Assembly: GCA_014729495.1 (NCBI GenBank)
Contig: WJJV01000006.1
Location: forward strand, 1-38,636
DNA from: Candidatus Woesearchaeota archaeon
Lineage (GTDB): Archaea > Nanobdellota > Nanobdellia > Woesearchaeales > UBA12501
Direction of reading: 5' to 3'
DNA length: 38,636 nt
Shown: positions 1 through 38,636 of the stretch, in pieces
How positions within the stretch are numbered: the stretch's first letter is position 1
Layout: every line of letters begins with the position of its first letter
Notes under the pieces: generated by a model
Seen by the model: only the letters and a program-made list of their open reading frames with translations
Database searches by the model: none
Told to the model about the DNA's origin: nothing
Translations under genes and position numbers: made by a program

Positions 1-63
1 GCTCAAGTTGGCCGTCAAACTTATACCAGTCATCAAATGGAGGCCTTATCAGCTGAATTTTCA

Positions 64-849
64 TCAGAAATCCCTTCCTACAAAGACACCATGGGCCTGG
101 TTCAGCTCATCACCATTTCCTATCCCAGTTATATCATTTGCATAGCCAAGTCTCCAGCCATCAATATCTGCACCCAGCCTTATTCTTGCAAGGCTGAAGT
201 TGAAGCTTTCAGGTCCTCTATCTCCGAAGTTTGTTATGGTCTCTAATCTTATGTATGGGCTGTTGCCTTTTGGATCATATGAATTTACAGTCATTATATC
301 TGTTTGAGGGTTCTCATTAAAGCTTCTGATGATATGCACATAGTTTGATAAGTCCCCAGTATTAAAGACATACTGGAATCCTATTCTTGGCACAAATTCC
401 TTGCCTGGCACAAACAGGCTTTCTATTATGGGTGACAGGTTTCCTGGCATCTCTGCATCAAGAGGAAACATTATCTTTCCGCACATCACTGCACTGACAT
501 TACTGTCCATCTCTGAGTCTGCAGGATCAAGATCAGTCATTATCCTTGTCCTCAGGAAATAGTTCATCCTGAGATTGTAATCATTGATGTCTTCCTTGAC
601 CAGGTTTCCGAATGCTTTTGTGTCAAGGGTTATCATCTCAGTCCTTGTGTCTCCTTTATTGTCGTTGCCATACACTGCTTCCAGAACTCCAGCTCCTGAA
701 GAAGACCCGGGCATCAGAAGATATGCTGCTGTAAGTCCTGTTGCAAGAGCGTGTCGTGGCCTGATCTCTTCTGTCAAAGTCTTGCCTATGTAAGGTATTC
801 TTTCTGCTGTTTCATTCAATATTTTCCTAAGCGACATTCTTCTCCACAT
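64..849 (-). CDS. hypothetical protein (~261 aa), no family recognised
   Basis: Long minus-strand ORF with its stop at 61-63. The track start at 852 is GTG; the first ATG is at 849. Divergent from the TrmB-like gene. No nameable motif. Confidence 0.5.
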   Translation of the reverse strand: MWRRMSLRKILNETAERIPYIGKTLTEEIRPRHALATGLTAAYLLMPGSSSGAGVLEAVYGNDNKGDTRTEMITLDTKAFGNLVKEDINDYNLRMNYFLRTRIMTDLDPADSEMDSNVSAVMCGKIMFPLDAEMPGNLSPIIESLFVPGKEFVPRIGFQYVFNTGDLSNYVHIIRSFNENPQTDIMTVNSYDPKGNSPYIRLETITNFGDRGPESFNFSLARIRLGADIDGWRLGYANDITGIGNGDELNQAHGVFVGRDF

Positions 850-969
850 CACAAACTACCCCAGAACACCCTTTTTGCAGTCATAACAATCATTCATTTA
901 AATACCTTATTTCCCCCTTTAGGGGTAAATGTAGAAAGATTTATATATCAGACAAGCCAGACAACAATT

Positions 970-2115
970 ATGGAAGCCAGATTACTGAAGGAAATAGGCC
1001 TCACAGAAGGAGAATCAAAGGTCTACATGGCCTTGCTGGAACTTGGAACAACCACAACAGGGCCTGTTGTGAAGAAGTCAGGCATATCTGCATCAAAAGT
1101 CTATGATATCCTGAGCAAGCTCACAGACAAAGGCCTGGTCAGCCATATCATAAAAGCAAAGACAAAGTACTTCAGGCCAGCTGATCCAGAAAGGATACTT
1201 GATTATCTTGATGAAAAAGAGAAAAGGATTGCTGAGAAAAAAGAACAGGTCAGGGCATATATCCCCCTGCTCAAGGCAAAGCTTGAAGGAGCAGAGAAAA
1301 GGGAAGCTGAAGTGTTTGAAGGAAGAAAAGGTATTGAGAATATCTTCTACACAATAATCTCAGACCTGAAGAAAGGAGATGAGTATTATGTCATGGGAGC
1401 AAGCTATGGTGAAAGGCAAGAATACCTTTATGATTTCTTTGAACAATACCACAAAGAAAGAGCAAAGAGAGGAATCAAAGTAAAGCTGCTGTTCAATCAT
1501 GATGTAAAGACAATAGTTCCCACTACTAAGAATCTGGGTGAGATAAGATACATGCCGCAGGATGTGAAGACACCTACCCAGATCATAATATGGAAAGACA
1601 ATGTGACCACAATAACCTGGCAGGACAAGCCAATTGCATTCACAATACGCAACAGGAAAGTAGCAGAATCATACAAGGCATACTTTGACTCTTACTGGCA
1701 TCAGGAAACAAAGGTAGTCAAGGGTCTTGATGCAATACAGAATCTTTTTGAGGAGATGCTTGAGGCAGGCCATGCTGATTTCATAGGAGCAAGAGGCTAT
1801 TTCATGGACTTAAGACCAAAATATACTGATGACTGGGAGAAGAGGGCAATAGAAAAAGGATTTACCATGAGAAACATTGTTGATCCTGAAGTAAAAGGCC
1901 ACAGGAACACAAGAATGCCTTTCAGCCAGACAAAATACACAATACCAAAAGAGTTCAGCAGGCTGAGCGTTTTCTGGATTTACGGCAATAAGGTTGTGAT
2001 AAGCAATTGGATGCAGGATAAGCCGATAGCAATTGTAATAGAGAACAAGCAGCTGCATAACATGTACCAGGAGCAGTTCAACCTGCTGTGGGAGAAAGAG
2101 ATAATAATCAGATAG
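970..2115 (+). CDS. TrmB-family winged-helix transcriptional regulator with two tandem C-terminal domains
   Basis: The ATG at 970 gives MEARLLKEIGLTEGESKVYMALLELGTTTTGPVVKKSGISASKVYDILSKLTDKGLV, a typical TrmB N-terminal wHTH. The 73 upstream codons of the 751 ORF overlap the divergent gene and look non-coding. Two ~120-aa repeats end in WQDKPIAFTIRN and WMQDKPIAIVIEN. Confidence 0.75.
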   Translation: MEARLLKEIGLTEGESKVYMALLELGTTTTGPVVKKSGISASKVYDILSKLTDKGLVSHIIKAKTKYFRPADPERILDYLDEKEKRIAEKKEQVRAYIPLLKAKLEGAEKREAEVFEGRKGIENIFYTIISDLKKGDEYYVMGASYGERQEYLYDFFEQYHKERAKRGIKVKLLFNHDVKTIVPTTKNLGEIRYMPQDVKTPTQIIIWKDNVTTITWQDKPIAFTIRNRKVAESYKAYFDSYWHQETKVVKGLDAIQNLFEEMLEAGHADFIGARGYFMDLRPKYTDDWEKRAIEKGFTMRNIVDPEVKGHRNTRMPFSQTKYTIPKEFSRLSVFWIYGNKVVISNWMQDKPIAIVIENKQLHNMYQEQFNLLWEKEIIIR

Positions 2116-2117
2116 AA

Positions 2118-2372
2118 TTAATCACTGAACAGATCAGCCTCTTTCTCCTTGGCAAGGTTATGGAAATAACCCATTGCCAGGACAAATCCTCCTGAAAGGC
2201 CAAGAAGTATGTTTGATGCCCAGGTGAAATCTATTTGCTTTGTTGTGAGATATATATCAATGACTATATAAGATCCTGCCATAAATGATGCTATTGCACC
2301 TATTGCCAATAGATAAGTGTACAATCTCTCTTTCTTCATCTTTGCCATGTTCTTAGGGGAAGAATAGGTCAT
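2118..2372 (-). CDS. small membrane protein (84 aa, two predicted TM helices)
   Basis: ATG-initiated ORF with two hydrophobic stretches (LLAIGAIASFMAGSYIVIDIY, ILLGLSGGFVLAMGYF). Convergent with the TrmB-like gene. Confidence 0.45.
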   Translation of the reverse strand: MTYSSPKNMAKMKKERLYTYLLAIGAIASFMAGSYIVIDIYLTTKQIDFTWASNILLGLSGGFVLAMGYFHNLAKEKEADLFSD

Positions 2373-2382
2373 ATTAATACTT

Positions 2383-2745
2383 TATGAAAAGATAATAAAA
2401 ATTTGACCATTATCTTATAAGCAAATCCTAACCCCACCCTAAAGGGTGTGGTATTAACGGATTTGCATTCTAGATGGTCAAATTTTTAGTCTTGAAAACC
2501 CTCAGAAATCAAAGATGCTCAAAAACCAAAGGTTTTTGGCATGCCGATAATCCAGAAGGATTATCAAGCATTTCTGGGGTGTCAAAAATGCTGTGCATTT
2601 TTGAACATGGCACCTCTCGCACTAAAGTGCGGGGTATTACTTGCGAACAAGTTCGCAAGTCTGATAATCCCAGACGAGCCTGAGAGTCGGGATTATCTTT
2701 AAACCCAATGAAAATGGCTTGGTGCCATTTTCAATAAAAAGAGGG
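2383..2745. repeat. hairpin-cassette repeat, copy 1 (long form)
   Basis: Near-identical to 4926-5187 but with an extra ~111 bp (2496-2606). It consists of consecutive perfect palindromes. One is a three-tier nested hairpin at 2387-2477, with a 14-bp outer stem aaaaatttgaccat/atggtcaaattttt and an 8-bp gcaaatcc/ggatttgc stem. Others are cttgcgaac-aa-gttcgcaag, gataatccc...gggattatc and gaaaatggc..gccattttc. Confidence 0.8.
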
Positions 2746-2754
2746 CAAAAGCCC
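2733..2754 (-). terminator. putative terminator of the 2763-3632 gene
   Basis: On the minus strand, a gggc-tttt-gccc hairpin (2743-2754) lies just downstream of the stop and is followed by tctttttatt (an oligo-T tract). Confidence 0.45.
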
Positions 2755-2762
2755 TGAAATAT

Positions 2763-3632
2763 TCATGAAAACAGACCGATCAACCACGCCCAGAATCCTG
2801 AATTACCACCAGTGCCGCTTCCACCGCCAGTTGCCTGGCCTGTTATGCCACCCATTGGATCTGGGTTACCAGAATCTCCATTACTCTTATCACCTTTAGG
2901 CTCTTCAGGCTTTGGTTCTGGCTTAGGTATTTCACATGCTTCTGTCTCAGCAGCAGGCTTATGGCCTGTTGTTCCGCAATCATTTGCATCCTTGCATTCC
3001 TTTGTCTTCTCATTGTTAATGCATTCGCTCCAGGTGCATACCCAGTTCTCAACGCATTTGCATACCGAATCAACGCAATCCACACCCACAGGACAATCAG
3101 AGGATCCGTGACATTCAGGCAGGACCTCTGCATAGATATACCTGTTCTCTTCATCTCCATCTGATTCTGCATAAGCTCTTAGCTTGATATTTCCAAGTCT
3201 CGTATCCTCAGAGACAGACAATACAATTTCCACAGTCTGCTCTTCTCCCTCACTTAATTCAGATATCTCTTTCTCTGAGCACTGCCAGTTATCAGGACAG
3301 TCTGCTACTGTCACAAGAACATTCTCCTCATCATAGTCTCCATCATTCTCCACTATCAGTTCCAGTTTATTGTCCTGGTTCTTTCTGAGTGTATAATCAT
3401 AAACTCTGTGGATATTAAGGCTATGATCCTTACCACCACCTTCAATCCTTGGTGCAGGGTCAGGACAGACACATTTGCAGACCTCAGTTTCCTCATTGCA
3501 TTCACAATCACACCCATCATCACAGCATTCTCCAAAGCACCAGTTAGACATTTCTGCATGACATGATTCATCAACCGCCAAAGCTGATGGAATAGCCATA
3601 ATCAATACCAGAATAATCATGATTCTTTTCAT
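2763..3632 (-). CDS. secreted cysteine-rich protein with a Gly-rich linker and C-terminal hydrophobic anchor
   Basis: The ATG at 3632 gives MKRIMIILVLIMAIPSALA, a signal peptide. There are dense Cys clusters (CFGECCDDGCDCECNEETEVCKCVCP; CPVGVDCVDSVCKCVENWVCTWSEC). The C-terminus is PKPEPKPEEP...GGGSGTGGNSGFWAWLIGLFS. Confidence 0.6.
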   Translation of the reverse strand: MKRIMIILVLIMAIPSALAVDESCHAEMSNWCFGECCDDGCDCECNEETEVCKCVCPDPAPRIEGGGKDHSLNIHRVYDYTLRKNQDNKLELIVENDGDYDEENVLVTVADCPDNWQCSEKEISELSEGEEQTVEIVLSVSEDTRLGNIKLRAYAESDGDEENRYIYAEVLPECHGSSDCPVGVDCVDSVCKCVENWVCTWSECINNEKTKECKDANDCGTTGHKPAAETEACEIPKPEPKPEEPKGDKSNGDSGNPDPMGGITGQATGGGSGTGGNSGFWAWLIGLFS

Positions 3633-3733
3633 ATTGACACCCCCAATATATGGGCTATAGAGCAACCAATAATATAAAAAGTTAACTGTGTTAAACAGTT
3701 TTATAAGCTATTTTAAGGTATTTAAAGGATATA

Positions 3734-3741
3734 TTTATATA
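3734..3741 (+). promoter_or_regulatory. TATA box for the tRNA at 3766
   Basis: tttatata lies 25-32 nt upstream of the tRNA 5' end, which is typical archaeal spacing. Confidence 0.4.
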
Positions 3742-3765
3742 TGACTCTGAAATCCAAAACCTCAT

Positions 3766-3893
3766 GCCGGGGTGGCGCAATCTGGTACCGCGCAAGCCTG
3801 GAATCTTGCAAAGACAGCTTGTTTCCTTCGGGATACCTTATGGCTGGAAAAGGCCAGAGGCCCGTAATCTGGGTTCAAATCCCAGCCCCGGCG
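3766..3893 (+). tRNA. intron-containing tRNA, provisionally class II tRNA-Ser(GGA)
   Basis: The acceptor stem is perfect (gccgggg/ccccggc) with discriminator g, and the T-arm is ctggg-ttcaaat-cccag. One intron, 3835-3866, is supported by a strict BHB: H cggg 3829-32 / cccg 3861-64, inner helix cctt/gagg, and 3-nt bulges. Its removal leaves a 15-nt variable arm (tcc-ttcg-gga). The candidate anticodon arm is caagc-ctggaa..-gcttg, with ~12 extra nt that lack a convincing BHB, so the anticodon call is tentative. Confidence 0.65.
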
Positions 3894-4075
3894 TTTTATT
3901 CTTCTGCAGCCATAATCTAGCAGTATGACCTCACTTCCCAATGCAGTCACCAGGGTTCAAAATAGGGAATATTAACCAGCCTATTATGAGAGTCTCCTGC
4001 AGCCACATGAATATATCTTTTTGTGCATAAAGTTTATAAATAAACTGGATTTCAGGGCTTTAAAGCTTAAATAAT

Positions 4076-4162
4076 GGGCTCGTAGCTCAGTCTGGCTAGA
4101 GCATTCGGCTCTTAACTTTGAGAGAGACCGAAAGGTCTGGGGTTCAAATCCCTGCGAGCCCG
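4076..4162 (+). tRNA. tRNA-Lys(CTT) with a canonical 12-nt intron (4115-4126)
   Basis: Cloverleaf: gggctcg..cgagccc acceptor, gctc/gagc D-stem, ttcgg/ccgaa anticodon stem, loop ctctta|..|a. The BHB is ctct (32-35) pairing with agag, with 3-nt bulges placing the cuts at 37/38. A TATA-like tttataaata lies ~35 nt upstream. Confidence 0.85.
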
Positions 4163-4208
4163 CTTATGATAAATATATAAATTTAAAAGTAATAAAAAAG
4201 GTGAAATA

Positions 4209-4433
4209 ATGGATTACAACATAGAGCAGGAAAGGGAGAAGTGCATTATGTGCGGTGCATGCGCTGGAACATGCCCTGACAACTGGGAGATGAAAGAGGA
4301 CGGAAAATCATCTCCAAAGAAAACCAGCATCAGCGAAGATGAACTGGACTGCAATATGAGCGCAGCTCAGTCATGCCCTGTGAACATAATACACATAAAA
4401 GAGGATAAAGAAGACGGAAAGCAATTGATCTGA
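4209..4433 (+). CDS. small single-cluster ferredoxin (74 aa)
   Basis: CIMCGACAGTCP plus a distal SCPV gives the CxxCxxC...CP iron-sulfur cluster ligand pattern. The size and acidic composition are typical of ferredoxins. Confidence 0.7.
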   Translation: MDYNIEQEREKCIMCGACAGTCPDNWEMKEDGKSSPKKTSISEDELDCNMSAAQSCPVNIIHIKEDKEDGKQLI

Positions 4434-4464
4434 CTTAATGATCAATCATTTTCACAATCACAAT

Positions 4465-4548
4465 GCCCCGTTAGTGTAGCAACCGGAGCGTGTTACGCGA
4501 CCCTCGGACGCAACATGCGACTCCTAGTTGCTATGCAACCGGAGTCCC
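4465..4548 (+). pseudogene. tRNA-Glu 5' fragment (first 16 nt plus leader duplicated) fused to an unrelated structured ~68-nt segment
   Basis: A 29-nt perfect direct repeat, tcacaatcacaatgccccgttagtgtagc, occurs at 4452-4480 and 4565-4593. The upstream copy lacks an anticodon arm, T-arm and 3' acceptor. It is followed by a 7-bp stem tagcaac/gttgcta enclosing small hairpins, and by a 10-nt direct repeat gcaaccggag (4479-88 and 4535-44). Confidence 0.4.
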
Positions 4549-4577
4549 ATAAAAAAATCAGATATCACAATCACAAT

Positions 4578-4700
4578 GCCCCGTTAGTGTAGCCCGGCCA
4601 ATCATTTCGCCCTCTCGAACTGAGAGGTAGAGTCAGGCGAAGACCCGGGTTCAAACTGGTATAAGGTTATTCCTTTGCCATGAATGTCCCGGACGGGGCG
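4578..4700 (+). tRNA. tRNA-Glu(CTC) with two introns (anticodon 37/38: 4618-4634; T-loop 59/60: 4656-4686)
   Basis: Acceptor gccccgt/acggggc, D-arm gtgtagcccggccaatcat (Glu-type), anticodon stem tcgcc/ggcga, loop ctctcg|..|a. BHB 1 is ctct/agag. BHB 2 is ttca (4650-53) / tgaa (4681-84) with 3-nt bulges, which restores the T-loop ttcaaat. The mature length is 75 nt. Confidence 0.85.
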
Positions 4701-4723
4701 TTTATATTTCTTTATTATATTTA

Positions 4724-4925
4724 TTACCTATTAGGATTCCAGAATATTGTTGGATAATCATTCTTTGAAGGCACTCTTCCGCTGTATTCTGGGTTAGGAT
4801 GGTCCTTGAAATCATCAAGCACATGCATCTTGGCTGCTTCTCTGGCTTCTTCACCAAACTTTTCAACACATCTGTTTACGCCATCCCCGTGATGCCTCTG
4901 CTCCCTATGCCTTGTTGACTTAGAA
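4724..4925 (-). pseudogene. 3' remnant of a protein gene truncated at the hairpin-cassette boundary
   Basis: A minus-strand open frame reads ...STRHREQRHHGDGVNRCVEKFGEEAREAAKMHVLDDFKDHPNPEYSGRVPSKNDYPTIFWNPNR*. It has no upstream ATG and opens only 3 codons inside the repeat copy that starts at 4926. Confidence 0.3.
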
Positions 4926-5187
4926 GAATAATAAAAATTTGACCATTATCTTATAAGCAAATCCTAACCCCACCCTAAAGGGTGTGGTATTAACGGATTT
5001 GCATTTTACATGGTCAAATTTTTAGTCTTGAACATGGCACCTCTCGCACTAAAGTGTATGGTATTACTTGCGAACTTGTTCGCAAGTCTGATAATTCCGA
5101 CTTCAGTCGAAATTATCTATAAGCCTGAGAGTCGGGATTATCTTTAAACCCAATGAAAATAGCTTGGTGCCATTTTCAATAAATATT
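4926..5187. repeat. hairpin-cassette repeat, copy 2 (short form)
   Basis: A direct-orientation copy of 2383-2745. It lacks the 111-bp internal module but has an extra palindrome, gataattccgac-ttca-gtcgaaattatc. Loop-only differences occur (cttgcgaac-tt-gttcgcaag versus -aa-). Confidence 0.8.
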
Positions 5188-5296
5188 CCTCAATTTTCAC
5201 CCTCAAAAAGTAGTATTACCTCTGGCAGCCATATATAGAACCGTGCCAAAGAAATCCATCAAAAGCTTTAAAAATGCTATTCCATACTGGGACTAT

Positions 5297-5572
5297 ATGG
5301 CAAAAGAAACAGAGAACAAACCAGAAACCAAAGCAAAGGCTGAGGGCAAAGAAACCAAAGACCTCATCACCAAAGACATGCCCATAGGAGATGTTGTCCA
5401 GAAATATCCAGAGACAGCAGAGGTCATGTTCAGGCATGGCATGCACTGCATAGGCTGCCATGTTGCTGCTTTTGAGACTGTTGAGCAGGGAGCAGCAGCC
5501 CATGGCATTGATGTTGACAAGTTCATGGAAGAGCTGAACAAAGCAGCCAAGGAAAGCAAAGACAAGGAATAA
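5297..5572 (+). CDS. DUF1858-type (hybrid-cluster-protein-associated redox disulfide) domain protein
   Basis: ITKDMPIGDVVQKYPETAEVMFRHGMHCIGCHVAAFETVEQGAAAHGIDVDKFMEELN matches the DUF1858 pattern as I remember it. The track start at 5243 is GTG and is overlapped by a TATA-like atatatag at 5232-5239, so the ATG at 5297 is preferred. Confidence 0.65.
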   Translation: MAKETENKPETKAKAEGKETKDLITKDMPIGDVVQKYPETAEVMFRHGMHCIGCHVAAFETVEQGAAAHGIDVDKFMEELNKAAKESKDKE

Positions 5573-5573
5573 T

Positions 5574-5921
5574 ATGTCAATTCCCCAGGTGAATCTTGAA
5601 AGAGAGGTCAATGTTTTGATTCTTGAAGGCCCATGGATGTCTGGAAAAGACTGCAAAAGAAGGGATGCTCTTGTGAGGAAATGCATGGAGCATGCAGTGG
5701 ATAATAATGGGGAACAAGTCAGGCTCAATGAGCTGACAAGCATAAAAGTGGATGAGTTCCCTTCAGTGGACTATGTCATAGGACCTCTTGACAAGAAAGG
5801 AGAGATTACCCCTGACTACAGAGGCTACATAATAGAAAGTCATGAGAGAGCTCTTCCTTCACTGAGTTTATTCATAAAAGGAAGATACATAACAGGTGAG
5901 GCAACTCAGACAGAATTATGA
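5574..5921 (+). CDS. hypothetical protein (115 aa)
   Basis: An ATG ORF starting 1 nt after the upstream stop. Its stop overlaps the next start (ATGA at 5918-5921). Confidence 0.5.
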   Translation: MSIPQVNLEREVNVLILEGPWMSGKDCKRRDALVRKCMEHAVDNNGEQVRLNELTSIKVDEFPSVDYVIGPLDKKGEITPDYRGYIIESHERALPSLSLFIKGRYITGEATQTEL

Positions 5922-6073
5922 CAGTATTCAAGAAATGCCCGCACTGCGGGTCAACAAACATGAAGCATGTCCACAGGTCCAGCGGAGGATTCTGGGAGTG
6001 CATGGACTGCGGGTATAAGGGAAGCCATACCCATGAGGAAGAGAAGGAGACAAATCCAGAGATATCATGGTGA
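5918..6073 (+). CDS. zinc-ribbon protein (51 aa; below the ORF-track length cutoff)
   Basis: My manual translation is MTVFKKCPHCGSTNMKHVHRSSGGFWECMDCGYKGSHTHEEEKETNPEISW, with CPHC...CMDC as four Zn ligands. It is translationally coupled on both sides (ATGA at 5918; ATGGTGA at 6067). Confidence 0.5.
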   Translation: MTVFKKCPHCGSTNMKHVHRSSGGFWECMDCGYKGSHTHEEEKETNPEISW

Positions 6074-6333
6074 AACACATGGATGAATATGATCTTGAGC
6101 TGGACAGGGCATTGTCTGAGATAAAGAAGCAGAATGCAAAGAAGGTCTGCATCCAGCTGCCTGACGGGCTGAAGCCAAAGGCAAAACAGATAGCAGATTA
6201 CCTAAATGAAAACACAAAAGCAGAGATAATCATATGGCTGGGAACATGCTTCGGAGCCTGCGACATACCCAACCTTGGAAGCATCAGTCCTGATCTTCTC
6301 ATACAATGGGGGCACTCAGCATGGAATTCCTGA
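6067..6333 (+). pseudogene. dph2: N-terminal fragment (~88 aa) of diphthamide synthesis protein Dph2
   Basis: YDLELDRALSEIKKQNAKKVCIQLPDGLKPKAKQIADYL...GTCFGACDIP...DLLIQWGHS matches the start of archaeal Dph2 (~330 aa), including the first cluster-binding Cys. The frame stops after 88 codons, and the downstream DNA encodes an unrelated membrane protein. Confidence 0.55.
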
Positions 6334-6803
6334 TTTATTTCCTCACAGCAGTGCTTGCATATATCGGCCTGGCAGGAGGGTTTGCTCTTGCTCAGATATC
6401 TCCAGAGGAGATGAAGCCTGGAAGGAAGTATTTTGATGCTCTTAATTACATCCTTTTCTCTCTCATAATGCTGATGCTGCTTTTCTTTGAGAGCCCCACA
6501 ATAGGCATAACAGTACTGCTGGCAATAAGCATATACATAAAGTTCGGCAGGCAGAAAGCGACACTGAAGATAGCTTATGGAGTCCTGGGAGCAGTGCTTG
6601 CTCTCCTGACATTTGACAAGTACATATTCATGATAACAGCATCACTCATATTCATGTTTGGCATTGTATCAGGAACATTATGCTCAATAAGGCACAGCCA
6701 GATGTCAAGGAAGCAGCAATTCCTTTACATTATGGGATCAAATGCCCTGTTCTTTCTGACAGCACTACCACTTTACTTTCTTGAGCTTAAGGTAATACCC
6801 TAG
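6306..6803 (+). CDS. integral membrane protein (165 aa, ~5 TM)
   Basis: A hydrophobic ORF that overlaps the end of the Dph2 fragment in another frame. No family recognised. Confidence 0.5.
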   Translation: MGALSMEFLIYFLTAVLAYIGLAGGFALAQISPEEMKPGRKYFDALNYILFSLIMLMLLFFESPTIGITVLLAISIYIKFGRQKATLKIAYGVLGAVLALLTFDKYIFMITASLIFMFGIVSGTLCSIRHSQMSRKQQFLYIMGSNALFFLTALPLYFLELKVIP

Positions 6804-7325
6804 ATGATTTGCAGCTATATGCAAAGCTGGTGTCAGAACAAGTATTATAAGCACCACCTGCCATGAGGGCACATAAAGCACTGCCAGGAAAATCAGGGAT
6901 CCTATCACAAAATCTATCTGATCCCATGGCATGAACTTGGCGCCTGGCTTGATGTCAAGCTGCCTCTTGACAGCGCTCTCTATGAGATCTCCGAATATTG
7001 CGCCAAAACCCAGAAGGAATCCAGGAAGAACACTGTATGCCTGGAACATGGAATCATAATCAAACAGGCTGATGCTCTGGAATAAGGGAAGATTATAAAG
7101 CCATTCCTGCAACAGGAACACAAGTATTCCAGCAATTCCAGCAACAAGAAGCCCCCTGAAAGTCTTGTGCGCACCGAAAAGAGACTTTCCCCTAAGCTTT
7201 ATCTTAGGAGCTATGGGCTTTGCAAGAGGCTTGAATGTGCTCTTGAAGAGCACAGGAGCCATGTTAGCTGCATAAGCAGGAAGCATGAAGTACAATGCCT
7301 GTGCTATCATCAATAAAAATCCCAT
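6765..7325 (-). CDS. carS: CDP-archaeol synthase (CarS, DUF46 family)
   Basis: YFMLPAYAANMAPVL..., KTFRGLLVAGIAG..., GDLIESAVKRQLDIKPGAKFMPWDQIDFVIGSL match the CarS membrane cytidylyltransferase motifs. It sits in an operon with pssA and psd. Confidence 0.75.
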   Translation of the reverse strand: MGFLLMIAQALYFMLPAYAANMAPVLFKSTFKPLAKPIAPKIKLRGKSLFGAHKTFRGLLVAGIAGILVFLLQEWLYNLPLFQSISLFDYDSMFQAYSVLPGFLLGFGAIFGDLIESAVKRQLDIKPGAKFMPWDQIDFVIGSLIFLAVLYVPSWQVVLIILVLTPALHIAANHLGYYLKLKKVKW

Positions 7326-7374
7326 TTTTTGTAAATTCTGCCGATCTCTTGCTGATTATCACTGCTTTTTCAGA

Positions 7375-7809
7375 TCATATCATGCTGACAAGATAAGCTA
7401 CAATGAATCCCAGCAGCATACCCACTATCACCTGTGTCAATGAGTGGCCTGCCAGCTCTTTTACAGCCATCTTCTTATGCAGCTTAAGAGCCTTGAGTAT
7501 TGCATTGAGTATGCTTGTATGATGGCCCACCGCCTTCCTTATTGTAAGAGAATCATATATGGTCATTATAGCTATGACAAGCACTACAGCAAATAGTGCA
7601 GTGACTCCCTGCTTGATATAGACTGATGTGGCAAGTGCTGTGACAACTGCTGTGTGGCCTGATGGCATGCCCCCAGTAGAGAAGAACAGGCTGGTATTGA
7701 GCTTCCTGTCCTTCAGATAGTCTATCACTATCTTTATAAGCTGAGCTATGACTACAGCAACAAGACATGAAAAAAAGATAGGGTTCAATAATATCTCTGC
7801 AAAATTCAT
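7375..7809 (-). CDS. divergent PAP2 family membrane protein (DUF212-like)
   Basis: The GGMPSGHTAVVTALATS motif and the ~145-aa multi-TM architecture are typical of the divergent PAP2 / acid-phosphatase-related family. Confidence 0.65.
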   Translation of the reverse strand: MNFAEILLNPIFFSCLVAVVIAQLIKIVIDYLKDRKLNTSLFFSTGGMPSGHTAVVTALATSVYIKQGVTALFAVVLVIAIMTIYDSLTIRKAVGHHTSILNAILKALKLHKKMAVKELAGHSLTQVIVGMLLGFIVAYLVSMI

Positions 7810-7838
7810 TTTTTCACCTCATATTTATGATTTTATGT

Positions 7839-8372
7839 CTACAATATCTTCTTAATCCTGAAAGGGCTTATCATAAGACCTGCTGAACAGAGGAATACGA
7901 TGAAGTAATACTCAGCAGGAAGCATGGCAAAGTATAGGATTGGGAATATTATGCCGTTCAGTGTTATTGGCATTCCCTGATACACTCCTTTTGCCTTTGT
8001 TATGTTGAACCTCGCAAGCCTCAGTGCTCCGCAGACCACAAGTATGATGCATGATACAGCAAGCACTGTCTCCCACATGCCCTGAAGAGCCTGGCCTGCA
8101 TACACATATCCGAACACTGCAGGTGCAGCTCCGAATGATATAATATCTGCAAGGGAGTCAAGCTCTTTTCCGAACTCATGGGTCTTATTGAGCTTCCTGG
8201 CTATCTTGCCGTCAAGATAATCAAATATGACAGCTGTTATCATGAAGACAACAGCAGAGAAATATTCGCCTCTGATGGCATAGAAAATAGACAGCATACC
8301 AAAAGAAGCATTCAGCAGTGTGAACACATCTGAGACAGCGATATCTTTTCTTAGATTCATGTACAGACTCAT
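7839..8372 (-). CDS. pssA: CDP-alcohol phosphatidyltransferase, archaetidylserine synthase-like
   Basis: The DYLDGKIARKLNKTHEFGKELDSLADIISFG motif matches D-G-x2-A-R-x8-G-x3-D-x3-D. It is adjacent to a decarboxylase gene. Confidence 0.8.
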   Translation of the reverse strand: MSLYMNLRKDIAVSDVFTLLNASFGMLSIFYAIRGEYFSAVVFMITAVIFDYLDGKIARKLNKTHEFGKELDSLADIISFGAAPAVFGYVYAGQALQGMWETVLAVSCIILVVCGALRLARFNITKAKGVYQGMPITLNGIIFPILYFAMLPAEYYFIVFLCSAGLMISPFRIKKIL

Positions 8373-8389
8373 CCTCTTTTTTGATTATT

Positions 8390-9049
8390 TTATTCTGTTT
8401 CTGGTCTTCTGCTTCTGGCAGGCACTGCAATCACAGTCTCGCCGTCAACAACCTTCTCGCCTTCTTCAACCTTGAGCTTCAGCCCTCTGGATCTTGGCAC
8501 CACAAGGCAGACCTGGCTTCCGAACTTAATAAGACCAATTTCCTGGCCTTTTTTAATGTTTTGGTTTTTTCCTGCAAAGCACACTATCCTCTTGGCCACA
8601 AGCCCTGCTATCTGTATGACTTTCATCCTGCCATATTCTGTCTGCATGAGTATCTCATTCTTCTCATTCTCTACTGTGGCCTCAAGCTGGTCTGAACCGA
8701 GCACAGCATTGAGCAGTCTGCCTTCCATGTATCTGACTTTTAATACTCTGGCATCAGCAGGAGCTCTCTGGAAGTGCACATTAAGAGGAGTCATGACAAT
8801 CACTATGACCCAGCACTTCTTTGCAACATCTTTTGTGAATGCCTTGATCTTTCCGACAGGATGTTTCTTTATAATTGCAGAACTGCCATCAATGCTGAGA
8901 ATCTTTATTATCTTTCCGTCAGCAGGAGACACTATGCCTTTGCTTGGTATGTTCCTATGCGGCTTTCTCAGGAACCAAAGATGATAGAAGAGGAAAATAA
9001 GGATAATGATCGTGATGATTGATGATAGGATATATATGACCCATGCCAT
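8390..9049 (-). CDS. psd: phosphatidyl/archaetidylserine decarboxylase proenzyme-like
   Basis: An N-terminal TM segment, a PSD-like core and the C-terminal IKFGSQVCLVVP (the position of the G-S self-cleavage motif). Operonic with pssA. Confidence 0.7.
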   Translation of the reverse strand: MAWVIYILSSIITIIILIFLFYHLWFLRKPHRNIPSKGIVSPADGKIIKILSIDGSSAIIKKHPVGKIKAFTKDVAKKCWVIVIVMTPLNVHFQRAPADARVLKVRYMEGRLLNAVLGSDQLEATVENEKNEILMQTEYGRMKVIQIAGLVAKRIVCFAGKNQNIKKGQEIGLIKFGSQVCLVVPRSRGLKLKVEEGEKVVDGETVIAVPARSRRPETE

Positions 9050-9052
9050 TTT

Positions 9053-9241
9053 TTACTGCTCTTCTAGAAGATCCTGCACAATCTGTTCAGGATTTATACG
9101 TGTATTCCTGTATTTAGGCTCGCTCATCTGATCATCCTTGAACTGCGAGCACTCAGCCTTATTGTCCCAATAGAACCAGCATTTGCTTCCGAATATCTTC
9201 CAGCTTGCGCATTCTTTGCACACTTCGCTCTTTGGCCCCAT
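9053..9241 (-). CDS. small cysteine-rich protein (62 aa)
   Basis: The ATG at 9241 gives MGPKSEVCKECASWKIFGSKCWFYWDNKAECSQF... It is preceded by atttatatat ~30 nt upstream. The track start at 9295 is TTG. The stop lies 4 nt from the psd start. Confidence 0.45.
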   Translation of the reverse strand: MGPKSEVCKECASWKIFGSKCWFYWDNKAECSQFKDDQMSEPKYRNTRINPEQIVQDLLEEQ

Positions 9242-9332
9242 GATAATATTTTTGATATAGAGACCATATATAAATGTTTTGATAAGGCTTACCAAAAACT
9301 ATTTAAATGCGCCTCTTTATTTTCAGGTTTAA

Positions 9333-9468
9333 GCCCCTGTAGCTTAGTAGGTGCTTTTTGAGCTAACTCTTAAGGCTATAAAGAGCGCACGGCTGTTAAT
9401 CTATTAAGCAGCCACCGTGAAATCCAGGGATTCGGTAAAGGTCACCAGTTCAAGTCTGGTCAGGGGCG
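9333..9468 (+). tRNA. tRNA-Asn(GTT) with three introns (D-loop 9353-9381; 37/38 9399-9414; 43/44 9421-9438)
   Basis: Acceptor gcccctg/caggggc, T-arm accag-ttcaagt-ctggt, anticodon stem cacgg/ccgtg, loop ctgtta|..|a. Each intron has a 4-bp H helix flanked by 3-nt bulges: gtag/ctat, ctgt/gcag and accg/cggt. Removing them yields the D-loop agtaggta, the variable loop aggtc and a 73-nt cloverleaf. Confidence 0.85.
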
Positions 9469-9473
9469 CTAAA

Positions 9474-9497
9474 GGGCTGCATTGAAAAATGCAGCCC
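9474..9497 (+). terminator. perfect 9-bp hairpin downstream of tRNA-Asn
   Basis: gggctgcat-tgaaaa-atgcagccc starts 6 nt after the tRNA 3' end. There is no strong T-tract, so its function is uncertain. Confidence 0.3.
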
Positions 9498-9567
9498 ACT
9501 TCTATTCACTAACCACTGGACATGTGTTGCCCTAAAATTATTAAACAGATGATTTATTATTCTAACT

Positions 9568-10362
9568 ATGTATCAAAAACTAGACTTATCTGATGTTTCT
9601 TGGAGCAAGAATGATATAAAGAATGCAATAAAGTTGCCTACTCATTTGACAGAAGATCTATCCCACTTCTTAGGGATACATTATGGGGATGGATACATGA
9701 AGGTACAGAAAAGAAGTAAAAGAATAGACTATAGGTTGATTTATAGTGGACATTCCATCAATGAACAAGATTGGTATGAAAATTACATCTCACATTTGAT
9801 TAAAAGATTATTCAATAAAGATGTAGTGCCAAGAAAGACCGTTAAGAACACAATAAGGATATATTTCTGCTCAAAAGCTATTATTGAATTCTTAAATAAG
9901 GCTTGTGAAGTTCCATACAGTCCAAAGATCAATATTAAGATTCCTTCAATAGTCTTAGAATCAGAAGAATTCTGCATTAAGAGTGCTTTCCTTAGGGGTT
10001 TAGCTGATACAGATTTTAGCCTTGTATTCAAAGGAAAATGCAAAAAATATTCTAACCACAAACCTACAATAGACCATAAGACATCAGATATTAGATTACA
10101 TGAAGATATCAAAAAGTTGTTATCAGATCTGGATTTCAATTTCTGTAGTGGAAGAACAAAGAATTTTAGGAAAGGTAAGGCTCATGACAGTTATTATATC
10201 CAGATTAATGGAAAAGAAAACTTGAAAAAGTGGATGAAGAATATAGGATTTTCTTCATCTAATCATCTAACAAAGTATGAAGTATGGAAGAAATATGGTT
10301 TTTTGGTGCCTAAAACAGATATACATAGAAGAAAGTCCTTATTAAAGATATTTGAGCCGTAA
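9568..10362 (+). CDS. free-standing double-motif LAGLIDADG homing endonuclease
   Basis: Two LAGLIDADG-type motifs (FLGIHYGDGYM and FLRGLADTDFS) lie ~100 aa apart. The coding sequence is markedly AT-rich, and the gene sits between two multi-intron tRNA genes. Confidence 0.8.
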   Translation: MYQKLDLSDVSWSKNDIKNAIKLPTHLTEDLSHFLGIHYGDGYMKVQKRSKRIDYRLIYSGHSINEQDWYENYISHLIKRLFNKDVVPRKTVKNTIRIYFCSKAIIEFLNKACEVPYSPKINIKIPSIVLESEEFCIKSAFLRGLADTDFSLVFKGKCKKYSNHKPTIDHKTSDIRLHEDIKKLLSDLDFNFCSGRTKNFRKGKAHDSYYIQINGKENLKKWMKNIGFSSSNHLTKYEVWKKYGFLVPKTDIHRRKSLLKIFEP

Positions 10363-10396
10363 TATTTATAAATGAACCTTATTAGAACAGCATTAA

Positions 10397-10532
10397 GGGC
10401 CCGTGGCTTAGTCTGGAGCTGGTCATAATAATGATCAACGGATCATTAGAGCACACGTTCCTTGTAGACACTGCCTATAAGGATGTGAAACTGATAATCG
10501 TGCGGTCCCGTGTTCAAATCACGGCGGGCCCA
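10397..10532 (+). tRNA. tRNA-Ile(GAT) with two introns (D-loop 10417-10445; anticodon stem 30/31 10458-10489)
   Basis: Acceptor gggcccg/cgggccc with discriminator a; T-arm ccgtg-ttcaaat-cacgg. A strict hBHBh' motif is present: caca (10452-55) / tgtg (10484-87), with inner helix tcctt/aagga. Splicing restores the stem cacga/tcgtg and the loop ctgataa. The D-loop intron H is gtct/ggat (two G-U pairs) and its removal restores agtctggtta. The mature length is 75 nt. Confidence 0.85.
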
Positions 10533-10537
10533 TGGAA

Positions 10538-10640
10538 TAAAGGCAAAATCCCGATGAGCTTGCGAGTCGGGATTATGCCTTTTTACATGCTTGATAATCC
10601 CAGACAAGCTTGCGAGTCGGGATTATCTTTGCATTTGAAT
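10538..10640. repeat. hairpin-cassette family, two gataatccc...gggattatc-type palindromes
   Basis: ggcaaaatcccga-tgagcttgcga-gtcgggattatgcc and gataatccc-agacaagcttgcgagtc-gggattatc are the same module as at 2685-2715 and 5125-5145. They lie directly 3' of tRNA-Ile. Confidence 0.7.
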
Positions 10641-10755
10641 AAGAGTAATCCAGACGAAGTAAGAATTTATTATTCTTTAGAATGGTTAATGATCTATTTG
10701 AGGATAGAGGGTAAGATTATACTGGAGAATATTCTTATCTAAAAATTAATTATTT

Positions 10756-11451
10756 TCACCCTAACTTAATCCCTTTCTCTCTAAGGACTTCAAATGCTTT
10801 CTCTCTTGCATGCTTAAGCTCATGCAGAGTGTGGGCATCGCTGTTGACATAGACCCTGTCTGCTCTTTCCAGCAGGATATCCAGGTTAGCCATGTCAGTC
10901 CTGTTGTTCATCATATTAGCTCCATTTATCTCCATGGCAACACCATAATCATTTGCAGCCTTTATGACCTCTTTGATGTCCACTGCATCACTGAAATGCT
11001 TTATGCATGGATGCCCGATGAATGCTATCTTCTTATGGTACTGCTTTATTGCATTGAGATATCCTTTTGTGATTGTATCTTTGGAGCTTTGGAGCTGATA
11101 TACCTTAGGATGCGCAGAGAGTATCAGGAACTCAGCAGGCTCATCACTGAGATGATCGCAGATATCCCCTTCCTCATTTAGAAGGTCGCCCTCAACACCG
11201 AATATGACCTCAACATCATTGATCTCATTCTTCCATCTATTGATATTATCTCTTCCTGATACCCTGCATTTTCCTTTTGCATCAAGGCAGGCCTGGCTGT
11301 GGTCAGTTATCGCTATCTTATTTAATCCAATCTTTCCTGCAAAATAGACTATCTCAAAAACTGAGTTCATGCCGTCAGAATAGTTCATGCTGTGCATGTG
11401 GTAATCTTCCTTTCCTGGATTGATGATGTTCATACTTGCACCATAATTCAT
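10756..11451 (-). CDS. PHP-domain metal-dependent phosphoesterase
   Basis: DYHMHS..., IAITDHS..., SAHP..., IGHP..., VNSDAH form the PHP His/Asp motif series. The long N-terminal extension in the track (to 11760) overlaps the divergent helicase start and is low-complexity. The ATG at 11451 (or 11433) follows a TATA-like ttaaatata. Confidence 0.7.
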   Translation of the reverse strand: MNYGASMNIINPGKEDYHMHSMNYSDGMNSVFEIVYFAGKIGLNKIAITDHSQACLDAKGKCRVSGRDNINRWKNEINDVEVIFGVEGDLLNEEGDICDHLSDEPAEFLILSAHPKVYQLQSSKDTITKGYLNAIKQYHKKIAFIGHPCIKHFSDAVDIKEVIKAANDYGVAMEINGANMMNNRTDMANLDILLERADRVYVNSDAHTLHELKHAREKAFEVLREKGIKLG

Positions 11452-11596
11452 GATCAATAGCTTATATTTAAGCTTTTTTACTTTTAGCACTATATGATAG
11501 TAATAATATAGGGCAATGATATAGGAACAATAATCTGCTGTACAATAAGGGCATAAATCACAAAAAAGATATAAACAACCAGATTTATGCAGGAGT

Positions 11597-13186
11597 ATGC
11601 CAAAAAAAGTGATCCTTAACATAAACCAGCCAACAGACAACCCAGCAGTGGATCTTGTTCTTGACACACTGGAAAAGAAGAAGCAGGCCCTTGTATTCGT
11701 CAACACAAAGAGAGGCGCAGAGAGAGCAGCTGAGGACATTGCCAAAAAGACCAACATCAAGGATGCTGCTTACAAGGCCCAGCTTGAAAAGATTTCACAC
11801 GATATTCTTAAGGCGCTTCCAAAGCCCACAAGGCAGTGCGAGCGAGAGGCATTCTGCATAAAGAAAGGCATAGCTTTCCATCATGCAGGCCTTACCCAGA
11901 AGCAGAAGACGCTGATAGAGGATGCTTTCAGGGAGAGAGTGATAAAGATAATAGCATGCACCCCTACTCTTTCATTCGGGCTCAACCTTCCTGCATTCCG
12001 CGCTATCATCCGAGACCTCAAGAGATATACAAGGCATGGCCTGGACTGGATTCCAGTCCTTGAGTATCATCAGATGGCTGGAAGGTGTGGCCGTCCTGGC
12101 TCTGACAAGTGGGGCGAGGCCATATGCATTGCGCAGAATGAGTCAGACAAGGAGAAGATCACTGAGATGTTCCTCAATGGAGAATCAGAGGAGATATTCT
12201 CAAAGCTGGCAGTAGAGCCTGTTCTTCGTACTTATGTGCTTTCTCTTATTGCATCTGGGTTTGCGTCAAGCCAGGATGACCTTGAGGCATTCTTCTCAAA
12301 GACTTTCTGGGCTCACCAGTATGAGGACATGGACAAGCTTGGAGGCATAATCGACAGGATGGTGAGCCTTCTTGTTGATTTTGAGTTTGTGGAGTCATCA
12401 GGCAGCAGGTCAAGAGAGTTTGTGTCAGCTGATGAGGTCGGAGGGAACAGCAGACTGGCTGCAACAAGGCTCGGCAAGAGGGTTGCTGAACTGTACATAG
12501 ATCCCCTGACTGCGCATAAGATGATAATTGCCATGCAGAGGGCTTCTGAGAAGATAGTGAATGAGTTCTCATTCATCCACCTTGTGTCATCCTGCCCTGA
12601 GCTAAGGCCCCTGCTCAAGGTCAGGTCAAAGGAATACGAGGAGATAGAGTCAAAGATAGCAGAACATGAGTCAAGCATAATTGTGCTTGAACCCTCACTG
12701 TATGATCCAGAGTATGAGGAGTTCCAGAACTCCATAAAGACTGCCCTGTTCTTCAATGACTGGATTGAAGAGAATGATGAAGAGGACCTTCTTGAGAAAT
12801 ATAATATAAGGCCTGGAGAGATAAAGGTCAAGCGCGATCTCGCTGACTGGCTGCTTTATACAGCAGAGGAGCTTGCCAGGCTGACAAAGAAGGCAGGTCT
12901 TCTGAAGGTCATAATCAAGTCAAGGATGAGACTGAGGTATGGTGTCAAAGAGGAGCTGCTGCCTCTGCTCAGGCTTGAAGGCATAGGAAGAGTGAGGGCA
13001 AGGAAGCTCTTCAGGAATGGCATAATAGATTCAGGAGAGGTAAGGAAGGCTGACCTGATGAAGCTTGTGCAGATATTAGGCAAGAACACTGCTATAAGGG
13101 TCAAGAAGCAGGTAGGCCAGGACTTTGACAAGGCCAAAGTGCCTGAGAGGAGAAGGAAAGGACAGGTAAGCCTGAAGGATTACTGA
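11597..13186 (+). CDS. hel308: Hel308/Ski2-like helicase, C-terminal portion only (RecA2 + winged helix + ratchet + HhH); RecA1 missing
   Basis: VFVNTKRGAE..., FHHAGL..., IACTPTLSFGLNLPA and QMAGRCGRPG correspond to motifs IV-VI. The C-terminal LRLEGIGRVRARKLF is an HhH. There is no Walker A or DExH motif. An in-frame stop at 11546-11548 closes the frame upstream, and an aggag lies just before the ATG. Confidence 0.8.
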   Translation: MPKKVILNINQPTDNPAVDLVLDTLEKKKQALVFVNTKRGAERAAEDIAKKTNIKDAAYKAQLEKISHDILKALPKPTRQCEREAFCIKKGIAFHHAGLTQKQKTLIEDAFRERVIKIIACTPTLSFGLNLPAFRAIIRDLKRYTRHGLDWIPVLEYHQMAGRCGRPGSDKWGEAICIAQNESDKEKITEMFLNGESEEIFSKLAVEPVLRTYVLSLIASGFASSQDDLEAFFSKTFWAHQYEDMDKLGGIIDRMVSLLVDFEFVESSGSRSREFVSADEVGGNSRLAATRLGKRVAELYIDPLTAHKMIIAMQRASEKIVNEFSFIHLVSSCPELRPLLKVRSKEYEEIESKIAEHESSIIVLEPSLYDPEYEEFQNSIKTALFFNDWIEENDEEDLLEKYNIRPGEIKVKRDLADWLLYTAEELARLTKKAGLLKVIIKSRMRLRYGVKEELLPLLRLEGIGRVRARKLFRNGIIDSGEVRKADLMKLVQILGKNTAIRVKKQVGQDFDKAKVPERRRKGQVSLKDY

Positions 13187-13287
13187 CAGTGCATCCTCAT
13201 TAGTTTCATTGATTTCCTTAATTTCTTTAGCACTCCAGAGTGCTAAAAATGGTTAAATTTATATATTATCTATTAAGATTTTCATAT

Positions 13288-13971
13288 ATGAACAAGGAAA
13301 TGCAGAGATTCTTGGCAGCAATCAAGAAGGAAAAGGACAGGCATATAATGATGGTCCTTTCTGAAGCAGAGAAAGATGAATCAGGAGCACTTAGATTCAG
13401 CACTGCGATACCCCTATCAGGAAAGCTCAAATCCTACAAGAGGACTTCAGATGGAGGGATGCTTTCAGTCAAGCCGGATTATGGACCGCCTTTTGCACAT
13501 GGGACTCCTGCCTATGCATTCAAGACAAATAATATCGCGAGCATATTGTATGATCCTGTTGACACAGGAGATGAAGATGCGCTCAAAAGGTTTCTTGATG
13601 AAATATTCATAGATAGTGACAGGGAAAGATATTCTATAATGATGCACTCCATGTATATTGAGGGAAAACCAGAGAAAAAGAATGGAAGCATGCTCAGGCT
13701 CTCGAACGCAGTGCTTGTTGACTATTCTGAGATAGAAGAGGAATGCATGATGTGCGATGAAGACTGCACTGGAGAGTGCGATCTTCAGCCAGAAATGATG
13801 CTTTCAAGGCAGGCAATAGTCAGTCTGCCTCTTGTAGTGAATGACACTGCTGCAGAAATGAAATACTCTGATATCGCCAAAGCACTTCTTCCATATGAAA
13901 GAGCTGAGTGTATGATCAGAGAGCTGAAATTAGAGAAAACAAGCCATCTTAAGCTGGTTCCTGATCAATGA
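13288..13971 (+). CDS. hypothetical protein (227 aa) with a CMMCDEDCTGEC cysteine cluster
   Basis: The ATG at 13288 lies ~25 nt downstream of aaatttatatatt (a leaderless-type arrangement). Alternative starts are the ATG at 13249 and the GTG at 13240. Confidence 0.5.
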   Translation: MNKEMQRFLAAIKKEKDRHIMMVLSEAEKDESGALRFSTAIPLSGKLKSYKRTSDGGMLSVKPDYGPPFAHGTPAYAFKTNNIASILYDPVDTGDEDALKRFLDEIFIDSDRERYSIMMHSMYIEGKPEKKNGSMLRLSNAVLVDYSEIEEECMMCDEDCTGECDLQPEMMLSRQAIVSLPLVVNDTAAEMKYSDIAKALLPYERAECMIRELKLEKTSHLKLVPDQ

Positions 13972-14020
13972 ACATCAGAACAGCAATATTTATAAACCCA
14001 AATCTCAGGACAATATCAGA

Positions 14021-14905
14021 ATGATAGAAAAAGTCCACTTCGGCAAGCCGCAGCTGAAGAAGATAAAAGAAGAAGGCTTTTTTCTCGCAGATATGCACTT
14101 CCATTCAAAATATTCTGACACTTATACAAGGCCCAGATCAATAGTCAAGAGAGCTGCAAAGCTCGGCATTGGAGTGGCCATAACAGACCATAACCACATA
14201 GGAGGATATGTTGAGGCTGCTAAAGAGAAGAACAGCAATGTTCCGCTGATACCTGGAATCGAGATCTCAACAAAACAAGGACCGCACCTTCTGGCATATT
14301 TCTATACTTTTAAAGACATGGAACAATTCTATGAAAAGCATCTAAAAGACAAGAAAGGAAAGAACCCCTACATGGCAACCAGGATGAAAGCAGAAGAGGT
14401 TGTGGAATTATGCAAGGATTACAATGGGATTGTGTCCGCAGCCCATCCAAAAGCAATGACTCTTTGGGATGTGCAGAGAAAGATAGCTGCAGGAAAGATA
14501 GATGACAGCATCATGAAAGGCCTTGATTGCGCTGAAGTTCTCTGCGGACTGATACTCAGGAAGATGAACCTGAGGGCATTGTCATGGGCAGAAGAGAAGA
14601 CACTGGGCATAACAGGAGGTTCTGACGGCCACACACTCATAAAGCTGGGATCTGTTGTCACATACGCCAAAGCAGACAATGTAGGATCATTCCTTGACTC
14701 ACTCAGAAAGAAGAAAAGCTATGTATCAGGTATCGAGACCAGGATGCTTCCAAGGGCATTGTCATACTCCAAAGCAATAACAAAACATTCAAGGTATGTG
14801 GGTCCTTCTGTCATGATACACTACAAGCTTGGTCTGAGGGACGGCTTCAACAATATAAAAGATAAGCTGAGCAGCAGAAGGCAGAGGCTTAAAATAAGAA
14901 AATGA
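14021..14905 (+). CDS. PHP-domain phosphoesterase (second paralog type)
   Basis: ADMHFHSKYSD, VAITDHNHIGG, SAAHP and GGSDGHTL are the PHP metal-ligand motifs. Confidence 0.7.
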   Translation: MIEKVHFGKPQLKKIKEEGFFLADMHFHSKYSDTYTRPRSIVKRAAKLGIGVAITDHNHIGGYVEAAKEKNSNVPLIPGIEISTKQGPHLLAYFYTFKDMEQFYEKHLKDKKGKNPYMATRMKAEEVVELCKDYNGIVSAAHPKAMTLWDVQRKIAAGKIDDSIMKGLDCAEVLCGLILRKMNLRALSWAEEKTLGITGGSDGHTLIKLGSVVTYAKADNVGSFLDSLRKKKSYVSGIETRMLPRALSYSKAITKHSRYVGPSVMIHYKLGLRDGFNNIKDKLSSRRQRLKIRK

Positions 14906-14953
14906 ATCCGATTTCTTTTTAAACAGAGAATTATTACTTATGCGCAATAACCT

Positions 14954-15025
14954 GCCCCTTTAGTATAATGGATAGTACACCTGGTTGCGGTCCAGGAGAT
15001 CGGGGTTCAATCCCTCGGAGGGGCG
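14954..15025 (+). tRNA. tRNA-Arg(GCG), intron-less
   Basis: Cloverleaf: gcccctt/gaggggc, D gtat/gtac, anticodon arm cctgg-ttgcggt-ccagg, T-arm cgggg-ttcaatc-cctcg, discriminator g. Confidence 0.85.
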
Positions 15026-15118
15026 TTATTTTAGTTGATTGTTACAGGTTTATTCTTATTTCGTGGGGCCGAGCAAAGCGAGCGCCCCACATGACTGCTT
15101 CCGAGGGTAGCAACGCTC

Positions 15119-15141
15119 GTTCAATCCCTCGGAGGGGCGTT
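15119..15141 (+). repeat. 23-nt direct duplicate of the tRNA-Arg 3' end (att-like)
   Basis: gttcaatccctcggaggggcgtt at 15005-15027 is repeated exactly at 15119-15141. The copy has no matching T-stem 5' strand, so it is not a second tRNA. Confidence 0.7.
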
Positions 15142-15192
15142 GAGTTTGTTTTATAGTATTTTATATATCTTAAATGAGTTATGAGAATTAAT

Positions 15193-15480
15193 CCTTGCCT
15201 CTCAGGCAAGCGCTGCAAATCCGACCGCGGAGAGGTGGCGCAGGATATTAGTTTATTTTCTCGCAACTTTTTCCTAGCCTCGCCAAAAAGACTCTGCTAA
15301 TCTGATATTGGCGAGGTGGCAAATGCTTTTAGTCTATTTTCTTGCAAATTAATCCTAGCCTCTCCGATAAGATGCTGCTAATGCTATGTTGGCGAGGTGG
15401 CGAAAGTTTTAGGGAATTGTCTTAAGGTTTCTTCCTAGCCTCGCTGACAAGCGCTGCAAATCTGACCACAGCGAGGTGGC
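15193..15480 (+). repeat. periodic hairpin array A (4 units, starts 15193/15273/15354/15434)
   Basis: Units of 47-48 nt follow the form cctagcctc[gc/tc]c...gctgc.aat...g[gc/ga]gaggtggc at an 80-81 bp period. Each of units 2-4 is followed ~8 nt later by TTTTAG. Unit 4 is the exact reverse complement of unit 1 of array B. Confidence 0.85.
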
Positions 15481-15489
15481 GCATTCTTT

Positions 15490-15885
15490 TAGCTTTAGCC
15501 AGGCAGCAAAAGTTGAGGCAGCAACATAACTTTTTTGAGGCAACAACAAGGGATGAATACTGAGTGTAGATGAAAAATCCGCTACGCAAGTCCTGATTTT
15601 TCCTTTACGAATAAGGCAGACCTGAAGGGGCAGACCGTGTACGAATCCAATGTTGTTGCTGCTGCCGTAAAGATAGAAAATTTCCTTCTTGACAGTGTAC
15701 GAATCCAATGTTGTTGTTACAAATGCGAAGCTTTTGTAACTAAGAAAATGCAAAGCATTTTCTGTTGCTGCCCTATAACCCCTAAGTTATTCTTGACAGT
15801 GTATTAATCCATTATTGTTGCTGGCGACATAAATAGAATATTGCCTTATCTATCGTTGTTCTTACAAATGCAAAGCATTTGAAGT
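15490..15885. repeat. inner repeat block A (GCAACAAC-linked hairpins), inverted homolog of 23150-23540
   Basis: gtgtacgaatccaatgttgttgc is repeated three times, alongside the palindromes gaaaatgc-aa-gcattttc and gttacaaatgc-gaa-gcttttgtaac. The reverse complement aligns with 23200-23370. Confidence 0.75.
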
Positions 15886-15990
15886 GACACGTGAGCTAAG
15901 AGGGGCTTCACTTTGCTCAGCCCTCGGCTGATATCAGTTATTCAGAGGGCTTTTGACTGAAATGATATAAGCCTTATTACAACCTCAAAC

Positions 15991-15998
15991 TTTATATA
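15991..15998 (+). promoter_or_regulatory. TATA box of the DNA ligase gene
   Basis: tttatata lies 23-30 nt upstream of the ATG at 16021, implying a leaderless or very short-leader mRNA. Confidence 0.45.
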
Positions 15999-16020
15999 TC
16001 AAGATTAATGGACATATGCT

Positions 16021-18810
16021 ATGGAATACTCAGAGCTTGCAAAAGTCTATGAACAGCTTGAGTCAACCACAAAAAGGCTTGAGAAAACATGGATAATATC
16101 AGGATTTCTGAAGAAAGCTGTTAAGAGCAGCTCAGGCACTGACAAGAATGAGATTTACATGTTGAGCATGCTGCTGCAGGGAAGGGTTTTTCCCCCATGG
16201 GATGAGCGCAGGCTTGGTGTTGCTGCAAGGATGATAATCAAGGCAGTGAGCGTTGCCACTGGAGCAGATGCTTCTGGAATAGAATCAGAATGGAAGGACA
16301 TAGGAGATATAGGAAAGGTTGCAGAGAAACTAGTCAGCTCCAAAAGGCAGACCACACTTTTCTCCCAGGCGCTCAGTGTTGAGAAGGTATTCAGCAATCT
16401 TCAGAAGCTGCCATCTCTTGAAGGCCAGGGCTCTGTTGACCAGAAGATACAGCTGATAGCAGAGCTTCTTACAAGTGCTGAACCTATTGAAGCAAGGTAT
16501 ATTGTGCGTACAGTCCTTGAGGATCTCAGGGTTGGGGTTGCTGACGGCACACTGAGGGATGCGATTGTCTGGGCTTTCTTCAGCGACAGCATCAGCATAA
16601 ACTATGATGAGGAAAAGAAGACAATCAACCCTGATGACAGGGAGGAATACAACAAGTATGTGGATGCTGTGCAGTCTGCTTATGATGTCTGCAATGACTT
16701 CTCAAGAGTCATAGAATCAGCAAGGTCTGGAGGGCTTGAGGCTATCAGGAAGATAGGCCTTGATGTGGGAAAGCCAATAAAAGTCATGCTCTACCAGAAG
16801 GCCACAGGAATAGAGAATGCATTTGAGAGAGTGGGAAAGCCTGCTGCATTCGAGTACAAATACGATGGATTCCGATGCATTACAGGACATACTCCAATAT
16901 ATGTCTACAAAAAAGGATTGATATCTGTTAAAGACGTCAAAAAAGAGGATCTTGTTTTGTCTCATAAGGGATATTTCAGGAGAGTTGAAGCAGTAAATAA
17001 AAGAAGAATAGACAAAAAAGAAAGATTATTTAAGATTCAATCTTTCCTTGGGAATCAATTTAGGATATCAGAGGGCCATAAGATTCTTGTAGAAAGGCAC
17101 GGAAAGGTTAGGTGGGTTAACTCTGAGAGTCTTACCAGAACTGATCATGTTGTATTTCCAATACCAAGATTCAGGATCAAAGACCAGCCTGCTGAGAAAG
17201 AGCTTGTTCTCAAGAATGCTTCCAATTATTCAAAATCAATCAAGATTTCCAATGACTTCTTTAGGTTCCTGGGATACTGGATTGGCGATGGGTTCACAAA
17301 TGACTACCACAATACAGAAAGAGTTGGTTTAGTCTTCAATAAGAACGATAAGAATAAGATCAATAAGTATTCCAATATAATCCAAAGAGATATCAAGATA
17401 GACAGGATAACCCAAAGCAGACAGAGAGGCATGATATCCCTTTATTGGAGGGATAAACCTTTAAGAATATGGCTTTCCACTAATTTCCGGAGGGAATGGA
17501 AAGGTAAAATGATTCCAGATTGGTTTTATAATATCTCCAAATCCCAGTTTCTGGCCTTTCTTGAGGGGTGGACTGAATCTGATGGCCATACAGATTCAGC
17601 CGGAAGAACTTCAATAACAACTAAAGAGAGAGATCTTGCAATGTTTGCTCAACTGATCGGGTTGAAGCAGGGTATCATAATTGCACTAAAAAAAATAAGG
17701 ATTTATGGAAAGACATACTATAAGCTGATTATTTTAAAGTCAGAGAAGCATTATAAACTCAGAAGCGATTATCTAGCTGTTAAAATATTAAAATATGAAG
17801 AAATCAAGTATCCTGATCCAAGGACAATGCTTTATAATATCCAGGTTAAAGGTGATAAGAGTTACTGTACAACTCTTCTTTCTCTTCATAACTGCCAGAT
17901 ACACAAAAACAACCCTGAAATAAAGATTTACACAAGAAGGCTGGAGGATGTGACAAAGCAGTTTCCTGAAGTAAAGAAGTATGTTGAGGAGAATATAAAA
18001 GGAGAGGGATTCATCCTGGACTCAGAGGCTGTGGGTTATGATCCCAAGACAGGAGAGTATCTTCCTTTCCAGAGCATAAGCCAGAGGATAAAGAGAAAGC
18101 ATAACATAGATGAGATGGCAGGAAAGTACCCTGTTGAGCTAAACATATTTGATGTTGTCAGCTATGAAGGAAAGAACATGATGAAAGAACCTTTCAGGAA
18201 GAGAAGAGAGCTTATAGAGAGCATAGTGACAGAAGAGCCTAAAAAGATTGTGCTGGCAAAGCAGATAATAACAGACGACCCTGAAGAGGCAGAGAGGTTC
18301 TATAAGGAAAGCCTGAACGCCGGAGAGGAAGGAGTCATGGCAAAGAATCTTGATGGAGCCTACAAGCCAGGAAGCAGGGTGGGCTTTGGTGTCAAGATAA
18401 AGCCGGTCATGGAGACCCTTGACCTGACTATTGTAGGAGCAGAATGGGGAACTGGCAAGAGAAGCGGATGGCTGAGCTCATTTGTCCTGGCATGCAGGGA
18501 TGACTCAGGAGAGTTCTTTGAGATAGGCAAGGTAGGCACAGGCATAAAGGAGCTTGAAGGAACAGGAGTGACATTTGATTACCTCACTGAACTGCTCAAG
18601 CCATTGGTAATTGATGAGAAAGGCAGGCAGGTAAGGATAAAACCTTCTGTTGTTGTTGAGATAAACTATGAGGAGATCCAGAAATCACCTACATACTCAT
18701 CAGGATTTGCGCTGAGATTCCCCAGGCTGATAAAGCTCAGGGAAGACAGAGGGCCTGAGGATGTGTCATCAATCTCTTTCATTGAAGAGCTGTATTATGG
18801 CCAGAAATGA
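16021..18810 (+). CDS. lig: ATP-dependent DNA ligase (archaeal Lig1 type) containing a 339-aa intein
   Basis: The N-terminal DNA-binding domain is followed by motif I, split as FEYKYDGFR | intein | CQIHK. Downstream are FILDSEAV, EGVMAK, the OB-fold and LRFPRLIKLREDR. The extein length of 590 aa is typical. Confidence 0.9.
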   Translation: MEYSELAKVYEQLESTTKRLEKTWIISGFLKKAVKSSSGTDKNEIYMLSMLLQGRVFPPWDERRLGVAARMIIKAVSVATGADASGIESEWKDIGDIGKVAEKLVSSKRQTTLFSQALSVEKVFSNLQKLPSLEGQGSVDQKIQLIAELLTSAEPIEARYIVRTVLEDLRVGVADGTLRDAIVWAFFSDSISINYDEEKKTINPDDREEYNKYVDAVQSAYDVCNDFSRVIESARSGGLEAIRKIGLDVGKPIKVMLYQKATGIENAFERVGKPAAFEYKYDGFRCITGHTPIYVYKKGLISVKDVKKEDLVLSHKGYFRRVEAVNKRRIDKKERLFKIQSFLGNQFRISEGHKILVERHGKVRWVNSESLTRTDHVVFPIPRFRIKDQPAEKELVLKNASNYSKSIKISNDFFRFLGYWIGDGFTNDYHNTERVGLVFNKNDKNKINKYSNIIQRDIKIDRITQSRQRGMISLYWRDKPLRIWLSTNFRREWKGKMIPDWFYNISKSQFLAFLEGWTESDGHTDSAGRTSITTKERDLAMFAQLIGLKQGIIIALKKIRIYGKTYYKLIILKSEKHYKLRSDYLAVKILKYEEIKYPDPRTMLYNIQVKGDKSYCTTLLSLHNCQIHKNNPEIKIYTRRLEDVTKQFPEVKKYVEENIKGEGFILDSEAVGYDPKTGEYLPFQSISQRIKRKHNIDEMAGKYPVELNIFDVVSYEGKNMMKEPFRKRRELIESIVTEEPKKIVLAKQIITDDPEEAERFYKESLNAGEEGVMAKNLDGAYKPGSRVGFGVKIKPVMETLDLTIVGAEWGTGKRSGWLSSFVLACRDDSGEFFEIGKVGTGIKELEGTGVTFDYLTELLKPLVIDEKGRQVRIKPSVVVEINYEEIQKSPTYSSGFALRFPRLIKLREDRGPEDVSSISFIEELYYGQK
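16876..17892 (+). mobile_element. intein with a LAGLIDADG homing-endonuclease domain in ligase motif I
   Basis: It begins with Cys (CITGHTP) and ends with LSLHN, followed by the +1 Cys of CQIHK. Internal motifs are FLGYWIGDGF and FLEGWTESDGH. The composition is AT-rich relative to the exteins. Confidence 0.85.
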
Positions 18811-18895
18811 CAGCTAATATTAAAGAGTGTAAGAAAGAGAAGTCAGAAAATAGAGATCAGAAAGAATAAATGAGAAAAAAATAATAAAATAAGGC

Positions 18896-19426
18896 CTAAT
18901 CATAGGAAGGCCTTGCAATGTAGTTCTTTGAGTCCTCTCCAAGCAATGCGTCATTCTCAAGCCCATCCCTCAGTGTTGCCTTTATGGCATTGGGCTCGTG
19001 CAGGGATGATACTTTAAGGTTGATATCCTCTGTCTTGATCATCTTGTATCCTGCAGGAAGCTCATCATACTCAAACCTCTTGATGTTCGCATCGCTTGCT
19101 CCGCCAACATAAGCTATCACTACAGGCTTGACAGGATCGTCACCAAAGTTCCTCATGTCAAATGTCATTGACTTTACAATGCCCTCATCATCTGGATCAA
19201 TCCTGTACCTCAGAGTTATAGGATTGCCAAGGTCAGAAGGAAGTATCTCATAAGTGTCTGCAGGGAGTTCAGGCTCATCTTCCTCAACATCCGGCTCTGG
19301 TGAGACATCTACCTCAGTATCAGGTGCAGGTGAGCTTACTTCTGGAACAGGCTCCTCACTCTGACTGCATGCAGCTGTAAGAAATAGAATTGCAAGAACA
19401 ACTGTAAATATTGCTATTTTTCTCAT
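18896..19426 (-). CDS. secreted lipoprotein-like protein (176 aa)
   Basis: MRKIAIFTVVLAILFLTAAC is a signal peptide with a lipobox-like LTAAC, followed by an acidic Pro/Glu linker. The track start at 19429 is TTG; an ATG lies at 19426. Confidence 0.55.
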   Translation of the reverse strand: MRKIAIFTVVLAILFLTAACSQSEEPVPEVSSPAPDTEVDVSPEPDVEEDEPELPADTYEILPSDLGNPITLRYRIDPDDEGIVKSMTFDMRNFGDDPVKPVVIAYVGGASDANIKRFEYDELPAGYKMIKTEDINLKVSSLHEPNAIKATLRDGLENDALLGEDSKNYIARPSYD

Positions 19427-19544
19427 CAAATCACCCCAATCTCAGCTTTTATTGATATAATCTGCTTATGGATATGCTGAATACCTCATATTTATAAATG
19501 TATTCATCAAAAACTATTTAAATGAGAGTTCATAATTATATATC

Positions 19545-20243
19545 ATGAGCCATGTTCTGGAGACAGCAAAAAAGAGGAGGAGCATAAGGAAATACCTTGA
19601 CATACCTGTTGAGTGGGACAAGGTAGTGCAGATTCTTGATGCAGGCAGATATGCTCCTGCTGCAGGAAACCTCCAGTCATGGAAGATAGTGGTTGTGACT
19701 GATCCTGGCCAGAAAAGGCAGCTTGCTGAAGCATGCTTAAAGCAGTACTGGATAGAAGAGGCTTCAATAATTCTTGTGATATGCGCTAAAGAGGAGAGGA
19801 TGGTGAGCTATTATGGCGAGAGAGGCAGACAGTATCTTATTCAGGGTGTTGCTGCCATGGCAGAGAACATGCTGCTTACAGCCACTGATCTCGGAGTTGG
19901 TTCGTGCTGGGTAGGAGCATTTGATGAAGAGAAGGTCGCAGAGGCAGTTGGATGCCCATCAAGAGCCAGACCCCACATGCTTATTACACTGGGGTATTCT
20001 GATGAAGTCGTGCCTGTGCCTCCAAGAGAGACCTTTGAATCAAGAGTGTATCTTGGAAAGTACAATAACAGGGTCAAGAACTTCAACATAGTCCTTTGGG
20101 ACTGGAGCCTGCAGATGCAGGAGACTGCTCAGGAGAGCAAGGCCAAAGCCCAGAAGATGTGGAATAAGATGTCAGAGAAGATAAAGCATCATAAGGAGAA
20201 GATCAAGGAGAAGATGAAGAAGAAGGGTGTTGATACTAAGTGA
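19545..20243 (+). CDS. nitroreductase-family protein with a Lys-rich C-terminal tail
   Basis: RRSIRKY, PAAGNLQSWKIVVV and GVGSCWVG are nitroreductase-fold motifs. The terminal ~50 aa are KEK-rich. Confidence 0.75.
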   Translation: MSHVLETAKKRRSIRKYLDIPVEWDKVVQILDAGRYAPAAGNLQSWKIVVVTDPGQKRQLAEACLKQYWIEEASIILVICAKEERMVSYYGERGRQYLIQGVAAMAENMLLTATDLGVGSCWVGAFDEEKVAEAVGCPSRARPHMLITLGYSDEVVPVPPRETFESRVYLGKYNNRVKNFNIVLWDWSLQMQETAQESKAKAQKMWNKMSEKIKHHKEKIKEKMKKKGVDTK

Positions 20244-20315
20244 GCCTGGTAATGCTGGAGACTTTCCGGATTTTTATGGCAAATTCTTATTAAGGACTGA
20301 TTATGAATCTGTCTT

Positions 20316-20672
20316 ATGAACAGATGCATAATATGCAAAAGGAAGTTCATAAGGCCTGGAAGAACCAAATGCTGCACAAGAGTAGAATGCAGGATAAAAC
20401 TAAGCTATATAATGCTTGCGCAGAAAGGCTATGATCCTGTGATGTATTATGAGCAGATACTGCATTCAGGATATAAGGTAATATGCAAGAGATGTGATAA
20501 AGATTTTATTGCCAGATTCAAGAGAGATCTCTTCTTTCCAGTGTGCGAAGATTGTGAGATTCAAGAGAAGGAAATATTCTGGCCTTTGATTGATGAGATT
20601 AACAAAGAGGCTGTGGAAGAGGCCTCAGGGTATTTTCTGCCTTCATCAACATTTGATAGAATGAGTATATAA
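20316..20672 (+). CDS. cysteine-rich (zinc-finger-like) hypothetical protein
   Basis: CIICKRK...CCTRVEC and CKRCDK...CEDCE cysteine pairs. No family recognised. Confidence 0.45.
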   Translation: MNRCIICKRKFIRPGRTKCCTRVECRIKLSYIMLAQKGYDPVMYYEQILHSGYKVICKRCDKDFIARFKRDLFFPVCEDCEIQEKEIFWPLIDEINKEAVEEASGYFLPSSTFDRMSI

Positions 20673-20834
20673 AAAAAAGAAAAAGCCCCCGAAGGGGCAA
20701 ATGTTGCCTTCACCAATAAGTAGGTTTGGGGGTGGTTTAAAGATGAAGGCAGAAACTCTGTGAAAATGAAAAATAATAAACTATCTGCCTCTTTTTCCCA
20801 GCACTATGCACTATCTGGATAACCAGCTGCCTGA

Positions 20835-21905
20835 TTACCTTACCATCTCTATGCCCAACTCATCTGAGATAGCCTGTGCCTGAGGGCTTGGCTGACTGTG
20901 GTCAACCTTGCCCAGTATCCAGGGGGACTTTACTCCTGTGATGATGGTCATCACTGTGAGCTTTCCTTTCATGTGATCATCTACTCTTGCTCCCCAGATC
21001 ACATTAGCATCAGGATCCATGGCTTCTGTAACCAATTCACCTACCCTGGATATCTCGTCAAGTGTCATGTCAGGACCGCCGCATACATGGATTATTGCGC
21101 CTGTAGCTCCCTCATAGCTTATATCAAGCAGAGGGTTTGTCAGGGCGCCTTTCACAGCTTCATCAACCTTGTTGCTTGTGTCTGAAGCTCCTACTCCGAT
21201 TGCAGCGACTCCTCCGTCTGTCATTATTGCCTTTACATCAGCATAGTCAAGATTGACCAGGCTTGGTATGGCTATTGTCTCGACTATACCTTTGATCATT
21301 GTTGAAATGAGCTCGTTCGCTACTGCGAATGCCTGCTGCACAGGAAGGTTTCCGGCAATTGCCACAAGCCTGTTGTTGTCTATCACAATGACTGTGTCTG
21401 ATACTTCCCTGAGCTGCTGAAGGCCGAACTCTGCCTTGTCTATCCTTGCCCTCTCTATCTTGAAGGGCATTGTGACTGTGCCTATAACAATTGCTCCTGA
21501 GTCCTTTGCCACCTTTGCAACAATCGGGGCTGCTCCGGTTCCGGTTCCTCCACCGAGTCCTGCGCAGACAAATACCATGTCAGACTGCTTGAGTGAATCC
21601 TTTATCTCCTGATTTGACTCTTTTGCTGCTTCTGCTCCCTTGTTAGGGAATCCTCCGCATCCAAGCCCTCTTGTGAGGTCCTTACCTATCATGAACTTCT
21701 TATCACAGTTTGTTATTCCAAGATGCTGGGCATCTGTGTTCACAGCTATGATCTCTGCTCCATGGATACCTTTCTTATAAAGCCAGTTTATCATATTGTT
21801 GCCTGCTCCGCCAACACCTATGACTTTTATGTTGGCTTGTGTTATCTCTAAATCCTGTGTCTCTTCTTCCTGTTGTTTAACAGCATCTTGCACGATGAAA
21901 TCCAT
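20835..21905 (-). CDS. ftsZ: cell division GTPase FtsZ
   Basis: [12 protein letters not shown], the [12 protein letters not shown] tubulin signature, and the [12 protein letters not shown]7 region. A purine-rich leader with ggggg lies ~12 nt upstream of the ATG. Confidence 0.93.
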
Positions 21906-22330
21906 TTTGTTTTGACCCCCTTTTGGTTGTTTTTTGGTTTTTTTGGTTTATCTTTTTCTTTTGGAAATATATCCTGGAGAATATGTTTTCAACTACCTAA
22001 ATATTTAAATAGTTCTGTAAACTATACTCTCCTTAGAACGAGTTAACTTGCGCCAACAAGTTTACTATCAGTTTATCGCCAACATAATAACGGGTTTTCG
22101 CCAAAAAACCTTGTATTAATTCTTTTTTATTAAACATATATAGTATAAATATATTTCTAAGATTTAAACTATATTTTACAGTATATATTAGTATGGCTTT
22201 TTGTATATTAGGAGAGTATTTCATATTTCTACTTAGAAGTAGTCAATTGTATAATCAGGCATGATTTAGGAAATAGATACATAAAATATATTGGGTAAAA
22301 TATTTATAGACTGCATCAGAACTGGTGTTC

Positions 22331-23086
22331 ATGGCATTGCATCTTATTGGAATAGGCCTTTCAGACGAGAAAGACATAACTGTAAAGGGCCTTGAGGCTG
22401 TGAAGAAATGCAGAAAGGTCTATCTTGAAGTCTATACATCAGTCCTTCAGGTCAGAGTAAGGGATCTTGAGAGATTCTATGGAAAGAAGATCATAGAGGC
22501 AGACAGGGATCTGATCGAGAACAAGGCAGACAGGATACTTGATGATGCAAAGAATGATGATACAGCACTGCTGGTCATAGGCGATCCAATGTCTGCGACA
22601 ACACACATTGACCTGATGATGCGGGCAAAGGAGAAAGGCATTGAGACAGTTGTTGTGAACAATGCAAGCGTGCTAAATGCAGTCGGAATGACAGGCCTTC
22701 AGCTGTACAAGTTCGGAAAGACAACAAGCATACCATTTCCTGAGAATGTCATGAGTGAAGCGCCATATGATTCTATAAAGATGAACAAGGCAAACGGGCT
22801 CCATACATTATGCCTGCTTGACCTTGATCCAAAGAAAGACAGGTTCATGACAGTGAATGATGCAATGCATGTTCTTAATGGAATCGAAGAAAAGAGAAAA
22901 GAAGGATTATTCACAGGAGACACTTATGTTGTGGGCTGTGCAAGGCTCGGCTCGCAGGACTTCTACATCAAGGCAGGCAGGGCAAACGAACTTGATGAAG
23001 TACACTTTGGAAAGCCTCCTTTCTGCCTTATAGTGCCTGGCCAGATGCATTTCATGGAAGAGGAAGCAGTAAAGAGATTTGAGTGA
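22331..23086 (+). CDS. dph5: diphthine synthase (Dph5)
   Basis: MALHLIGIGLSDEKDITVKGLEAVKKC..VYLEVYTS and LVIGDPMSATTH are motifs of the tetrapyrrole-methylase-fold diphthine synthase. The track start at 22325 is GTG; an ATG lies at 22331. Confidence 0.88.
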   Translation: MALHLIGIGLSDEKDITVKGLEAVKKCRKVYLEVYTSVLQVRVRDLERFYGKKIIEADRDLIENKADRILDDAKNDDTALLVIGDPMSATTHIDLMMRAKEKGIETVVVNNASVLNAVGMTGLQLYKFGKTTSIPFPENVMSEAPYDSIKMNKANGLHTLCLLDLDPKKDRFMTVNDAMHVLNGIEEKRKEGLFTGDTYVVGCARLGSQDFYIKAGRANELDEVHFGKPPFCLIVPGQMHFMEEEAVKRFE

Positions 23087-23149
23087 TAGATGGAGCAAGT
23101 AAGCTTTTTCTTTAATAGATTTAGATGAGTCAAAGAGGAAAGTTTATCT

Positions 23150-23540
23150 TATACATCAGCAATAACAATGGAAGTCAAGATATATTTATTATTATGGCAA
23201 CAACAACATCGGATAATGTAATATTCTATCTATGTTGGCAGCAGCAACAACTTTGGATTCGTACACGGTCAAATGATAATATTTTAAGTTAATAACGGCA
23301 ACAACAGAAAATGCTTTGCATTTTCTTAGTTGCAAAAGCTCTGCATTTGCAACAACAATATTGCCAGCAGACGGCCATGCTCACTTTGTTCGCATGTCCT
23401 ACTCGGCACCCCGGAGGGGAAACAGGAAATCAAAGATTTCCTTAGTTGCGCTCGCTTCGCTCGGCAACCATCCCCCGCCTCGTCTGCGGCATTGTTGTTG
23501 CCTGGAATATCCTTCTGCTGCCTGACTAAATCCAAAAGAA
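23150..23540. repeat. inner repeat block B, inverted homolog of 15490-15885
   Basis: It shares ggcagcagcaacaac.ttggattcgtacacggtc and gcaacagaaaatgctttgcattttcttagtt.caaaagc...gcatttg.aacaacaa with the reverse complement of block A. Confidence 0.75.
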
Positions 23541-23543
23541 AAC

Positions 23544-23995
23544 GCCACCTCGCTGTGGTCAGATTTGCAGCGCTTGTCAGCGAGGCTAGGAGTATGTTGC
23601 AATTGAATAAACTAAAAGGAATAGCCACCTCTCCGTGGTCGGGTTCTTTGCGCTTATCGGAGAGGCTAGGAGTTTAAATGTTCTGAAAAATCACTTAAAG
23701 CCATTGCCACCTCGCCAACATAGCATTAGCAGCATCTTATTGGCAAGGCTAGGAGAAGAGTACAATACAATCTTCTTAAAGACATTGCCACCTCTCCGAC
23801 ATAGGGATAGCAGCAACTTATCGGAGAGGCTAGGGAAAGAGTGCAATGCAATCCCAAAAAATCCATTGCCACCTCTCCGACATCAGGATAGCAGCATCTT
23901 ATCGGAGAGGCTAGGAATACTAAAGATAAACTTTCCATATAGACTTTAGCCACCTCTCCGTGGCCGGATTTGCAGTGCTTGTCAGCGAGGCTAGG
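23544..23995 (-). repeat. periodic hairpin array B (6 units, starts 23544/23624/23706/23787/23868/23949)
   Basis: 47-48-nt hairpins of the form gccacctc[gc/tc]c...gcagc...g[gc/ga]gaggctagg at an 80-82 bp period. They lie directly 3' of the minus-strand island (stop at 24072). The inter-hairpin segments are also homologous to each other. Confidence 0.85.
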
Positions 23996-24071
23996 AGAAA
24001 ACTCAGAATTATCCACAAAAAGCAAGATACAATTAATCAGAAAAAGCTTGGATTTCATAAACTAACTTCTT

Positions 24072-25169
24072 TCAGCTGCATCCCACATCCATCTCTTCGT
24101 TTTCTGCATAAGGATAGATTATATTTGCATGGAACTCATCCACTCTGAACGGAAATGGATCTGCCTCTTCAGGATCATCTGATATGCCAGTGTAATTGTA
24201 CAGGTTTCCTCCAGACTCCTTGTTGGATCGCCTGCACATGCCAGGGAACAATGGATCAAACTCATCTGCAAAGTACTGATAGTCTGCATAGCTCTTGTCC
24301 AGGTAAGGGTCTATACCCAGCTCTGTCTGCAAAGTGTCCAGCATCTCCTTTGACACAAGGGACTCTATGCCGCAGCAGGCTGAAGGGCTCAGGTTGCCTT
24401 CAAACCGCATAAGGAAGCTTGGAGCTGACTTGTTCTGGTATATGTAAAGGCCATTGTCTATGACTGTCTGCATGCCTGTCAGGCCTTGATCCTCAAGATC
24501 TATTCCTGACCTGTTTATATGCCTGACAACAATCCTGTTGGTCGCTATGGATATAAGAGGATCCTCAACACCATCCAGCTTAAGGATAGTGCTGACCTGC
24601 ACCTGAGGCCTCACTATTGACATAACTCCAGGGCTGGTGAGATTGTATCCCATTATCATGCTCACATTCACTGTCCATGCTCCTGGCTGGTAGATCCTGA
24701 TTGAAGTAAGATTGTATCTTATGATTATGTTCATCTGCTCTTGGGATATGTTAGTGAGGTTATCAAGCCATGTTGAGATATTGAGGCCTTCCATGCCTGG
24801 AAGACCCACATCCACTCCAAGATTATTTCTTATTGTTCCGTTCATTATTGACTGCTCAAGCACAGCAGTTATATTCTCTATGCGAAAATCAACACCCTCA
24901 TCAACTTTCTTTGATACAACAAACTCTGTTATGCTGTCAAATGACTTATGGGTGAGAGCGAACAAGGCTCTTGGGACATAGACCTTCTCAAAGTTCTCTG
25001 CAAAGTTATTGACAGCTGTCACCCTTACCTGAGCTCTTTCTGCGCGCTCCCTGAATGACAGAAAGTCCTGTGACGAGAAGTACATCATGAAAAGAGAGCC
25101 TATGAGCACAGCTGAGAGGGTGAAGAATATGGCCTTTTTCCTGAGCTCTGCCCTGCTGTTCACTGCCAT
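24072..25169 (-). CDS. pilin-like extracellular protein (365 aa) with a class-III-type N-terminus
   Basis: ELRKKA-IFFTLSAVLIGSLFMMYF is a basic residue plus small residue followed by a hydrophobic helix. There are at least 10 N-x-S/T sequons. The start overlaps the upstream gene end by 10 nt. Confidence 0.55.
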   Translation of the reverse strand: MAVNSRAELRKKAIFFTLSAVLIGSLFMMYFSSQDFLSFRERAERAQVRVTAVNNFAENFEKVYVPRALFALTHKSFDSITEFVVSKKVDEGVDFRIENITAVLEQSIMNGTIRNNLGVDVGLPGMEGLNISTWLDNLTNISQEQMNIIIRYNLTSIRIYQPGAWTVNVSMIMGYNLTSPGVMSIVRPQVQVSTILKLDGVEDPLISIATNRIVVRHINRSGIDLEDQGLTGMQTVIDNGLYIYQNKSAPSFLMRFEGNLSPSACCGIESLVSKEMLDTLQTELGIDPYLDKSYADYQYFADEFDPLFPGMCRRSNKESGGNLYNYTGISDDPEEADPFPFRVDEFHANIIYPYAENEEMDVGCS

Positions 25170-25687
25170 ACTCTCACCTCTGCAACAAAAGGAGGGGAAA
25201 GCTCTGTCTTGTTGTCCACAACAGCAACTATTGTCCTTGATGATACAAGTGATTCTGAGTTGTTCTGCTCCTCGCTCAGGGGGCTGATCTGGGTGTAGAC
25301 AACCCTTTCATCAATTATGAACTGGAAAGAATACTGGATGGGTGTGAGATTCTGGAGTATTACCTCAGAGAAATTCCTGAGAGATACATTATATGATCCT
25401 GGATCCTGCGTATCCTTGAGATGGAACAATGCCATCTGCTCCAGGATTGTGAGCTCATAATCAGTTATGTTTCTATTGTTTATGAGATGAAGAACAGAAG
25501 GATGGGATGAGAAATCCTTTACCTGTGTTGACTGCAGGAGGTCAATAGTGTCCTGCGCAAGGAAGTAAGGCTGTGTGACCTGTGTCTGGGTTGCCTCAGA
25601 GGACCATATAGCCAGAAAAATGACTACAAGGATGAACAGAGCCATCAATATATCCAGAGTGAAAAAATAACCTCTTTTTAGCATCAT
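25160..25687 (-). CDS. pilin-like protein (175 aa), KRG-YFFTLD prepilin-type N-terminus
   Basis: MMLKRG|YFFTLDILMALFILVVIFLAIW resembles type IV (pre)pilin signals, with a G followed by an FTL(D/E)-type helix. Several N-x-S/T sequons are present. The gene starts 9 nt after the stop of the giant gene. Confidence 0.55.
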   Translation of the reverse strand: MMLKRGYFFTLDILMALFILVVIFLAIWSSEATQTQVTQPYFLAQDTIDLLQSTQVKDFSSHPSVLHLINNRNITDYELTILEQMALFHLKDTQDPGSYNVSLRNFSEVILQNLTPIQYSFQFIIDERVVYTQISPLSEEQNNSESLVSSRTIVAVVDNKTELSPPFVAEVRVWQ

Positions 25688-25696
25688 AAACCATCA

Positions 25697-28600
25697 TCAT
25701 GACCAGGCAGTCACTATCATCTTGACAGGTCTGCCGTCTATATACACTATTCTTGTTGTCCTTATGACATCCTCTGCCTCAACTGACTCATTGAGCTCAA
25801 ACCTTGTCTTGTCCTCATCAATCTCAATCTGCTCTCCCTCGCAGCAGCGGTGCTTGATCAGAGGATTGGAAGTATCTCTGAGCAGGAGCCCCTGCTTGAC
25901 GCCTGCGCATGCTGGGTAAAGATCGCAGGTATTTCCTGCATCATCCTCAAATCCCCAGCAGTCAGCTATGCAGATATCTCCATCAAGGAGCGTACAGTCT
26001 GCTGTGCAGTCAAGGTTTATAGGGCATACATCATCAAAGTCAAGAGTGATTGTCTCACCCTGTGAGACATCTGAATAAGTAAGCTCTCTTGTGGAGCTTC
26101 CTGCATAAGATGCCCTCACAGATCCACTTCCAGAAGGTATCTCAAGAGAGTACTCTCCACTGTTGTCAGTTGTAGTTGACAAGCCTCCTGCTGTCACAGT
26201 AGCCCCTGGAAGAGGATTCTCTCCGCATGATACTGTTCCCTCAGCAATTGCTGTCTGACCTATGATTATTGTCGTGCTGTTAGGTATTCCATAATAGCCT
26301 CTTGCTGTGTCCCTTGGCCTGAGCATGACCTCATAAGTGCCGGTGGAGACTTCAGGCACACCCCATGTGAACTCAGTTCCCTGGACTCCAGGAGCTATGA
26401 CCTGGGCCAGTATGCCATCCTTGTACAGCTCAAGATCATACTCAATAGGATTGACTGATGACTGAGCAGACCATGTGAGCTCAAGATTAGTTCCCCTGGC
26501 CACAACAGTTCCGTCAAGAGGAGTATTGAATACAGCGAGACCGCAGTCAGCATCACCCACCCTGCTGTAAGGTATGCCCTCGCTGTAGAAGTTTCCTTCT
26601 CCACCTACGCAATACATATTGCCTCCTGCAGAGTCAATGATGCCACTTCTGTAGAAGTGGTTGAGGTATATCTCATTGCCTGTTGCTCCTGAAGCGAGAT
26701 TAAGGTCATTATAGTTCTCAAGCAGTGCTGCTGTTATTGTGTTGCCCGGCTTCTCTACCCTTATTCCTGTATCATAATCAGACACAGATATATTCCTCAG
26801 CACAATGCTCTCATTCCTTACAAGGATTCCTGTTCCTGAATCAGCAGAAGCAGATGCAAGCCTTGCTCCCTGGCCGTCTATTGTTATGCCAGTGTTGTTC
26901 GTTATTATGACTCCGTCATTGTCATCATCAGCTATGATGTAGAAGTATGGGCACAGCACAACATCATCATTAGCATAATAATTATTATTCTCATCAAGAG
27001 CTGTCTCAAGGTCAAGGCATGGCTCGCAGACATCACCTACACCATTTGCGTCTGTGTCAAGCTGGTCTGGATTTGAGTAGTTTGCATAGCAGTCTGCCTG
27101 AGCAGCAGGATCAGTCACATCAGCGCATGGCTCTGTAGGCACGCAGTTGTCAAAGCTGTCGCACACACCATCCTCATCCCAGTCAATGCACTGGCACTCT
27201 CCTGTATCATCATGGCATATCCTGAAATCATCTGTTGAGTCTGATATTCCTCTCACGCACTCTCCTGGAGCAAGGCAGCAGAAAGTGTCATCTGTGCCTG
27301 CTATAAGTGTCCAGTTGCCTCCCTTGCATACCTCATCAGAACTGCATTCTATGCCTCCATGGCTTGCGCAGCTCTCGCATGCTGCTGTGCATGCAGGATC
27401 AAGGCAGTCAATCTGGCCATTGCAGTCATTGTCTATGCCATCATAGCAGTTTGTCTCAAACATGCTGAGCCCGAACATTCCTGGATCATCGCAGTCTACA
27501 AGTCCGTCGCAATCATTATCTTTTCCGTCAACTATCTCAACAGCACCAGGATATACTCCTGGATCATCATCATTGCAGTCATTGCCTCCGAGAGGGCAGA
27601 GCTGGCTTCCAGTGTATGTCATTGTTCCATCACAGTAATCATCATTGTCATCATCGCATCCATTGTCTGCCAGACCATCACAGTCATTGTCCAGTCCGTC
27701 GCATATCTCTGCTTCAGGCTCGCACACGCAGAAAGGATATTCAGCGCAGTCTGGATCATCGCAGTTAGGGATTCCATCGCAGTCATCATCTATTGGATTG
27801 CCTTCTGAGTCATGATTGAGGCATGATTCATTCAGTATAAGATATTCATCACCTCCAAGAGAGACATATTCATCATCTGGAATAGCTGTTAGGGTATCAT
27901 AATAACCATATCTCCAGGTGATAGTAGAATTGAATATTGTATCTGAGCAGAGGGCTTTTGATCCTGTGCAGAAGGTCTCATTCAAAGGAGTCTCTCCTTC
28001 ACCGTCAAGTGTACTGGGATCACAGTCATCATCAATGCCATTGCATATGTCAGGCATACCAGGATTGATGCATATCGCGCATCCAGATGTATCATAAGAG
28101 CACTGGTCAACAGTTGAAGGGCATCCTGCAGGATCATCTGTCTTGTCATCATCGCAATCCTGCGCATCAGGAAATATGCAACCTCCTCTTAAGAAAGCAT
28201 CTGCTGAATCACCATAGCCGTCTCCGTCAAGATCAGTGCACTGGCATGCTACAGTTGAATTTAAAAAAGATGTATCAGATGATGCCCAAAGTATCTCATA
28301 GACTGGATCAGCCCAGGTTATGCTGCCTAAGTAAGGTCCATAATTGAGACCTTCAACAATGCTTACTTTCTCTCCAAGCCTGTTGCCGTCTATGTCTATC
28401 CTCTCAAAGTAGAGGTTTCCGCCATAATTATATGTGCTGTACACAACTCCAAAGTATTCTCCATTCCATTCAACACCCTGAAGCTCCTGAAGCCCATAAG
28501 CAGTATCGCTTGTGAAGTCCACAAAGTAATCATCAACAACATTCTCTCCAGACATTGGAATCAGGTTTCCATCCATGTCAAAGAGTGCATACATCACCCT

Positions 28601-30382
28601 GATATAGTTCCTTGGAGAGTATCTTGTGGTGAACAGGGCATAAGCATTCTCTTCAGGAATCCATATTATCTGTGGCTTAGGATTTCTTGTTGAATCTATT
28701 GTATCAAGCACTATAAGATCCTCAGAATCAAATACTGCTGGAGCTGAGTTTCCATCACCATCCATATCTATGGGGTTTCCTGCTGCATCTATGGCAGTGT
28801 ATAGGATCTCATTATTGTATCTTGTCCTCCTGTCTCTCCAGACAAGAGCATACTCTCCCTCTGCAGTCCCATCTCCATCCCTGTCAATGTCAGGATTCCA
28901 GACAAGGTCAGGGTATTCAGATTCATAATCATTATATGTTATCCTTGCATCAGAACTTCCGCATGAACCAAATCCGAAATGGAGGTCCTCCGCATTAGTG
29001 AGATCGCTGTTCTCAGGATGCGACTCAACGCAAACAATCCCAGGATCTGCAGCAGGATCATCTTTAGCTGTTGCTTCTGTACCCCAATCATAAGGGAAAT
29101 ATCCTGAAGAATCATCACCACCTATCTTATTGCATTCCTGCCAGTCGCATTCAGCAATATCTCTTCCATCCACAAGCCCGTCGCAGTCATTATCATAACC
29201 ATCAAAGCAGTCCTCAGGGATTGAGGAACAATACTTGCATCCTATATCAGCAGAGCAGTCCTCATCATCGCAGTCAACAAATCCGTCGCAGTCATCATCA
29301 ATATAGTTTCCGCATACCTCAGCACTGCACAAGCCTGACTCCAGGATAACGCACTGATGATTGCTGACAACCTCAACATCATAAGCCATTATCCCCGGGA
29401 TCTCTTTGAGAGTGTCTGCTCCGCACTCAACCATTCCGCTGGAATGTATGAGGCACCTGTAATCACTTATCAATACAGGCGACACATCAATAGCATCAGT
29501 AACACCTGTATCTTCAGGTGTCCTGTCCCAGCAGGAAACTGTTCCATCAGACAGCACAGCGCATTTTGGTGAGACTTCTAATGCATCTGTGATGCCTTCT
29601 ACATAAGCAGGAGACTCCCATATGGTCACATAGTTCTTTCCCCAGCACTTCACAGCACCATAAGCTAGCTTAGCGCATGTGAAAAATCCTGAGGATGACA
29701 CTTCAACAGCATGCTCAACATCAATAACAGGCTCTGCTTTTGGGTGAGGATCCCAGTCCTGGACTCCCTGGCCAAGATTATAATCCCTGTTCCTTCCCCA
29801 GCAGGCAACAGTATAGTCTGGAAGCAATGCGCAGCTGTGGTCATTGCCTACAGCAATATCAATAGCTGATATAGGATTGTCAGACTGGTCAATAACCTGC
29901 ACAGGAGAATTCCTGTTCTCTCCAGATGTTCCATCACCAAGCTGGCCGAATGCATTGTATCCCCAGCAGTACACAGGGCTTCCGTCAGACATATCGCCGT
30001 CATCAACAAGAGCACAGGTATGGTAATGGCCTGCCTCAACCTGAAGAACACCTGATAATGCACTTACCTGCAATGGATCAGCATTCGTGAATGAAGAGTA
30101 ACCAACACCCAGCTGTCCGAGATTGCCTCTTCCCCAGCACCATAATGTCTTGTCATCCTTTATTGCGCAGGTGTGGTCTGTGCCAACTGCAATATCAACA
30201 GCATCAGCAATTCCAGAGACCTCAACAGGAGCATCGCTGGCATCAGTGCTGCCATCTCCCAGCTGGCCATAATCATTGCTTCCCCAGCAGGCCATGTTGC
30301 TCTGCGCACTGGCCAGACCCATACAAAGCACAGCCATGACTACAATAACCATCCACATTCCGGGTCTCTTTGCTTTGTTCAT
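25697..30382 (-). CDS. giant secreted multidomain protein (1561 aa): RCC1-like propeller, MopE-like Cys motifs, W-x-G repeat propeller, TSP3-like repeats, right-handed beta-helix, CarboxypepD_reg-like domain
   Basis: The ATG at 30382 gives MNKAKRPGMWMVIVVMAVLCMGLASAQS, a signal peptide. The track start at 30397 is TTG. CWG..GQLGDG repeats occur at least four times. Other motifs are DNDCDG / DCDD..PGA.E.C.G.DDDCD, DWDEDGVCDSFDNC...NPDQLDTDANGVGDVCE, NNTGITIDGQGARL...GILVRN...GIRVE, and GATVTAGGLSTTTDNSGEYSLEIPSG. Confidence 0.8.
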   Translation of the reverse strand: MNKAKRPGMWMVIVVMAVLCMGLASAQSNMACWGSNDYGQLGDGSTDASDAPVEVSGIADAVDIAVGTDHTCAIKDDKTLWCWGRGNLGQLGVGYSSFTNADPLQVSALSGVLQVEAGHYHTCALVDDGDMSDGSPVYCWGYNAFGQLGDGTSGENRNSPVQVIDQSDNPISAIDIAVGNDHSCALLPDYTVACWGRNRDYNLGQGVQDWDPHPKAEPVIDVEHAVEVSSSGFFTCAKLAYGAVKCWGKNYVTIWESPAYVEGITDALEVSPKCAVLSDGTVSCWDRTPEDTGVTDAIDVSPVLISDYRCLIHSSGMVECGADTLKEIPGIMAYDVEVVSNHQCVILESGLCSAEVCGNYIDDDCDGFVDCDDEDCSADIGCKYCSSIPEDCFDGYDNDCDGLVDGRDIAECDWQECNKIGGDDSSGYFPYDWGTEATAKDDPAADPGIVCVESHPENSDLTNAEDLHFGFGSCGSSDARITYNDYESEYPDLVWNPDIDRDGDGTAEGEYALVWRDRRTRYNNEILYTAIDAAGNPIDMDGDGNSAPAVFDSEDLIVLDTIDSTRNPKPQIIWIPEENAYALFTTRYSPRNYIRVMYALFDMDGNLIPMSGENVVDDYFVDFTSDTAYGLQELQGVEWNGEYFGVVYSTYNYGGNLYFERIDIDGNRLGEKVSIVEGLNYGPYLGSITWADPVYEILWASSDTSFLNSTVACQCTDLDGDGYGDSADAFLRGGCIFPDAQDCDDDKTDDPAGCPSTVDQCSYDTSGCAICINPGMPDICNGIDDDCDPSTLDGEGETPLNETFCTGSKALCSDTIFNSTITWRYGYYDTLTAIPDDEYVSLGGDEYLILNESCLNHDSEGNPIDDDCDGIPNCDDPDCAEYPFCVCEPEAEICDGLDNDCDGLADNGCDDDNDDYCDGTMTYTGSQLCPLGGNDCNDDDPGVYPGAVEIVDGKDNDCDGLVDCDDPGMFGLSMFETNCYDGIDNDCNGQIDCLDPACTAACESCASHGGIECSSDEVCKGGNWTLIAGTDDTFCCLAPGECVRGISDSTDDFRICHDDTGECQCIDWDEDGVCDSFDNCVPTEPCADVTDPAAQADCYANYSNPDQLDTDANGVGDVCEPCLDLETALDENNNYYANDDVVLCPYFYIIADDDNDGVIITNNTGITIDGQGARLASASADSGTGILVRNESIVLRNISVSDYDTGIRVEKPGNTITAALLENYNDLNLASGATGNEIYLNHFYRSGIIDSAGGNMYCVGGEGNFYSEGIPYSRVGDADCGLAVFNTPLDGTVVARGTNLELTWSAQSSVNPIEYDLELYKDGILAQVIAPGVQGTEFTWGVPEVSTGTYEVMLRPRDTARGYYGIPNSTTIIIGQTAIAEGTVSCGENPLPGATVTAGGLSTTTDNSGEYSLEIPSGSGSVRASYAGSSTRELTYSDVSQGETITLDFDDVCPINLDCTADCTLLDGDICIADCWGFEDDAGNTCDLYPACAGVKQGLLLRDTSNPLIKHRCCEGEQIEIDEDKTRFELNESVEAEDVIRTTRIVYIDGRPVKMIVTAWS

Positions 30383-30393
30383 TCTATCTATTA

Positions 30394-30810
30394 TCAAGTA
30401 TTGATCTCTCTGGGAAGAACGCTCTTGACAAACTCAAGAGCTGACTTTGTCTTCTCTTCAGAAACCTCTTCTGCTCCATATACAGCTAAATTTCTCAGTT
30501 TCCTCAGTTCATCAAAATTATCCAGCATCCCAGAATCCATTTCAGAATAATTCTCTTTCAGATAAGCTATCAGGACTTCATGCGAGTAAGGCTTGTACCC
30601 ATCTGCGCAAAGAACTGCCTGCGCTGCTTCCCTCAGGCTTTCATAGACATCCTCAAATATGAATCCCGAATTATCATCTGAGAGGGTCTGTGATTCAATA
30701 TATTTCAGCCTATCCTCTGCCTTTTTCATAAGCGAAGCTGCCATCTCATTGTCTGGCTGCTGTTTCACTGCTTTTTTCTCTTTCATGTAAAACTCAAAGC
30801 TTCTTATCAT
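30394..30810 (-). CDS. HEPN-domain protein (toxin partner of MNT)
   Basis: A ~138-aa helical protein with ...LREAAQAVLCADGYKPYSHEVLIAYL... and ELRKLRNLAVYG (the R-x-x-R-N-x-x-x-Y region typical of PF05168-type HEPN). It overlaps the upstream nucleotidyltransferase gene by 4 nt. Confidence 0.65.
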   Translation of the reverse strand: MIRSFEFYMKEKKAVKQQPDNEMAASLMKKAEDRLKYIESQTLSDDNSGFIFEDVYESLREAAQAVLCADGYKPYSHEVLIAYLKENYSEMDSGMLDNFDELRKLRNLAVYGAEEVSEEKTKSALEFVKSVLPREINT

Positions 30811-31334
30811 TTTATCAGTCTCAAAAAACCATGGAGCGTGATTCCATTCGCAAGATTGTTCCTGAACTCCTTGCTGGCTTTGTCAAGCTTTATCTTATGG
30901 ATGTTTATCCTCCTTTTCAGGCTTTTCTCGTATTTTGCTGTGTTGATGTCTTTTTTCTTGTCTGTTATGACTGCAATGTCAATGTCTGATCTGCCTGTGT
31001 CCTCTCCTCTTGCATAGCTGCCGAAAAGCACTACTGCTTCTGGCAGGTACTTCTCTGCAATCTCCCTGATCACTCCGCAGCTTGATATGCTGTAGATGTT
31101 TGATGCTCTTTTCAGGGCAACAAACTCTTTGTTGTCAGTATTTGCCAGGTAGTTGTCTGTCACCCTGGTCTTTTCCTTTGAAACAAGGTCCTGTTTCACA
31201 AGCTTCCTCAGGATCTTCAGGACTCCTGCAGGCGACAGGCCTGTGAGCCTTGCTATCTCCCTCAGGTGGAAGCTTGTGTCTGGATTCTGCAGGAACATAT
31301 CCATGACCCTGTCTGTGTTTGTTTTTGTGAACAT
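30807..31334 (-). CDS. wHTH-fused minimal nucleotidyltransferase (MNT antitoxin-type)
   Basis: The N-terminal HLREIARLTGLSPAGVLKILRKLVKQDLV is a wHTH. VVLFGSYARGEDTGRSDIDIAVI matches the GS-x10-D-x-D NTase motif. Confidence 0.75.
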   Translation of the reverse strand: MFTKTNTDRVMDMFLQNPDTSFHLREIARLTGLSPAGVLKILRKLVKQDLVSKEKTRVTDNYLANTDNKEFVALKRASNIYSISSCGVIREIAEKYLPEAVVLFGSYARGEDTGRSDIDIAVITDKKKDINTAKYEKSLKRRINIHKIKLDKASKEFRNNLANGITLHGFLRLIK

Positions 31335-31356
31335 ATGTTAACTCCAGTTAACATAT
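31333..31356. promoter_or_regulatory. perfect 10-bp inverted repeat (putative operator) overlapping the MNT start codon
   Basis: The sequence is atatgttaac-tcca-gttaacatat. On the minus strand it lies between a tttaaatatata TATA-like element and the ATG at 31334. Confidence 0.5.
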
Positions 31357-31387
31357 ATATTTAAATGTTGTGTTTTTTCTTTATTGT

Positions 31388-31474
31388 TTACTTTAATGAA
31401 CATTTGTTTACTTTTGTTGACACCACTCTGGCTGCCAAAACAGTCCACATTCCGGGTCTCTTTGGATTTGCCAT
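31388..31474 (-). pseudogene. orphan 5' end of a giant-protein paralog (28 codons)
   Basis: MANPKRPGMWTVLAARVV...* shares a 21-nt identical stretch, caaagagacccggaatgtgga, with the start of the 25697-30382 gene (MNKAKRPGMWMV...). Confidence 0.35.
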
Positions 31475-31500
31475 TTTGTTCTTGTTTTTAGGTTATTTGT

Positions 31501-32304
31501 TTATCTGCAGCAGGTTATAAATATTCCTTCTCTGCACCGGTTACCCATTCCTCCTCCAGCATGGCATTTCAGATTAATTTGTCCCGGCCATCTGTCTTGC
31601 ACACCTATATACATATATTCTCCTTCACTGTGCCAGGTATCTCTAAAAAATGCATAGTCCACATCAAGCAATACAGGATGTGTGGATGGACACTGCAAAT
31701 TTATAGTATCACCATTTGAATTAAATTCATAACCTCCTGAAGTCAGATCATTCTCAACACTTTTGCTTCCACTATTTGCAGGTTTTCCATAAAACAGAAC
31801 ATCACATCTGCCTGGCATGAAGTTTCCTGAGACAGCAAAATCTCCATTAACTCTGGTATTACCACCTAAAACAAGATCTGAAGTTGAATCTGAATTGGAG
31901 ATAGCACCAGATACATGCAGTCGGTCATCTATAGTCACTATATCCCCATCAGGATTTAATACTGAACCACTAACCTCAATATTTCCACCTACAGCAGCAT
32001 CATTAGTGATATCCAGGCCATTAGTGCCTTCAACTCTTGTGTAACCTGTGACAACAAGCTGGTCATCTACTATAACATTGCCTGCTGGGTCTGCATTGGC
32101 TACTGTTCCTGTCAGCTTGAGGTCATCATCCACTGTCACTCCAGTGCCTGACTTGCCTGTTATCAGGTCAGTGAACAGTGTCCCATGCGATGGCTGGTCT
32201 GCACTGTATGTCTGCGCAATCACAAAACCAGCTGCTCCGATCATCACAATCACTGCAATCGTCAACCATAAGTGTTTTTTTAAAATGTTTATTTCGATTT
32301 TCAT
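31501..32304 (-). CDS. signal-anchored protein with beta-helical [VI]xGx repeats and a Cys-rich C-terminal domain (267 aa)
   Basis: The N-terminus MKIEINILKKHLWLTIAVIVMIGAAGFVIAQ is paralogous to that of the next gene. Periodic repeats are present (LKLTGTV, LVVTGYTRVEG, IEVSGSV, LHVSGAI, TRVNGDFAVSGNF). Eight Cys residues sit in the last 100 aa. Confidence 0.6.
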   Translation of the reverse strand: MKIEINILKKHLWLTIAVIVMIGAAGFVIAQTYSADQPSHGTLFTDLITGKSGTGVTVDDDLKLTGTVANADPAGNVIVDDQLVVTGYTRVEGTNGLDITNDAAVGGNIEVSGSVLNPDGDIVTIDDRLHVSGAISNSDSTSDLVLGGNTRVNGDFAVSGNFMPGRCDVLFYGKPANSGSKSVENDLTSGGYEFNSNGDTINLQCPSTHPVLLDVDYAFFRDTWHSEGEYMYIGVQDRWPGQINLKCHAGGGMGNRCREGIFITCCR

Positions 32305-32317
32305 TTTTTATCACCTT

Positions 32318-32761
32318 TTATTGCATGCCTACTGCAATCCAATATATTTCTATAGGGTTGCTTTCACCTGGCTGCTGGATTATTGTGAAGCCAGTATTAG
32401 TGACATCTGTCAGATAGAAACCATAATAGATTCCGTCATATTCACTATTAGTCTCAAAATCAGTGAATGCATCTTGAACCATCCAATCTAAGGGATCTCC
32501 TTCTAATGTTGGCTTTTTCCAGTATATCTTTATCAGAGGCTTGTCTGAGTAGGTATTCTGGAAAGTAACTGCAGTAGCTGAGTCAGCCCCCCCTGTGGTC
32601 ACAGTGCCGGACTCAATAGGGATATCACTGATCTCACTCCAGGGATGCCCCTGTGTGTTTCCTACTGCCTGAGCATAGGCAAATACTCCTATCATAATCA
32701 CTGCAATAGTAATCATCAAAGCCCAAAAATGCTTTTTTTCAATATTTATTTTAAATTCCAT
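32318..32761 (-). CDS. signal-anchored H-type-lectin-like protein (147 aa)
   Basis: The N-terminus is MEFKINIEKKHFWALMITIAVIMIGVFAYAQA. SGTVTTGG...TAVTFQNTYSDKPLI ... DVTNTGFTII...IEIYWIAVG resembles the H_lectin pattern (sG.v...vtF..F...P.v ... nvt.tGF ... v.WiA.G). This is recalled from memory, not searched. Confidence 0.5.
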   Translation of the reverse strand: MEFKINIEKKHFWALMITIAVIMIGVFAYAQAVGNTQGHPWSEISDIPIESGTVTTGGADSATAVTFQNTYSDKPLIKIYWKKPTLEGDPLDWMVQDAFTDFETNSEYDGIYYGFYLTDVTNTGFTIIQQPGESNPIEIYWIAVGMQ

Positions 32762-32770
32762 TTTCTCACC

Positions 32771-35700
32771 TCAACTGCTGTACTCACAGCATATTGTCTT
32801 TGTATAAGGGCTTGCTGTGTCTCCTGCACAGCCAGCCACATGCGAATCATCATTCTTGTATACTGTTGCCACGCATGTTCCTGTATCACATGTCCCGCTG
32901 CCAGCATATTCATGGCATGTTATTGCACCTGTGTCAGCTGCCATGCAGATGTCACTGTCATAATATCCTTGTGTAAGGCTCACATGGCTGTTGTCTGTTC
33001 CATACTTTGACAGCACAAATTCATCTTCTGCTCCTGAGCAGTCAGTTGCAGTAAGACCAGCCTCAGCCAGATTGCAGCAGACATTGTTATCATAATATCC
33101 TGCAGTGCCTATATGAGAGTCATACAAGCCATACATCGTGAACAATGTTGCCTCAGTGCATGCTTCCTGACCTATTGAGCAGACCAATCCTGTCTCAATG
33201 ACACAGTCTGCAGTGCATCCGTCTCCATTCAGCTTGTTCCCGTCATCGCACTCCTCTCCTGAGTCAACAACACCATCTCCGCAGGAAGGCAGTGTGCAGT
33301 CAGTCCTGCACTCATCAGGAGCAGTGTCGCTGTTTGCAGTCCCATTATCACACTCTTCTATGAACTCGACATCTCCGTTACCGCAGACAGGCATTCCCAC
33401 TGCGCAGCATATCTTAGTGTTATAATCATCGCAGTCTCCGATGTGGGCATCTGACTCTGAGGTCACTGAAGCTACGCAGGAGTATCCCTCGTCACAGTCT
33501 CCAGTATTGTAATCGCATATCACAGAGCCTCTGCTTGTCTCCTGGATTGACATGCATGCAGGATTCGTGAATCCTCCTTCAGCAGGCACTTCTACATGAG
33601 CATCATCCTCTGAAGATAGCTCAAGGAAAGCATCTCCATTATCGCATGTTGTGTCCAGAGTAGCTCCTTCTACCTTGCAGCATATCCTGTTTGCGAAATC
33701 TCCAGTATTAGGCAGTGCTGCATGAGCATCAGTCATTGATGACTTCTTCAGCACTTCAATGAATCCAAATTCATCAGGGCATGTTGCCTGCATATGCACG
33801 CATTCAAATCCCCACACTCCTTCAAGAGTGCATTTTCCTGAGCAGCCGTCAAAATATTCAGTGTTGCCGTCATCGCACTGCTCTCCGCCTTCAACCTTTC
33901 CGTTTCCGCATATCTCTTTCTCCTCTGCAAAAAGCATCATCTGGTAGAATATGCCATTAGGAAGAAGCGATGTGTTCCAGAAGTAATCATGATATTGTAT
34001 CTTGATGTCTGTTATGCTTAGCACTCCTGACTGAGCCCTGATCTCAACAGGAATCTGGCATATCTCATCTATGTCAGCATCGCATGAATCATTGATATAA
34101 TCATTGAGCAGTCCAGAAAAGTCAGCCATAGACTGCCTTCCATTGAATTCTCCTGCAGCTCCCCACTCATAGTATCCATCCATCCCTATATCTATTCCAG
34201 GATTAACAGCTCTGCTTCCTGAAACATCAAAAGTAGCCAGATATACTTTAGATGCCTTTGGCACATAAAGATACTGGATCGGCGCATTGCAGTAAGCGCT
34301 GCCTTCACAGTCAGGATCCTCACAATCCCTCAGCCCGTCACAGTCATTGTCAAGGCCGTCATTGCATGATTCTTCTGCAGGCTCGTAGGCTAGAATTGAA
34401 GAGATATCATCCTGCCATCCTGCTGTACCCACACAGGTCTGCAGGCTTCCAGCACATACACCTTTCTGGAGACTATTAAGAGGCGGTTCTTCTCCTGAGC
34501 CATCTGCTGTTGAAGGGTCGCAGTCATCATCTATGCCATTGCATATTTCAGAAGCTCCTGGATGTACTGATGCATCTGAATCATCGCAGTCCTCTTCCTG
34601 ATATAAACAGCTGACTCTCTCCTCTTCTGTTCCTGTCCCATAACCATCCCCATCTATATCCTCACATGTAAGACACCCTAATTTAGTGAAATAAACACCA
34701 GGAACTGAGTCTTCATTAGCCCATACAAAAATATACTCAGAACCTGTCCAGACAAAGGATGATCTAAAAAATACAGGCGAATCACTTCTTCCGTTCCCTA
34801 TATATAATTCGCTCTCAATGGGCTGTTCATTCTCATCAGCTCTGCTGAAATATATATCTGTTTCATCACCAGAAGGGATAGATCTTGATATATAATATTC
34901 AACTCCATTCCACTTAACTTTACCAATATTAAAGCCAAGGATTTCATCGCTAAGTATGTTTCCGTCCATATCAAGCTTGATAAGGTGAGGATTACCATCA
35001 ATAACACCATTACCAAATACATAAATACTTGAGTCTCTGATTATATTACTAAGTCCTGAAAGCCTATAATCTATAGCCTGTTTTTTAAGCTCTATTGTGC
35101 CGCTCTGGCTGATTCTTGCAAAATAGATAGTGAAATAAGGGCTGTCTTCATTCCATATAACAACATATTTTGACCCTGTCCAGATTACGCTTGACCCAGC
35201 TGAGTATTCTGGAGTGTCTGACACAAGAATCCTTGACCCAATAAGATTTCCCTGGGCATCAGCTCTCTGAAGATACACTTCAAAGTTATCAGGTGTCGCC
35301 TCTTCTATATAAGTGAAAGCATACTCTTGGCTATCAGGATTCCATATGACAGATTCCAGATAAGCTGATTTTGTGTTTGATGTAATCTGCTTTGCATCAA
35401 CAATCTTATTGCCCTGAGCATCCACTGCAGCAAAAGCCACCTGATCAGGATAACCACCACTGCCGCAAATATTAGTAGGATGATAATTCTGTTCTCTCCA
35501 GAACACACCATAGCTTGATCCTGTCCATCGAATAAAGGAACTGCTGAAGGAGCACTCTACATCATCTATCTTTGTCGCAGAAAGCAGGTTAGCATTCTCA
35601 TCAAATCTTCCAAGATATATTCTTGCACCAAGAAACTCCTCCTGAGTATAGTTCAAATAGGATATTCCCAACTCCAAGTCATCAGGATTCCATACAGCAT

Positions 35701-35875
35701 AAGGAAGAAATTTCTCAAACGAATAAGATGTATCTACAATATTAACAGTAGGAATCACTTTAGAGACATGACCCTCAGAACAGTAATCCTCCTGGGCATT
35801 AGAGATGGCACTGCTCAAGAGCACAATCATAACTGCCAAAACCATCCACAATCCGATTGTTCTTGATTTTTTCAT
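32771..35875 (-). CDS. giant secreted protein (1034 aa): W-x-G-x-x-Y repeat propeller, MopE-like motifs, DUF4215 (Myxococcus Cys-rich) repeats, six D-[AS]-H...CC repeats
   Basis: The signal peptide is MKKSRTIGLWMVLAVMIVLLSSAISNAQ. Repeats include RWTGSSYGVFW, VIWNPDSQEYAF, VIWTGSKYVVIW, VKWNGVEYYI and FVWTGSEYIFVW. Other motifs are DCDDSDASVHPGASEICNGIDDDCD, CGNGKVEGGEQCDDGNTEYFDGCSGKC and CGDGVVDSGEECDDGNKLNGDGCTADC. Confidence 0.8.
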   Translation of the reverse strand: MKKSRTIGLWMVLAVMIVLLSSAISNAQEDYCSEGHVSKVIPTVNIVDTSYSFEKFLPYAVWNPDDLELGISYLNYTQEEFLGARIYLGRFDENANLLSATKIDDVECSFSSSFIRWTGSSYGVFWREQNYHPTNICGSGGYPDQVAFAAVDAQGNKIVDAKQITSNTKSAYLESVIWNPDSQEYAFTYIEEATPDNFEVYLQRADAQGNLIGSRILVSDTPEYSAGSSVIWTGSKYVVIWNEDSPYFTIYFARISQSGTIELKKQAIDYRLSGLSNIIRDSSIYVFGNGVIDGNPHLIKLDMDGNILSDEILGFNIGKVKWNGVEYYISRSIPSGDETDIYFSRADENEQPIESELYIGNGRSDSPVFFRSSFVWTGSEYIFVWANEDSVPGVYFTKLGCLTCEDIDGDGYGTGTEEERVSCLYQEEDCDDSDASVHPGASEICNGIDDDCDPSTADGSGEEPPLNSLQKGVCAGSLQTCVGTAGWQDDISSILAYEPAEESCNDGLDNDCDGLRDCEDPDCEGSAYCNAPIQYLYVPKASKVYLATFDVSGSRAVNPGIDIGMDGYYEWGAAGEFNGRQSMADFSGLLNDYINDSCDADIDEICQIPVEIRAQSGVLSITDIKIQYHDYFWNTSLLPNGIFYQMMLFAEEKEICGNGKVEGGEQCDDGNTEYFDGCSGKCTLEGVWGFECVHMQATCPDEFGFIEVLKKSSMTDAHAALPNTGDFANRICCKVEGATLDTTCDNGDAFLELSSEDDAHVEVPAEGGFTNPACMSIQETSRGSVICDYNTGDCDEGYSCVASVTSESDAHIGDCDDYNTKICCAVGMPVCGNGDVEFIEECDNGTANSDTAPDECRTDCTLPSCGDGVVDSGEECDDGNKLNGDGCTADCVIETGLVCSIGQEACTEATLFTMYGLYDSHIGTAGYYDNNVCCNLAEAGLTATDCSGAEDEFVLSKYGTDNSHVSLTQGYYDSDICMAADTGAITCHEYAGSGTCDTGTCVATVYKNDDSHVAGCAGDTASPYTKTICCEYSS

Positions 35876-35897
35876 TGTCTCTTTTTTTCTTTGTTTC

Positions 35898-38636
35898 TCA
35901 TGATAATGTCCTGATGTGATTCCAGTTATTATAGTGCTGTTTCAACTGCTCTTGGGTCAAGACAGTATTGTATGCTGAAACCTCATCAATGATTCCTGCA
36001 AAAGATCCTGATCCTATATTAAGGTTGTCTCCTGCCCAGAATCCTCCAGTGAATTCCTCTGAACCCTCAAGTTCTCCATTTATGTATATTTTCAGATTTG
36101 AGCCATCATAAGTTGATGCCAGATGATACCACTCACCTGCTGTCAAGGATGAGTCTGAGGTAACTTGTGCACTTGATCCAGAATATGCTGACACAGAAAG
36201 CTTGCCACTCTTTATCCTGAGCATATTATAGTTTGTCTTCTCAAGTATCTCTCTATTGTAATCCACTGAATCAGGTCTGACCCATGCCTCAAAAGTGAAA
36301 GAATCTTCCATATCTTCTCCAACAAAAGGCTCGTTTCCAACAACAACATTATCTAGAGAATTATCAAAGGATAATCCATTGCCGAACAGCCCTGGAACCC
36401 ATGAGTCCTTAAGACCATCACTAAGGTCTCCATTCTTATTATTGCTGCTTGAGTCAAAAGCTGTTTCTCCGCTTGTCTCATCCAACTTCAGGTAAATGAC
36501 CCTGGAATCAAGATAACTGGGCTGTGTTGCAGGACAGCTTCCGCAATCCAGGCTGCAAGAATTGCAGTCTTCTTCAATTGAGCATATCCCATCAGGTCTG
36601 CCGCAGTCGCTGAAGCAGTTCACGCATGTTTCTCCTGCATCGCATGTGCCGTCACCGCATGTTGAAGGGCAGTCAGTTCCGAGTATGCAGTCTTCTGGGC
36701 AGGTGCCACAGTCCTCTCTCAATAGATTGCAGACACCATCACCGCAATAACCAAACTTCTCCTTTATGATGTCCCAATTATGATAATTTGCCTGAACCTG
36801 CTTCTGAGTCAGTGCTATGCCGTACATTGAGAACTCATCTATCTGTCCGTCCATCGGAAGATCAAATGAACTGCCCAATACCAGAGGCGCGGATTCATCA
36901 TTCATAGGATAAGGACAGCTGGCAGAAGCCCCAATGTGATCCTCCAGCATGCCATCAAGATATATGTTTGCTCCCTGCTCTGGATCAAAAGTGCATACAA
37001 CATGATGCCATTCTCCTGTACTTACAGGTGTTGTAGTGTGGGGTATGCATGCAGTTGAGTCACCATAACGGCAGCCTATCACTCCAGAATCCACTCCCAT
37101 AGCATATTGCACATGCCATGAGCCTGTAAAGTATGTCTTGCCGAATATGTACTGTTTTCCTGCATCATCCAGCTTCAACCATGTCTCAAATGTAACACTT
37201 TCAGGCAGGTTGGCATCAAGAGCAGGATGGTCAGGAACTTCAACAGTGTCTCCACCGCTGAAATCAAGAGCTTTTTCAAATTCAGAGTCAACAAGCTCTG
37301 CGCCATGGATAATTCCCTCATGGCCATTCTCAGTAATATCTTTTAAGGAATCTCCTGAACCATCATCAAAATTCCAGTAAGCAATCATGTTGCTTGAATA
37401 GAAAAAAGGCTCAATTAAACAAGCATTGTCGCACCCATCACCCTCCTTGAAATTTCCATCATCACATTCTTCATTTCCAAGGAATATATGTCCGTCTCCG
37501 CAGATATTGTCTTTGCAGAAAGAAGTGCAGGCATCATTATTGTCTGTGTTGCCATCATCGCACTCCTCATCACCATCAATAACTCCATTTCCGCATTCAA
37601 CCTGGCAGTTCTCATCGCATCCATCGTCATTCAGATTATTCCCATCATCACACTCTTCTGGCGCATGGGTTGTGCCGTCAGGATTTGACCAGCTGGATGC
37701 CTGGAGCACGCCATCACCGCAGTATTCAAGCTTGCATTTTAGTGAACAGCCGTCATCATCCTGCCTGTTGCTGTCATCGCACTGCTCATAGATGCCGTAT
37801 GAATTAGGTGACTGAACCACTCCATCACCGCAGTCTGACCTTGTGCAGTCAGGAGAGCAGTGCTCACTTCCCTCAGGTCCCCTGTCGCATTCCTCTCCAG
37901 GTTCTGTGAGACCGTTTCCGCAGAAGGGCTCTGTGTCAGGAAGCTTTCCAGGATAGAATCCTACTGAGAAATTACGGCTCTCATTGATTGTGTCTATGAT
38001 GCCATAATCACTCTCCATAAGATACCAGTTCCCTCCGCTGTTATTGCTGTAATATAATGAGTATGATACTGAGTCATTCTCTGGATCAACTGCAGGACTC
38101 CAGTTTACCATTATGCTCTGATTGTAGTTTCCGCTGTCAACAGGATTTATCAGGAATGGTATTGATGCCTCTGGCACCTGGTTTGGATAAACCTCAAGAA
38201 GCCCGTCAAGAAGGCCTCCTTGTGACCTGAACGGATCAGTGAAGCCTGCTGAAGTGAGTACGCTTGCCTCAAAATAGTATTCAGGAGGATCGCAGGCAGC
38301 TTCCAGCACACCCCAGTCAGAGAACATAGCGCAGTCAGGAGTGTATACTGCAGGCCACTCAGCAACAGCCCTGCCATCATTGAAATTCGCTTTTGGCCTT
38401 TCTGCAAACTGGCTCATGCCGTCATCGCCGGAAAGCGTGTCATCCTCCCAGATATCAAAATAAGCTTCGTAATCCTGGCAGGCTTCTCCTTCCAATGTAA
38501 GGGCCACCCTGCTTCCTGCAGTTGCATTGCTTCTTGACCAGTAAGCATCTGTTATTGTGCATGGGCATACTGCCTGGTTCTCTCCATCAACTAGCCCGTC
38601 GCAGTCATTGTCCTTTCCGTCTGTGCAGTTCTCAAC
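35898..38636 (-). CDS. giant secreted protein, 5'-partial (at least 912 aa in the window): MopE-like motif, Fn3-like domain, ~6 DUF4215 repeats, two LamG (Laminin_G_3) domains
   Basis: The frame stays open upstream of the GTG at 38507 to the window edge (...VENCTDGKDNDCDGLVDGENQAVCPC...). CGNGLTEPGEECD, CGDGVVQ..., CGDGVLQ...EECDDGNNLNDDGCDENC, CGNGVIDGDEECDDGNTDNNDAC and CGDGHIFLGNEECDDGNFKEGDGC are the DUF4215 repeats. The LamG signatures are GEWHHVVCTFD...IYLDG...IDEFSMYGIALT and GEWYHLASTYDGSNLKIYINGE...GIIDEVSAYNTVLT. Confidence 0.8.
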   Translation of the reverse strand, partial: VENCTDGKDNDCDGLVDGENQAVCPCTITDAYWSRSNATAGSRVALTLEGEACQDYEAYFDIWEDDTLSGDDGMSQFAERPKANFNDGRAVAEWPAVYTPDCAMFSDWGVLEAACDPPEYYFEASVLTSAGFTDPFRSQGGLLDGLLEVYPNQVPEASIPFLINPVDSGNYNQSIMVNWSPAVDPENDSVSYSLYYSNNSGGNWYLMESDYGIIDTINESRNFSVGFYPGKLPDTEPFCGNGLTEPGEECDRGPEGSEHCSPDCTRSDCGDGVVQSPNSYGIYEQCDDSNRQDDDGCSLKCKLEYCGDGVLQASSWSNPDGTTHAPEECDDGNNLNDDGCDENCQVECGNGVIDGDEECDDGNTDNNDACTSFCKDNICGDGHIFLGNEECDDGNFKEGDGCDNACLIEPFFYSSNMIAYWNFDDGSGDSLKDITENGHEGIIHGAELVDSEFEKALDFSGGDTVEVPDHPALDANLPESVTFETWLKLDDAGKQYIFGKTYFTGSWHVQYAMGVDSGVIGCRYGDSTACIPHTTTPVSTGEWHHVVCTFDPEQGANIYLDGMLEDHIGASASCPYPMNDESAPLVLGSSFDLPMDGQIDEFSMYGIALTQKQVQANYHNWDIIKEKFGYCGDGVCNLLREDCGTCPEDCILGTDCPSTCGDGTCDAGETCVNCFSDCGRPDGICSIEEDCNSCSLDCGSCPATQPSYLDSRVIYLKLDETSGETAFDSSSNNKNGDLSDGLKDSWVPGLFGNGLSFDNSLDNVVVGNEPFVGEDMEDSFTFEAWVRPDSVDYNREILEKTNYNMLRIKSGKLSVSAYSGSSAQVTSDSSLTAGEWYHLASTYDGSNLKIYINGELEGSEEFTGGFWAGDNLNIGSGSFAGIIDEVSAYNTVLTQEQLKQHYNNWNHIRTLS

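What the first reader, a model, noticed from the sequence alone, without database searches (positions are those of the whole stretch)
15193..15480. Second, inverted four-unit copy of the hairpin array; hairpin plus TTTTAG suggests stacked terminators or processed small RNAs
Units start at 15193, 15273, 15354 and 15434, giving periods of 80, 81 and 80 bp, in the opposite orientation to array B.

On the plus strand here (equivalent to the minus strand of array B), the arms allow G-U pairs, and units 2-4 are followed ~8 nt later by a conserved TTTTAG. The array lies downstream of plus-strand genes (PHP, tRNA-Arg), just as array B lies downstream of the minus-strand island.

Both arrays are therefore co-directional with incoming transcription and face the shared central segment. 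This is compatible with multi-copy terminator or insulator function, or with 3'-derived structured RNAs. Unit 4 is 47/47 identical to the reverse complement of unit 1 of array B, while the outer units diverge. That suggests ongoing gene conversion at the inner boundaries.
Basis: partly seen in the sequence, partly recalled or inferred. Interest (0 to 1): 0.7.

Follow-up and report, generated by a model that had tools for sequence, protein, structure and literature searches.

The report
Paired tandem-hairpin RNA-like arrays in archaeon
A four-unit array of 80-base hairpin repeats, mirrored by a six-unit copy 8 kb away in a DPANN (Woesearchaeota-like) archaeon, is real and structurally constrained, is absent from the nearest relatives, and looks more like a small lineage-specific non-coding RNA gene with its own promoter than a stack of terminators.

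Summary
Four ~80-bp units on the + strand (15192-15512) each carry a 9-11-bp hairpin. They mirror six units on the - strand (23512-23998).

A covariance model scores all ten units at 68-81 bits. Nothing else in the window, in 39 relatives' loci or in viral contigs exceeds about 15 bits.

The stem pairs in 96.7% of cells and three pairs show compensatory changes. G-U pairs and T-runs (11 vs 1) mark one strand. Hairpin cores diverge far less than linkers (10/144 vs 39/103 differences, p=3e-9).

Both arrays belong to imperfect 0.7-0.9-kb inverted repeats that also hold other hairpin modules and a conserved ncRNA candidate ("X"). These flank housekeeping genes: intein-bearing DNA ligase, nitroreductase, FtsZ and diphthine synthase.

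Four syntenic relatives have only 0-60 bp where array B sits, so the arrays are lineage-specific insertions.

T-tract terminators already precede both arrays. A canonical TTTATATA box lies 32 nt upstream of unit 1, the spacing of real promoters in this window, and a T6 tract follows unit 4.

Best reading: a self-transcribed ~345-nt four-hairpin ncRNA plus a decaying inverted paralogue. Its function is inferred, not shown. Rivals are terminator or stabiliser stacks, selfish palindromic repeats, and DNA-level binding sites. Interest is moderate.

The parts
15160..15167 (+). Candidate archaeal TATA box (TTTATATA) for array A. Predicted transcription start about 15189-15191.
   Evidence: It lies 32 nt upstream of unit A1, the same spacing as the tRNA at 3766 (32), the ligase ATG (30) and the PHP gene (32). 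Inference from sequence; no transcript data.
15192..15271 (+). Unit A1. Type I loop, degenerate 5' arm TCCTTGCC.
   Evidence: 71.4 bits; 85% core identity to B6.
15272..15352 (+). Unit A2. Type II loop; the stem extends to about 10 bp.
   Evidence: 79.4 bits.
15353..15432 (+). Unit A3. Type II loop; a hybrid unit with one stem mismatch.
   Evidence: 71.3 bits; 94% core identity to B3.
15433..15512 (+). Unit A4. Type I loop; 49/49 identical to the reverse complement of B1.
   Evidence: I4; 81.5 bits.
15531..15536 (+). T6 tract after the last unit. Candidate archaeal terminator of the array A transcript; absent from the mirror copy.
   Evidence: Sequence. Runs inside array A are only T4.
15517..15666 (+). 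Module Y: a core of about 95 nt enclosed by a long GGCARCAACA / TGTTGYTGCC stem. It sits at the same relative position as X in the right-hand repeat.
   Evidence: I2, I3. Folding z-scores are -2.8 and -3.0.
15628..15881 (+). Inner repeat modules. Three copies of TTGACAGTGTAYNAATCCAWTRTTGTTG, plus small hairpins with GC-RAA-GC tops at 15716-15740, 15745-15765 and 15858-15885.
   Evidence: (D4, D8, I6, I13, I14, I16). There is an A-T to G-C compensatory difference between the left and right copies (sequence).
23199..23363 (-). Mirror copy of the inner repeat modules.
   Evidence: 79-97% identity to the left copy.
23342..23502 (-). ncRNA candidate X, enclosed by a 12-bp GGCAACAACAAT / ATTGTTGTTGCC stem. 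Strand is uncertain; the - strand folds better.
   Evidence: Its core 23362-23419 is 90% identical to L174:14-71, whereas coding DNA is about 70-75% identical. Stems covary. Folds: -71 kcal/mol (z -4.4) on the - strand vs -60.5 on the + strand. No Rfam match.
23512..23998 (-). Array B: six units B1-B6. The GCCACCTC heads lie at 23544, 23624, 23706, 23787, 23868 and 23949. It mirrors array A.
   Evidence: (68.6-81 bits).
23101..23111 (+). AAGCTTTTTCT: the T5 terminator of the diphthine synthase gene, and the left arm of a perfect 11-bp inverted repeat bracketing the whole right-hand insert.
   Evidence: I4.
24039..24049 (-). AAGCTTTTTCT on the - strand: the T5 terminator of the 365-aa gene, lying upstream of array B, and the right arm of the 11-bp inverted repeat.
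   Evidence: I4.
15119..15139 (+). 21-nt exact direct repeat of the tRNA-Arg 3' end (15005-15025). An att-like scar just upstream of the array A promoter (context).
   Evidence: (D9).

Best explanation
Array A is most likely an independently transcribed, lineage-specific non-coding RNA gene. In this model, transcription starts about 30 nt downstream of the TATA box at 15160, runs through four tandem modules of about 80 nt, and ends at the T6 tract at 15531-15536, giving an RNA of about 345 nt. Each module has an 11-pair hairpin, CC-[UA]-GCCUCNCNN...NNGNGAGGU-GG. The hairpin presents a 23-25-nt loop with invariant AAG..C....A positions and is followed by a U-rich linker.

Array B would be the inverted paralogue of the same locus. 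It was inserted between two convergent genes, has since expanded to six units, and is partly decayed: it has a degenerate TATA, internal T5 and T6 runs, and units with stem mismatches. It now lies directly upstream of the conserved ncRNA candidate X.

Shown:
- The units and their hairpin are real.
- There is selection or correction for pairing.
- The hairpin core is more constrained than the linker.
- The units have strand polarity.
- The arrays are absent from relatives.

Inferred:
- Transcription from its own promoter.
- The working mode, which I take to be a multivalent display of identical hairpins, either as a binding platform or sponge for an RNA-binding protein or as a substrate for processing into unit-length hairpin RNAs.
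For: - Reality and specificity of the units.
- Hairpin: 96.7% of cells paired, three pairs with compensatory change, and RNAalifold independently returns the same stem.
- Strand polarity: one invariant G-U plus three internal G-U pairs, and no A-C cells, on the forward strand. T>=4 runs in linkers number 11, against 1 A>=4 run. Summed MFE is -173 kcal/mol forward vs -156 for the reverse complement.
- Constraint: among mirror-orthologous unit pairs the cores have 10/144 differences and the linkers 39/103, Fisher p=3e-9. 22 of 63 alignment columns are invariant, including loop positions.
- Promoter: TTTATATA at 15160 lies 32 nt before unit 1. Genuine promoters in the window sit at 30-32 nt.
- Terminators already precede the arrays.
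- There is no conserved ORF, and the small SD+ATG ORFs in the units differ in length: 9, 12, 19 and 46 aa.
- The two arrays are collinear mirror images (A1~B6, A3~B3, A4=B1), so the multi-unit array predates the inverted duplication and has been kept in both copies.
Against: - There are no transcript data.
- The promoter call rests on one motif at the right distance. By my rough estimate from the motif density listed, the chance of this is about 0.002 window-wide and about 0.007 within AT-rich intergenic DNA.
- Array B has no TATA at -30 (the best candidate is TTAATTGT at about -40).
- Folding energies of single units are not exceptional against shuffles (z from +0.07 to -2.2).
- The family is found nowhere else: not in 657 kb of relatives' loci, viral contigs, the metagenome pattern scan, phages or plasmids. 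Covariation therefore comes only from ten paralogous units, and hairpin-templated correction or gene conversion could mimic selection.
- No partner protein or target is identified. Searches for sequences complementary to the loops gave only chance-level hits.
Confidence: 0.4

Rival explanations
1. Cis-acting terminator or 3'-end stabiliser stacks. Hairpin-plus-U-tract modules at the ends of two converging transcription zones would stop read-through into the ligase-FtsZ-Dph5 block and/or protect upstream transcripts from 3' exonucleases, as REP/BIME elements do in bacteria.
For: - Both arrays are co-oriented with the genes upstream of them.
- T-runs follow nearly every hairpin on that strand.
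- G-U polarity agrees with that strand.
- Array B begins only 76 nt after the stop codon of the 365-aa gene.
Against: - Separate T5 and T-rich terminators lie between the upstream genes and the arrays.
- Array A has its own TATA at -32.
- The T4 runs sit 5-9 nt from the stem and are weak for archaeal termination, which needs no hairpin (established knowledge).
- Four relatives with the same convergent gene pair manage with 0-60 bp of intergenic DNA.
- A different, cross-genus-conserved hairpin followed directly by a T-run (GATAATCCCAGAC..GTCGGGATTATC-TTT) shows what terminator-type hairpins look like in this lineage.
Confidence: 0.2
2. Selfish or neutral palindromic repeat DNA, similar to REP/BIME, BOX or MITE elements. 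A modular, hairpin-rich non-coding element of about 0.9 kb was copied in inverted orientation into a second intergenic site, and its 80-bp module number changes by slippage or unequal crossing-over. In this view the hairpins reflect the copying or insertion mechanism rather than a host function.
For: - The arrays are lineage-specific insertions absent from relatives.
- Unit number varies (4 vs 6), there is a recent B4/B5 duplication (92% core identity), and hybrid units A3 and B6 look like products of recombination between unit types.
- The right-hand copy is bracketed by a perfect 11-bp inverted repeat, as if it had been inserted into the loop of a palindromic bidirectional terminator.
- The left copy is bracketed by inverted copies of another mini-hairpin (I1).
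- A tRNA-Arg att-like scar lies next to the left copy.
Against: - No transposase, RAYT-type or integrase gene was found among the window ORFs scanned with Pfam; a few short ORFs were not scanned.
- There are only two loci in 38.6 kb and no further copy in any collection searched.
- No target-site duplication is seen.
- Cores are much more conserved than linkers after the duplication (p=3e-9), and three compensatory stem changes argue for continuing constraint.
Confidence: 0.25
3. DNA-level protein-binding arrays. Two opposed sets of directional sites flanking the ligase-FtsZ block would act as centromere-like sites (as in sopC), as polar replication-fork barriers, or as recombination substrates that invert the 8-kb segment.
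For: - The two arrays are opposed around an 8-kb segment.
- Tandem units each containing an inverted repeat resemble plasmid centromeres such as sopC (my own knowledge).
- The region is inversion-prone: the 177-aa/ligase block is inverted relative to the relatives.
- Tracts of 92-100% identity about 80 bp long could support homologous recombination.
Against: - Compensatory arm changes, G-T polarity and strand-biased T-runs are not expected for duplex binding sites.
- No partition, Tus-like or recombinase gene is nearby.
- No Orc1/Cdc6 gene or ORB-like dyad was seen (sequence).
- The GC-skew turn near 23 kb simply follows gene orientation.
Confidence: 0.1
4. The arrays encode repeated small peptides. 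Type II units carry GAGGTGGCA(A)ATG, which is a Shine-Dalgarno sequence plus a start codon, and an 81-bp period equals 27 codons.
For: - GAGGTG is the Shine-Dalgarno motif this genome uses.
- A 110-aa ORF reads through B6-B4 with a 27-aa repeat.
Against: - Periods of 80, 81 and 82 bp break the reading frame.
- The ORFs from the unit ATGs are 9, 12, 19 and 46 aa long and unrelated.
- Type I units have no ATG.
- The conservation pattern follows the stem, not codons.
Confidence: 0.02

Closest known systems
Multi-hairpin protein-sponge sRNAs (CsrB/CsrC, RsmY/RsmZ type)
   Same: A promoter-driven, terminator-ended non-coding transcript made of repeated similar hairpins that contain ribosome-binding-site-like sequence. 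Here every unit contains GAGGUGG.
   Different: In CsrB and RsmZ the GGA motifs sit in hairpin loops and bind CsrA. To my knowledge CsrA is bacterial and not known in archaea. Here the SD-like motif is inside the stem, the conserved loop motif is different, the units are long (80 nt) and strictly tandem, and no binding protein is known. This is a resemblance in design only.
Type III toxin-antitoxin antitoxin arrays (ToxI, CptI, TenpI)
   Same: A promoter followed by a tandem array of structured RNA repeats, followed by a terminator. The array is processed into unit-length RNAs.
   Different: Those repeats are 34-45 nt long and are immediately followed by the endoribonuclease toxin gene. Here the next gene downstream is a housekeeping DNA ligase with its own promoter about 500 bp away, and array B has no downstream gene on its strand.
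Bacterial REP/BIME and pneumococcal BOX elements
   Same: Intergenic, hairpin-forming, modular repeats whose number of internal tandem modules varies. They are often found at 3' ends between convergent genes and are proposed to act as terminators or mRNA stabilisers.
   Different: REPs are 20-40 nt long, number in the hundreds per genome, carry GTAG or CGTC heads, alternate in orientation within BIMEs, and depend on RAYT transposases. BOX elements are Streptococcus-specific A-B(n)-C modules. Here the hairpins are 47-49 nt in 80-nt direct units, only two loci are seen, there is no RAYT gene, and the host is archaeal (DPANN).
CRISPR arrays
   Same: A regular period of about 80 bp with a palindromic "repeat" (about 48 bp) and a "spacer" (about 32 bp).
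   Different: The repeats are only 63-100% identical to one another. The "spacers" are homologous to each other (36-81%) and T-rich. No cas gene was found among the window ORFs scanned, and there is no Rfam CRISPR-DR hit in the arrays.

Membership tests
Any Rfam family (including terminators, C/D and H/ACA sRNAs, ribozymes, CRISPR-DR) | Covariance-model score at or above the family's gathering threshold | tested here: not met
   At the gathering threshold only three tRNAs were found. In permissive searches of both repeat regions the only non-tRNA hits were sR35 at 13.9 bits (threshold 60) and snR13 at 21.2 bits (threshold 47), both outside the arrays.
CRISPR array | Near-identical direct repeats separated by unrelated unique spacers | tested here: not met
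   Core identity among units is 63-100%. Linkers are mutually homologous (36-81%) and T-rich.
CRISPR array | Associated cas genes | tested here: not met
   Pfam scans of 30 ORFs across the 38.6-kb window show no Cas domains. The rest of the genome is not available.
Type III TA antitoxin array (ToxI-like) | Toxin endoribonuclease gene immediately downstream, on the same strand | tested here: not met
   Downstream of array A is the DNA ligase with its own TATA. Downstream of array B are non-coding modules and then antisense Dph5.
REP/BIME | 20-40-nt palindromes with a conserved GTAG or CGTC head, alternating orientation in clusters, and high copy number | tested here: not met
   The hairpins are 47-49 nt with a TCCTAGCC head. 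All units within an array are direct. Only the ten units are found in the window. Genome-wide copy number is not testable.
REP/BIME | Cognate RAYT (Y1 transposase) gene in the genome | not testable with these tools
   None is present in the window. The genome is not in any searchable collection.
MITE or other non-autonomous transposon | Terminal inverted repeats plus target-site duplication, and multiple dispersed copies | tested here: inconclusive
   The right-hand copy is bracketed by a perfect 11-bp inverted repeat. However, that repeat doubles as the T5 terminators of the two flanking genes. No direct-repeat target-site duplication was seen, and only two copies are visible.
Bacterial-type intrinsic terminator | GC-rich stem immediately followed by a U-tract | tested here: not met
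   The T4 runs start 5-9 nt after the stem, and the loops are 23-25 nt long. Archaeal termination needs only oligo-T (established knowledge).
Integron attC array | R''/R' core sites (RYYYAAC ... GTTRRRY), cassette ORFs between the sites, and intI nearby | tested here: not met
   The unit ends are CCUAGCC...GGUGG. The linkers are 32 nt long with no ORF. No integrase gene is in the window.
Archaeal replication origin (ORB clusters) | ORB or mini-ORB dyads flanking an AT-rich unwinding element next to orc1/cdc6 | tested here: not met
   No Orc1/Cdc6 gene is in the window. The two clusters are 8 kb apart and flank housekeeping genes. I checked for an ORB-like dyad only by eye.

The most novel reading that the evidence does not exclude
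The two arrays could be a new class of archaeal regulatory RNA. In this reading each is a self-transcribed RNA displaying four to six copies of one conserved hairpin, whose stem sequesters this genome's Shine-Dalgarno motif. It would have arisen by expansion of the leader of a conserved small ncRNA (X) and would work as a multivalent sponge or scaffold for an RNA-binding protein, or for the ribosome's anti-SD end, in a DPANN archaeon. In addition, the inverted pair could allow the ligase-FtsZ cassette to flip by recombination.
Probability: 0.15. Interest if true: 0.7.

Novelty: new variant of a known kind. Interest (0 to 1): 0.45.

Why it matters
DPANN archaea have tiny, streamlined genomes, and almost nothing is known about their non-coding RNAs. 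About 1.8 kb of lineage-specific, structurally constrained hairpin arrays bracketing cell-division and replication genes is unexpected ballast for such a genome.

If the arrays are transcribed as predicted, they would be a tractable example of how a tandem-hairpin RNA gene is born, duplicated and decays. They would also point to an unidentified RNA-binding partner.

If they are selfish repeats, they would be a REP/BOX-like element family in archaea. I know of no described example, and two literature searches found none.

In either case the finding as originally framed (stacked terminators) needs revising.

Tried and rejected
- Genome-collection pattern scan. I used a 17-base gapped pattern that was too loose.
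- A stricter pattern in metagenome contigs and viral contigs gave 0 hits. A looser viral scan gave 21 single hits at or below 15 bits with the covariance model.
- Exact-protein look-ups of four window proteins found nothing on record, so no longer contig of this genome is available.
- The closest relatives are distant: 73% identity for Dph5 and 43% for the 365-aa neighbour. A same-genus comparison is therefore impossible.
- BLAST against phages and plasmids gave no match.
- Rfam searches, at gathering and permissive thresholds, found nothing in the arrays.
- Two literature searches found no description of such arrays in DPANN or other archaea.
- A coding reading is rejected.
- A mobile element carrying the central 8 kb is rejected, because the gene order inside and outside the segment matches the relatives.
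- A third copy of the tRNA att repeat, which would bound an island, was not found.
- A search for antisense targets of the loops within the window gave only chance-level hits.
- An alternative fold (loop GCGCUGC pairing with GUGGCGC), seen in the MFE structures of A1 and A4, is rejected as not conserved in B2 or B6.
- The GC-skew maximum near 23 kb simply follows gene orientation and is not evidence for a terminus.

Full report
**Context**

The window is archaeal. Two of its three tRNA genes carry introns, and G+C is about 43%. The diphthine synthase gene has its best homologues (73% and 69% identity) in MAGs, and many lower-ranked hits are labelled Candidatus Woesearchaeota or Nanoarchaeota. 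The organism is therefore a DPANN archaeon.

Its own genome is not in any collection I could search. The nearest relatives are distant: the 365-aa neighbour of array B has no homologue above 43% identity.

**Checking the observation**

The four units are real.
- The conserved head TCCT(A/T)GCCTC starts at 15192, 15272, 15353 and 15433, giving periods of 80, 81 and 80.
- TRF finds the 81-bp period in both arrays.
- The mirror array has six units, not four. Their GCCACCTC heads are at 23544, 23624, 23706, 23787, 23868 and 23949.
- A covariance model built from the ten units scores all of them at 68.6-81.5 bits. The next best hit in the whole window, with filters off, is 9.6 bits.

Each unit has a 9-bp stem, GCCUCNCNN/NNGNGAGGU. 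RNAalifold independently extends it by a CC/GG clamp across a 2-nt bulge.

On the + strand of array A:
- 96.7% of cells are standard pairs, against 39-63% when the 3' partner is slid by 1-3 columns.
- Three pairs show changes on both sides (G-C to U-A, C-G to U-A, G-C to A-U).
- One G-U is invariant and three more G-U pairs are internal.
- None of the unpaired cells is A-C, which is what G-U pairing on the opposite strand would produce.

Unit A4 equals the reverse complement of B1 over 49 nt, and 92% over 80 nt.

**Anatomy beyond the given coordinates**

The arrays are the outer parts of two imperfect inverted repeats, roughly 15189-15863 and 23199-24002.

There are two unit subtypes. Type I has the loop AAGCGCUGCAAAUCYGACC and type II has AAGAUGCUGCUAAUGCUAUG. 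Read from the outside in, array A is I-II-II-I and array B is I-II-II-II-I-I. The best cross-array matches are A1~B6 (85% core identity), A3~B3 (94%) and A4=B1 (100%). B4~B5 (92%) is a local duplication. A multi-unit array therefore existed before the inverted duplication.

Identity between the two repeats rises inward: 55% (promoter region), 70%, 79%, 92% and 97%.

Inward of the arrays lie further modules:
- Many copies of GGCARCAACA / TGTTGYTGCC (13 matches against 3.5 expected).
- Long stems formed by that motif around a core Y on the left (15517-15666) and a core X on the right (23342-23502).
- Three, and at least two, copies respectively of a ~30-nt TTGACAGTGTAC..TGTTGTTG module.
- Several mini-hairpins with GC-RAA-GC tops. 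One of these shows an A-T to G-C compensatory difference between the left and right copies (sequence).

**Surroundings and relatives**

The 8 kb between the repeats encodes housekeeping proteins:
- a DNA ligase interrupted by a LAGLIDADG intein
- a 177-aa protein
- a nitroreductase
- FtsZ
- diphthine synthase

Four relatives (L174, L175/L176, L178, L179) share the gene order Hel308 - PHP - tRNA-Arg ... 179 aa - ligase - nitroreductase - FtsZ - Dph5 - 360 aa - 180 aa - large surface proteins.

In all four, Dph5 and the convergent 360-aa gene are separated by only 0-60 bp or overlap. In the window that gap is 985 bp. None of the relatives has tandem repeats there. The covariance model finds nothing in 657 kb of relatives' loci.

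The arrays are therefore insertions specific to this lineage. The central segment is not mobile cargo. The only rearrangement inside it is an inversion of the 177-aa/ligase pair.

The right-hand insert is bracketed by a perfect 11-bp inverted repeat, AAGCTTTTTCT / AGAAAAAGCTT. Each arm is the T5 terminator of the adjacent convergent gene. This looks as though the 927-bp block entered the loop of a palindromic bidirectional terminator (inference).

**Which strand, and is it transcribed on its own?**

Three independent features mark the same strand, + for array A and - for array B:
- the G-U pairs
- T>=4 runs in the linkers, 11 against 1 A>=4 run
- slightly better folding, summed MFE -173 vs -156 kcal/mol

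This genome's promoters are easy to read. TTTATATA or TTTATAAA sits 30-32 nt upstream of the ligase ATG, the PHP ATG and the tRNA at 3766. The same TTTATATA occurs at 15160-15167, 32 nt upstream of unit A1. From the motif density, I estimate the chance of such a placement at about 0.002 window-wide and about 0.007 within intergenic DNA.

Other sequence features fit this picture.
- Inside array A the T-runs are only T4.
- A T6 run follows the last unit at 15531-15536.
- Upstream, tRNA-Arg has its own TTATTTT tract.
- The 365-aa gene has a T5 tract before array B.

I therefore read array A as its own transcription unit of about 345 nt, not as the terminator of its neighbours.

Array B looks like a decaying copy. 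Its best TATA-like motif (TTAATTGT) lies about 40 nt upstream. It contains T5 and T6 runs after B3 and B5. It lacks the terminal T6 block and runs straight into X.

**Constraint**

Between mirror-orthologous units, the hairpin cores differ at 10 of 144 positions and the linkers at 39 of 103 (Fisher p=3e-9). In the unit alignment, 22 of 63 columns are invariant, including the loop positions AAG, C and A. This argues against purely neutral tandem DNA, although gene conversion among cores could contribute.

The 3' arm contains GAGGTG. Elsewhere in the window that hexamer occurs mostly as the Shine-Dalgarno sequence of operon-internal genes, and in the hairpin it is fully paired. Type II units even have an ATG 3-4 nt downstream of it. 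However, the resulting ORFs are 9, 12, 19 and 46 aa long and unrelated, and the 80/81/82-bp periods break the frame. Coding is rejected.

**Mechanism**

I commit, at 0.4 confidence, to a self-transcribed multi-hairpin ncRNA. Its repeated, sequence-conserved hairpins would act as a multivalent platform (a protein sponge or scaffold) or as a precursor processed into unit-length hairpins.

The rivals are:
- terminator or 3'-stabiliser stacks (0.2)
- selfish REP/BOX/MITE-like repeats (0.25)
- DNA-level binding or recombination sites (0.1)
- peptides (0.02)

The steps shown are structure, polarity, constraint and lineage specificity. The steps inferred are the transcription start and end and the mode of action.

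**Comparison with known systems**

No Rfam family matches. The arrays fail the defining features of CRISPR arrays, ToxI-type antitoxin arrays, REP/BIME, attC arrays, bacterial intrinsic terminators and ORB origins (see the membership table).

In design the arrays resemble CsrB/RsmZ-type multi-hairpin sponge RNAs. In genomic behaviour they resemble modular intergenic palindromic repeats such as BOX. They are a member of neither. No literature on such arrays in DPANN was found.

**Verdict**

This is a real, orphan, structurally constrained tandem-hairpin locus present as an inverted pair. The terminator reading is weakened. Novelty is a new variant of a known kind. Interest is moderate (0.45), limited by the absence of transcript data and of close relatives.

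Noticed in passing
window 23342-23502 (core 23362-23419); L174:3-105: Candidate conserved ncRNA "X". A 58-nt core is 90% identical between the window and relative L174, although coding DNA is only about 70-75% identical. It is closed by long stems of unrelated sequence (GGCAACAACAAU vs CGCCGCCAU) with compensatory inner-stem changes. The window copy has a 48-nt insertion. The - strand folds better in both genomes. There is no Rfam match. In L174 it lies just upstream of the 179-aa gene, whereas in the window it is embedded in the right-hand inverted repeat.
   Followed up: partly
window 15005-15025 and 15119-15139: The exact 21-nt 3' end of tRNA-Arg(GCG) is repeated 114 bp downstream (0 expected by chance). 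This looks like an att-like scar of an integrase-mediated insertion that has been largely deleted. In relative L175 the same tRNA is followed by a DUF3800 gene island.
   Followed up: partly
window 2661-2701 and 10592-10631 (partial copy 10560-10580); L175:1619-1661: A second hairpin family, GATAATCCCAGAC-N10-GTCGGGATTATC, directly followed by a T-run. It is 91-95% identical across genera. It may be a conserved terminator-type hairpin or a small RNA.
   Followed up: no
window 15064-15089 (+), 15900-15925 (-), 23444-23469 (-), and inside X at about 23378-23398: A mini-hairpin family with variable 5-7-bp stems and a conserved top, C-GA-GC-RAA-GC-GA-G (tandem G.A/A.G pairs capped by a GC-AAA-GC triloop). 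The stems covary between copies and between the window and L174 (CAUGC/GCAUG vs CAUUC/GAAUG).
   Followed up: partly
window 16021-18810: The DNA ligase is 929 aa, against 585 aa in the relatives. The extra ~1.06 kb (about 16873-17928) is a LAGLIDADG intein that is absent from the relatives.
   Followed up: partly
window 16021-19429 vs L175:4772-7118 and L174:1-2489: The two-gene block (177/179-aa protein plus ligase) is inverted in the window relative to both relatives, while the flanking genes keep their orientation.
   Followed up: partly
window 9568-13186: The Hel308-type helicase ORF (11597-13186) starts at the Helicase_C domain. Upstream lie a LAGLIDADG ORF (9568-10362) and a PHP-domain ORF on the opposite strand (10756-11760). 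The helicase gene may be interrupted by an intein or otherwise disrupted.
   Followed up: no
window 30394-31334: A HEPN plus nucleotidyltransferase (MNT-type) gene pair, i.e. a likely toxin-antitoxin module, lies within the operon of large surface proteins.
   Followed up: no
window 15546-15598: A weak C/D-box sRNA-like match (Rfam sR35, 13.9 bits against a threshold of 60) inside module Y. The box spacing is non-canonical, so this is probably chance.
   Followed up: partly

Follow-up and report, generated by a model that had tools for sequence, protein, structure and literature searches.

Two facing arrays of an 81-bp hairpin repeat in gene-free blocks of a Woesearchaeota-like contig: a tentative multi-hairpin non-coding RNA

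We found that a Woesearchaeota-like (DPANN) contig carries two facing arrays of one tandem repeat, each unit of which has a stem-loop of 47-48 nt and, after it, a linker of about 33 nt that is rich in A/T, evolves fast, and contains a T-run. The window analysed here is the entire contig (38,636 bp). The six evenly spaced hairpins of array 2, the subject of the preliminary description, are real and confirmed; array 1 is a second, inverted array that was absent from it. We tentatively favor the reading in which each array would be transcribed inwards as a multi-hairpin non-coding RNA, a proposal that could well be wrong. All ten known units are paralogues from one contig, and because of this the function of the arrays can only be inferred.

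The arrays and the blocks that hold them

Array 2 has the following layout.

Array 2, 23544..23995, minus strand as proposed RNA strand, running CCUAGCCUC...GAGGUGGC
U1, 23544-23590, hairpin unit of array 2
U2, 23624-23670, hairpin unit of array 2
U3, 23706-23753, hairpin unit of array 2
U4, 23787-23834, hairpin unit of array 2
U5, 23868-23915, hairpin unit of array 2
U6, 23949-23995, hairpin unit of array 2

Its six units, of 47-48 nt each, follow each other at periods of 80, 82, 81, 81, and 81 bp and are parted by A/T-rich linkers of 33-35 nt. The unit starts and the 80-82-bp spacing reported previously are thus borne out at the positions listed, and TRF assigns the array a period of 81 (score 295). 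The strict unit pattern has 5 matches in the window, and 100 shuffles put the expected number at 0.00. A covariance model made from the units gives the real ones 63-72 bits (E values of about 1e-21 to 1e-24), and across the whole 38,636-bp window it has no matches beyond the ten head-to-tail units at two loci. The other locus is array 1.

Array 1, 15193..15480, plus strand as proposed RNA strand, four units, inverted relative to array 2
V4, 15193-15239, first unit of array 1
V3, 15273-15320, unit of array 1
V2, 15354-15401, unit of array 1
V1, 15434-15480, unit of array 1, 100% identical to U1

The whole unit had been described as a diverged 81-bp tandem repeat, and correctly so: the linkers are homologous, with a mean pairwise identity among the ten units of 43% versus 77% (minimum 65%) in the hairpins. 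They can be aligned with each other (consensus ..CTTTTAG..ATT..TTGCA..), two of them are about 70% identical, and a T-run (CTTTTAG or CTTTAAG) lies 6-12 nt past each hairpin. The general arrangement of arms and loop given previously also stands, but there are three arm types (TCGCTG/CAGCGA, TCTCCG/CGGAGA, and TCGCCAA/TTGGCGA) rather than two, and the U2 loop has no GCAGC. The arms measure 8-12 bp and form a stem of 9-12 bp, the inner pairs of which co-vary. The loop is 21-23 nt long, with a conserved 5' half (A-AAG-N-YGCUGC). At its foot, the unit reads 5'-CCUAG...UGGC-3' on the proposed RNA strand, nearly invariant (97% identical), with a single 3-nt bulge beside a 4-bp helix (CCUAG/UGGC); as DNA, the foot sequences are GCCACC and GGCTAGG.

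Both arrays sit inside inverted non-coding blocks of about 1 kb, a point that the preliminary description missed. The features of the blocks are as follows.

Block 1, 15027..16020, 994 bp, gene-free, from tRNA-Arg to the ligase start codon
TATA box of array 1, 15160..15167, plus strand, perfect archaeal TATA box TTTATATA, 33 nt upstream of V4
T6 run, 15531..15536, plus strand, 51 nt past the last unit of array 1, candidate archaeal terminator
Short hairpins of block 1, 15716-15740 and 15744-15762
TATA box of the ligase promoter in block 1, 15991
Block 2, 23087..24071, 985 bp, gene-free, between the convergent dph5 and 365-aa genes
Inner hairpin module, 23307..23353, common to both blocks (91% identity)
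Inner hairpin 1, 23307-23325, GAAAATGC-TTT-GCATTTTC
Inner hairpin 2 of block 2, 23329-23353, GTTGCAAA-N9-TTTGCAAC
RNA-X, 23349..23501, plus strand, structured element with the closing helix GCAACAACAAU/AUUGUUGUUGC

Going inwards, block 1 consists of the TATA box, array 1, T-runs, repeats (GGCARCAACA/TGTTGTTGC), the two short hairpins, and the ligase promoter. Block 2 is a diverged inverted copy of it, 70-93% identical in patches and 100% in U1/V1. Together they flank 8 kb of housekeeping genes, among them those for DNA ligase, FtsZ, and diphthine synthase, and the two arrays face each other across this ligase-ftsZ segment. The preliminary description placed array 2 about 75 nt past the stop codon of an "island gene." The distance is right when read on the minus strand (U6 ends at 23995, and the 365-aa gene has its stop codon at 24072-24074), but the label is wrong because conserved housekeeping genes, not an island, occupy the space between the arrays. 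DPANN genomes are tiny and gene-dense, so that two 1-kb gene-free blocks of structured, co-varying modules stand out.

The other modules of the blocks behave like RNA structure too. Inner hairpin 2 reads GTTACAAA/TTTGTAAC in block 1, a compensatory change from G-C to A-T. The 58-nt core of RNA-X (23362-23419) is 90% identical to the region upstream of geneX in relative L014, and relative L021 has two more copies, each with a different closing helix sequence. Across the three genomes, the core is thus conserved while the closing helices are unlike in sequence. Some further observations concern the surroundings. The contig has other families of short hairpin or foldback repeats (2392-2496/4928-5032 and 2601-2738/5028-5183) and a further hairpin, GATAATCCC...GGGATTATC. 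The tRNA-Arg that adjoins block 1 has a 3' end duplicated in the manner of an att site. Block 2 lies where gene orientation converges and cumulative GC skew peaks.

The blocks with their arrays appear to be specific to this lineage. Five syntenic relatives have an empty site at the junction occupied by block 2, and in the relatives' loci the covariance model found no units and TRF no non-coding arrays. The dph5 products of the available relatives are at most 73% identical in amino acids. The ligase-geneX pair alone is inverted relative to the three relatives covering that pair, not the whole segment between the blocks, and a duplicative inversion by transposition was rejected for this reason. 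We then searched public data for homologous arrays and found none in GTDB genomes, JGI metagenomes, IMG/VR, phages, or plasmids. The exact pattern of the unit, GCCACCTCKCYN{22,30}GMRAGGCTAGG, has 5 matches in GTDB genomes and 8 in JGI metagenomes, all single, chance-like, and in GC-rich or coding DNA, and it has 0 in IMG/VR. A looser pattern of the unit ends gave 38 single matches in IMG/VR, at 16-23 bits versus the 63-72 bits of real units; patterns for the inner module and the RNA-X core are absent from that collection. Block 2 has no blastn match in phage and plasmid collections. To catch such arrays in other genomes where they may have been annotated as ORFs by mistake, a six-frame composite "protein" of both arrays was compared with 5.8 billion proteins; no homologue turned up (E <= 10). 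The preliminary description had proposed an Rfam search, and no Rfam family matches the units: only three tRNAs pass the gathering thresholds in the window, and scans of both blocks at E <= 10 gave nothing credible. Pfam, NCBIfam, and PADLOC, which jointly cover every ORF of at least 80 aa (no single ORF being run against all three), revealed no cas, Nop, reverse transcriptase, transposase, or integrase gene on the contig. No partner protein gene specific to the contig could be tied to the arrays. The PHP protein of the contig is on record from one contig only.

Stem covariation, promoter signals, and the favored reading

Selection on a folded hairpin structure is supported only modestly, and part of the evidence for it lies in the stems. 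Over the ten units, 93.5% of the stem cells are paired, compared with only 42-57% in controls with slid partners, and just 2 of 500 shuffles matched or exceeded the covariation score. Three stem pairs changed on both sides, namely, columns 10/40 (UA in 4 units, GC in 3), 12/38 (CG in 6, UA in 1), and 13/37 (GC in 6, AU in 2). Apart from wobbles and a loop-proximal A·A, non-chimeric units have no uncompensated stem mismatches. The earlier observation that both arms match in four of the six units of array 2 holds, as does that of one chimeric unit in this array, which is U6. Since the units are related by duplication, the covariation amounts to about 3-4 independent compensatory events, and it could reflect duplication history or template-switch mutation among paralogues. 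Selection on each unit is not strict either, because three of the ten (U6, V2, and V4) are chimeric, with weakened stems.

The two strands are not equivalent. On the strand reading CCUAG...GGUGGC, the stems have 13 G·U cells and no A·C cells, and 6 of 10 units have a fold z-score of -2.6 or lower. As had been noticed, U3 has a mismatch that becomes a wobble on the minus strand only (C·A on the plus strand, U·G on the minus strand). Folds of the whole arrays (z = -1.45 and -1.99) are not clearly beyond shuffles and not clearly strand-specific. The preliminary description had proposed selection on a folded minus-strand RNA or on a cruciform. Its first part, a minus-strand RNA or other folded structure, gains modest support from the pairing and shuffle results, and the RNA reading has two further lines of support in the G·U asymmetry and the TATA box of array 1. 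The cruciform is unlikely because a loop of 21-23 nt separates arms of 8-12 bp, and cruciform extrusion requires a short central spacer.

Transcription signals differ between the arrays. A promoter-like element upstream of the units, as in tandem sRNA gene arrays, is found at array 1, with its perfect TATA box at 33 nt. The same TTTATATA stands 30-33 nt before the 5' ends of tRNA 3766, orf13288, and the PHP, ligase, and MNT genes, and there is no start codon or ORF start at the predicted transcription start of array 1. The internal linkers and array 2 have TATA matches of only 5-7 of 8 positions. Transcription of array 2 is doubtful because its TATA match is 7/8 and lies 66 nt upstream of U6, and because the stretch from the 365-aa gene to U6 has two T5 runs.

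In the favored reading, transcription would run inwards, on the minus strand for array 2 and on the plus strand for array 1, the latter driven by its own TATA promoter and starting at the first unit. The hairpins would be reiterated modules, bound or processed by a trans-acting factor that may recognize the 5' half of the loop together with the invariant foot. The array RNA could then serve as a protein sponge or scaffold, or it could be a precursor from which hairpin RNAs of about 50 nt are cut. Unequal recombination within the loops would shift the number of units and may have produced the chimeras U6, V2, and V4. A more specific version is rather unlikely: these 81-bp units would make up a new kind of archaeal ncRNA locus, the source of hairpin RNAs of about 50 nt whose foot is recognized or cut by a host factor, acting as a sponge, scaffold, or precursor specific to this DPANN lineage. 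A broad-specificity DPANN splicing endonuclease or an RNA-binding protein would be a candidate for this factor. Should the arrays prove to be transcribed, they would count among the first known examples of tandemly reiterated small-RNA loci from the DPANN superphylum. They would then open a way into RNA-based regulation or RNA processing in organisms for which growth in isolation is not yet possible.

Alternative explanations

The blocks could instead be modular, non-autonomous DNA elements similar to BOX or REP/BIME/REPIN, copied as a structured repeat that is selfish or neutral, and the arrays would do nothing for the cell. We regard this as unlikely, though not far behind the favored reading. 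The hairpin would matter as single-stranded DNA, e.g., for a trans-acting HUH/Y1 transposase, or the palindrome would be maintained by intra-strand template switching. Block 2 as an insertion missing from five syntenic relatives would fit, and the opposed copies with 4 and 6 units and chimeras suggest duplication and unequal recombination. The other foldback repeat families of the contig, the att-like tRNA-Arg end next to block 1, and the conserved CTAG just 5' of the stem, which resembles the GTAG foot of REP sequences, point the same way. However, the many dispersed copies and inverted pairs of REP/BIME elements are not seen within 38.6 kb: there are two loci only, and no single or dispersed copies occur in other intergenic regions of the contig. 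Of the marks of a MITE or foldback transposon, empty sites are seen for block 2 in the five relatives, and the block ends have no clear terminal inverted repeats or target-site duplications, the sole candidate for the former being a 23-nt inverted match of 83% at 23128-23150/23923-23945. The contig has no transposase or integrase and no RAYT (Y1 transposase) gene, and no public collection scanned has a copy. This explanation also leaves the 13:0 asymmetry of G·U cells and the well-placed TATA box unexplained. If it were right, the blocks would document a REP/BOX-like repeat lifestyle in DPANN, and the inverted repeat pair could drive inversion of the segment with ftsZ and DNA ligase. It is decidedly unlikely that the arrays act as double-stranded DNA. 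Their units would then be directional sites for a DNA-binding protein, which would recognize two invariant half-sites (GCCACCTC and GAGGCTAGG) spaced about three turns of the helix from each other. Facing arrays of this kind could serve as a centromere-like or partition site, or they could block replication or transcription in a polar manner around the ligase-ftsZ segment. The nearly invariant unit ends with their variable interior would agree with this, as would the strict 80-82-bp phasing, the opposed arrays bracketing 8 kb, and the position of block 2 where gene orientation converges and cumulative GC skew peaks. Yet a protein reading the outer half-sites leaves the compensatory inner stem pairs unexplained, and relatives manage without a block at the same junction. 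The contig has no Orc1/Cdc6, ParA/ParB, or SegAB-like gene. The turn in GC skew merely tracks the gene strand, and it is uninformative because the minimum 12 kb away would likewise imply an origin. A replication terminus deduced from the skew was rejected since the skew follows the gene strand, and a replication origin since an Orc1/Cdc6 gene is lacking on the contig and the genes next to block 2 converge rather than diverge.

That the loci are guide-RNA arrays of the CRISPR, TIGR, or a similar type, degenerate or orphaned, or decoys mimicking such arrays, is very improbable and close to refuted. Their hairpin repeats (about 47 nt) alternate regularly with segments of about 33 nt in the manner of such arrays, and array 1 has an A/T-rich leader that bears a promoter. 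However, the "spacers" are mutually homologous, the repeats are merely 77% identical, the contig has no Cas, Nop-domain (Tas), or other effector gene, and even at E <= 10 there is no match to CRISPR-DR or other Rfam families. The preliminary description had set CRISPR aside, correctly, as the linker homology, repeat divergence, and missing Cas and CRISPR-DR matches show. As for TIGR-Tas, whose arrays have two independent variable spacers per unit, the variable positions here are co-varying stem pairs and part of the loop, with three arm types only, and no ORF in the 38.6 kb of the contig matches the Nop domain. A coding repeat has the least chance of all and is effectively refuted. It would be a protein with 27-residue repeats (81 bp being 27 codons) or a set of small peptides preceded by Shine-Dalgarno sequences. 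It draws on GAGGTGGCAATG after units U3, U4, and U5, with the variant GAGGTGGCAAATG in V3, on the Shine-Dalgarno-like GAGGTG in the 3' arm, and on ORFs of 100-115 aa that traverse the arrays on both strands. Against it, the 80- and 82-bp periods shift the frame, units are open in differing frames and strands, an ATG follows no more than 4 of 10 units, and the peptides that would result lack conservation. The conservation pattern is that of a stem-loop and not of codons, and the composite query had no homologue at E <= 10 among 5.8 billion proteins. Whether the arrays are RNA genes or selfish repeats, gene callers will place spurious ORFs of 100-115 aa on them.

Known small RNAs and folds were rejected as well. 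A box C/D sRNA would need a conserved C box (RUGAUGA), which is absent; the D box sequence CUGA occurs in some units only, and the Rfam hits have E > 0.6 and wrong box spacing. Considering H/ACA and box C/D sRNAs together, Rfam at E <= 10 gives chance-level snoRNA matches outside the unit register. The GA/AG pairs of a K-turn are absent at the foot and in the loop, and a tRNA-like fold of the plus strand matches neither ARAGORN nor the tRNA covariance model.

Comparison with known arrays

Among known arrays, CRISPR shares with these loci a hairpin-capable repeat that alternates with a segment of about 33 nt, and an A/T-rich upstream region. It differs in that the repeats here are diverged (77%), the "spacers" are mutually homologous, and there are neither cas genes nor a CRISPR-DR match. 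The attC sites of integrons are also imperfect hairpins in one orientation, with a conserved foot, a covarying stem, and a variable center, and clusters of them without integrase (CALINs) are reported in DPANN archaea too. Here, however, the foot is GCCACC and GGCTAGG and GTTRRRY/RYYYAAC core sites are absent; 33-nt linkers without cassette ORFs separate the units, and there is no intI on the contig. We rejected this identity since core sites, cassette ORFs, and IntI are all lacking on the contig.

The RNA arrays of type III toxin-antitoxin systems (ToxI, CptI, TenpI) have units of 34-45 nt without a linker and directly precede the gene of a toxin endoribonuclease on the same strand. The likeness lies in tandem short structured RNA repeats that would be processed to unit length. 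The difference lies in what follows, which here is non-coding DNA and then the ligase (array 1) or the convergent end of dph5 (array 2). With no same-strand toxin gene right after the array, a ToxIN-like system was rejected.

Pneumococcal BOX elements have the structure boxA-boxB(n)-boxC, in which boxB is amplified in tandem. BOX elements and the REP sequences of proteobacteria, with their BIME and REPIN clusters, are dispersed in tens to hundreds of copies; REPs are arranged in inverted pairs, and their host genome has a RAYT gene. Like them, the blocks are modular, gene-free intergenic elements in which a hairpin sub-module is tandemly amplified to variable copy number. A tetranucleotide marks the foot of the imperfect palindrome (CTAG here, GTAG in REP), and the host genome has other small foldback repeats as well. 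In contrast, there are two known loci here, with strictly head-to-tail units and a long loop (21-23 nt), and the contig showed neither a RAYT nor another transposase.

A further parallel is NsiR1 of Anabaena, with about 12 direct repeats, each made of a promoter, a 60-nt hairpin RNA, and a terminator; the Listeria LhrC1-5 genes are a similar multicopy sRNA cluster. Our arrays differ from this type by their archaeal host and the lack of any sequence similarity, and they are known from sequence alone. They are two, in inverted orientation, and a strong TATA box is found at the first unit of array 1 only, the internal linkers having weak TATA-like motifs (CTTTTAG/CTTTAAG). They resemble it in their head-to-tail units of about 80-100 bp, each with a small conserved stem-loop and a U/T-run, in their less conserved linkers, in the promoter element at the start of the array, and in being intergenic and devoid of coding capacity.

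Two inverted arrays of a structured repeat

We re-read the sequence over 23200-24400, and the six units of array 2 (U1-U6, 23544-23995, proposed RNA on the minus strand) start at 23544, 23624, 23706, 23787, 23868 and 23949, with the periods of 80, 82, 81, 81 and 81 bp that the preliminary description had given (TRF: period 81, score 295). Each unit consists of GCCACC, an arm, a loop of 21-23 nt, the complementary arm and CTAGG. Searching the window with a strict pattern for this unit gave five matches, where shuffles would be expected to give 0.00; two of these five lie on the opposite strand, away from array 2 (15273-15320 and 15354-15401). Reading the sequence over 14850-16100 revealed an array of four units in inverted orientation, array 1 (V4, V3, V2 and V1 in plus-strand order, 15193-15480, proposed RNA on the plus strand). 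We built a covariance model from the ten units of both arrays; it gives them 63-72 bits, and scanning the window with it gave no further copy. The earlier account of the unit was accurate except on two points: it counted two arm variants where there are three (types A, B and C), and it placed GCAGC in every loop, whereas the loop of unit 2 lacks it. U1 and V1, which lie innermost, have the same sequence.

Gene-free blocks that hold the arrays
15027-16020, 994 bp: block 1, houses array 1 (plus strand)
23087-24071, 985 bp: block 2, houses array 2 (minus strand)

The two blocks are diverged inverted copies with a common module order, and their identity is patchy, from unrecognisable up to 91-100%. 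The window spans the complete contig (38,636 bp), which is archaeal: its genes include those for CDP-archaeol synthase, an intein-bearing ATP-dependent DNA ligase, FtsZ and diphthine synthase, as well as intron-bearing tRNA genes. The closest homologues of the diphthine synthase are found in Woesearchaeota/Nanoarchaeota MAGs, at no more than 73% identity. The 8 kb separating the blocks contain the ligase gene, a lipoprotein-like gene (geneX), a nitroreductase gene, a small ORF, ftsZ and dph5. In all five syntenic relatives (contigs L014, L015, L018, L019 and L021), dph5 directly adjoins a 360-390-aa gene, with anything from an 8-nt overlap to a 60-nt gap. Hence, block 2 is an insertion specific to the lineage of the window. 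Synteny with the same five relatives means that the genes between the arrays do not form the island that had been proposed. In L014, L015 and L021, the relatives covering that region, the ligase-geneX pair has the opposite orientation. The ligase itself (16021-18810; geneX at 18896-19429) carries a LAGLIDADG-domain intein and has 929 aa, against 585 aa in relatives.

Compensatory changes, strand and promoter-like element

Conservation is unevenly spread along the alignment of the ten units.

Mean pairwise identity by part of the unit
Foot (CCTA...TGGC): 97%
Stem: 80%
Loop, 5' half: 71%
Loop, 3' half: 60%
Linker: 43%
Whole hairpin: 77%

With a 12-pair stem model, 93.5% of the cells are paired, against 42-57% when partners are slid by 1-3 columns. 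Three stem pairs changed on both sides, and of 500 shuffles only 2 scored as high for covariation. Columns 10/40, 12/38 and 13/37 hold the compensated changes that set the three arm types apart. Uncompensated mismatches are confined to three chimeric units (U6, V2 and V4), each of which combines a 5' arm of one type with a 3' arm of another, as expected for recombination within the loop. The covariation noted in the preliminary description shows up as compensated changes, but since the ten units are paralogues they amount to only about 3-4 independent events, which is suggestive of a selected hairpin, not conclusive.

On the CCUAGCCUC...GAGGUGGC strand, which is minus for array 2 and plus for array 1, the stem cells include 99 Watson-Crick, 13 G·U, 0 A·C and 8 other. 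Because 10 of the 13 G·U cells are one invariant pair, the independent strand evidence is 3-4 to 0. Promoters of the contig have TTTAWAWA boxes 30-33 nt ahead of the start codon of leaderless genes or of the tRNA 5' end.

Distance from TATA box to 5' end
tRNA at 3766: 32 nt
ORF at 13288: 30 nt
PHP gene: 32 nt
Ligase gene: 30 nt
MNT gene: 31 nt
First unit of array 1 (V4): 33 nt

The box of array 1 is a perfect TTTATATA (15160-15167), and we found no start codon where transcription is predicted to begin. Every hairpin has, 6-12 nt behind it, a T-run (CTTTTAG or CTTTAAG), and a T6 run lies beyond the last unit of array 1. Array 2 is separated from its upstream gene by two T5 runs; its best TATA-like match (7/8) lies 66 nt upstream of U6, so promoter support is weaker than for array 1. 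The minus-strand RNA suggested earlier for array 2 is therefore favored by the strand asymmetry and, through the equivalent plus strand of array 1, by the TATA box, but less so by its own TATA-like match. The cruciform proposed with it is unlikely, given arms of 8-12 bp separated by 21-23 nt. Folds of whole arrays are uninformative because arms of different units can cross-pair.

Other structured elements of the blocks and the contig

Further modules of the blocks and their copies
23307-23353 (block 2) and 15716-15762 (block 1): inner hairpin pair, 91% conserved between blocks
23349-23501: RNA-X, a structured element with an 11-bp closing helix
L014 1-105; L021 3532-3646 (plus) and 3645-3741 (minus): RNA-X copies in relatives

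The second hairpin of the inner pair shows a compensated G-C to A-T change between blocks. RNA-X measures about 105-150 nt across the window and relatives, matches nothing in Rfam, and has a conserved core with GACGG, a hairpin with loop CUCACUUCGUUCG, and CUACUCGSCACCCCGNAGGGGG...CCCCCGSCUCG. The sequence of its closing helix differs among the three genomes and one internal hairpin co-varies; the window copy has a 52-nt insertion, and the two copies of L021 are convergent. The 58-nt core shares 90% identity with L014 sequence that lies upstream of geneX, at the extreme end of that contig, above the roughly 75% identity of coding DNA between the two contigs. Block 1 adjoins tRNA-Arg(GCG) (14953-15026), whose last 23 nt are exactly duplicated 92 nt downstream (15119-15141). 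The tRNA-Arg of L021 (3274-3346) has the same duplication at about 3468-3489 (22-23 nt across the two contigs, at a spacing of about 90-120 nt), and L015 has a DUF3800 gene at the corresponding position. Because the copy cannot form a T-stem, it resembles an att-site remnant more than half of a split tRNA. Taken together, the inner pair, RNA-X and this duplication show that the stretch downstream of tRNA-Arg has long hosted small structured elements; in this lineage it has expanded and been duplicated.

The inner half of each block (15633-15830; 23193-23360) has 4-5 direct copies of GGCARCAACA / TGTTGTTGC, about 45-60 nt apart, which in block 1 sit inside a longer repeat, GACAGTGTACGAATCCAATGTTGTTGC. 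At least one opposite-sense copy adjoins the array, which allows for several long helices that exclude one another.

Elsewhere, a MITE-like foldback element about 100 nt long (AAAAATTTGACCAT...ATGGTCAAATTTTT) has two copies (2392-2496 and 4928-5032, 98% identity), and a multi-hairpin intergenic element at 2601-2738 is repeated at 5028-5183 (84% identity). One of its hairpins, GATAATCCC-N16-GGGATTATC, has three copies in the window (including 10592-10630) and one in L015 (1619-1661), at 91-95% identity, above the conservation of coding DNA. A tRNA-like gene at 4565-4700, called by neither ARAGORN nor the Rfam tRNA model, has an apparent intron in the T-loop region (about 4575-4700); its upstream sequence and 5' end are exactly duplicated over 29 nt about 110 nt earlier (4452-4480). 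Between the helicase and PHP genes, a 227-aa ORF (13288-13971) has its own perfect TATA box at 13258 and no match in Pfam, NCBIfam or PADLOC; relatives have there just 43 nt or a 67-aa ORF. A Dph2-like diphthamide-synthesis N-terminus (6067-6803), made of an 88-aa ORF whose overlap with a 165-aa ORF is out of frame, could reflect a frameshift or a gene that is split. A toxin-antitoxin-like HEPN/minimal nucleotidyltransferase (MNT) pair (30394-31334) is surrounded by giant surface-protein genes (1566, 1034 and 869 aa; RCC1, DUF4215 and Laminin_G_3 domains).

What the arrays could be

Several known types of element do not fit. The 80- and 82-bp periods break any coding frame, ORFs vary in frame and strand, and a six-frame composite query found no homologue among 5.8 billion proteins. 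The arrays are not CRISPR, as already stated in the preliminary description: repeats are only 77% identical, linkers are homologous to each other, and there are neither cas genes on the contig nor a CRISPR-DR match. Defining motifs are also absent for TIGR, retrons, type III toxin-antitoxin systems and integrons, for which we found no Nop, reverse transcriptase, toxin or IntI gene, respectively, on the contig, and the units lack those of box C/D. Rfam searches matched the arrays to no family. We found no homologous unit in 185,579 representative genomes, JGI metagenome contigs, IMG/VR, or phage and plasmid records, where the few pattern matches are single and chance-like, and neither a unit nor a comparable non-coding array at the syntenic loci of relatives. 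Hence, the ten units of this contig are the complete data set.

The best-supported reading, which we hold tentatively, is that the arrays are transcribed inward into a multi-hairpin non-coding RNA. The reiterated hairpins could be bound or processed via the invariant foot and the 5' half of the loop, and unit number could drift by unequal recombination. The main rival, which we find somewhat less likely, is a selfish or neutral REP/BOX-like structured repeat, whose hairpin matters as single-stranded DNA or is kept by template switching. Such a repeat would agree with the insertion of block 2, the variable unit number, the chimeric units and the other foldback repeats of the contig, but it leaves the G·U bias and the TATA box unexplained, and we found no dispersed copies, terminal inverted repeats, target-site duplications or, on the contig, transposase gene. 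An array of protein-binding sites in double-stranded DNA could account for the invariant unit ends, the strict phasing and the opposed orientation of the arrays; it does not explain the stem covariation and seems quite improbable.

The sequence shows unit anatomy, compensated stem changes, strand asymmetry, a promoter-like element and a lineage-specific insertion; we infer transcription and any function of this real, structured feature, known from a single contig. The array sequence is unrelated to anything in the collections searched, and the paired inverted arrangement, in a DPANN archaeon, is unusual. The architecture of the arrays is similar both to that of tandem small-RNA gene arrays (NsiR1) and to that of BOX/REP-type modular repeats.

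Follow-up and report, generated by a model that had tools for sequence, protein, structure and literature searches.

Giant cysteine-rich proteins beside a pilin-like gene pair: a probable adhesin and minor-pilin module of a type IV pilus-like apparatus in a Woesearchaeota-type archaeon

Introduction

What would a tiny archaeon of the DPANN/Woesearchaeota type do with three giant cysteine-rich proteins encoded in one stretch of its DNA? The question is raised by a contig of 38,636 bp, analysed here in its entirety and referred to as the window. Positions 24072-38636 are filled by nine co-oriented minus-strand ORFs, spaced by -10 to 22 nt apart from a single 166-nt gap. The initial annotation, which had already recognized this tight layout, took it for an attachment apparatus corresponding to no named system. 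There is however a named counterpart, the “clade 1” or “system 1” layout of archaeal type IV pili, and earlier work has proposed large adhesins associated with such pili (PMC4858521; bioRxiv 10.64898/2026.04.22.720090). The island is probably the adhesin/minor-pilin module of such a pilus-like (“system 1/Epd-like”) apparatus from a Woesearchaeota-type DPANN archaeon, whose ATPase and platform for assembly are encoded separately in the window's lineage.

Anatomy of the island

The features of the island are collected in Table 1.

Table 1. Features of the island, in window coordinates (a slash marks a cleavage site).
Feature	Position	Strand	Description
w365	24072..25169	-	“fam365” pilin-like protein; start overlaps w175 by 10 nt
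w175	25160..25687	-	“typeB” pilin-like protein, bare form
G1	25697..30382	-	1561-aa Cys-rich protein; “typeA” position of pilus block
G1 C-terminal 29 aa	25700..25786	-	SVEAEDVIRTTRIVYIDGRPVKMIVTAWS and stop; typeA tail motif, common to small pilin-like typeA
G1 Cys module	25949-26029	-	
G1 beta-helix-like region	26630-26926	-	
G1 TSP3-like motifs	27023-27184	-	
G1 W-x-G-x-x-Y domain	28277-28912	-	
G1 RCC1 propeller	29630-30298	-	
G1 signal		-	N-terminus; A26/Q27 if Sec
G1 further parts		-	MopE-type repeats; Ig-like domain; CarboxypepD_reg domain
HEPN	30394-30810	-	33.7 bits
MNT nucleotidyltransferase	30807-31334	-	N-terminal wHTH; Polbeta/NTP_transf_2, 48 and 44 bits
w267	31501..32304	-	Small secreted: conserved N-terminal region, repetitive stalk, Cys-containing head ending CCR
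w147	32318..32761	-	Small secreted protein, 147 aa
G2	32771..35875	-	1034-aa secreted Cys-rich protein
G2 D-[AS]-H-[VI]...[IV]-C-C module	about 32822-33736	-	Six copies, unassigned; last part
G2 MopE motif, then DUF4215/TIGR02232 repeats		-	C-terminal to W-x-G-x-x-Y domain
G2 W-x-G-x-x-Y repeat domain	about 34709-35701	-	After signal peptide
G2 signal peptide		-	Predicted cut A27/Q28
G3	35898..38636	-	Giant protein of secreted type; at least 912 aa, running off the contig at its 5′ end
G3 LamG (Laminin_G_3), two	about 36771-37388 and 35919-36503	-	
G3 DUF4215/TIGR02232 repeats, 4	about 37452-37922	-	Cys-rich
G3 MopE-like end		-	

The giants have the sizes first reported for them (a TTG start would extend G1 to 1566 aa, the ATG lying at 30382), and they are indeed rich in cysteine, at 5.2-5.6% of residues vs. 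0.5-1.7% for the housekeeping proteins that the window encodes. They are also acidic (D+E 17-19%, K+R 4-5%). Curated cut-offs are passed in G1 by RCC1/RCC1_2, Cu-binding_MopE and CarboxypepD_reg, in G2 by MopE, DUF4215 and TIGR02232, and in G3 by two Laminin_G_3, four DUF4215 and TIGR02232 domains, so that the proposed RCC1, MopE, DUF4215/TIGR02232 and LamG assignments all hold. By sequence, the G1 propeller resembles UVR8/HERC2 in the PDB (E 2e-33), and LamG of G3 an S-layer-domain protein (4qvs, E 8e-7). The N-terminal 227 aa of G3 share 42% identity with a partial giant of a related locus (L001).

Other assignments stood only in part. TSP_3 in G1 stays below threshold (19.8 bits vs. 25), as does H_lectin in the C-terminal head of w147, which is weakly H-lectin-like (E 1e-3, 19.5 vs. 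24 bits). A Beta_helix search of G1 did not recover the right-handed beta-helix, but NosD is above threshold at the equivalent position of the orthologue in L089. No Pfam family covers the W-x-G-x-x-Y region, yet it is genuinely common to G1 and G2 (BLASTP E 7e-12 over 288 aa). Finally, the related K/R-x-x-G-[LM]-W-M-V signal ascribed to all three giants is found, as a signal-like N-terminus, in G1 and G2; G3 begins beyond the end of the window, and for it the claim cannot hold.

The TIGR02232/DUF4215 repeats of myxobacterial type, as well as the MopE D-x-D-C-D-G motif, are acidic, disulfide-rich extracellular repeat modules and do not constitute a system. In the window they serve as spacers combined with RCC1, LamG and unassigned domains, and copper binding is not implied. 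On domain content, extracellular adhesion is the most plausible role, as was originally suggested.

The pilin-like pair

The two proteins encoded downstream of G1 had been singled out for their prepilin-like N-termini. That of w175 is class III-like (MMLKRG/YFFTLD followed by a TM helix), and the protein ends in an invariant EVRVWQ before the stop codon. Over its whole length it can be aligned with the first ~155 aa of giant VWA/LamG/DUF2341 typeB proteins, and the C-terminus of the latter matches its final 10 aa. In w365, an N-terminal RKKA/IFFTLS and a TM helix precede a long helix; its alpha/beta domain contains the invariant PSFLMR...GIES motifs. Neither fam365 nor typeB has a Pfam or NCBIfam family. 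When the AF2 models of the two proteins (pLDDT 82.4 for w175) were compared with the PDB, neither a solved pilin nor anything else matched; the initial “pilin-like” call therefore holds on N-terminal form and genomic context. In the source's own gene call, w175 is 161 aa long, its signal having been cut off.

The pilus block in related genomes

Among GTDB species representatives, 111 species were found to encode a relative; the 80 best loci were retained. Homologues of the pilin-like genes, fam365 included, all come from Woesearchaeota/Nanoarchaeota MAGs, in agreement with the lineage first proposed. HMMs for block order, built from non-window sequences, were used to score 85 loci: typeB lies directly upstream of fam365 in 80 of them, and a T2SSE ATPase with two T2SSF genes is present in 57, many of the others being short contigs. 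In about 80 loci the order is fixed, typeA-typeB-fam365-ATPase-two platform genes-major pilins, the major pilins usually coming next after the ATPase/platform genes. Such an arrangement is that of a type IV pilus operon of archaea, of the “system 1/Epd-like” kind. The window's copies of its first three genes are the C-terminus of G1, w175 and w365, and in most of the ~80 loci this block sits directly upstream of the T2SSE-type ATPase, two TadC/T2SSF genes and major pilins.

With small typeA pilins, G1 shares only its last 28 residues. An HMM of the typeA tail, made from non-window sequences, matches the G1 C-terminus at E 4e-5 (next best, E 1.7), and G1 is its sole match among 669 six-frame ORFs. 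Aligned with hhalign, the profiles of large and small typeA agree over 28 columns (probability 94.6%, E 7e-8). The link of G1 to typeA is a 28-residue motif of 17.5 bits. G1 residues ~1036 to 1560 are kept in typeA of L001, L008, L009 and L010. Small typeA matches Pfam DUF7287, an archaeal family of unknown function, over its full length and near threshold in 6 of 10 cases, all below the curated cut-off (best 25.4 vs. 27 bits). For G1 only the last ~40 model positions are matched; its tail, like that of the orthologue in L089, gives a weak alignment with the model's C-terminal end.

When gene order was checked, as the initial annotation had advised, a succession of giant(s), small secreted protein, typeA, typeB, fam365, Dph5 and FtsZ was found to recur in L001, L008/L088, L009, L010 and L089. 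G2 homologues lie upstream of typeA in L001, L010 and L089. Directly upstream of it are w267 homologues in L009 and L010 (191 and 214 aa, CCK end) and a w147-related 128-aa gene in L089. Within the window, w147 and w267 are paralogous in their N-terminal region (M-E-F-K-I-N-I-E-K-K-H-F-W...). No pilus-block motif was found in G2, G3, w147 or w267, whose presumed tie to the pilus module consists of adjacency and clade-level synteny alone. An ATPase, platform, major pilin or prepilin peptidase is found neither within the 38.6-kb window nor adjoining the module in its close relatives; all six window-clade loci (window, L001/L008/L088, L009, L010, L089) are without adjacent ATPase/platform and have diphthine synthase and FtsZ in its place.

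Either typeB or typeA carries the payload

In the loci compared, an adhesin payload is found on typeB or on typeA, never on both. In 15 loci a bare typeB of ~175 aa is partnered by a large Cys-rich typeA with a Sec signal (391-1566 aa in full-length examples, 8-93 Cys), G1 being the largest seen. In 39 others, typeB is a giant and typeA is small and pilin-like (117-436 aa, 0-5 Cys). No adjacent typeA was found by HMM in 15 of the 30 bare-typeB loci, one of which (L030) encodes a typeA-like protein that is divergent (871 aa, 68 Cys). Since the rule and the co-occurrence of cysteines are phylogenetically clustered, they represent few independent events.

Comparison with known systems

The related loci share the layout described for the Epd pilus, found in Methanococcus maripaludis and its relatives (Makarova, Koonin and Albers 2016, PMC4858521; bioRxiv 10.64898/2026.04.22.720090). 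Clade 1/system 1 pili occur in DPANN; they are characterized by a pair of platform genes, numerous minor pilins and large proteins that are putative tip adhesins (PMC4858521 sect. 9; bioRxiv 10.64898/2026.04.22.720090). In the Woesearchaeota loci, a single T2SSE ATPase goes with two TadC/T2SSF genes and with short major pilins that have Q at +1; there are also five or more minor pilin-like genes of class III type, as well as one or two DUF2341/LamG/VWA proteins of very large size, the proposed tip adhesins. The window corresponds to the minor-pilin/adhesin part. Unlike the full layout, it and its clade are without a nearby ATPase, platform or major pilins, and the payload is on a Sec-exported Cys-rich typeA instead of a pilin-fused DUF2341 protein. 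As fam365 and typeB have no family in Pfam or NCBIfam, the likeness to Epd is one of layout, orthology with named components being at most tentative.

In bacteria, PilY1 and minor pilins (FimU-PilVWXE) form the priming/tip complex of type IVa pili, and the analogy with large archaeal adhesins has already been drawn (PMC4858521; bioRxiv 10.64898/2026.04.22.720090). Like PilY1, G1 is a large non-pilin adhesin candidate with a Sec signal and a beta-propeller, encoded with minor pilins in a shared operon; PilY1 is thought to ride on its own. No relationship of sequence or fold was found, G1 having an RCC1 propeller and Cys-rich repeats instead of the PilY1 C-terminal propeller, and its docking mode is read from the 28-aa tail motif alone. 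Cultivated DPANN also have giant surface proteins, such as the SPEARE proteins of Ca. Nanohaloarchaeum antarcticus: very large, secreted and multi-domain, in a reduced archaeal genome and with a proposed role in host contact, they are like the window giants in these respects but differ in domain content. We know of no reported link between SPEARE proteins and a pilin block.

Proposed mechanism and alternatives

Tied by gene order and a short tail to two pilin-like proteins that belong to a pilus operon in related genomes, G1 is most likely the adhesin end of a pilus. From the anatomy of the genes and their domain families, the homology of the three block genes, their conserved operon context in relatives and the payload rule, we infer how such a module might work. 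Through their class III-like N-termini, w175 and w365 would enter the membrane; once processed by a prepilin peptidase encoded elsewhere, they would form a subcomplex of minor pilins within a pilus that an ATPase and a platform build in trans. G1, exported by Sec, would dock on this subcomplex via its last ~28 residues, whose homologous counterparts are the C-terminal strands in typeA, the small, distantly DUF7287-like minor pilin that occupies the same operon position in other genomes. Its disulfide-rich, Ca-binding-type spacers would then extend the RCC1 propeller and other binding domains toward a surface or host. G2, G3, w267 and w147 may be additional secreted adhesion-type proteins built from the shared toolkit; presumably co-transcribed, they are conserved at the level of the clade.

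Could the typeA-typeB-fam365 trio instead have been freed from pilus assembly, as a stand-alone adhesin complex without filament, in which the N-terminal helices of w175 and w365 are membrane anchors keeping G1 at the cell surface? The six ATPase-less loci next to diphthine synthase and FtsZ speak for this, as do the bare-typeB loci L030, L039, L050 and L065, likewise without ATPase/platform within 10 kb. These absences were however seen in contig fragments only, archaeal ATPase/TadC modules are known whose pilins are encoded in trans (PMC4858521), and the class III-like N-termini KRG/YFFTLD (typeB) and KKA/IFFTLS (fam365) are conserved at invariant positions; such a complex is thus rather unlikely, though worth keeping in mind. 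A different objection concerns G1 and G2 themselves, which might be giant pilins cut after Gly8 of a class III signal ([KR]-x-x-G/[ML]-W-M-V), their hydrophobic stretch being the pilin helix and the giants being built into the filament, not docked. The basic-small-(G/Q)-hydrophobic-W pattern does resemble that of small typeA pilins (KKSQ/AWYTDF...), the motif is kept in the clade giants (G1, G2, L001, L008, L010, L089), and giant typeB proteins with true pilin N-termini are known among the loci. Yet both proteins show a textbook Sec c-region (ASA/Q, SNA/Q) right after an h-region of ~18 aa, a pattern repeated in w267, w147 and the 1081-aa protein of L001. Archaeal prepilin sites usually need a charged position -2 (the FlaFind rule), which is uncharged here, and in the large Cys-rich typeA proteins of canonical operons the signal is plain Sec and lacks a G/A site. 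Giant pilins are accordingly improbable.

It is more doubtful still that the giants are unrelated secreted or S-layer-associated proteins (MopE-like metal-binding, envelope) merely neighbouring two pilin-like genes. Adjacency would then be local synteny among close relatives, and indeed the ligase, nitroreductase, FtsZ and Dph5 neighbourhood is syntenic in them too, which makes clade-level synteny weak evidence of functional linkage; the S-layer resemblance of G3 and the lack of a block motif in G2 and G3 point the same way. For G1, on the other hand, tail motif and payload rule hold across distant loci without other synteny, Cys-rich typeA with Sec signals are found within canonical ATPase-containing operons elsewhere (L011, L016, L017, L020-L022, L040), and only 9 nt separate G1 from w175, which itself overlaps w365.

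An inserted toxin-antitoxin pair

Between w267 and G1, the initial annotation had overlooked a HEPN/MNT toxin-antitoxin pair (30394..31334). Absent from the equivalent position in L001, L009, L010 and L089, this pair is an insertion that lies outside the adhesion module.

Anatomy of the Island

The minus-strand genes running from 24072 to the contig end are best explained as a pilus-associated adhesin/minor-pilin module, in which three giant Cys-rich proteins (G1, G2 and G3) accompany two pilin-like proteins, w175 and w365 (the smaller window proteins are named by their length in residues). The island comprises nine genes separated by gaps of -10 to 22 nt, with one exception of 166 nt. The window itself is one entire contig of 38,636 bp, whose left 24 kb holds archaeal housekeeping genes (CDP-archaeol synthase, an intein-containing DNA ligase, FtsZ, diphthine synthase and apparently intron-containing tRNAs). 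The initial annotation named fragmented or unexpressed pseudogenes as something that would refute it; every ORF is intact and 30-55% identity is kept in relatives, and pseudogenisation of the island was rejected on these grounds.

Features of the island and of the flanking contig
Feature	Position	Strand	Length	Transcription order	Description
G3	35898-38636	-	at least 912 aa	1	Giant Cys-rich protein, 5' end missing
G2	32771-35875	-	1034 aa	2	Giant Cys-rich protein
G2 modules	32822-33736		~45 aa each		Six, arranged 3+3
w147	32318-32761	-	147 aa	3	Small secreted protein
w267	31501-32304	-	267 aa	4	Small secreted protein
w267 Cys head	31501-31650				Ends in CC[KR]
HEPN/MNT pair	30394-31334				Toxin-antitoxin pair
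MNT	30807-31334	-		5	Nucleotidyltransferase, antitoxin-type
HEPN	30394-30810	-		6	HEPN domain, toxin-type
G1	25697-30382	-	1561 aa	7	Giant Cys-rich protein
TSP3-like motif	27023-27073				N-P-D-Q-x-D-x-D-x-x-G-x-G-D-x-C
w175	25160-25687	-	175 aa	8	Pilin-like protein, typeB
w365	24072-25169	-	365 aa	9	Pilin-like protein, fam365
Listed ORFs	23326-24058		100-115 aa each		Artefacts of the hairpin array
Hairpin array	23544-23995	+
DNA ligase	16021-18810		929 aa		Contains an intein
Hairpin array	15273-15480	-
Hel308-type region	9568-13186				May be split or rearranged
Hel308-type ORF	11597-13186				Helicase
LAGLIDADG ORF	9568-10362				Free-standing
tRNA match	4076-4163		88 nt
tRNA match	3766-3893		128 nt
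Cys-rich protein	2763-3665	-	300 aa		Another secreted Cys-rich protein, outside the island

Domain Content of the Giant Proteins

All three giants are strongly acidic and have 5.2-5.6% Cys, vs 0.5-1.7% in the neighbouring housekeeping proteins. The domain toolkit initially attributed to them was recovered by curated models for RCC1, MopE, DUF4215/TIGR02232 and LamG, while TSP3 and, in the small protein w147, H-lectin fell below threshold. The RCC1 propeller of G1 lies above the gathering score (Pfam RCC1 131 bits, RCC1_2 96 bits) and matches UVR8 in the PDB (E 2e-33); CarboxypepD_reg also passes its curated model in this protein. Cu-binding_MopE (PF11617, cut-off 27) scores 36.6 bits in G1 and 38.9 in G2, metal binding being putative. 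DUF4215/TIGR02232 is above cut-off in G2 (36.5 Pfam, 67.5 TIGR) and in G3, which has four repeats (45.1 and 77.6), with no match in G1. G3 also carries two LamG domains (Laminin_G_3, PF13385, above cut-off with 163 bits across two stretches). The thrombospondin type 3 model PF02412 reaches only 19.8 bits in an isolated G1 segment (cut-off 25), and the corresponding motif can be seen in the sequence. H_lectin (PF09458, cut-off 24) gives a partial model match of 19.5 bits in w147 and 20.3 in its sole close homologue; since a single homologue was detectable, the H-lectin idea gains no further support.

The beta-helix proposed for G1 finds no match there with the Beta_helix and NosD models; it is recovered only in the G1 orthologue of a related locus (L089), where NosD scores 30.5 bits vs a 23.6 cut-off at the corresponding position. 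The W-x-G-x-x-Y repeats belong to no family found, and the G1 and G2 copies are homologous (E 7e-12). A related signal peptide, once ascribed to all three giants, holds in G1 and G2 alone, the N-terminus of G3 being missing. G2 contains six ~45-aa modules (D-[AS]-H-[VI]...Y...[IV]-C-C) that match nothing in Pfam or, by sequence, in the PDB, and the Cys head of w267 resembles them. A similar single head ending in CC[KR] occurs in small proteins of the related loci L009, L010 and L089.

Pilin-Like Genes and Their Pilus-Operon Relatives

Word-index searching with w365 returned 28 homologues, all 28 from Woesearchaeota/Nanoarchaeota MAGs, and a profile of these extended the family (here fam365) to 1,939 representative clusters; neither Pfam nor NCBIfam has a model for it. 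Distant homologues reside in bona fide type IV pilus loci containing a T2SSE ATPase, two T2SSF platform genes, KaiC-like ATPases, major pilins of the KKGQ↓AAMEF... type (the arrow marks predicted cleavage) and several small class III-signal proteins, together with giant LamG/VWA/DUF2341 proteins whose own N-termini are pilin-like (KRG↓VFFSID...). GTDB species representatives were scanned, 111 species had a relative, and the best 80 loci were kept and annotated by HMMs built from non-window sequences only. A recurrent order emerged: typeA, typeB and fam365, the three-gene block, followed by a ~320-390-aa protein, T2SSE, T2SSF, T2SSF and major pilins. TypeB, the family of w175, lies immediately upstream of fam365 in 80 of the 85 related loci; a T2SSE/VirB11-family ATPase was found in 57 of the 85, and two T2SSF genes adjoin the block in most.

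This layout is that of clade 1 of Makarova et al. (PMC4858521), or system 1 of a recent preprint (bioRxiv 10.64898/2026.04.22.720090), which combines two platform genes with numerous minor pilins and large putative tip adhesins and is reported in methanogens, Thermococcales and DPANN (PMC4858521; bioRxiv 10.64898/2026.04.22.720090). The earlier view that the island matches no named system was thus mistaken, since relatives of its block sit in these very loci. Like the clade 1/system 1 pilus, the window has pilin-like genes of families resident in pilus operons; unlike it, the window lacks the ATPase, platform genes and prepilin peptidase. No T2SSE ATPase was detected by a relative-built HMM on window ORFs or by Pfam on the flanking genes, no TadC/FlaJ-type (T2SSF) platform gene lies within the window, and no window protein matched prepilin peptidase A24 (EppA/FlaK/PibD).

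The N-termini of w175 (MMLKRG↓YFFTLD...) and w365 (...RKKA↓IFFTLS...) have the class III form, that is, a short basic N-terminus, G/A at -1 and ~20 hydrophobic residues, with predicted cleavage. This motif is invariant in both families, in keeping with the two prepilin-like N-termini originally noticed; the Pfam Class_IIIsignal model gave no match. AF2 predicts an N-terminal TM helix and models both proteins as this helix followed by beta-sheet. Foldseek against the PDB (E <= 1e-3) returned no match for either (w365 best TMq 0.13, NTF2-like), so a pilin fold is not claimed.

From end to end, w175 aligns with the first ~155 residues of the giant typeB proteins, and the ten residues that close it (PFVAEVRVWQ) correspond to their C-termini (PAVIEIRVWE, GPTVVEARVWR). 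Because it aligns to both ends, the adhesin domains of giant typeB proteins are an insert before the last strand of the scaffold; judged by these alignments, w175 is the pilin-like scaffold of typeB without any insert. In its AF2 model (pLDDT 82.4, based on 7 sequences), a TM helix is followed by a helical bundle and a sheet, and the invariant tail forms the final strand of that sheet. The source gene call starts at Met15 (161 aa), which deletes the class III-like signal and would hide the pilin-like nature of w175 in automated annotation; the longer form is preferred because homologues are 172-179 aa.

Within fam365, the motifs D203-P204, S-F-L-M-R (251-255) and G267-x-E-S270 are invariant (alignment A1). 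Conservation this strong is unusual in a minor pilin, and the motifs could belong to a site of interaction or catalysis.

G1 as a Giant TypeA Protein and the Payload Rule

The gene upstream of typeB is usually small, encoding 155-190 aa or 366-436 aa. Small typeA proteins begin with K-[AGS]-Q↓[VA]-W-[YS]-x-D-[FL], come near threshold with DUF7287 in 6 of 10 cases, and have a typical tail such as ...KTERYLTYNSKVVKMVVYLWE. G1, which lies directly upstream of typeB (9 nt separate it from w175), ends in ...RTTRIVYIDGRPVKMIVTAWS. An HMM of the typeA tail made with no window sequences found the extreme C-terminus of G1 as its sole match in the six-frame translation (E 4e-5; next 1.7). When large and small typeA proteins were compared profile to profile, the match (94.6% probability, E 7e-8) was confined to the last 28 columns; BLASTP found no significant similarity between the C-terminal 167 aa of G1 and small typeA proteins, the tail homology being visible by profile methods only. 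The pilin-type N-terminus and DUF7287-like body are absent from G1, whose signal is instead Sec-like (ASA↓Q). On the strength of its tail and position, G1 is a giant typeA protein.

Payload, meaning adhesin domains, is carried by either typeA or typeB, not both, across the loci examined. Where typeB is bare (~175 aa, no insert), the typeA proteins found, in 15 loci, are all Cys-rich, with 8-93 Cys; full-length ones measure 391-1566 aa, and intact N-termini have an ordinary Sec-type signal. Where typeB is giant, every typeA found (39 loci) has 117-436 aa and 0-5 Cys. Seven Cys-rich typeA genes share an operon with ATPase and platform genes (L011, L016, L017, L020-L022, L040), so that Cys-rich typeA proteins are genuine pilus-operon members. 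G1 is the largest among those found. Its residues ~1036 to 1560 form a conserved core, common to the other typeA proteins of the window's clade and consisting of a TSP3-like region, a beta-helix-like region, an Ig-like domain, CarboxypepD_reg, a Cys module and the tail, while heads differ within the clade (RCC1 in G1, Kelch in L001).

TypeA has a C-terminal CG or CS in 10 loci (L005, L011, L013, L016, L017, L020-L022, L037 and L040); in all of these fam365 ends in [RK]-[TSA]-C, and no locus has the typeA C-terminal Cys without that of fam365. This is suggestive of an intermolecular disulfide between the two C-termini, an idea not relied on here because the 10 loci represent one clade.

A Detached Form in the Window's Clade

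In the clade formed by the window and the loci L001/L008/L088, L009, L010 and L089, one gene order recurs: giant(s), small secreted protein(s), typeA, typeB and fam365, then diphthine synthase and FtsZ, with G2-like and G3-like genes upstream and no ATPase near the block. The small secreted proteins w267 and w147 have a common N-terminal region (M-[KE]-[IF]-[EK]-I-N-I-x-K-K-H-x-W...), and members of their small family lie directly upstream of typeA in L009, L010 and L089.

A HEPN/MNT toxin-antitoxin pair overlooked in the initial annotation also lies within the island and is an insertion peculiar to the window. Its Polbeta/NTP_transf_2 and HEPN matches exceed their cut-offs, and MNT, the first gene, overlaps HEPN by 4 nt. 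Toxin-antitoxin pairs are recurrently inserted in or beside pilus blocks: in the window between w267 and G1, in L003 (9184-9970) as a PIN-like (DUF3368) pair between typeB and fam365, and in L069 (1397-2355) and L071 (2604-3532) as HEPN/MNT homologues with 41-45% identity to the window MNT.

Possible Mechanism and Significance

On the pilus-module reading, w175 and w365 would be processed, membrane-derived adaptors of the minor-pilin kind. G1 would be exported by Sec and then attach through its typeA tail, G2, G3, w267 and w147 would act as additional secreted binding proteins in adhesion, and association with a filament in this genome would involve a motor encoded in trans. Against this reading, core pilus genes are absent from the window and from the block neighbourhoods of its clade, w175 and w365 have no PDB fold match, the tail motif is short, and the supporting loci are clustered phylogenetically. 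Three rivals remain. The missing motor would suit a stand-alone anchor complex, against which stand the conserved class III-like N-termini of w175 and w365 and the known ability of archaeal ATPase/TadC modules to work with pilins encoded in trans (PMC4858521). The giants might be true class III pilins, as the pilin-like N-termini of the giant proteins in distant loci would suggest, but G1 begins with a Sec-like signal. They might also be mere neighbours of pilin-like genes, in line with the synteny of the whole neighbourhood in relatives; for G1, the tail motif, the payload rule across distant loci and the Cys-rich typeA genes inside motor-bearing operons speak for a closer tie. The pilus-associated module remains the best supported of these readings. 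The likeness of G1 on pilin-like adaptors to bacterial PilY1 riding on minor pilins is an analogy only, no homology having been found.

A bolder combined proposal, possible but rather doubtful, is that the typeA tail is a portable docking tag, that payload shuttles between proteins, and that the cassette has become autonomous. The last ~28 residues of typeA would bind by strand addition or C-terminal disulfide, so that Woesearchaeota could mount exchangeable giant Cys-rich adhesins, exported by Sec, on an adaptor made of typeB and fam365. Over evolution, payload would have alternated between the adaptor, where it is inserted ahead of the final strand of typeB, and its tagged partner. In the window's clade, adaptor and cargo would form an autonomous cassette off the pilus motor, diversifying fast (RCC1, Kelch and other heads) for host recognition.

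DPANN archaea rely on cell contact with their hosts, and to our knowledge the attachment mode of Woesearchaeota is not established; the block yields specific, testable candidates for it. Three objects can be tested: fam365 as a widespread pilus-operon family, the either/or payload rule and the 28-residue tail. If the tail is a docking tag, reduced genomes could swap host-binding heads with the assembly machinery untouched, and candidate host-recognition proteins would be flagged in hundreds of MAGs. Earlier work already covers both large adhesins in archaeal type IV pilus loci and the occurrence of system 1 in DPANN. So far as a partial literature check shows, five things appear new: the three-gene block in the form given here, its uncharacterised fam365 family, the placement of payload on one partner or the other, the 28-residue tail tying Sec-exported giant Cys-rich proteins to the block, and the detached cassette form in the window's clade. 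A groundwater preprint stated that DPANN genomes lack type IV pilus components and used pili to label cells as CPR (bioRxiv 10.1101/2020.05.14.094862); NC_groundwater_* Woesearchaeota MAGs (L011-L027 etc.), which bear the labels of that preprint's samples, contain complete ATPase/platform/pilin operons.

Other Features of the Contig

Beyond the island, another secreted Cys-rich protein (300 aa, 7.3% Cys) has a NEW3/NPCBM_assoc domain and a Gly/Ser-rich C-terminus with a hydrophobic segment at its end, a further surface protein. The DNA ligase includes a ~300-aa intein with a LAGLIDADG domain; the syntenic ligases of L001 (585-aa gene call), L008 and L010 (simple ORF calls in the three, 602-618 aa) are without intein, being only 585-618 aa long. 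The Hel308-type ORF begins inside the second RecA domain, the DEAD/RecA1 half being absent, and just upstream lie the free-standing LAGLIDADG ORF and a PHP-domain ORF; the gene may be split or rearranged. Both tRNA matches are well above 76 nt, which is consistent with archaeal tRNA introns, and ARAGORN found the shorter one only.

A 47-48-nt hairpin unit, GCCACCTC-stem-loop-stem'-GGCTAGG, occurs in nine copies (chance expectation 0.01), six at ~81-nt spacing between diphthine synthase and w365 and three between tRNA-Arg and the DNA ligase. For the 81-nt repeats, a CRISPR-like array was considered and rejected because the stretches between hairpins themselves recur, and Rfam gave no match for the array. 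The stems show compensatory variants (CTCGCTG/CAGCGAG, CTCTCCG/CGGAGAG), and the candidates are a REP/MITE-like element or an sRNA array.

Follow-up and report, generated by a model that had tools for sequence, protein, structure and literature searches.

A life in attachment to other microbes is generally assumed for DPANN archaea, and the ways in which they recognise and hold their hosts are largely unknown. For the archaeal pili of clade 1, Makarova et al. 2016 described the presence of two TadC genes together with at least five class III minor pilins, and large DUF2341 proteins were proposed in the same study to act as PilY1-like tip adhesins of these pili (PMC4858521). The holders of system 1 include DPANN (Sivabalasarma & Albers 2026 preprint), and a groundwater study stated that DPANN genomes lack type IV pilus components (preprint 10.1101/2020.05.14.094862). 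Bimodular type IV pilins, such as PilB of Streptococcus sanguinis, combine a pilin module with an adhesive domain that has been grafted onto it (PMC8179133).

The locus analysed here encodes a giant secreted protein followed by two pilin-like proteins, named P1 and P2. We read these three genes as a probable satellite cassette for an adhesin, belonging to a type IV pilus system of DPANN (Woesearchaeota-type) archaea, and assign to this reading a probability of about 0.6. Considering that the P1 and P2 families are located in pilus gene clusters of related archaea, the giant-P1-P2 unit most likely equips a pilus-like fibre with an adhesin, as a plug-in cassette.

Gene layout and the pilin-like features of P1 and P2

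The window, meaning the whole stretch of DNA that was analysed, spans 38,636 bp and apparently corresponds to one whole contig. The gene for the giant protein is located at 25697-30382 (minus strand; ATG start at MNKAK, 1561 aa), and an alternative TTG start would extend it to 25697-30397 (minus strand, 1566 aa); the homologues of the giant begin at a methionine equivalent to that encoded by the ATG of MNKAK. Nine nucleotides (TGATGGTTT) separate the stop codon of this gene from the ATG of P1 (25160-25687, minus strand), an ORF encoding a 175-aa pilin-like protein which is the small form of its family. The ORF of P2 (24072-25169, minus strand; 365 aa), whose family is DPANN-wide with sizes of approximately 310-390 aa, overlaps that of P1 by 10 nt (ATGGCAGTGA) and is preceded 5' of its start by a Shine-Dalgarno-like motif, GAGGTGAG. 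The arrangement described in an earlier sequence-only reading of this DNA, a 9-nt gap and then a 10-nt overlap following the giant gene, is therefore exact, with all three ORFs on the minus strand. Among the relatives inspected, the P1/P2 junction consists of an overlap of 10 nt (L001, L010), 4 nt (L004, L007) or 13 nt (L008), or of a 2-nt gap (L011), so that overlap or near-abutment is general among them.

A domain search of the 38,636-bp window for T2SSE, T2SSF and peptidase A24 returned no match, in agreement with the earlier statement that it contains no prepilin peptidase, ATPase or platform gene, and a gene of the third pilin-like family discussed below (famC) is likewise absent from the window. 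The repeats at 23529-23998 are tandem units of 80-81 nt, each with a hairpin and devoid of unique spacers, by which a CRISPR reading was ruled out.

Both P1 and P2 begin with a class III-like signal. In P1, MMLKRG precedes YFFTLDILMALFILVV (signal and hydrophobic helix YFFTLDILMALFILVVIFLAIWSSEA, 25592-25687, minus strand), while in P2 a segment ending in ELRKKA precedes IFFTLSAVLIGSLF (signal MAVNSRAELRKKA and hydrophobic helix IFFTLSAVLIGSLFMMYFSSQD, 25065-25169, minus strand), the helix being of approximately 22 residues. A simple rule, requiring K or R followed by G or A within the first 30 residues and directly thereafter 20 residues with a mean Kyte-Doolittle value >1.6, was applied to all six frames of the window, which contain 208 stop-to-stop ORFs with a length of 60 aa or more; it was passed by P1, P2 and a single 69-aa ORF lying out of frame within the giant gene. 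The signal is a property of each family. Among 76 P1 sequences, K or R occupies position -3 in 74 and position -2 in 72, position -1 is G in 61 and A in 15, position +1 is hydrophobic, positions +2 and +3 are F or Y in all, and an Asp is conserved at +6 in 74. Among 66 P2 sequences, K or R is found at -3 in 63 and at -2 in 65, G, A and S at -1 in 42, 22 and 2, respectively, I, M, V or L at +1, and F or Y at +2 and +3, and no acidic residue is common at any of the positions +5 to +9; a T at +4 belonged to the selection pattern for this set of 66, and T17 of P2 is invariant in an independent alignment. The median hydropathy of residues +1 to +22 is 2.39 for the P1 family and 2.08 for the P2 family, and AF2 models place helices at residues 6-32 of P1 and from residue 12 of P2.

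Both proteins thus carry a positive charge at -2 and a small residue at -1 (K-R-G in P1, K-K-A in P2), followed by a hydrophobic +1 residue (Tyr in P1, Ile in P2) and a helix of approximately 20 residues starting at the cleavage site, which upholds the class III assignment made from the sequence alone, with the hallmarks conserved across each family. The FTL(D/E)-like element included in that assignment held in part: P1 possesses the acidic residue, located at +6 and not at +5, and P2 possesses none. An acidic residue at +5 is typical of bacteria and optional in archaea. P1 Tyr +1 and the F/Y residues at +2 and +3 presumably fall outside the FlaFind residue sets, and a strict FlaFind run may therefore be negative. 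For archaeal prepilin peptidases, -2 (with its positive charge), -1 and +1 are the residues that matter, and Glu+5 is missing from many of their substrates (PMC3387779). Cleavage by a prepilin peptidase, after Gly6 in P1 and after Ala13 in P2, is presumed. The database gene call for P1 (P0029, 161 aa) starts at Met15 and therefore lacks the signal; in support of the longer start, K4, G6, F8, F9, T10 and D12 are invariant in homologues.

P1 contains 6 N-x-S/T sequons against a shuffle mean of 1.5 (P=0.001), and P2 contains 12 against 3.1 (P<0.0002), approximately four times the number expected by chance in either case and corresponding to 3.4 and 3.3 sequons per 100 aa, respectively, versus 0-0.4 in the cytoplasmic proteins encoded in the window. 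This enrichment, which had also been claimed on first inspection and withstood the shuffle test, is consistent with P1 and P2 being extracellular archaeal glycoproteins; the giant is at expectation (11 observed, 10.7 expected).

Searches of Pfam and NCBIfam produced no match for P1 or P2, and none of the three families P1, P2 and famC matches a model. The P1 and P2 family profiles retrieved nothing from PDB sequences up to E=5. For the predicted fold of P1 (pLDDT 88.9) the best Foldseek match against the PDB had an E value of 0.18, and for that of P2 (pLDDT 67) the best match was NTF2-like (E 4e-3, TM 0.13), with no pilin or pseudopilin retrieved for either; neither fold thus corresponds to the globular domain of a known pilin or pseudopilin. 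Considering that pilin globular domains are very diverse, this mismatch weakens the pilin assignment and does not exclude it.

Of 1.84 billion cluster representatives, 1,907 belong to the P2 family at E<=1e-3, i.e. approximately 1,900 clusters at 50% identity. The invariant motif of this family, PSFLMRFE (24399-24422, minus strand), is followed by CCGIESL; in the 18 sequences of alignment A1, S251, F252, L253, M254, R255, G267, E269 and S270 are invariant. A search with this motif yielded 111 loci. At the sensitivity used, the P1, P2 and famC families were retrieved from DPANN-type MAGs only, and no P1 homologue was retrieved from Methanococcales or Thermococcales. Chromosome OY970338.1 is among the carriers of a P1-like gene. 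The P1 protein ends in a strand, FVAEVRVWQ (25163-25189, minus strand; strand 167-174 in the AF2 model), which is kept at the extreme C-terminus of both small and giant P1-like proteins.

Pilus gene linkage and complementary adhesin architectures in related loci

Of the 89 related loci, 83 allowed the pairing to be tested, and in 71 of these P2 is immediately preceded by a P1-like gene. T2SSE was found in 60 of the 89 P2 loci; among the 36 whose flanks extend for 8 kb or more on both sides, it lies within 10 kb in 28; two T2SSF genes were detected in most of the T2SSE-containing loci, and these loci show a fixed gene order across MAGs labelled as Woese-, Pace- and Nanoarchaeota. In the canonical loci (L002, L004, L006, L008, L010 and L011), famC and two small QxSxE-type pilins are followed by P1 and P2 side by side, in the company of a T2SSE-type ATPase, two TadC/ArlJ-type platform proteins and a KaiC-like ATPase. 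The inspected loci also encode KaiC-like ATPases and QxSxE-type pilins, and besides the QxSxE proteins the same loci contain typical pilins with the pattern K(G/A)QAAMEFLMTYGWA, as well as KGQAAMEF-type pilins. These observations support the view that the P1 and P2 families are regular adjacent components of T2SSE/T2SSF loci in other DPANN.

No T2SSE was found near the remaining 8 of the 36 well-flanked loci, and these include all five loci of the window type (L001, L012, L013, L014 and L034), in which a gene for a protein with the C-terminal module of the giant (giantC) lies directly upstream of P1. ATPase and platform genes are thus co-encoded with the P1 and P2 families in general, but not in the window or at the loci of its five closest relatives. 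The MAG JAZDMC contains a canonical locus (L010) as well as a satellite P1-P2 pair (L043), around which T2SSE was undetected in 4.2 kb of upstream and 8.9 kb of downstream flank; pilus machinery can therefore be supplied in trans.

The giant itself starts with a putative Sec-type signal peptide, MNKAKRPGMWMVIVVMAVLCMGLASA (30302-30382, minus strand), for which a cleavage site before QS was placed by eye, and all of its homologues possess N-terminal hydrophobic signals likewise judged by eye to be of the Sec type. A class III reading of the conserved G-[ML]-W-M N-termini of these giants was considered, and the Sec type was judged likelier because A-x-A-like sites follow 16-19 hydrophobic residues and K/R is missing at -2. 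The head is an RCC1-like beta-propeller (29633-30310, minus strand; Pfam RCC1 1.8e-38, WD40_RLD 4.5e-41, RCC1_2 7.6e-28), and the Pfam matches in the whole protein, 87 residues of which are cysteines, are confined to RCC1 repeats, MopE motifs and one CarboxypepD_reg domain. Its last 250 aa (25700-26449, minus strand) constitute a C-terminal module of CarboxypepD_reg, a Cys-rich stretch and a terminal hairpin, with phmmer E values of 1e-21 to 1e-169 for homologues, which were found as 19 ORFs in related loci, in 17 loci immediately upstream of a small P1 and P2. The proteins that carry this module have Sec signals, range from 396 to 1578 aa and differ greatly in their N-terminal heads. Syntenic relatives, in which the genes occupy the same site upstream of dph5, ftsZ and DNA ligase, retain P1, P2 and the C-terminal module, and their heads vary, a Kelch propeller or other heads taking the place of the RCC1 domain (a Kelch-containing form of 1499 aa, and forms of 743, 548 and 760 aa). 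The link between the giant and P1/P2 is no accident of this contig.

P1 occurs in two forms, being either small, as in the window, or 609-2033 aa long with VWA, LamG or DUF2341 inserts of 450-1850 aa. The giants of L004, L002, L005 and L006 start P1-like (BLASTP E 2e-12, 8e-13) and also end P1-like (VE[AVI]RVW), with VWA, LamG or DUF2341 in between. These giant P1-like forms were identified via their loci, a profile search of the protein database with the P1 N-terminus having retrieved small or truncated proteins only and no giants. The giant C-terminal module is confined to loci in which P1 is small (17/35 versus 0/39; Fisher P=2e-7), and small P1 without any giantC gene is found in L010 and L011. 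The fused and split architectures are thus shown to be complementary.

The last 30 residues of the giant, ESVEAEDVIRTTRIVYIDGRPVKMIVTAWS (25700-25789, minus strand), contain a predicted beta-hairpin, TRIVYIDGRPVKMIVTAWS, common to the C-terminus of famC. In an hhalign comparison the terminal residues of the giant matched the famC C-terminus with a probability of 96% (E 2.9e-9), and a PSSM derived from 47 famC C-termini scored 23.1 bits at the end of the giant, while on 2045 unlabelled ORFs it gave a mean of -28 (sd 7.5) and a maximum of 0. BLASTP of the last 200 aa of the giant against famC proteins detected zero similarity, the relation being visible only by PSSM and profile-profile comparison over the last 21-30 residues. 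On this profile-level resemblance, the last 30 residues of the giant are homologous to the famC C-terminus. Where a Sec protein with the giant C-terminal module is present, famC is cut down to 132 aa and the hairpin is missing.

The proposed cassette and its alternatives

In the proposed mechanism, P1 and P2, as paralogues of two conserved proteins resembling minor pilins, would be inserted into the membrane and then trimmed by a prepilin peptidase whose gene lies elsewhere. Pilus machinery from another part of the genome would then take them up by their N-terminal helices, so that they become part of a pilus-like fibre or of a short pseudopilus. Export of the giant would proceed separately via the Sec pathway, and it would be held on a P1/P2 sub-complex by its C-terminal module, the last 30 residues of which reproduce the famC hairpin; binding would be exerted by the variable head, represented here by the RCC1 propeller and Cys-rich repeats. 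In other lineages a single polypeptide would serve the same function, P1 itself carrying VWA, LamG or DUF2341 between its N-terminal domain and its last strand. That P1 and P2 enter a fibre, that the giant binds to them physically and that it sits at the tip are suppositions of this mechanism. An extension, which we regard as tentative and rather doubtful, is that the last 30 residues are a portable docking tag borrowed from famC, by which changeable Sec-exported giants would be loaded non-covalently onto the P1/P2 complex by strand addition; DPANN would then possess a plug-in system, in fused and split versions, for swapping host-recognition heads.

The earlier suggestion that the giant is displayed on a pilus-like fibre is strengthened by the family-wide signals, the linkage to pilus loci and the recurrence of the C-terminal module beside P1/P2, but it loses support from the absence of PilY1 homology in the giant and from P1/P2 folds that match no solved pilin. 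Alternatively, P1 and P2 might be membrane anchors without a fibre, kept in the cytoplasmic membrane by their N-terminal helices, either uncleaved, or cleaved but unpolymerised as proposed for the Sulfolobus bindosome, and tether the Sec-secreted giant to the surface of an organism possibly devoid of other anchoring systems. Assembly genes are absent from the window and from the five window-type loci, the P1/P2 globular folds differ from those of known pilins, and the giant has no transmembrane segment or other visible anchor and therefore needs a partner. Ordinary signal anchors, however, do not hold invariant residues at fixed distances from K/R-G/A across hundreds of diverged homologues, the P1/P2 families are core, ordered parts of loci with an ATPase and platform proteins, and the occurrence of canonical and satellite copies in one MAG makes machinery in trans possible; we consider such anchors unlikely. 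That the prepilin resemblance is fortuitous, P1 and P2 being unrelated secreted or membrane glycoproteins whose pilus neighbours reflect a coincidence of compact DPANN genomes, could be argued from a pilin assignment made without a curated family model or a solved structure, but it is hard to reconcile with the presence of T2SSE no more than 10 kb away in 28 of the 36 well-flanked loci, with their fixed order across Woese-, Pace- and Nanoarchaeota-labelled MAGs, and with unmistakable QxSxE-type and KGQAAMEF-type pilins in the same loci; it is disfavoured and very improbable.

A different question is whether P1 and P2, as true minor pilins, have anything to do with the giant. They might be basal priming or capping subunits, the adjacency of the giant reflecting a mere operon of secreted proteins that form no complex. 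Canonical loci keep P1/P2 even where adhesin domains are not obvious (L010 and L011, with small P1 and no giantC), such minor pilins were drawn near the pilus base by Makarova et al. (PMC4858521), and piliation of M. maripaludis requires minor pilins. A mere operon, on the other hand, does not account for the strict complementarity by which inserts lie within P1 or a Sec protein with the C-terminal module lies beside small P1 (P=2e-7), for the presence of the famC hairpin on the giant, or for the 9-nt gap and the overlap in a giant-P1-P2 order that is conserved while the heads change. This makes an unconnected giant improbable, and the adhesin cassette is retained as the preferred reading. Three unannotated families (P1, P2 and famC) are markers of a DPANN pilus system. 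Their association with giant surface proteins that change fast, in either of two interchangeable architectures, provides concrete candidates for host-attachment factors and, in the last 30 residues of the giant, a candidate docking element; as a rule for metagenomes, such adhesins should be sought upstream of small P1/P2 pairs.

Comparison with known systems

The bacterial priming and tip complex of type IVa pili, consisting of PilY1 and PilV/W/X/FimU, is alike in its logic alone, in that a large Sec-signal adhesin is encoded in an operon with the minor pilins thought to carry it. The giant displays this functional architecture, with a Sec-type signal (by eye), a variable N-terminus, a conserved C-terminus and an operon with minor pilin-like genes. 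At the level of homology the analogy with PilY1 drawn in the sequence-only reading does not hold: the giant has no PilY1/PilC Pfam match and no sequence or domain homology to PilY1, whose propeller is C-terminal whereas the RCC1-type propeller of the giant is N-terminal, and its conserved part consists of CarboxypepD_reg, the Cys-rich stretch and the hairpin. P1 and P2 are likewise unrelated to PilV/W/X/FimU in sequence and predicted fold. An analogy, and only that, may be drawn between P2 and the GspK-type tip pseudopilins of type II secretion. The absence of an acidic residue at +5/+6 is expected of a subunit without a partner above it, as in a GspK-type tip pseudopilin, and P2 is the largest pilin-like subunit and the sole one without such a residue; it differs from GspK in showing no sequence or fold similarity.

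Bimodular pilins resemble the large P1-like proteins of L002, L004, L005 and L006, in which a pilin-like N-terminus and VWA or LamG are united in one chain. The insert of the DPANN proteins, however, interrupts the P1 scaffold between its N-terminal domain and last strand instead of being appended, and the adhesin encoded in the window is a chain of its own, exported by Sec.

A further comparison is with the clade 1/system 1 archaeal pili, such as the Epd pilus of Methanococcus maripaludis and relatives. P1, P2 and famC differ from clade 1 components in matching no Pfam or NCBIfam model, and the window holds a satellite cassette without machinery. The related DPANN loci, in turn, share with clade 1 one T2SSE-type ATPase and two TadC/T2SSF-type genes, several proteins with class III signals in addition to the major pilins, and large proteins in which DUF2341 and LamG occur; as judged by gene content, the clade 1 architecture is present in L002, L004, L006, L008 and L011, and DUF2341 in L004 and L009. 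Several Woesearchaeota MAGs of the groundwater study cited above (10.1101/2020.05.14.094862) hold loci of the P1/P2 type.

Gene layout and N-terminal signals of the two small proteins

All three genes lie on the minus strand, with the gene of the giant 1561-aa secreted protein (positions 25697-30382, read from its ATG) followed by those of the two small pilin-like proteins P1 (25160-25687, 175 aa) and P2 (24072-25169, 365 aa). The tight packing described by the sequence-only reading was recovered exactly, being a 9-nt gap between the stop of the giant gene and the start of P1, and a 10-nt overlap between P1 and P2; a GAGGTGAG motif is present 5' of the P2 start. In the gene call of the public collection P1 is only 161 aa long, as it starts at Met15 and the signal is cut off. 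The longer form is favoured because K4, G6, F8, F9, T10 and D12 are kept in the aligned homologues.

P1 begins with MMLKRG|YFFTLDILMALFILVV.. and P2 with ..ELRKKA|IFFTLSAVLIGSLF.., and the class III-like character ascribed to both N-termini was reproduced by a simple rule which, when scanned over 208 six-frame window ORFs of at least 60 aa, was passed only by P1, P2 and one spurious 69-aa ORF. Counting from the putative cleavage site, P1-like proteins (n=76) carry K/R at -3 in 74 and at -2 in 72 cases, G (61) or A (15) at -1, F/Y at both +2 and +3 in all 76, and D at +6 in 74. P2-like proteins (n=66) have K/R at -3 in 63 and at -2 in 65 cases, G, A or S at -1, I, M, V or L at +1, and T at +4 (which was part of the selection pattern), with no acidic residue among the common ones at +5 to +9. 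The signal motif is therefore a property of both families. The proposed FTL(D/E)-like element stands for the P1-like proteins, in which the D is near-invariant though located at +6, and falls for the P2-like proteins, which have no acidic residue there. F/Y at +2/+3, as seen in P1/P2, may lie outside the FlaFind pattern. Archaeal prepilin peptidases are reported to need a positive residue at -2, a small one at -1 and a hydrophobic one at +1, and Glu+5 is frequently missing in archaea (PMC3387779).

Both small proteins are rich in N-x-S/T sequons, as had been noted, with six in P1 (1.5 expected, P=0.001) and 12 in P2 (3.1 expected, P<0.0002), an approximately four-fold enrichment in each; the giant shows no such enrichment. 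The latter is Cys-rich (87 cysteines), has a Sec-looking N-terminal signal (..GLASA|QS) and no membrane anchor, and contains, according to Pfam, an N-terminal RCC1 propeller, MopE-type Cys motifs and a CarboxypepD_reg domain close to its end. Taken together, the gaps, N-termini, sequons and features of the giant confirm the earlier observation on these genes.

Neither P1 nor P2 gave a match in Pfam or NCBIfam, or in profile searches of PDB chains. The AlphaFold2 model of P2 (mean pLDDT 67, core 80-93) consists of a long N-terminal helix followed by a three-stranded sheet. In that of P1 (mean pLDDT 88.9) a helix (residues 6-32) leads into a small helical domain and then a sheet, in which the C-terminal ..AEVRVWQ provides the final strand. 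A Foldseek comparison of both models with the PDB returned no pilin and nothing significant, and the pilin-likeness of P1/P2 is therefore confined to the N-terminal signal and helix, rather than extending to any recognisable globular fold.

Relatives, pilus loci and the C-terminal module of the giant

Homologues of P2 occur in Woesearchaeota- and Nanoarchaeota-type MAGs, and an exhaustive profile search retrieved 1,907 P2 cluster representatives at E<=1e-3 (683 at E<=1e-30); the N-terminal domain of P1 was found in DPANN-type MAGs only, including some labelled Micrarchaeota. GTDB species representatives were scanned, yielding 111 loci of which 80 were kept, and locus counts were taken over 89 non-redundant P2 loci. 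Of the 83 loci with enough upstream sequence, 71 have a P1-like gene immediately upstream of P2, and the assembly ATPase domain T2SSE is encoded in 60/89 loci (28/36 when each flank spans 8 kb or more). L001, the closest relative, shows synteny with the window: giant, P1, P2, diphthine synthase, FtsZ, nitroreductase and DNA ligase come in this order, and Kelch repeats replace RCC1 in its giant. More distant P1/P2 relatives reside inside full type IV pilus loci with the order KaiC-like ATPase and two small class III proteins (QxSxE type), the third pilin-like family famC (..K[AS]Q|xW..D..), a P1-like and then a P2-like protein, T2SSE ATPase, two T2SSF platform genes, and pilins beginning ..K(G/A)QAAMEFLMTYGWA... 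Several genomes, e.g. JACPMX, JACPMS, JAGVXT and JAGVYA, contain two P2 loci. Many other loci, as well as L014, L017 and L019, come from records titled 'uncultured Methanosarcinales archaeon'; these are DPANN-type loci with Woesearchaeota-like synteny, and the titles seem to be either generic or taxonomically mistaken.

By length, P1-like proteins split into a small class (160-240 aa, n=35) and a large one (609-2033 aa, n=39). Members of the latter begin like P1 (BLASTP E 2e-12 and 8e-13) and resemble it at the C-terminal end (..VE[AVI]RVW.), with VWA, LamG or DUF2341 domains in between. P1 of the window is thus a bare scaffold, and the same protein elsewhere houses adhesin domains internally. 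The last 250 residues of the giant have homologues in 19 ORFs of related loci (E 1e-21 to 1e-169), all of which possess Sec-type signals, unrelated heads and a length, where complete, of 396-1578 aa. They are located upstream of P2 and on its strand in 17 loci, being immediately upstream of P1 in window-type loci and 0.9-2.9 kb upstream of P2 in L008-type pilus loci, where (in L007 and L008, which were inspected) one or two short famC genes intervene. Such ORFs accompany small P1 only (17/35 vs 0/39 with large P1, Fisher P=2e-7), so that either P1 holds the adhesin domains or a separate Sec protein with the C-terminal module is present; judged from these sequences, the giant belongs to the same module as P1/P2.

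The last 30 residues of the giant and of the module proteins are homologous to the famC C-terminus. A PSSM built from 47 famC tails scored 9-32 bits on the 19 module proteins (17 at >=23; window giant 23.1) and a mean of -28 (sd 7.5, maximum 0) on 2,045 unlabelled ORFs, while hhalign of the giant-type terminus with the famC C-terminus gave 96% probability (E 2.9e-9). In loci with the Sec protein, famC is a 132-aa form with a different end (..NLSGTPCSQK), and famC is absent altogether from the window. This predicted terminal hairpin thus occurs once per locus, carried either by a pilin-like protein or by the secreted giant. Loci with the hairpin on the Sec protein carry two short famC-like genes (L007 8802-9200, L008 346-738, and a second paralogue in the same loci) ending ..NLSGTPCSQK and ..KLNxDGxxCRE, the terminal Cys being conserved in each. 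Sec proteins of L007/L008-type loci end in ..VVA[AV]CG, not ..W, and there are hints that a disulfide replaces the Trp-ended strand there.

Other features of the window

Upstream of the giant and on the same strand (31501-38507) further secreted proteins are encoded, of 869+ aa (two LamG_3, DUF4215), 1034 aa (MopE, DUF4215), 147 aa (weak H-type lectin) and 267 aa; the famC-tail PSSM found no terminal hairpin in them. The 1034-aa protein and the giant have a near-identical signal (..G[ML]WMV[IL].VM..), and the L001 counterparts are an equivalent 1081-aa protein and an FG-GAP protein. A HEPN/nucleotidyltransferase (MNT-type) gene pair with an N-terminal HTH (30394-31334, Pfam) is inserted between the giant surface-protein genes; in L002, P1 and P2 are parted by a different small pair, a DUF3368 protein, which we take to be PIN-like, and a 97-aa protein.

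Between P2 and the diphthine synthase gene, a tandem array of approximately six units of 80-81 nt (23529-23998) was found, each unit containing an imperfect hairpin (GCCACCTCTCCG...CGGAGAGGCTAGG). The array gave no hit in Rfam, is not CRISPR-like, lacking unique spacers, and has no counterpart at this position in syntenic L001, L012, L013 and L014, where P2 abuts dph5. The ATP-dependent DNA ligase (16021-18810) has 929 aa, vs 585-610 aa in syntenic relatives, and its extra stretch (from FRC|ITGHT to ..SLHN|CQIH) resembles an intein whose middle part is homing-endonuclease-like. A free-standing LAGLIDADG ORF (9568-10362) is located near a PHP-domain gene. The match of a Hel308-like helicase ORF close by (11597-13186) begins at Helicase_C, and the ORF thus seems to lack its N-terminal motor domain or to have been separated from it. 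The archaeal lipid gene run at 6765-9049 (CDP-archaeol synthase (CarS), divergent PAP2, CDP-alcohol phosphatidyltransferase and phosphatidylserine decarboxylase) is notable, lipid synthesis being reportedly missing in many DPANN. The tRNA at 3766-3893 probably contains an intron, since it spans 128 nt by Rfam and was missed by ARAGORN; a long tRNA-Glu (87-88 nt) is present at 4076-4163.

A probable satellite adhesin cassette and known pilus systems

The most economical reading is that the giant, P1 and P2 constitute a satellite adhesin cassette, in which P1 and P2 would act as minor-pilin-like subunits that rely on pilus machinery encoded elsewhere, and the giant as a Sec-exported adhesin docked on P1/P2 through its conserved C-terminal module. 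Signal cleavage, incorporation into a fibre, contact between the giant and P1/P2, and a position at the tip are inferred. MAG JAZDMC holds both a canonical locus and a satellite P1/P2 pair. At the same chromosomal site in relatives P1, P2 and the module are kept and the heads differ (RCC1 1561 aa, Kelch 1499 aa, and forms of 743, 548 and 760 aa), the behaviour expected of a recognition surface. The main rival explanation, a membrane tether with no fibre, is considered unlikely; residues fixed in this way where a membrane helix begins would not be expected of ordinary signal anchors. A priming role for the small proteins at the base of the pilus, independent of the giant, is given still less credence. 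P2, the largest pilin-like subunit and the sole one without an acidic residue near +5, would by analogy fit the place of GspK, a subunit with nothing above it.

The analogy previously drawn with PilY1 and its minor pilins holds for the architecture, which is alike, and does not extend to homology, Pfam giving no relationship of the giant to PilY1. The full DPANN loci have the same architecture as the clade 1 pili of Makarova et al. (PMC4858521), named system 1 in a 2026 preprint that lists DPANN among its holders (Sivabalasarma & Albers). According to a groundwater study, DPANN lack type IV pilus components (preprint 10.1101/2020.05.14.094862); many NC_groundwater Woesearchaeota MAGs of that study (L015-L044 and others) have complete loci with T2SSE, two T2SSF and pilin-like genes. 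The idea that archaeal clade 1 pili include large class III proteins of an adhesin-like kind was published in 2016 (PMC4858521), and the 2026 preprint (Sivabalasarma & Albers) again notes large adhesins among the type IV filament loci of archaea. As far as our searches show, the three DPANN-specific families, the fused versus split alternative, the terminal hairpin common to the giant and famC, and the head-swapping satellite cassette are new.
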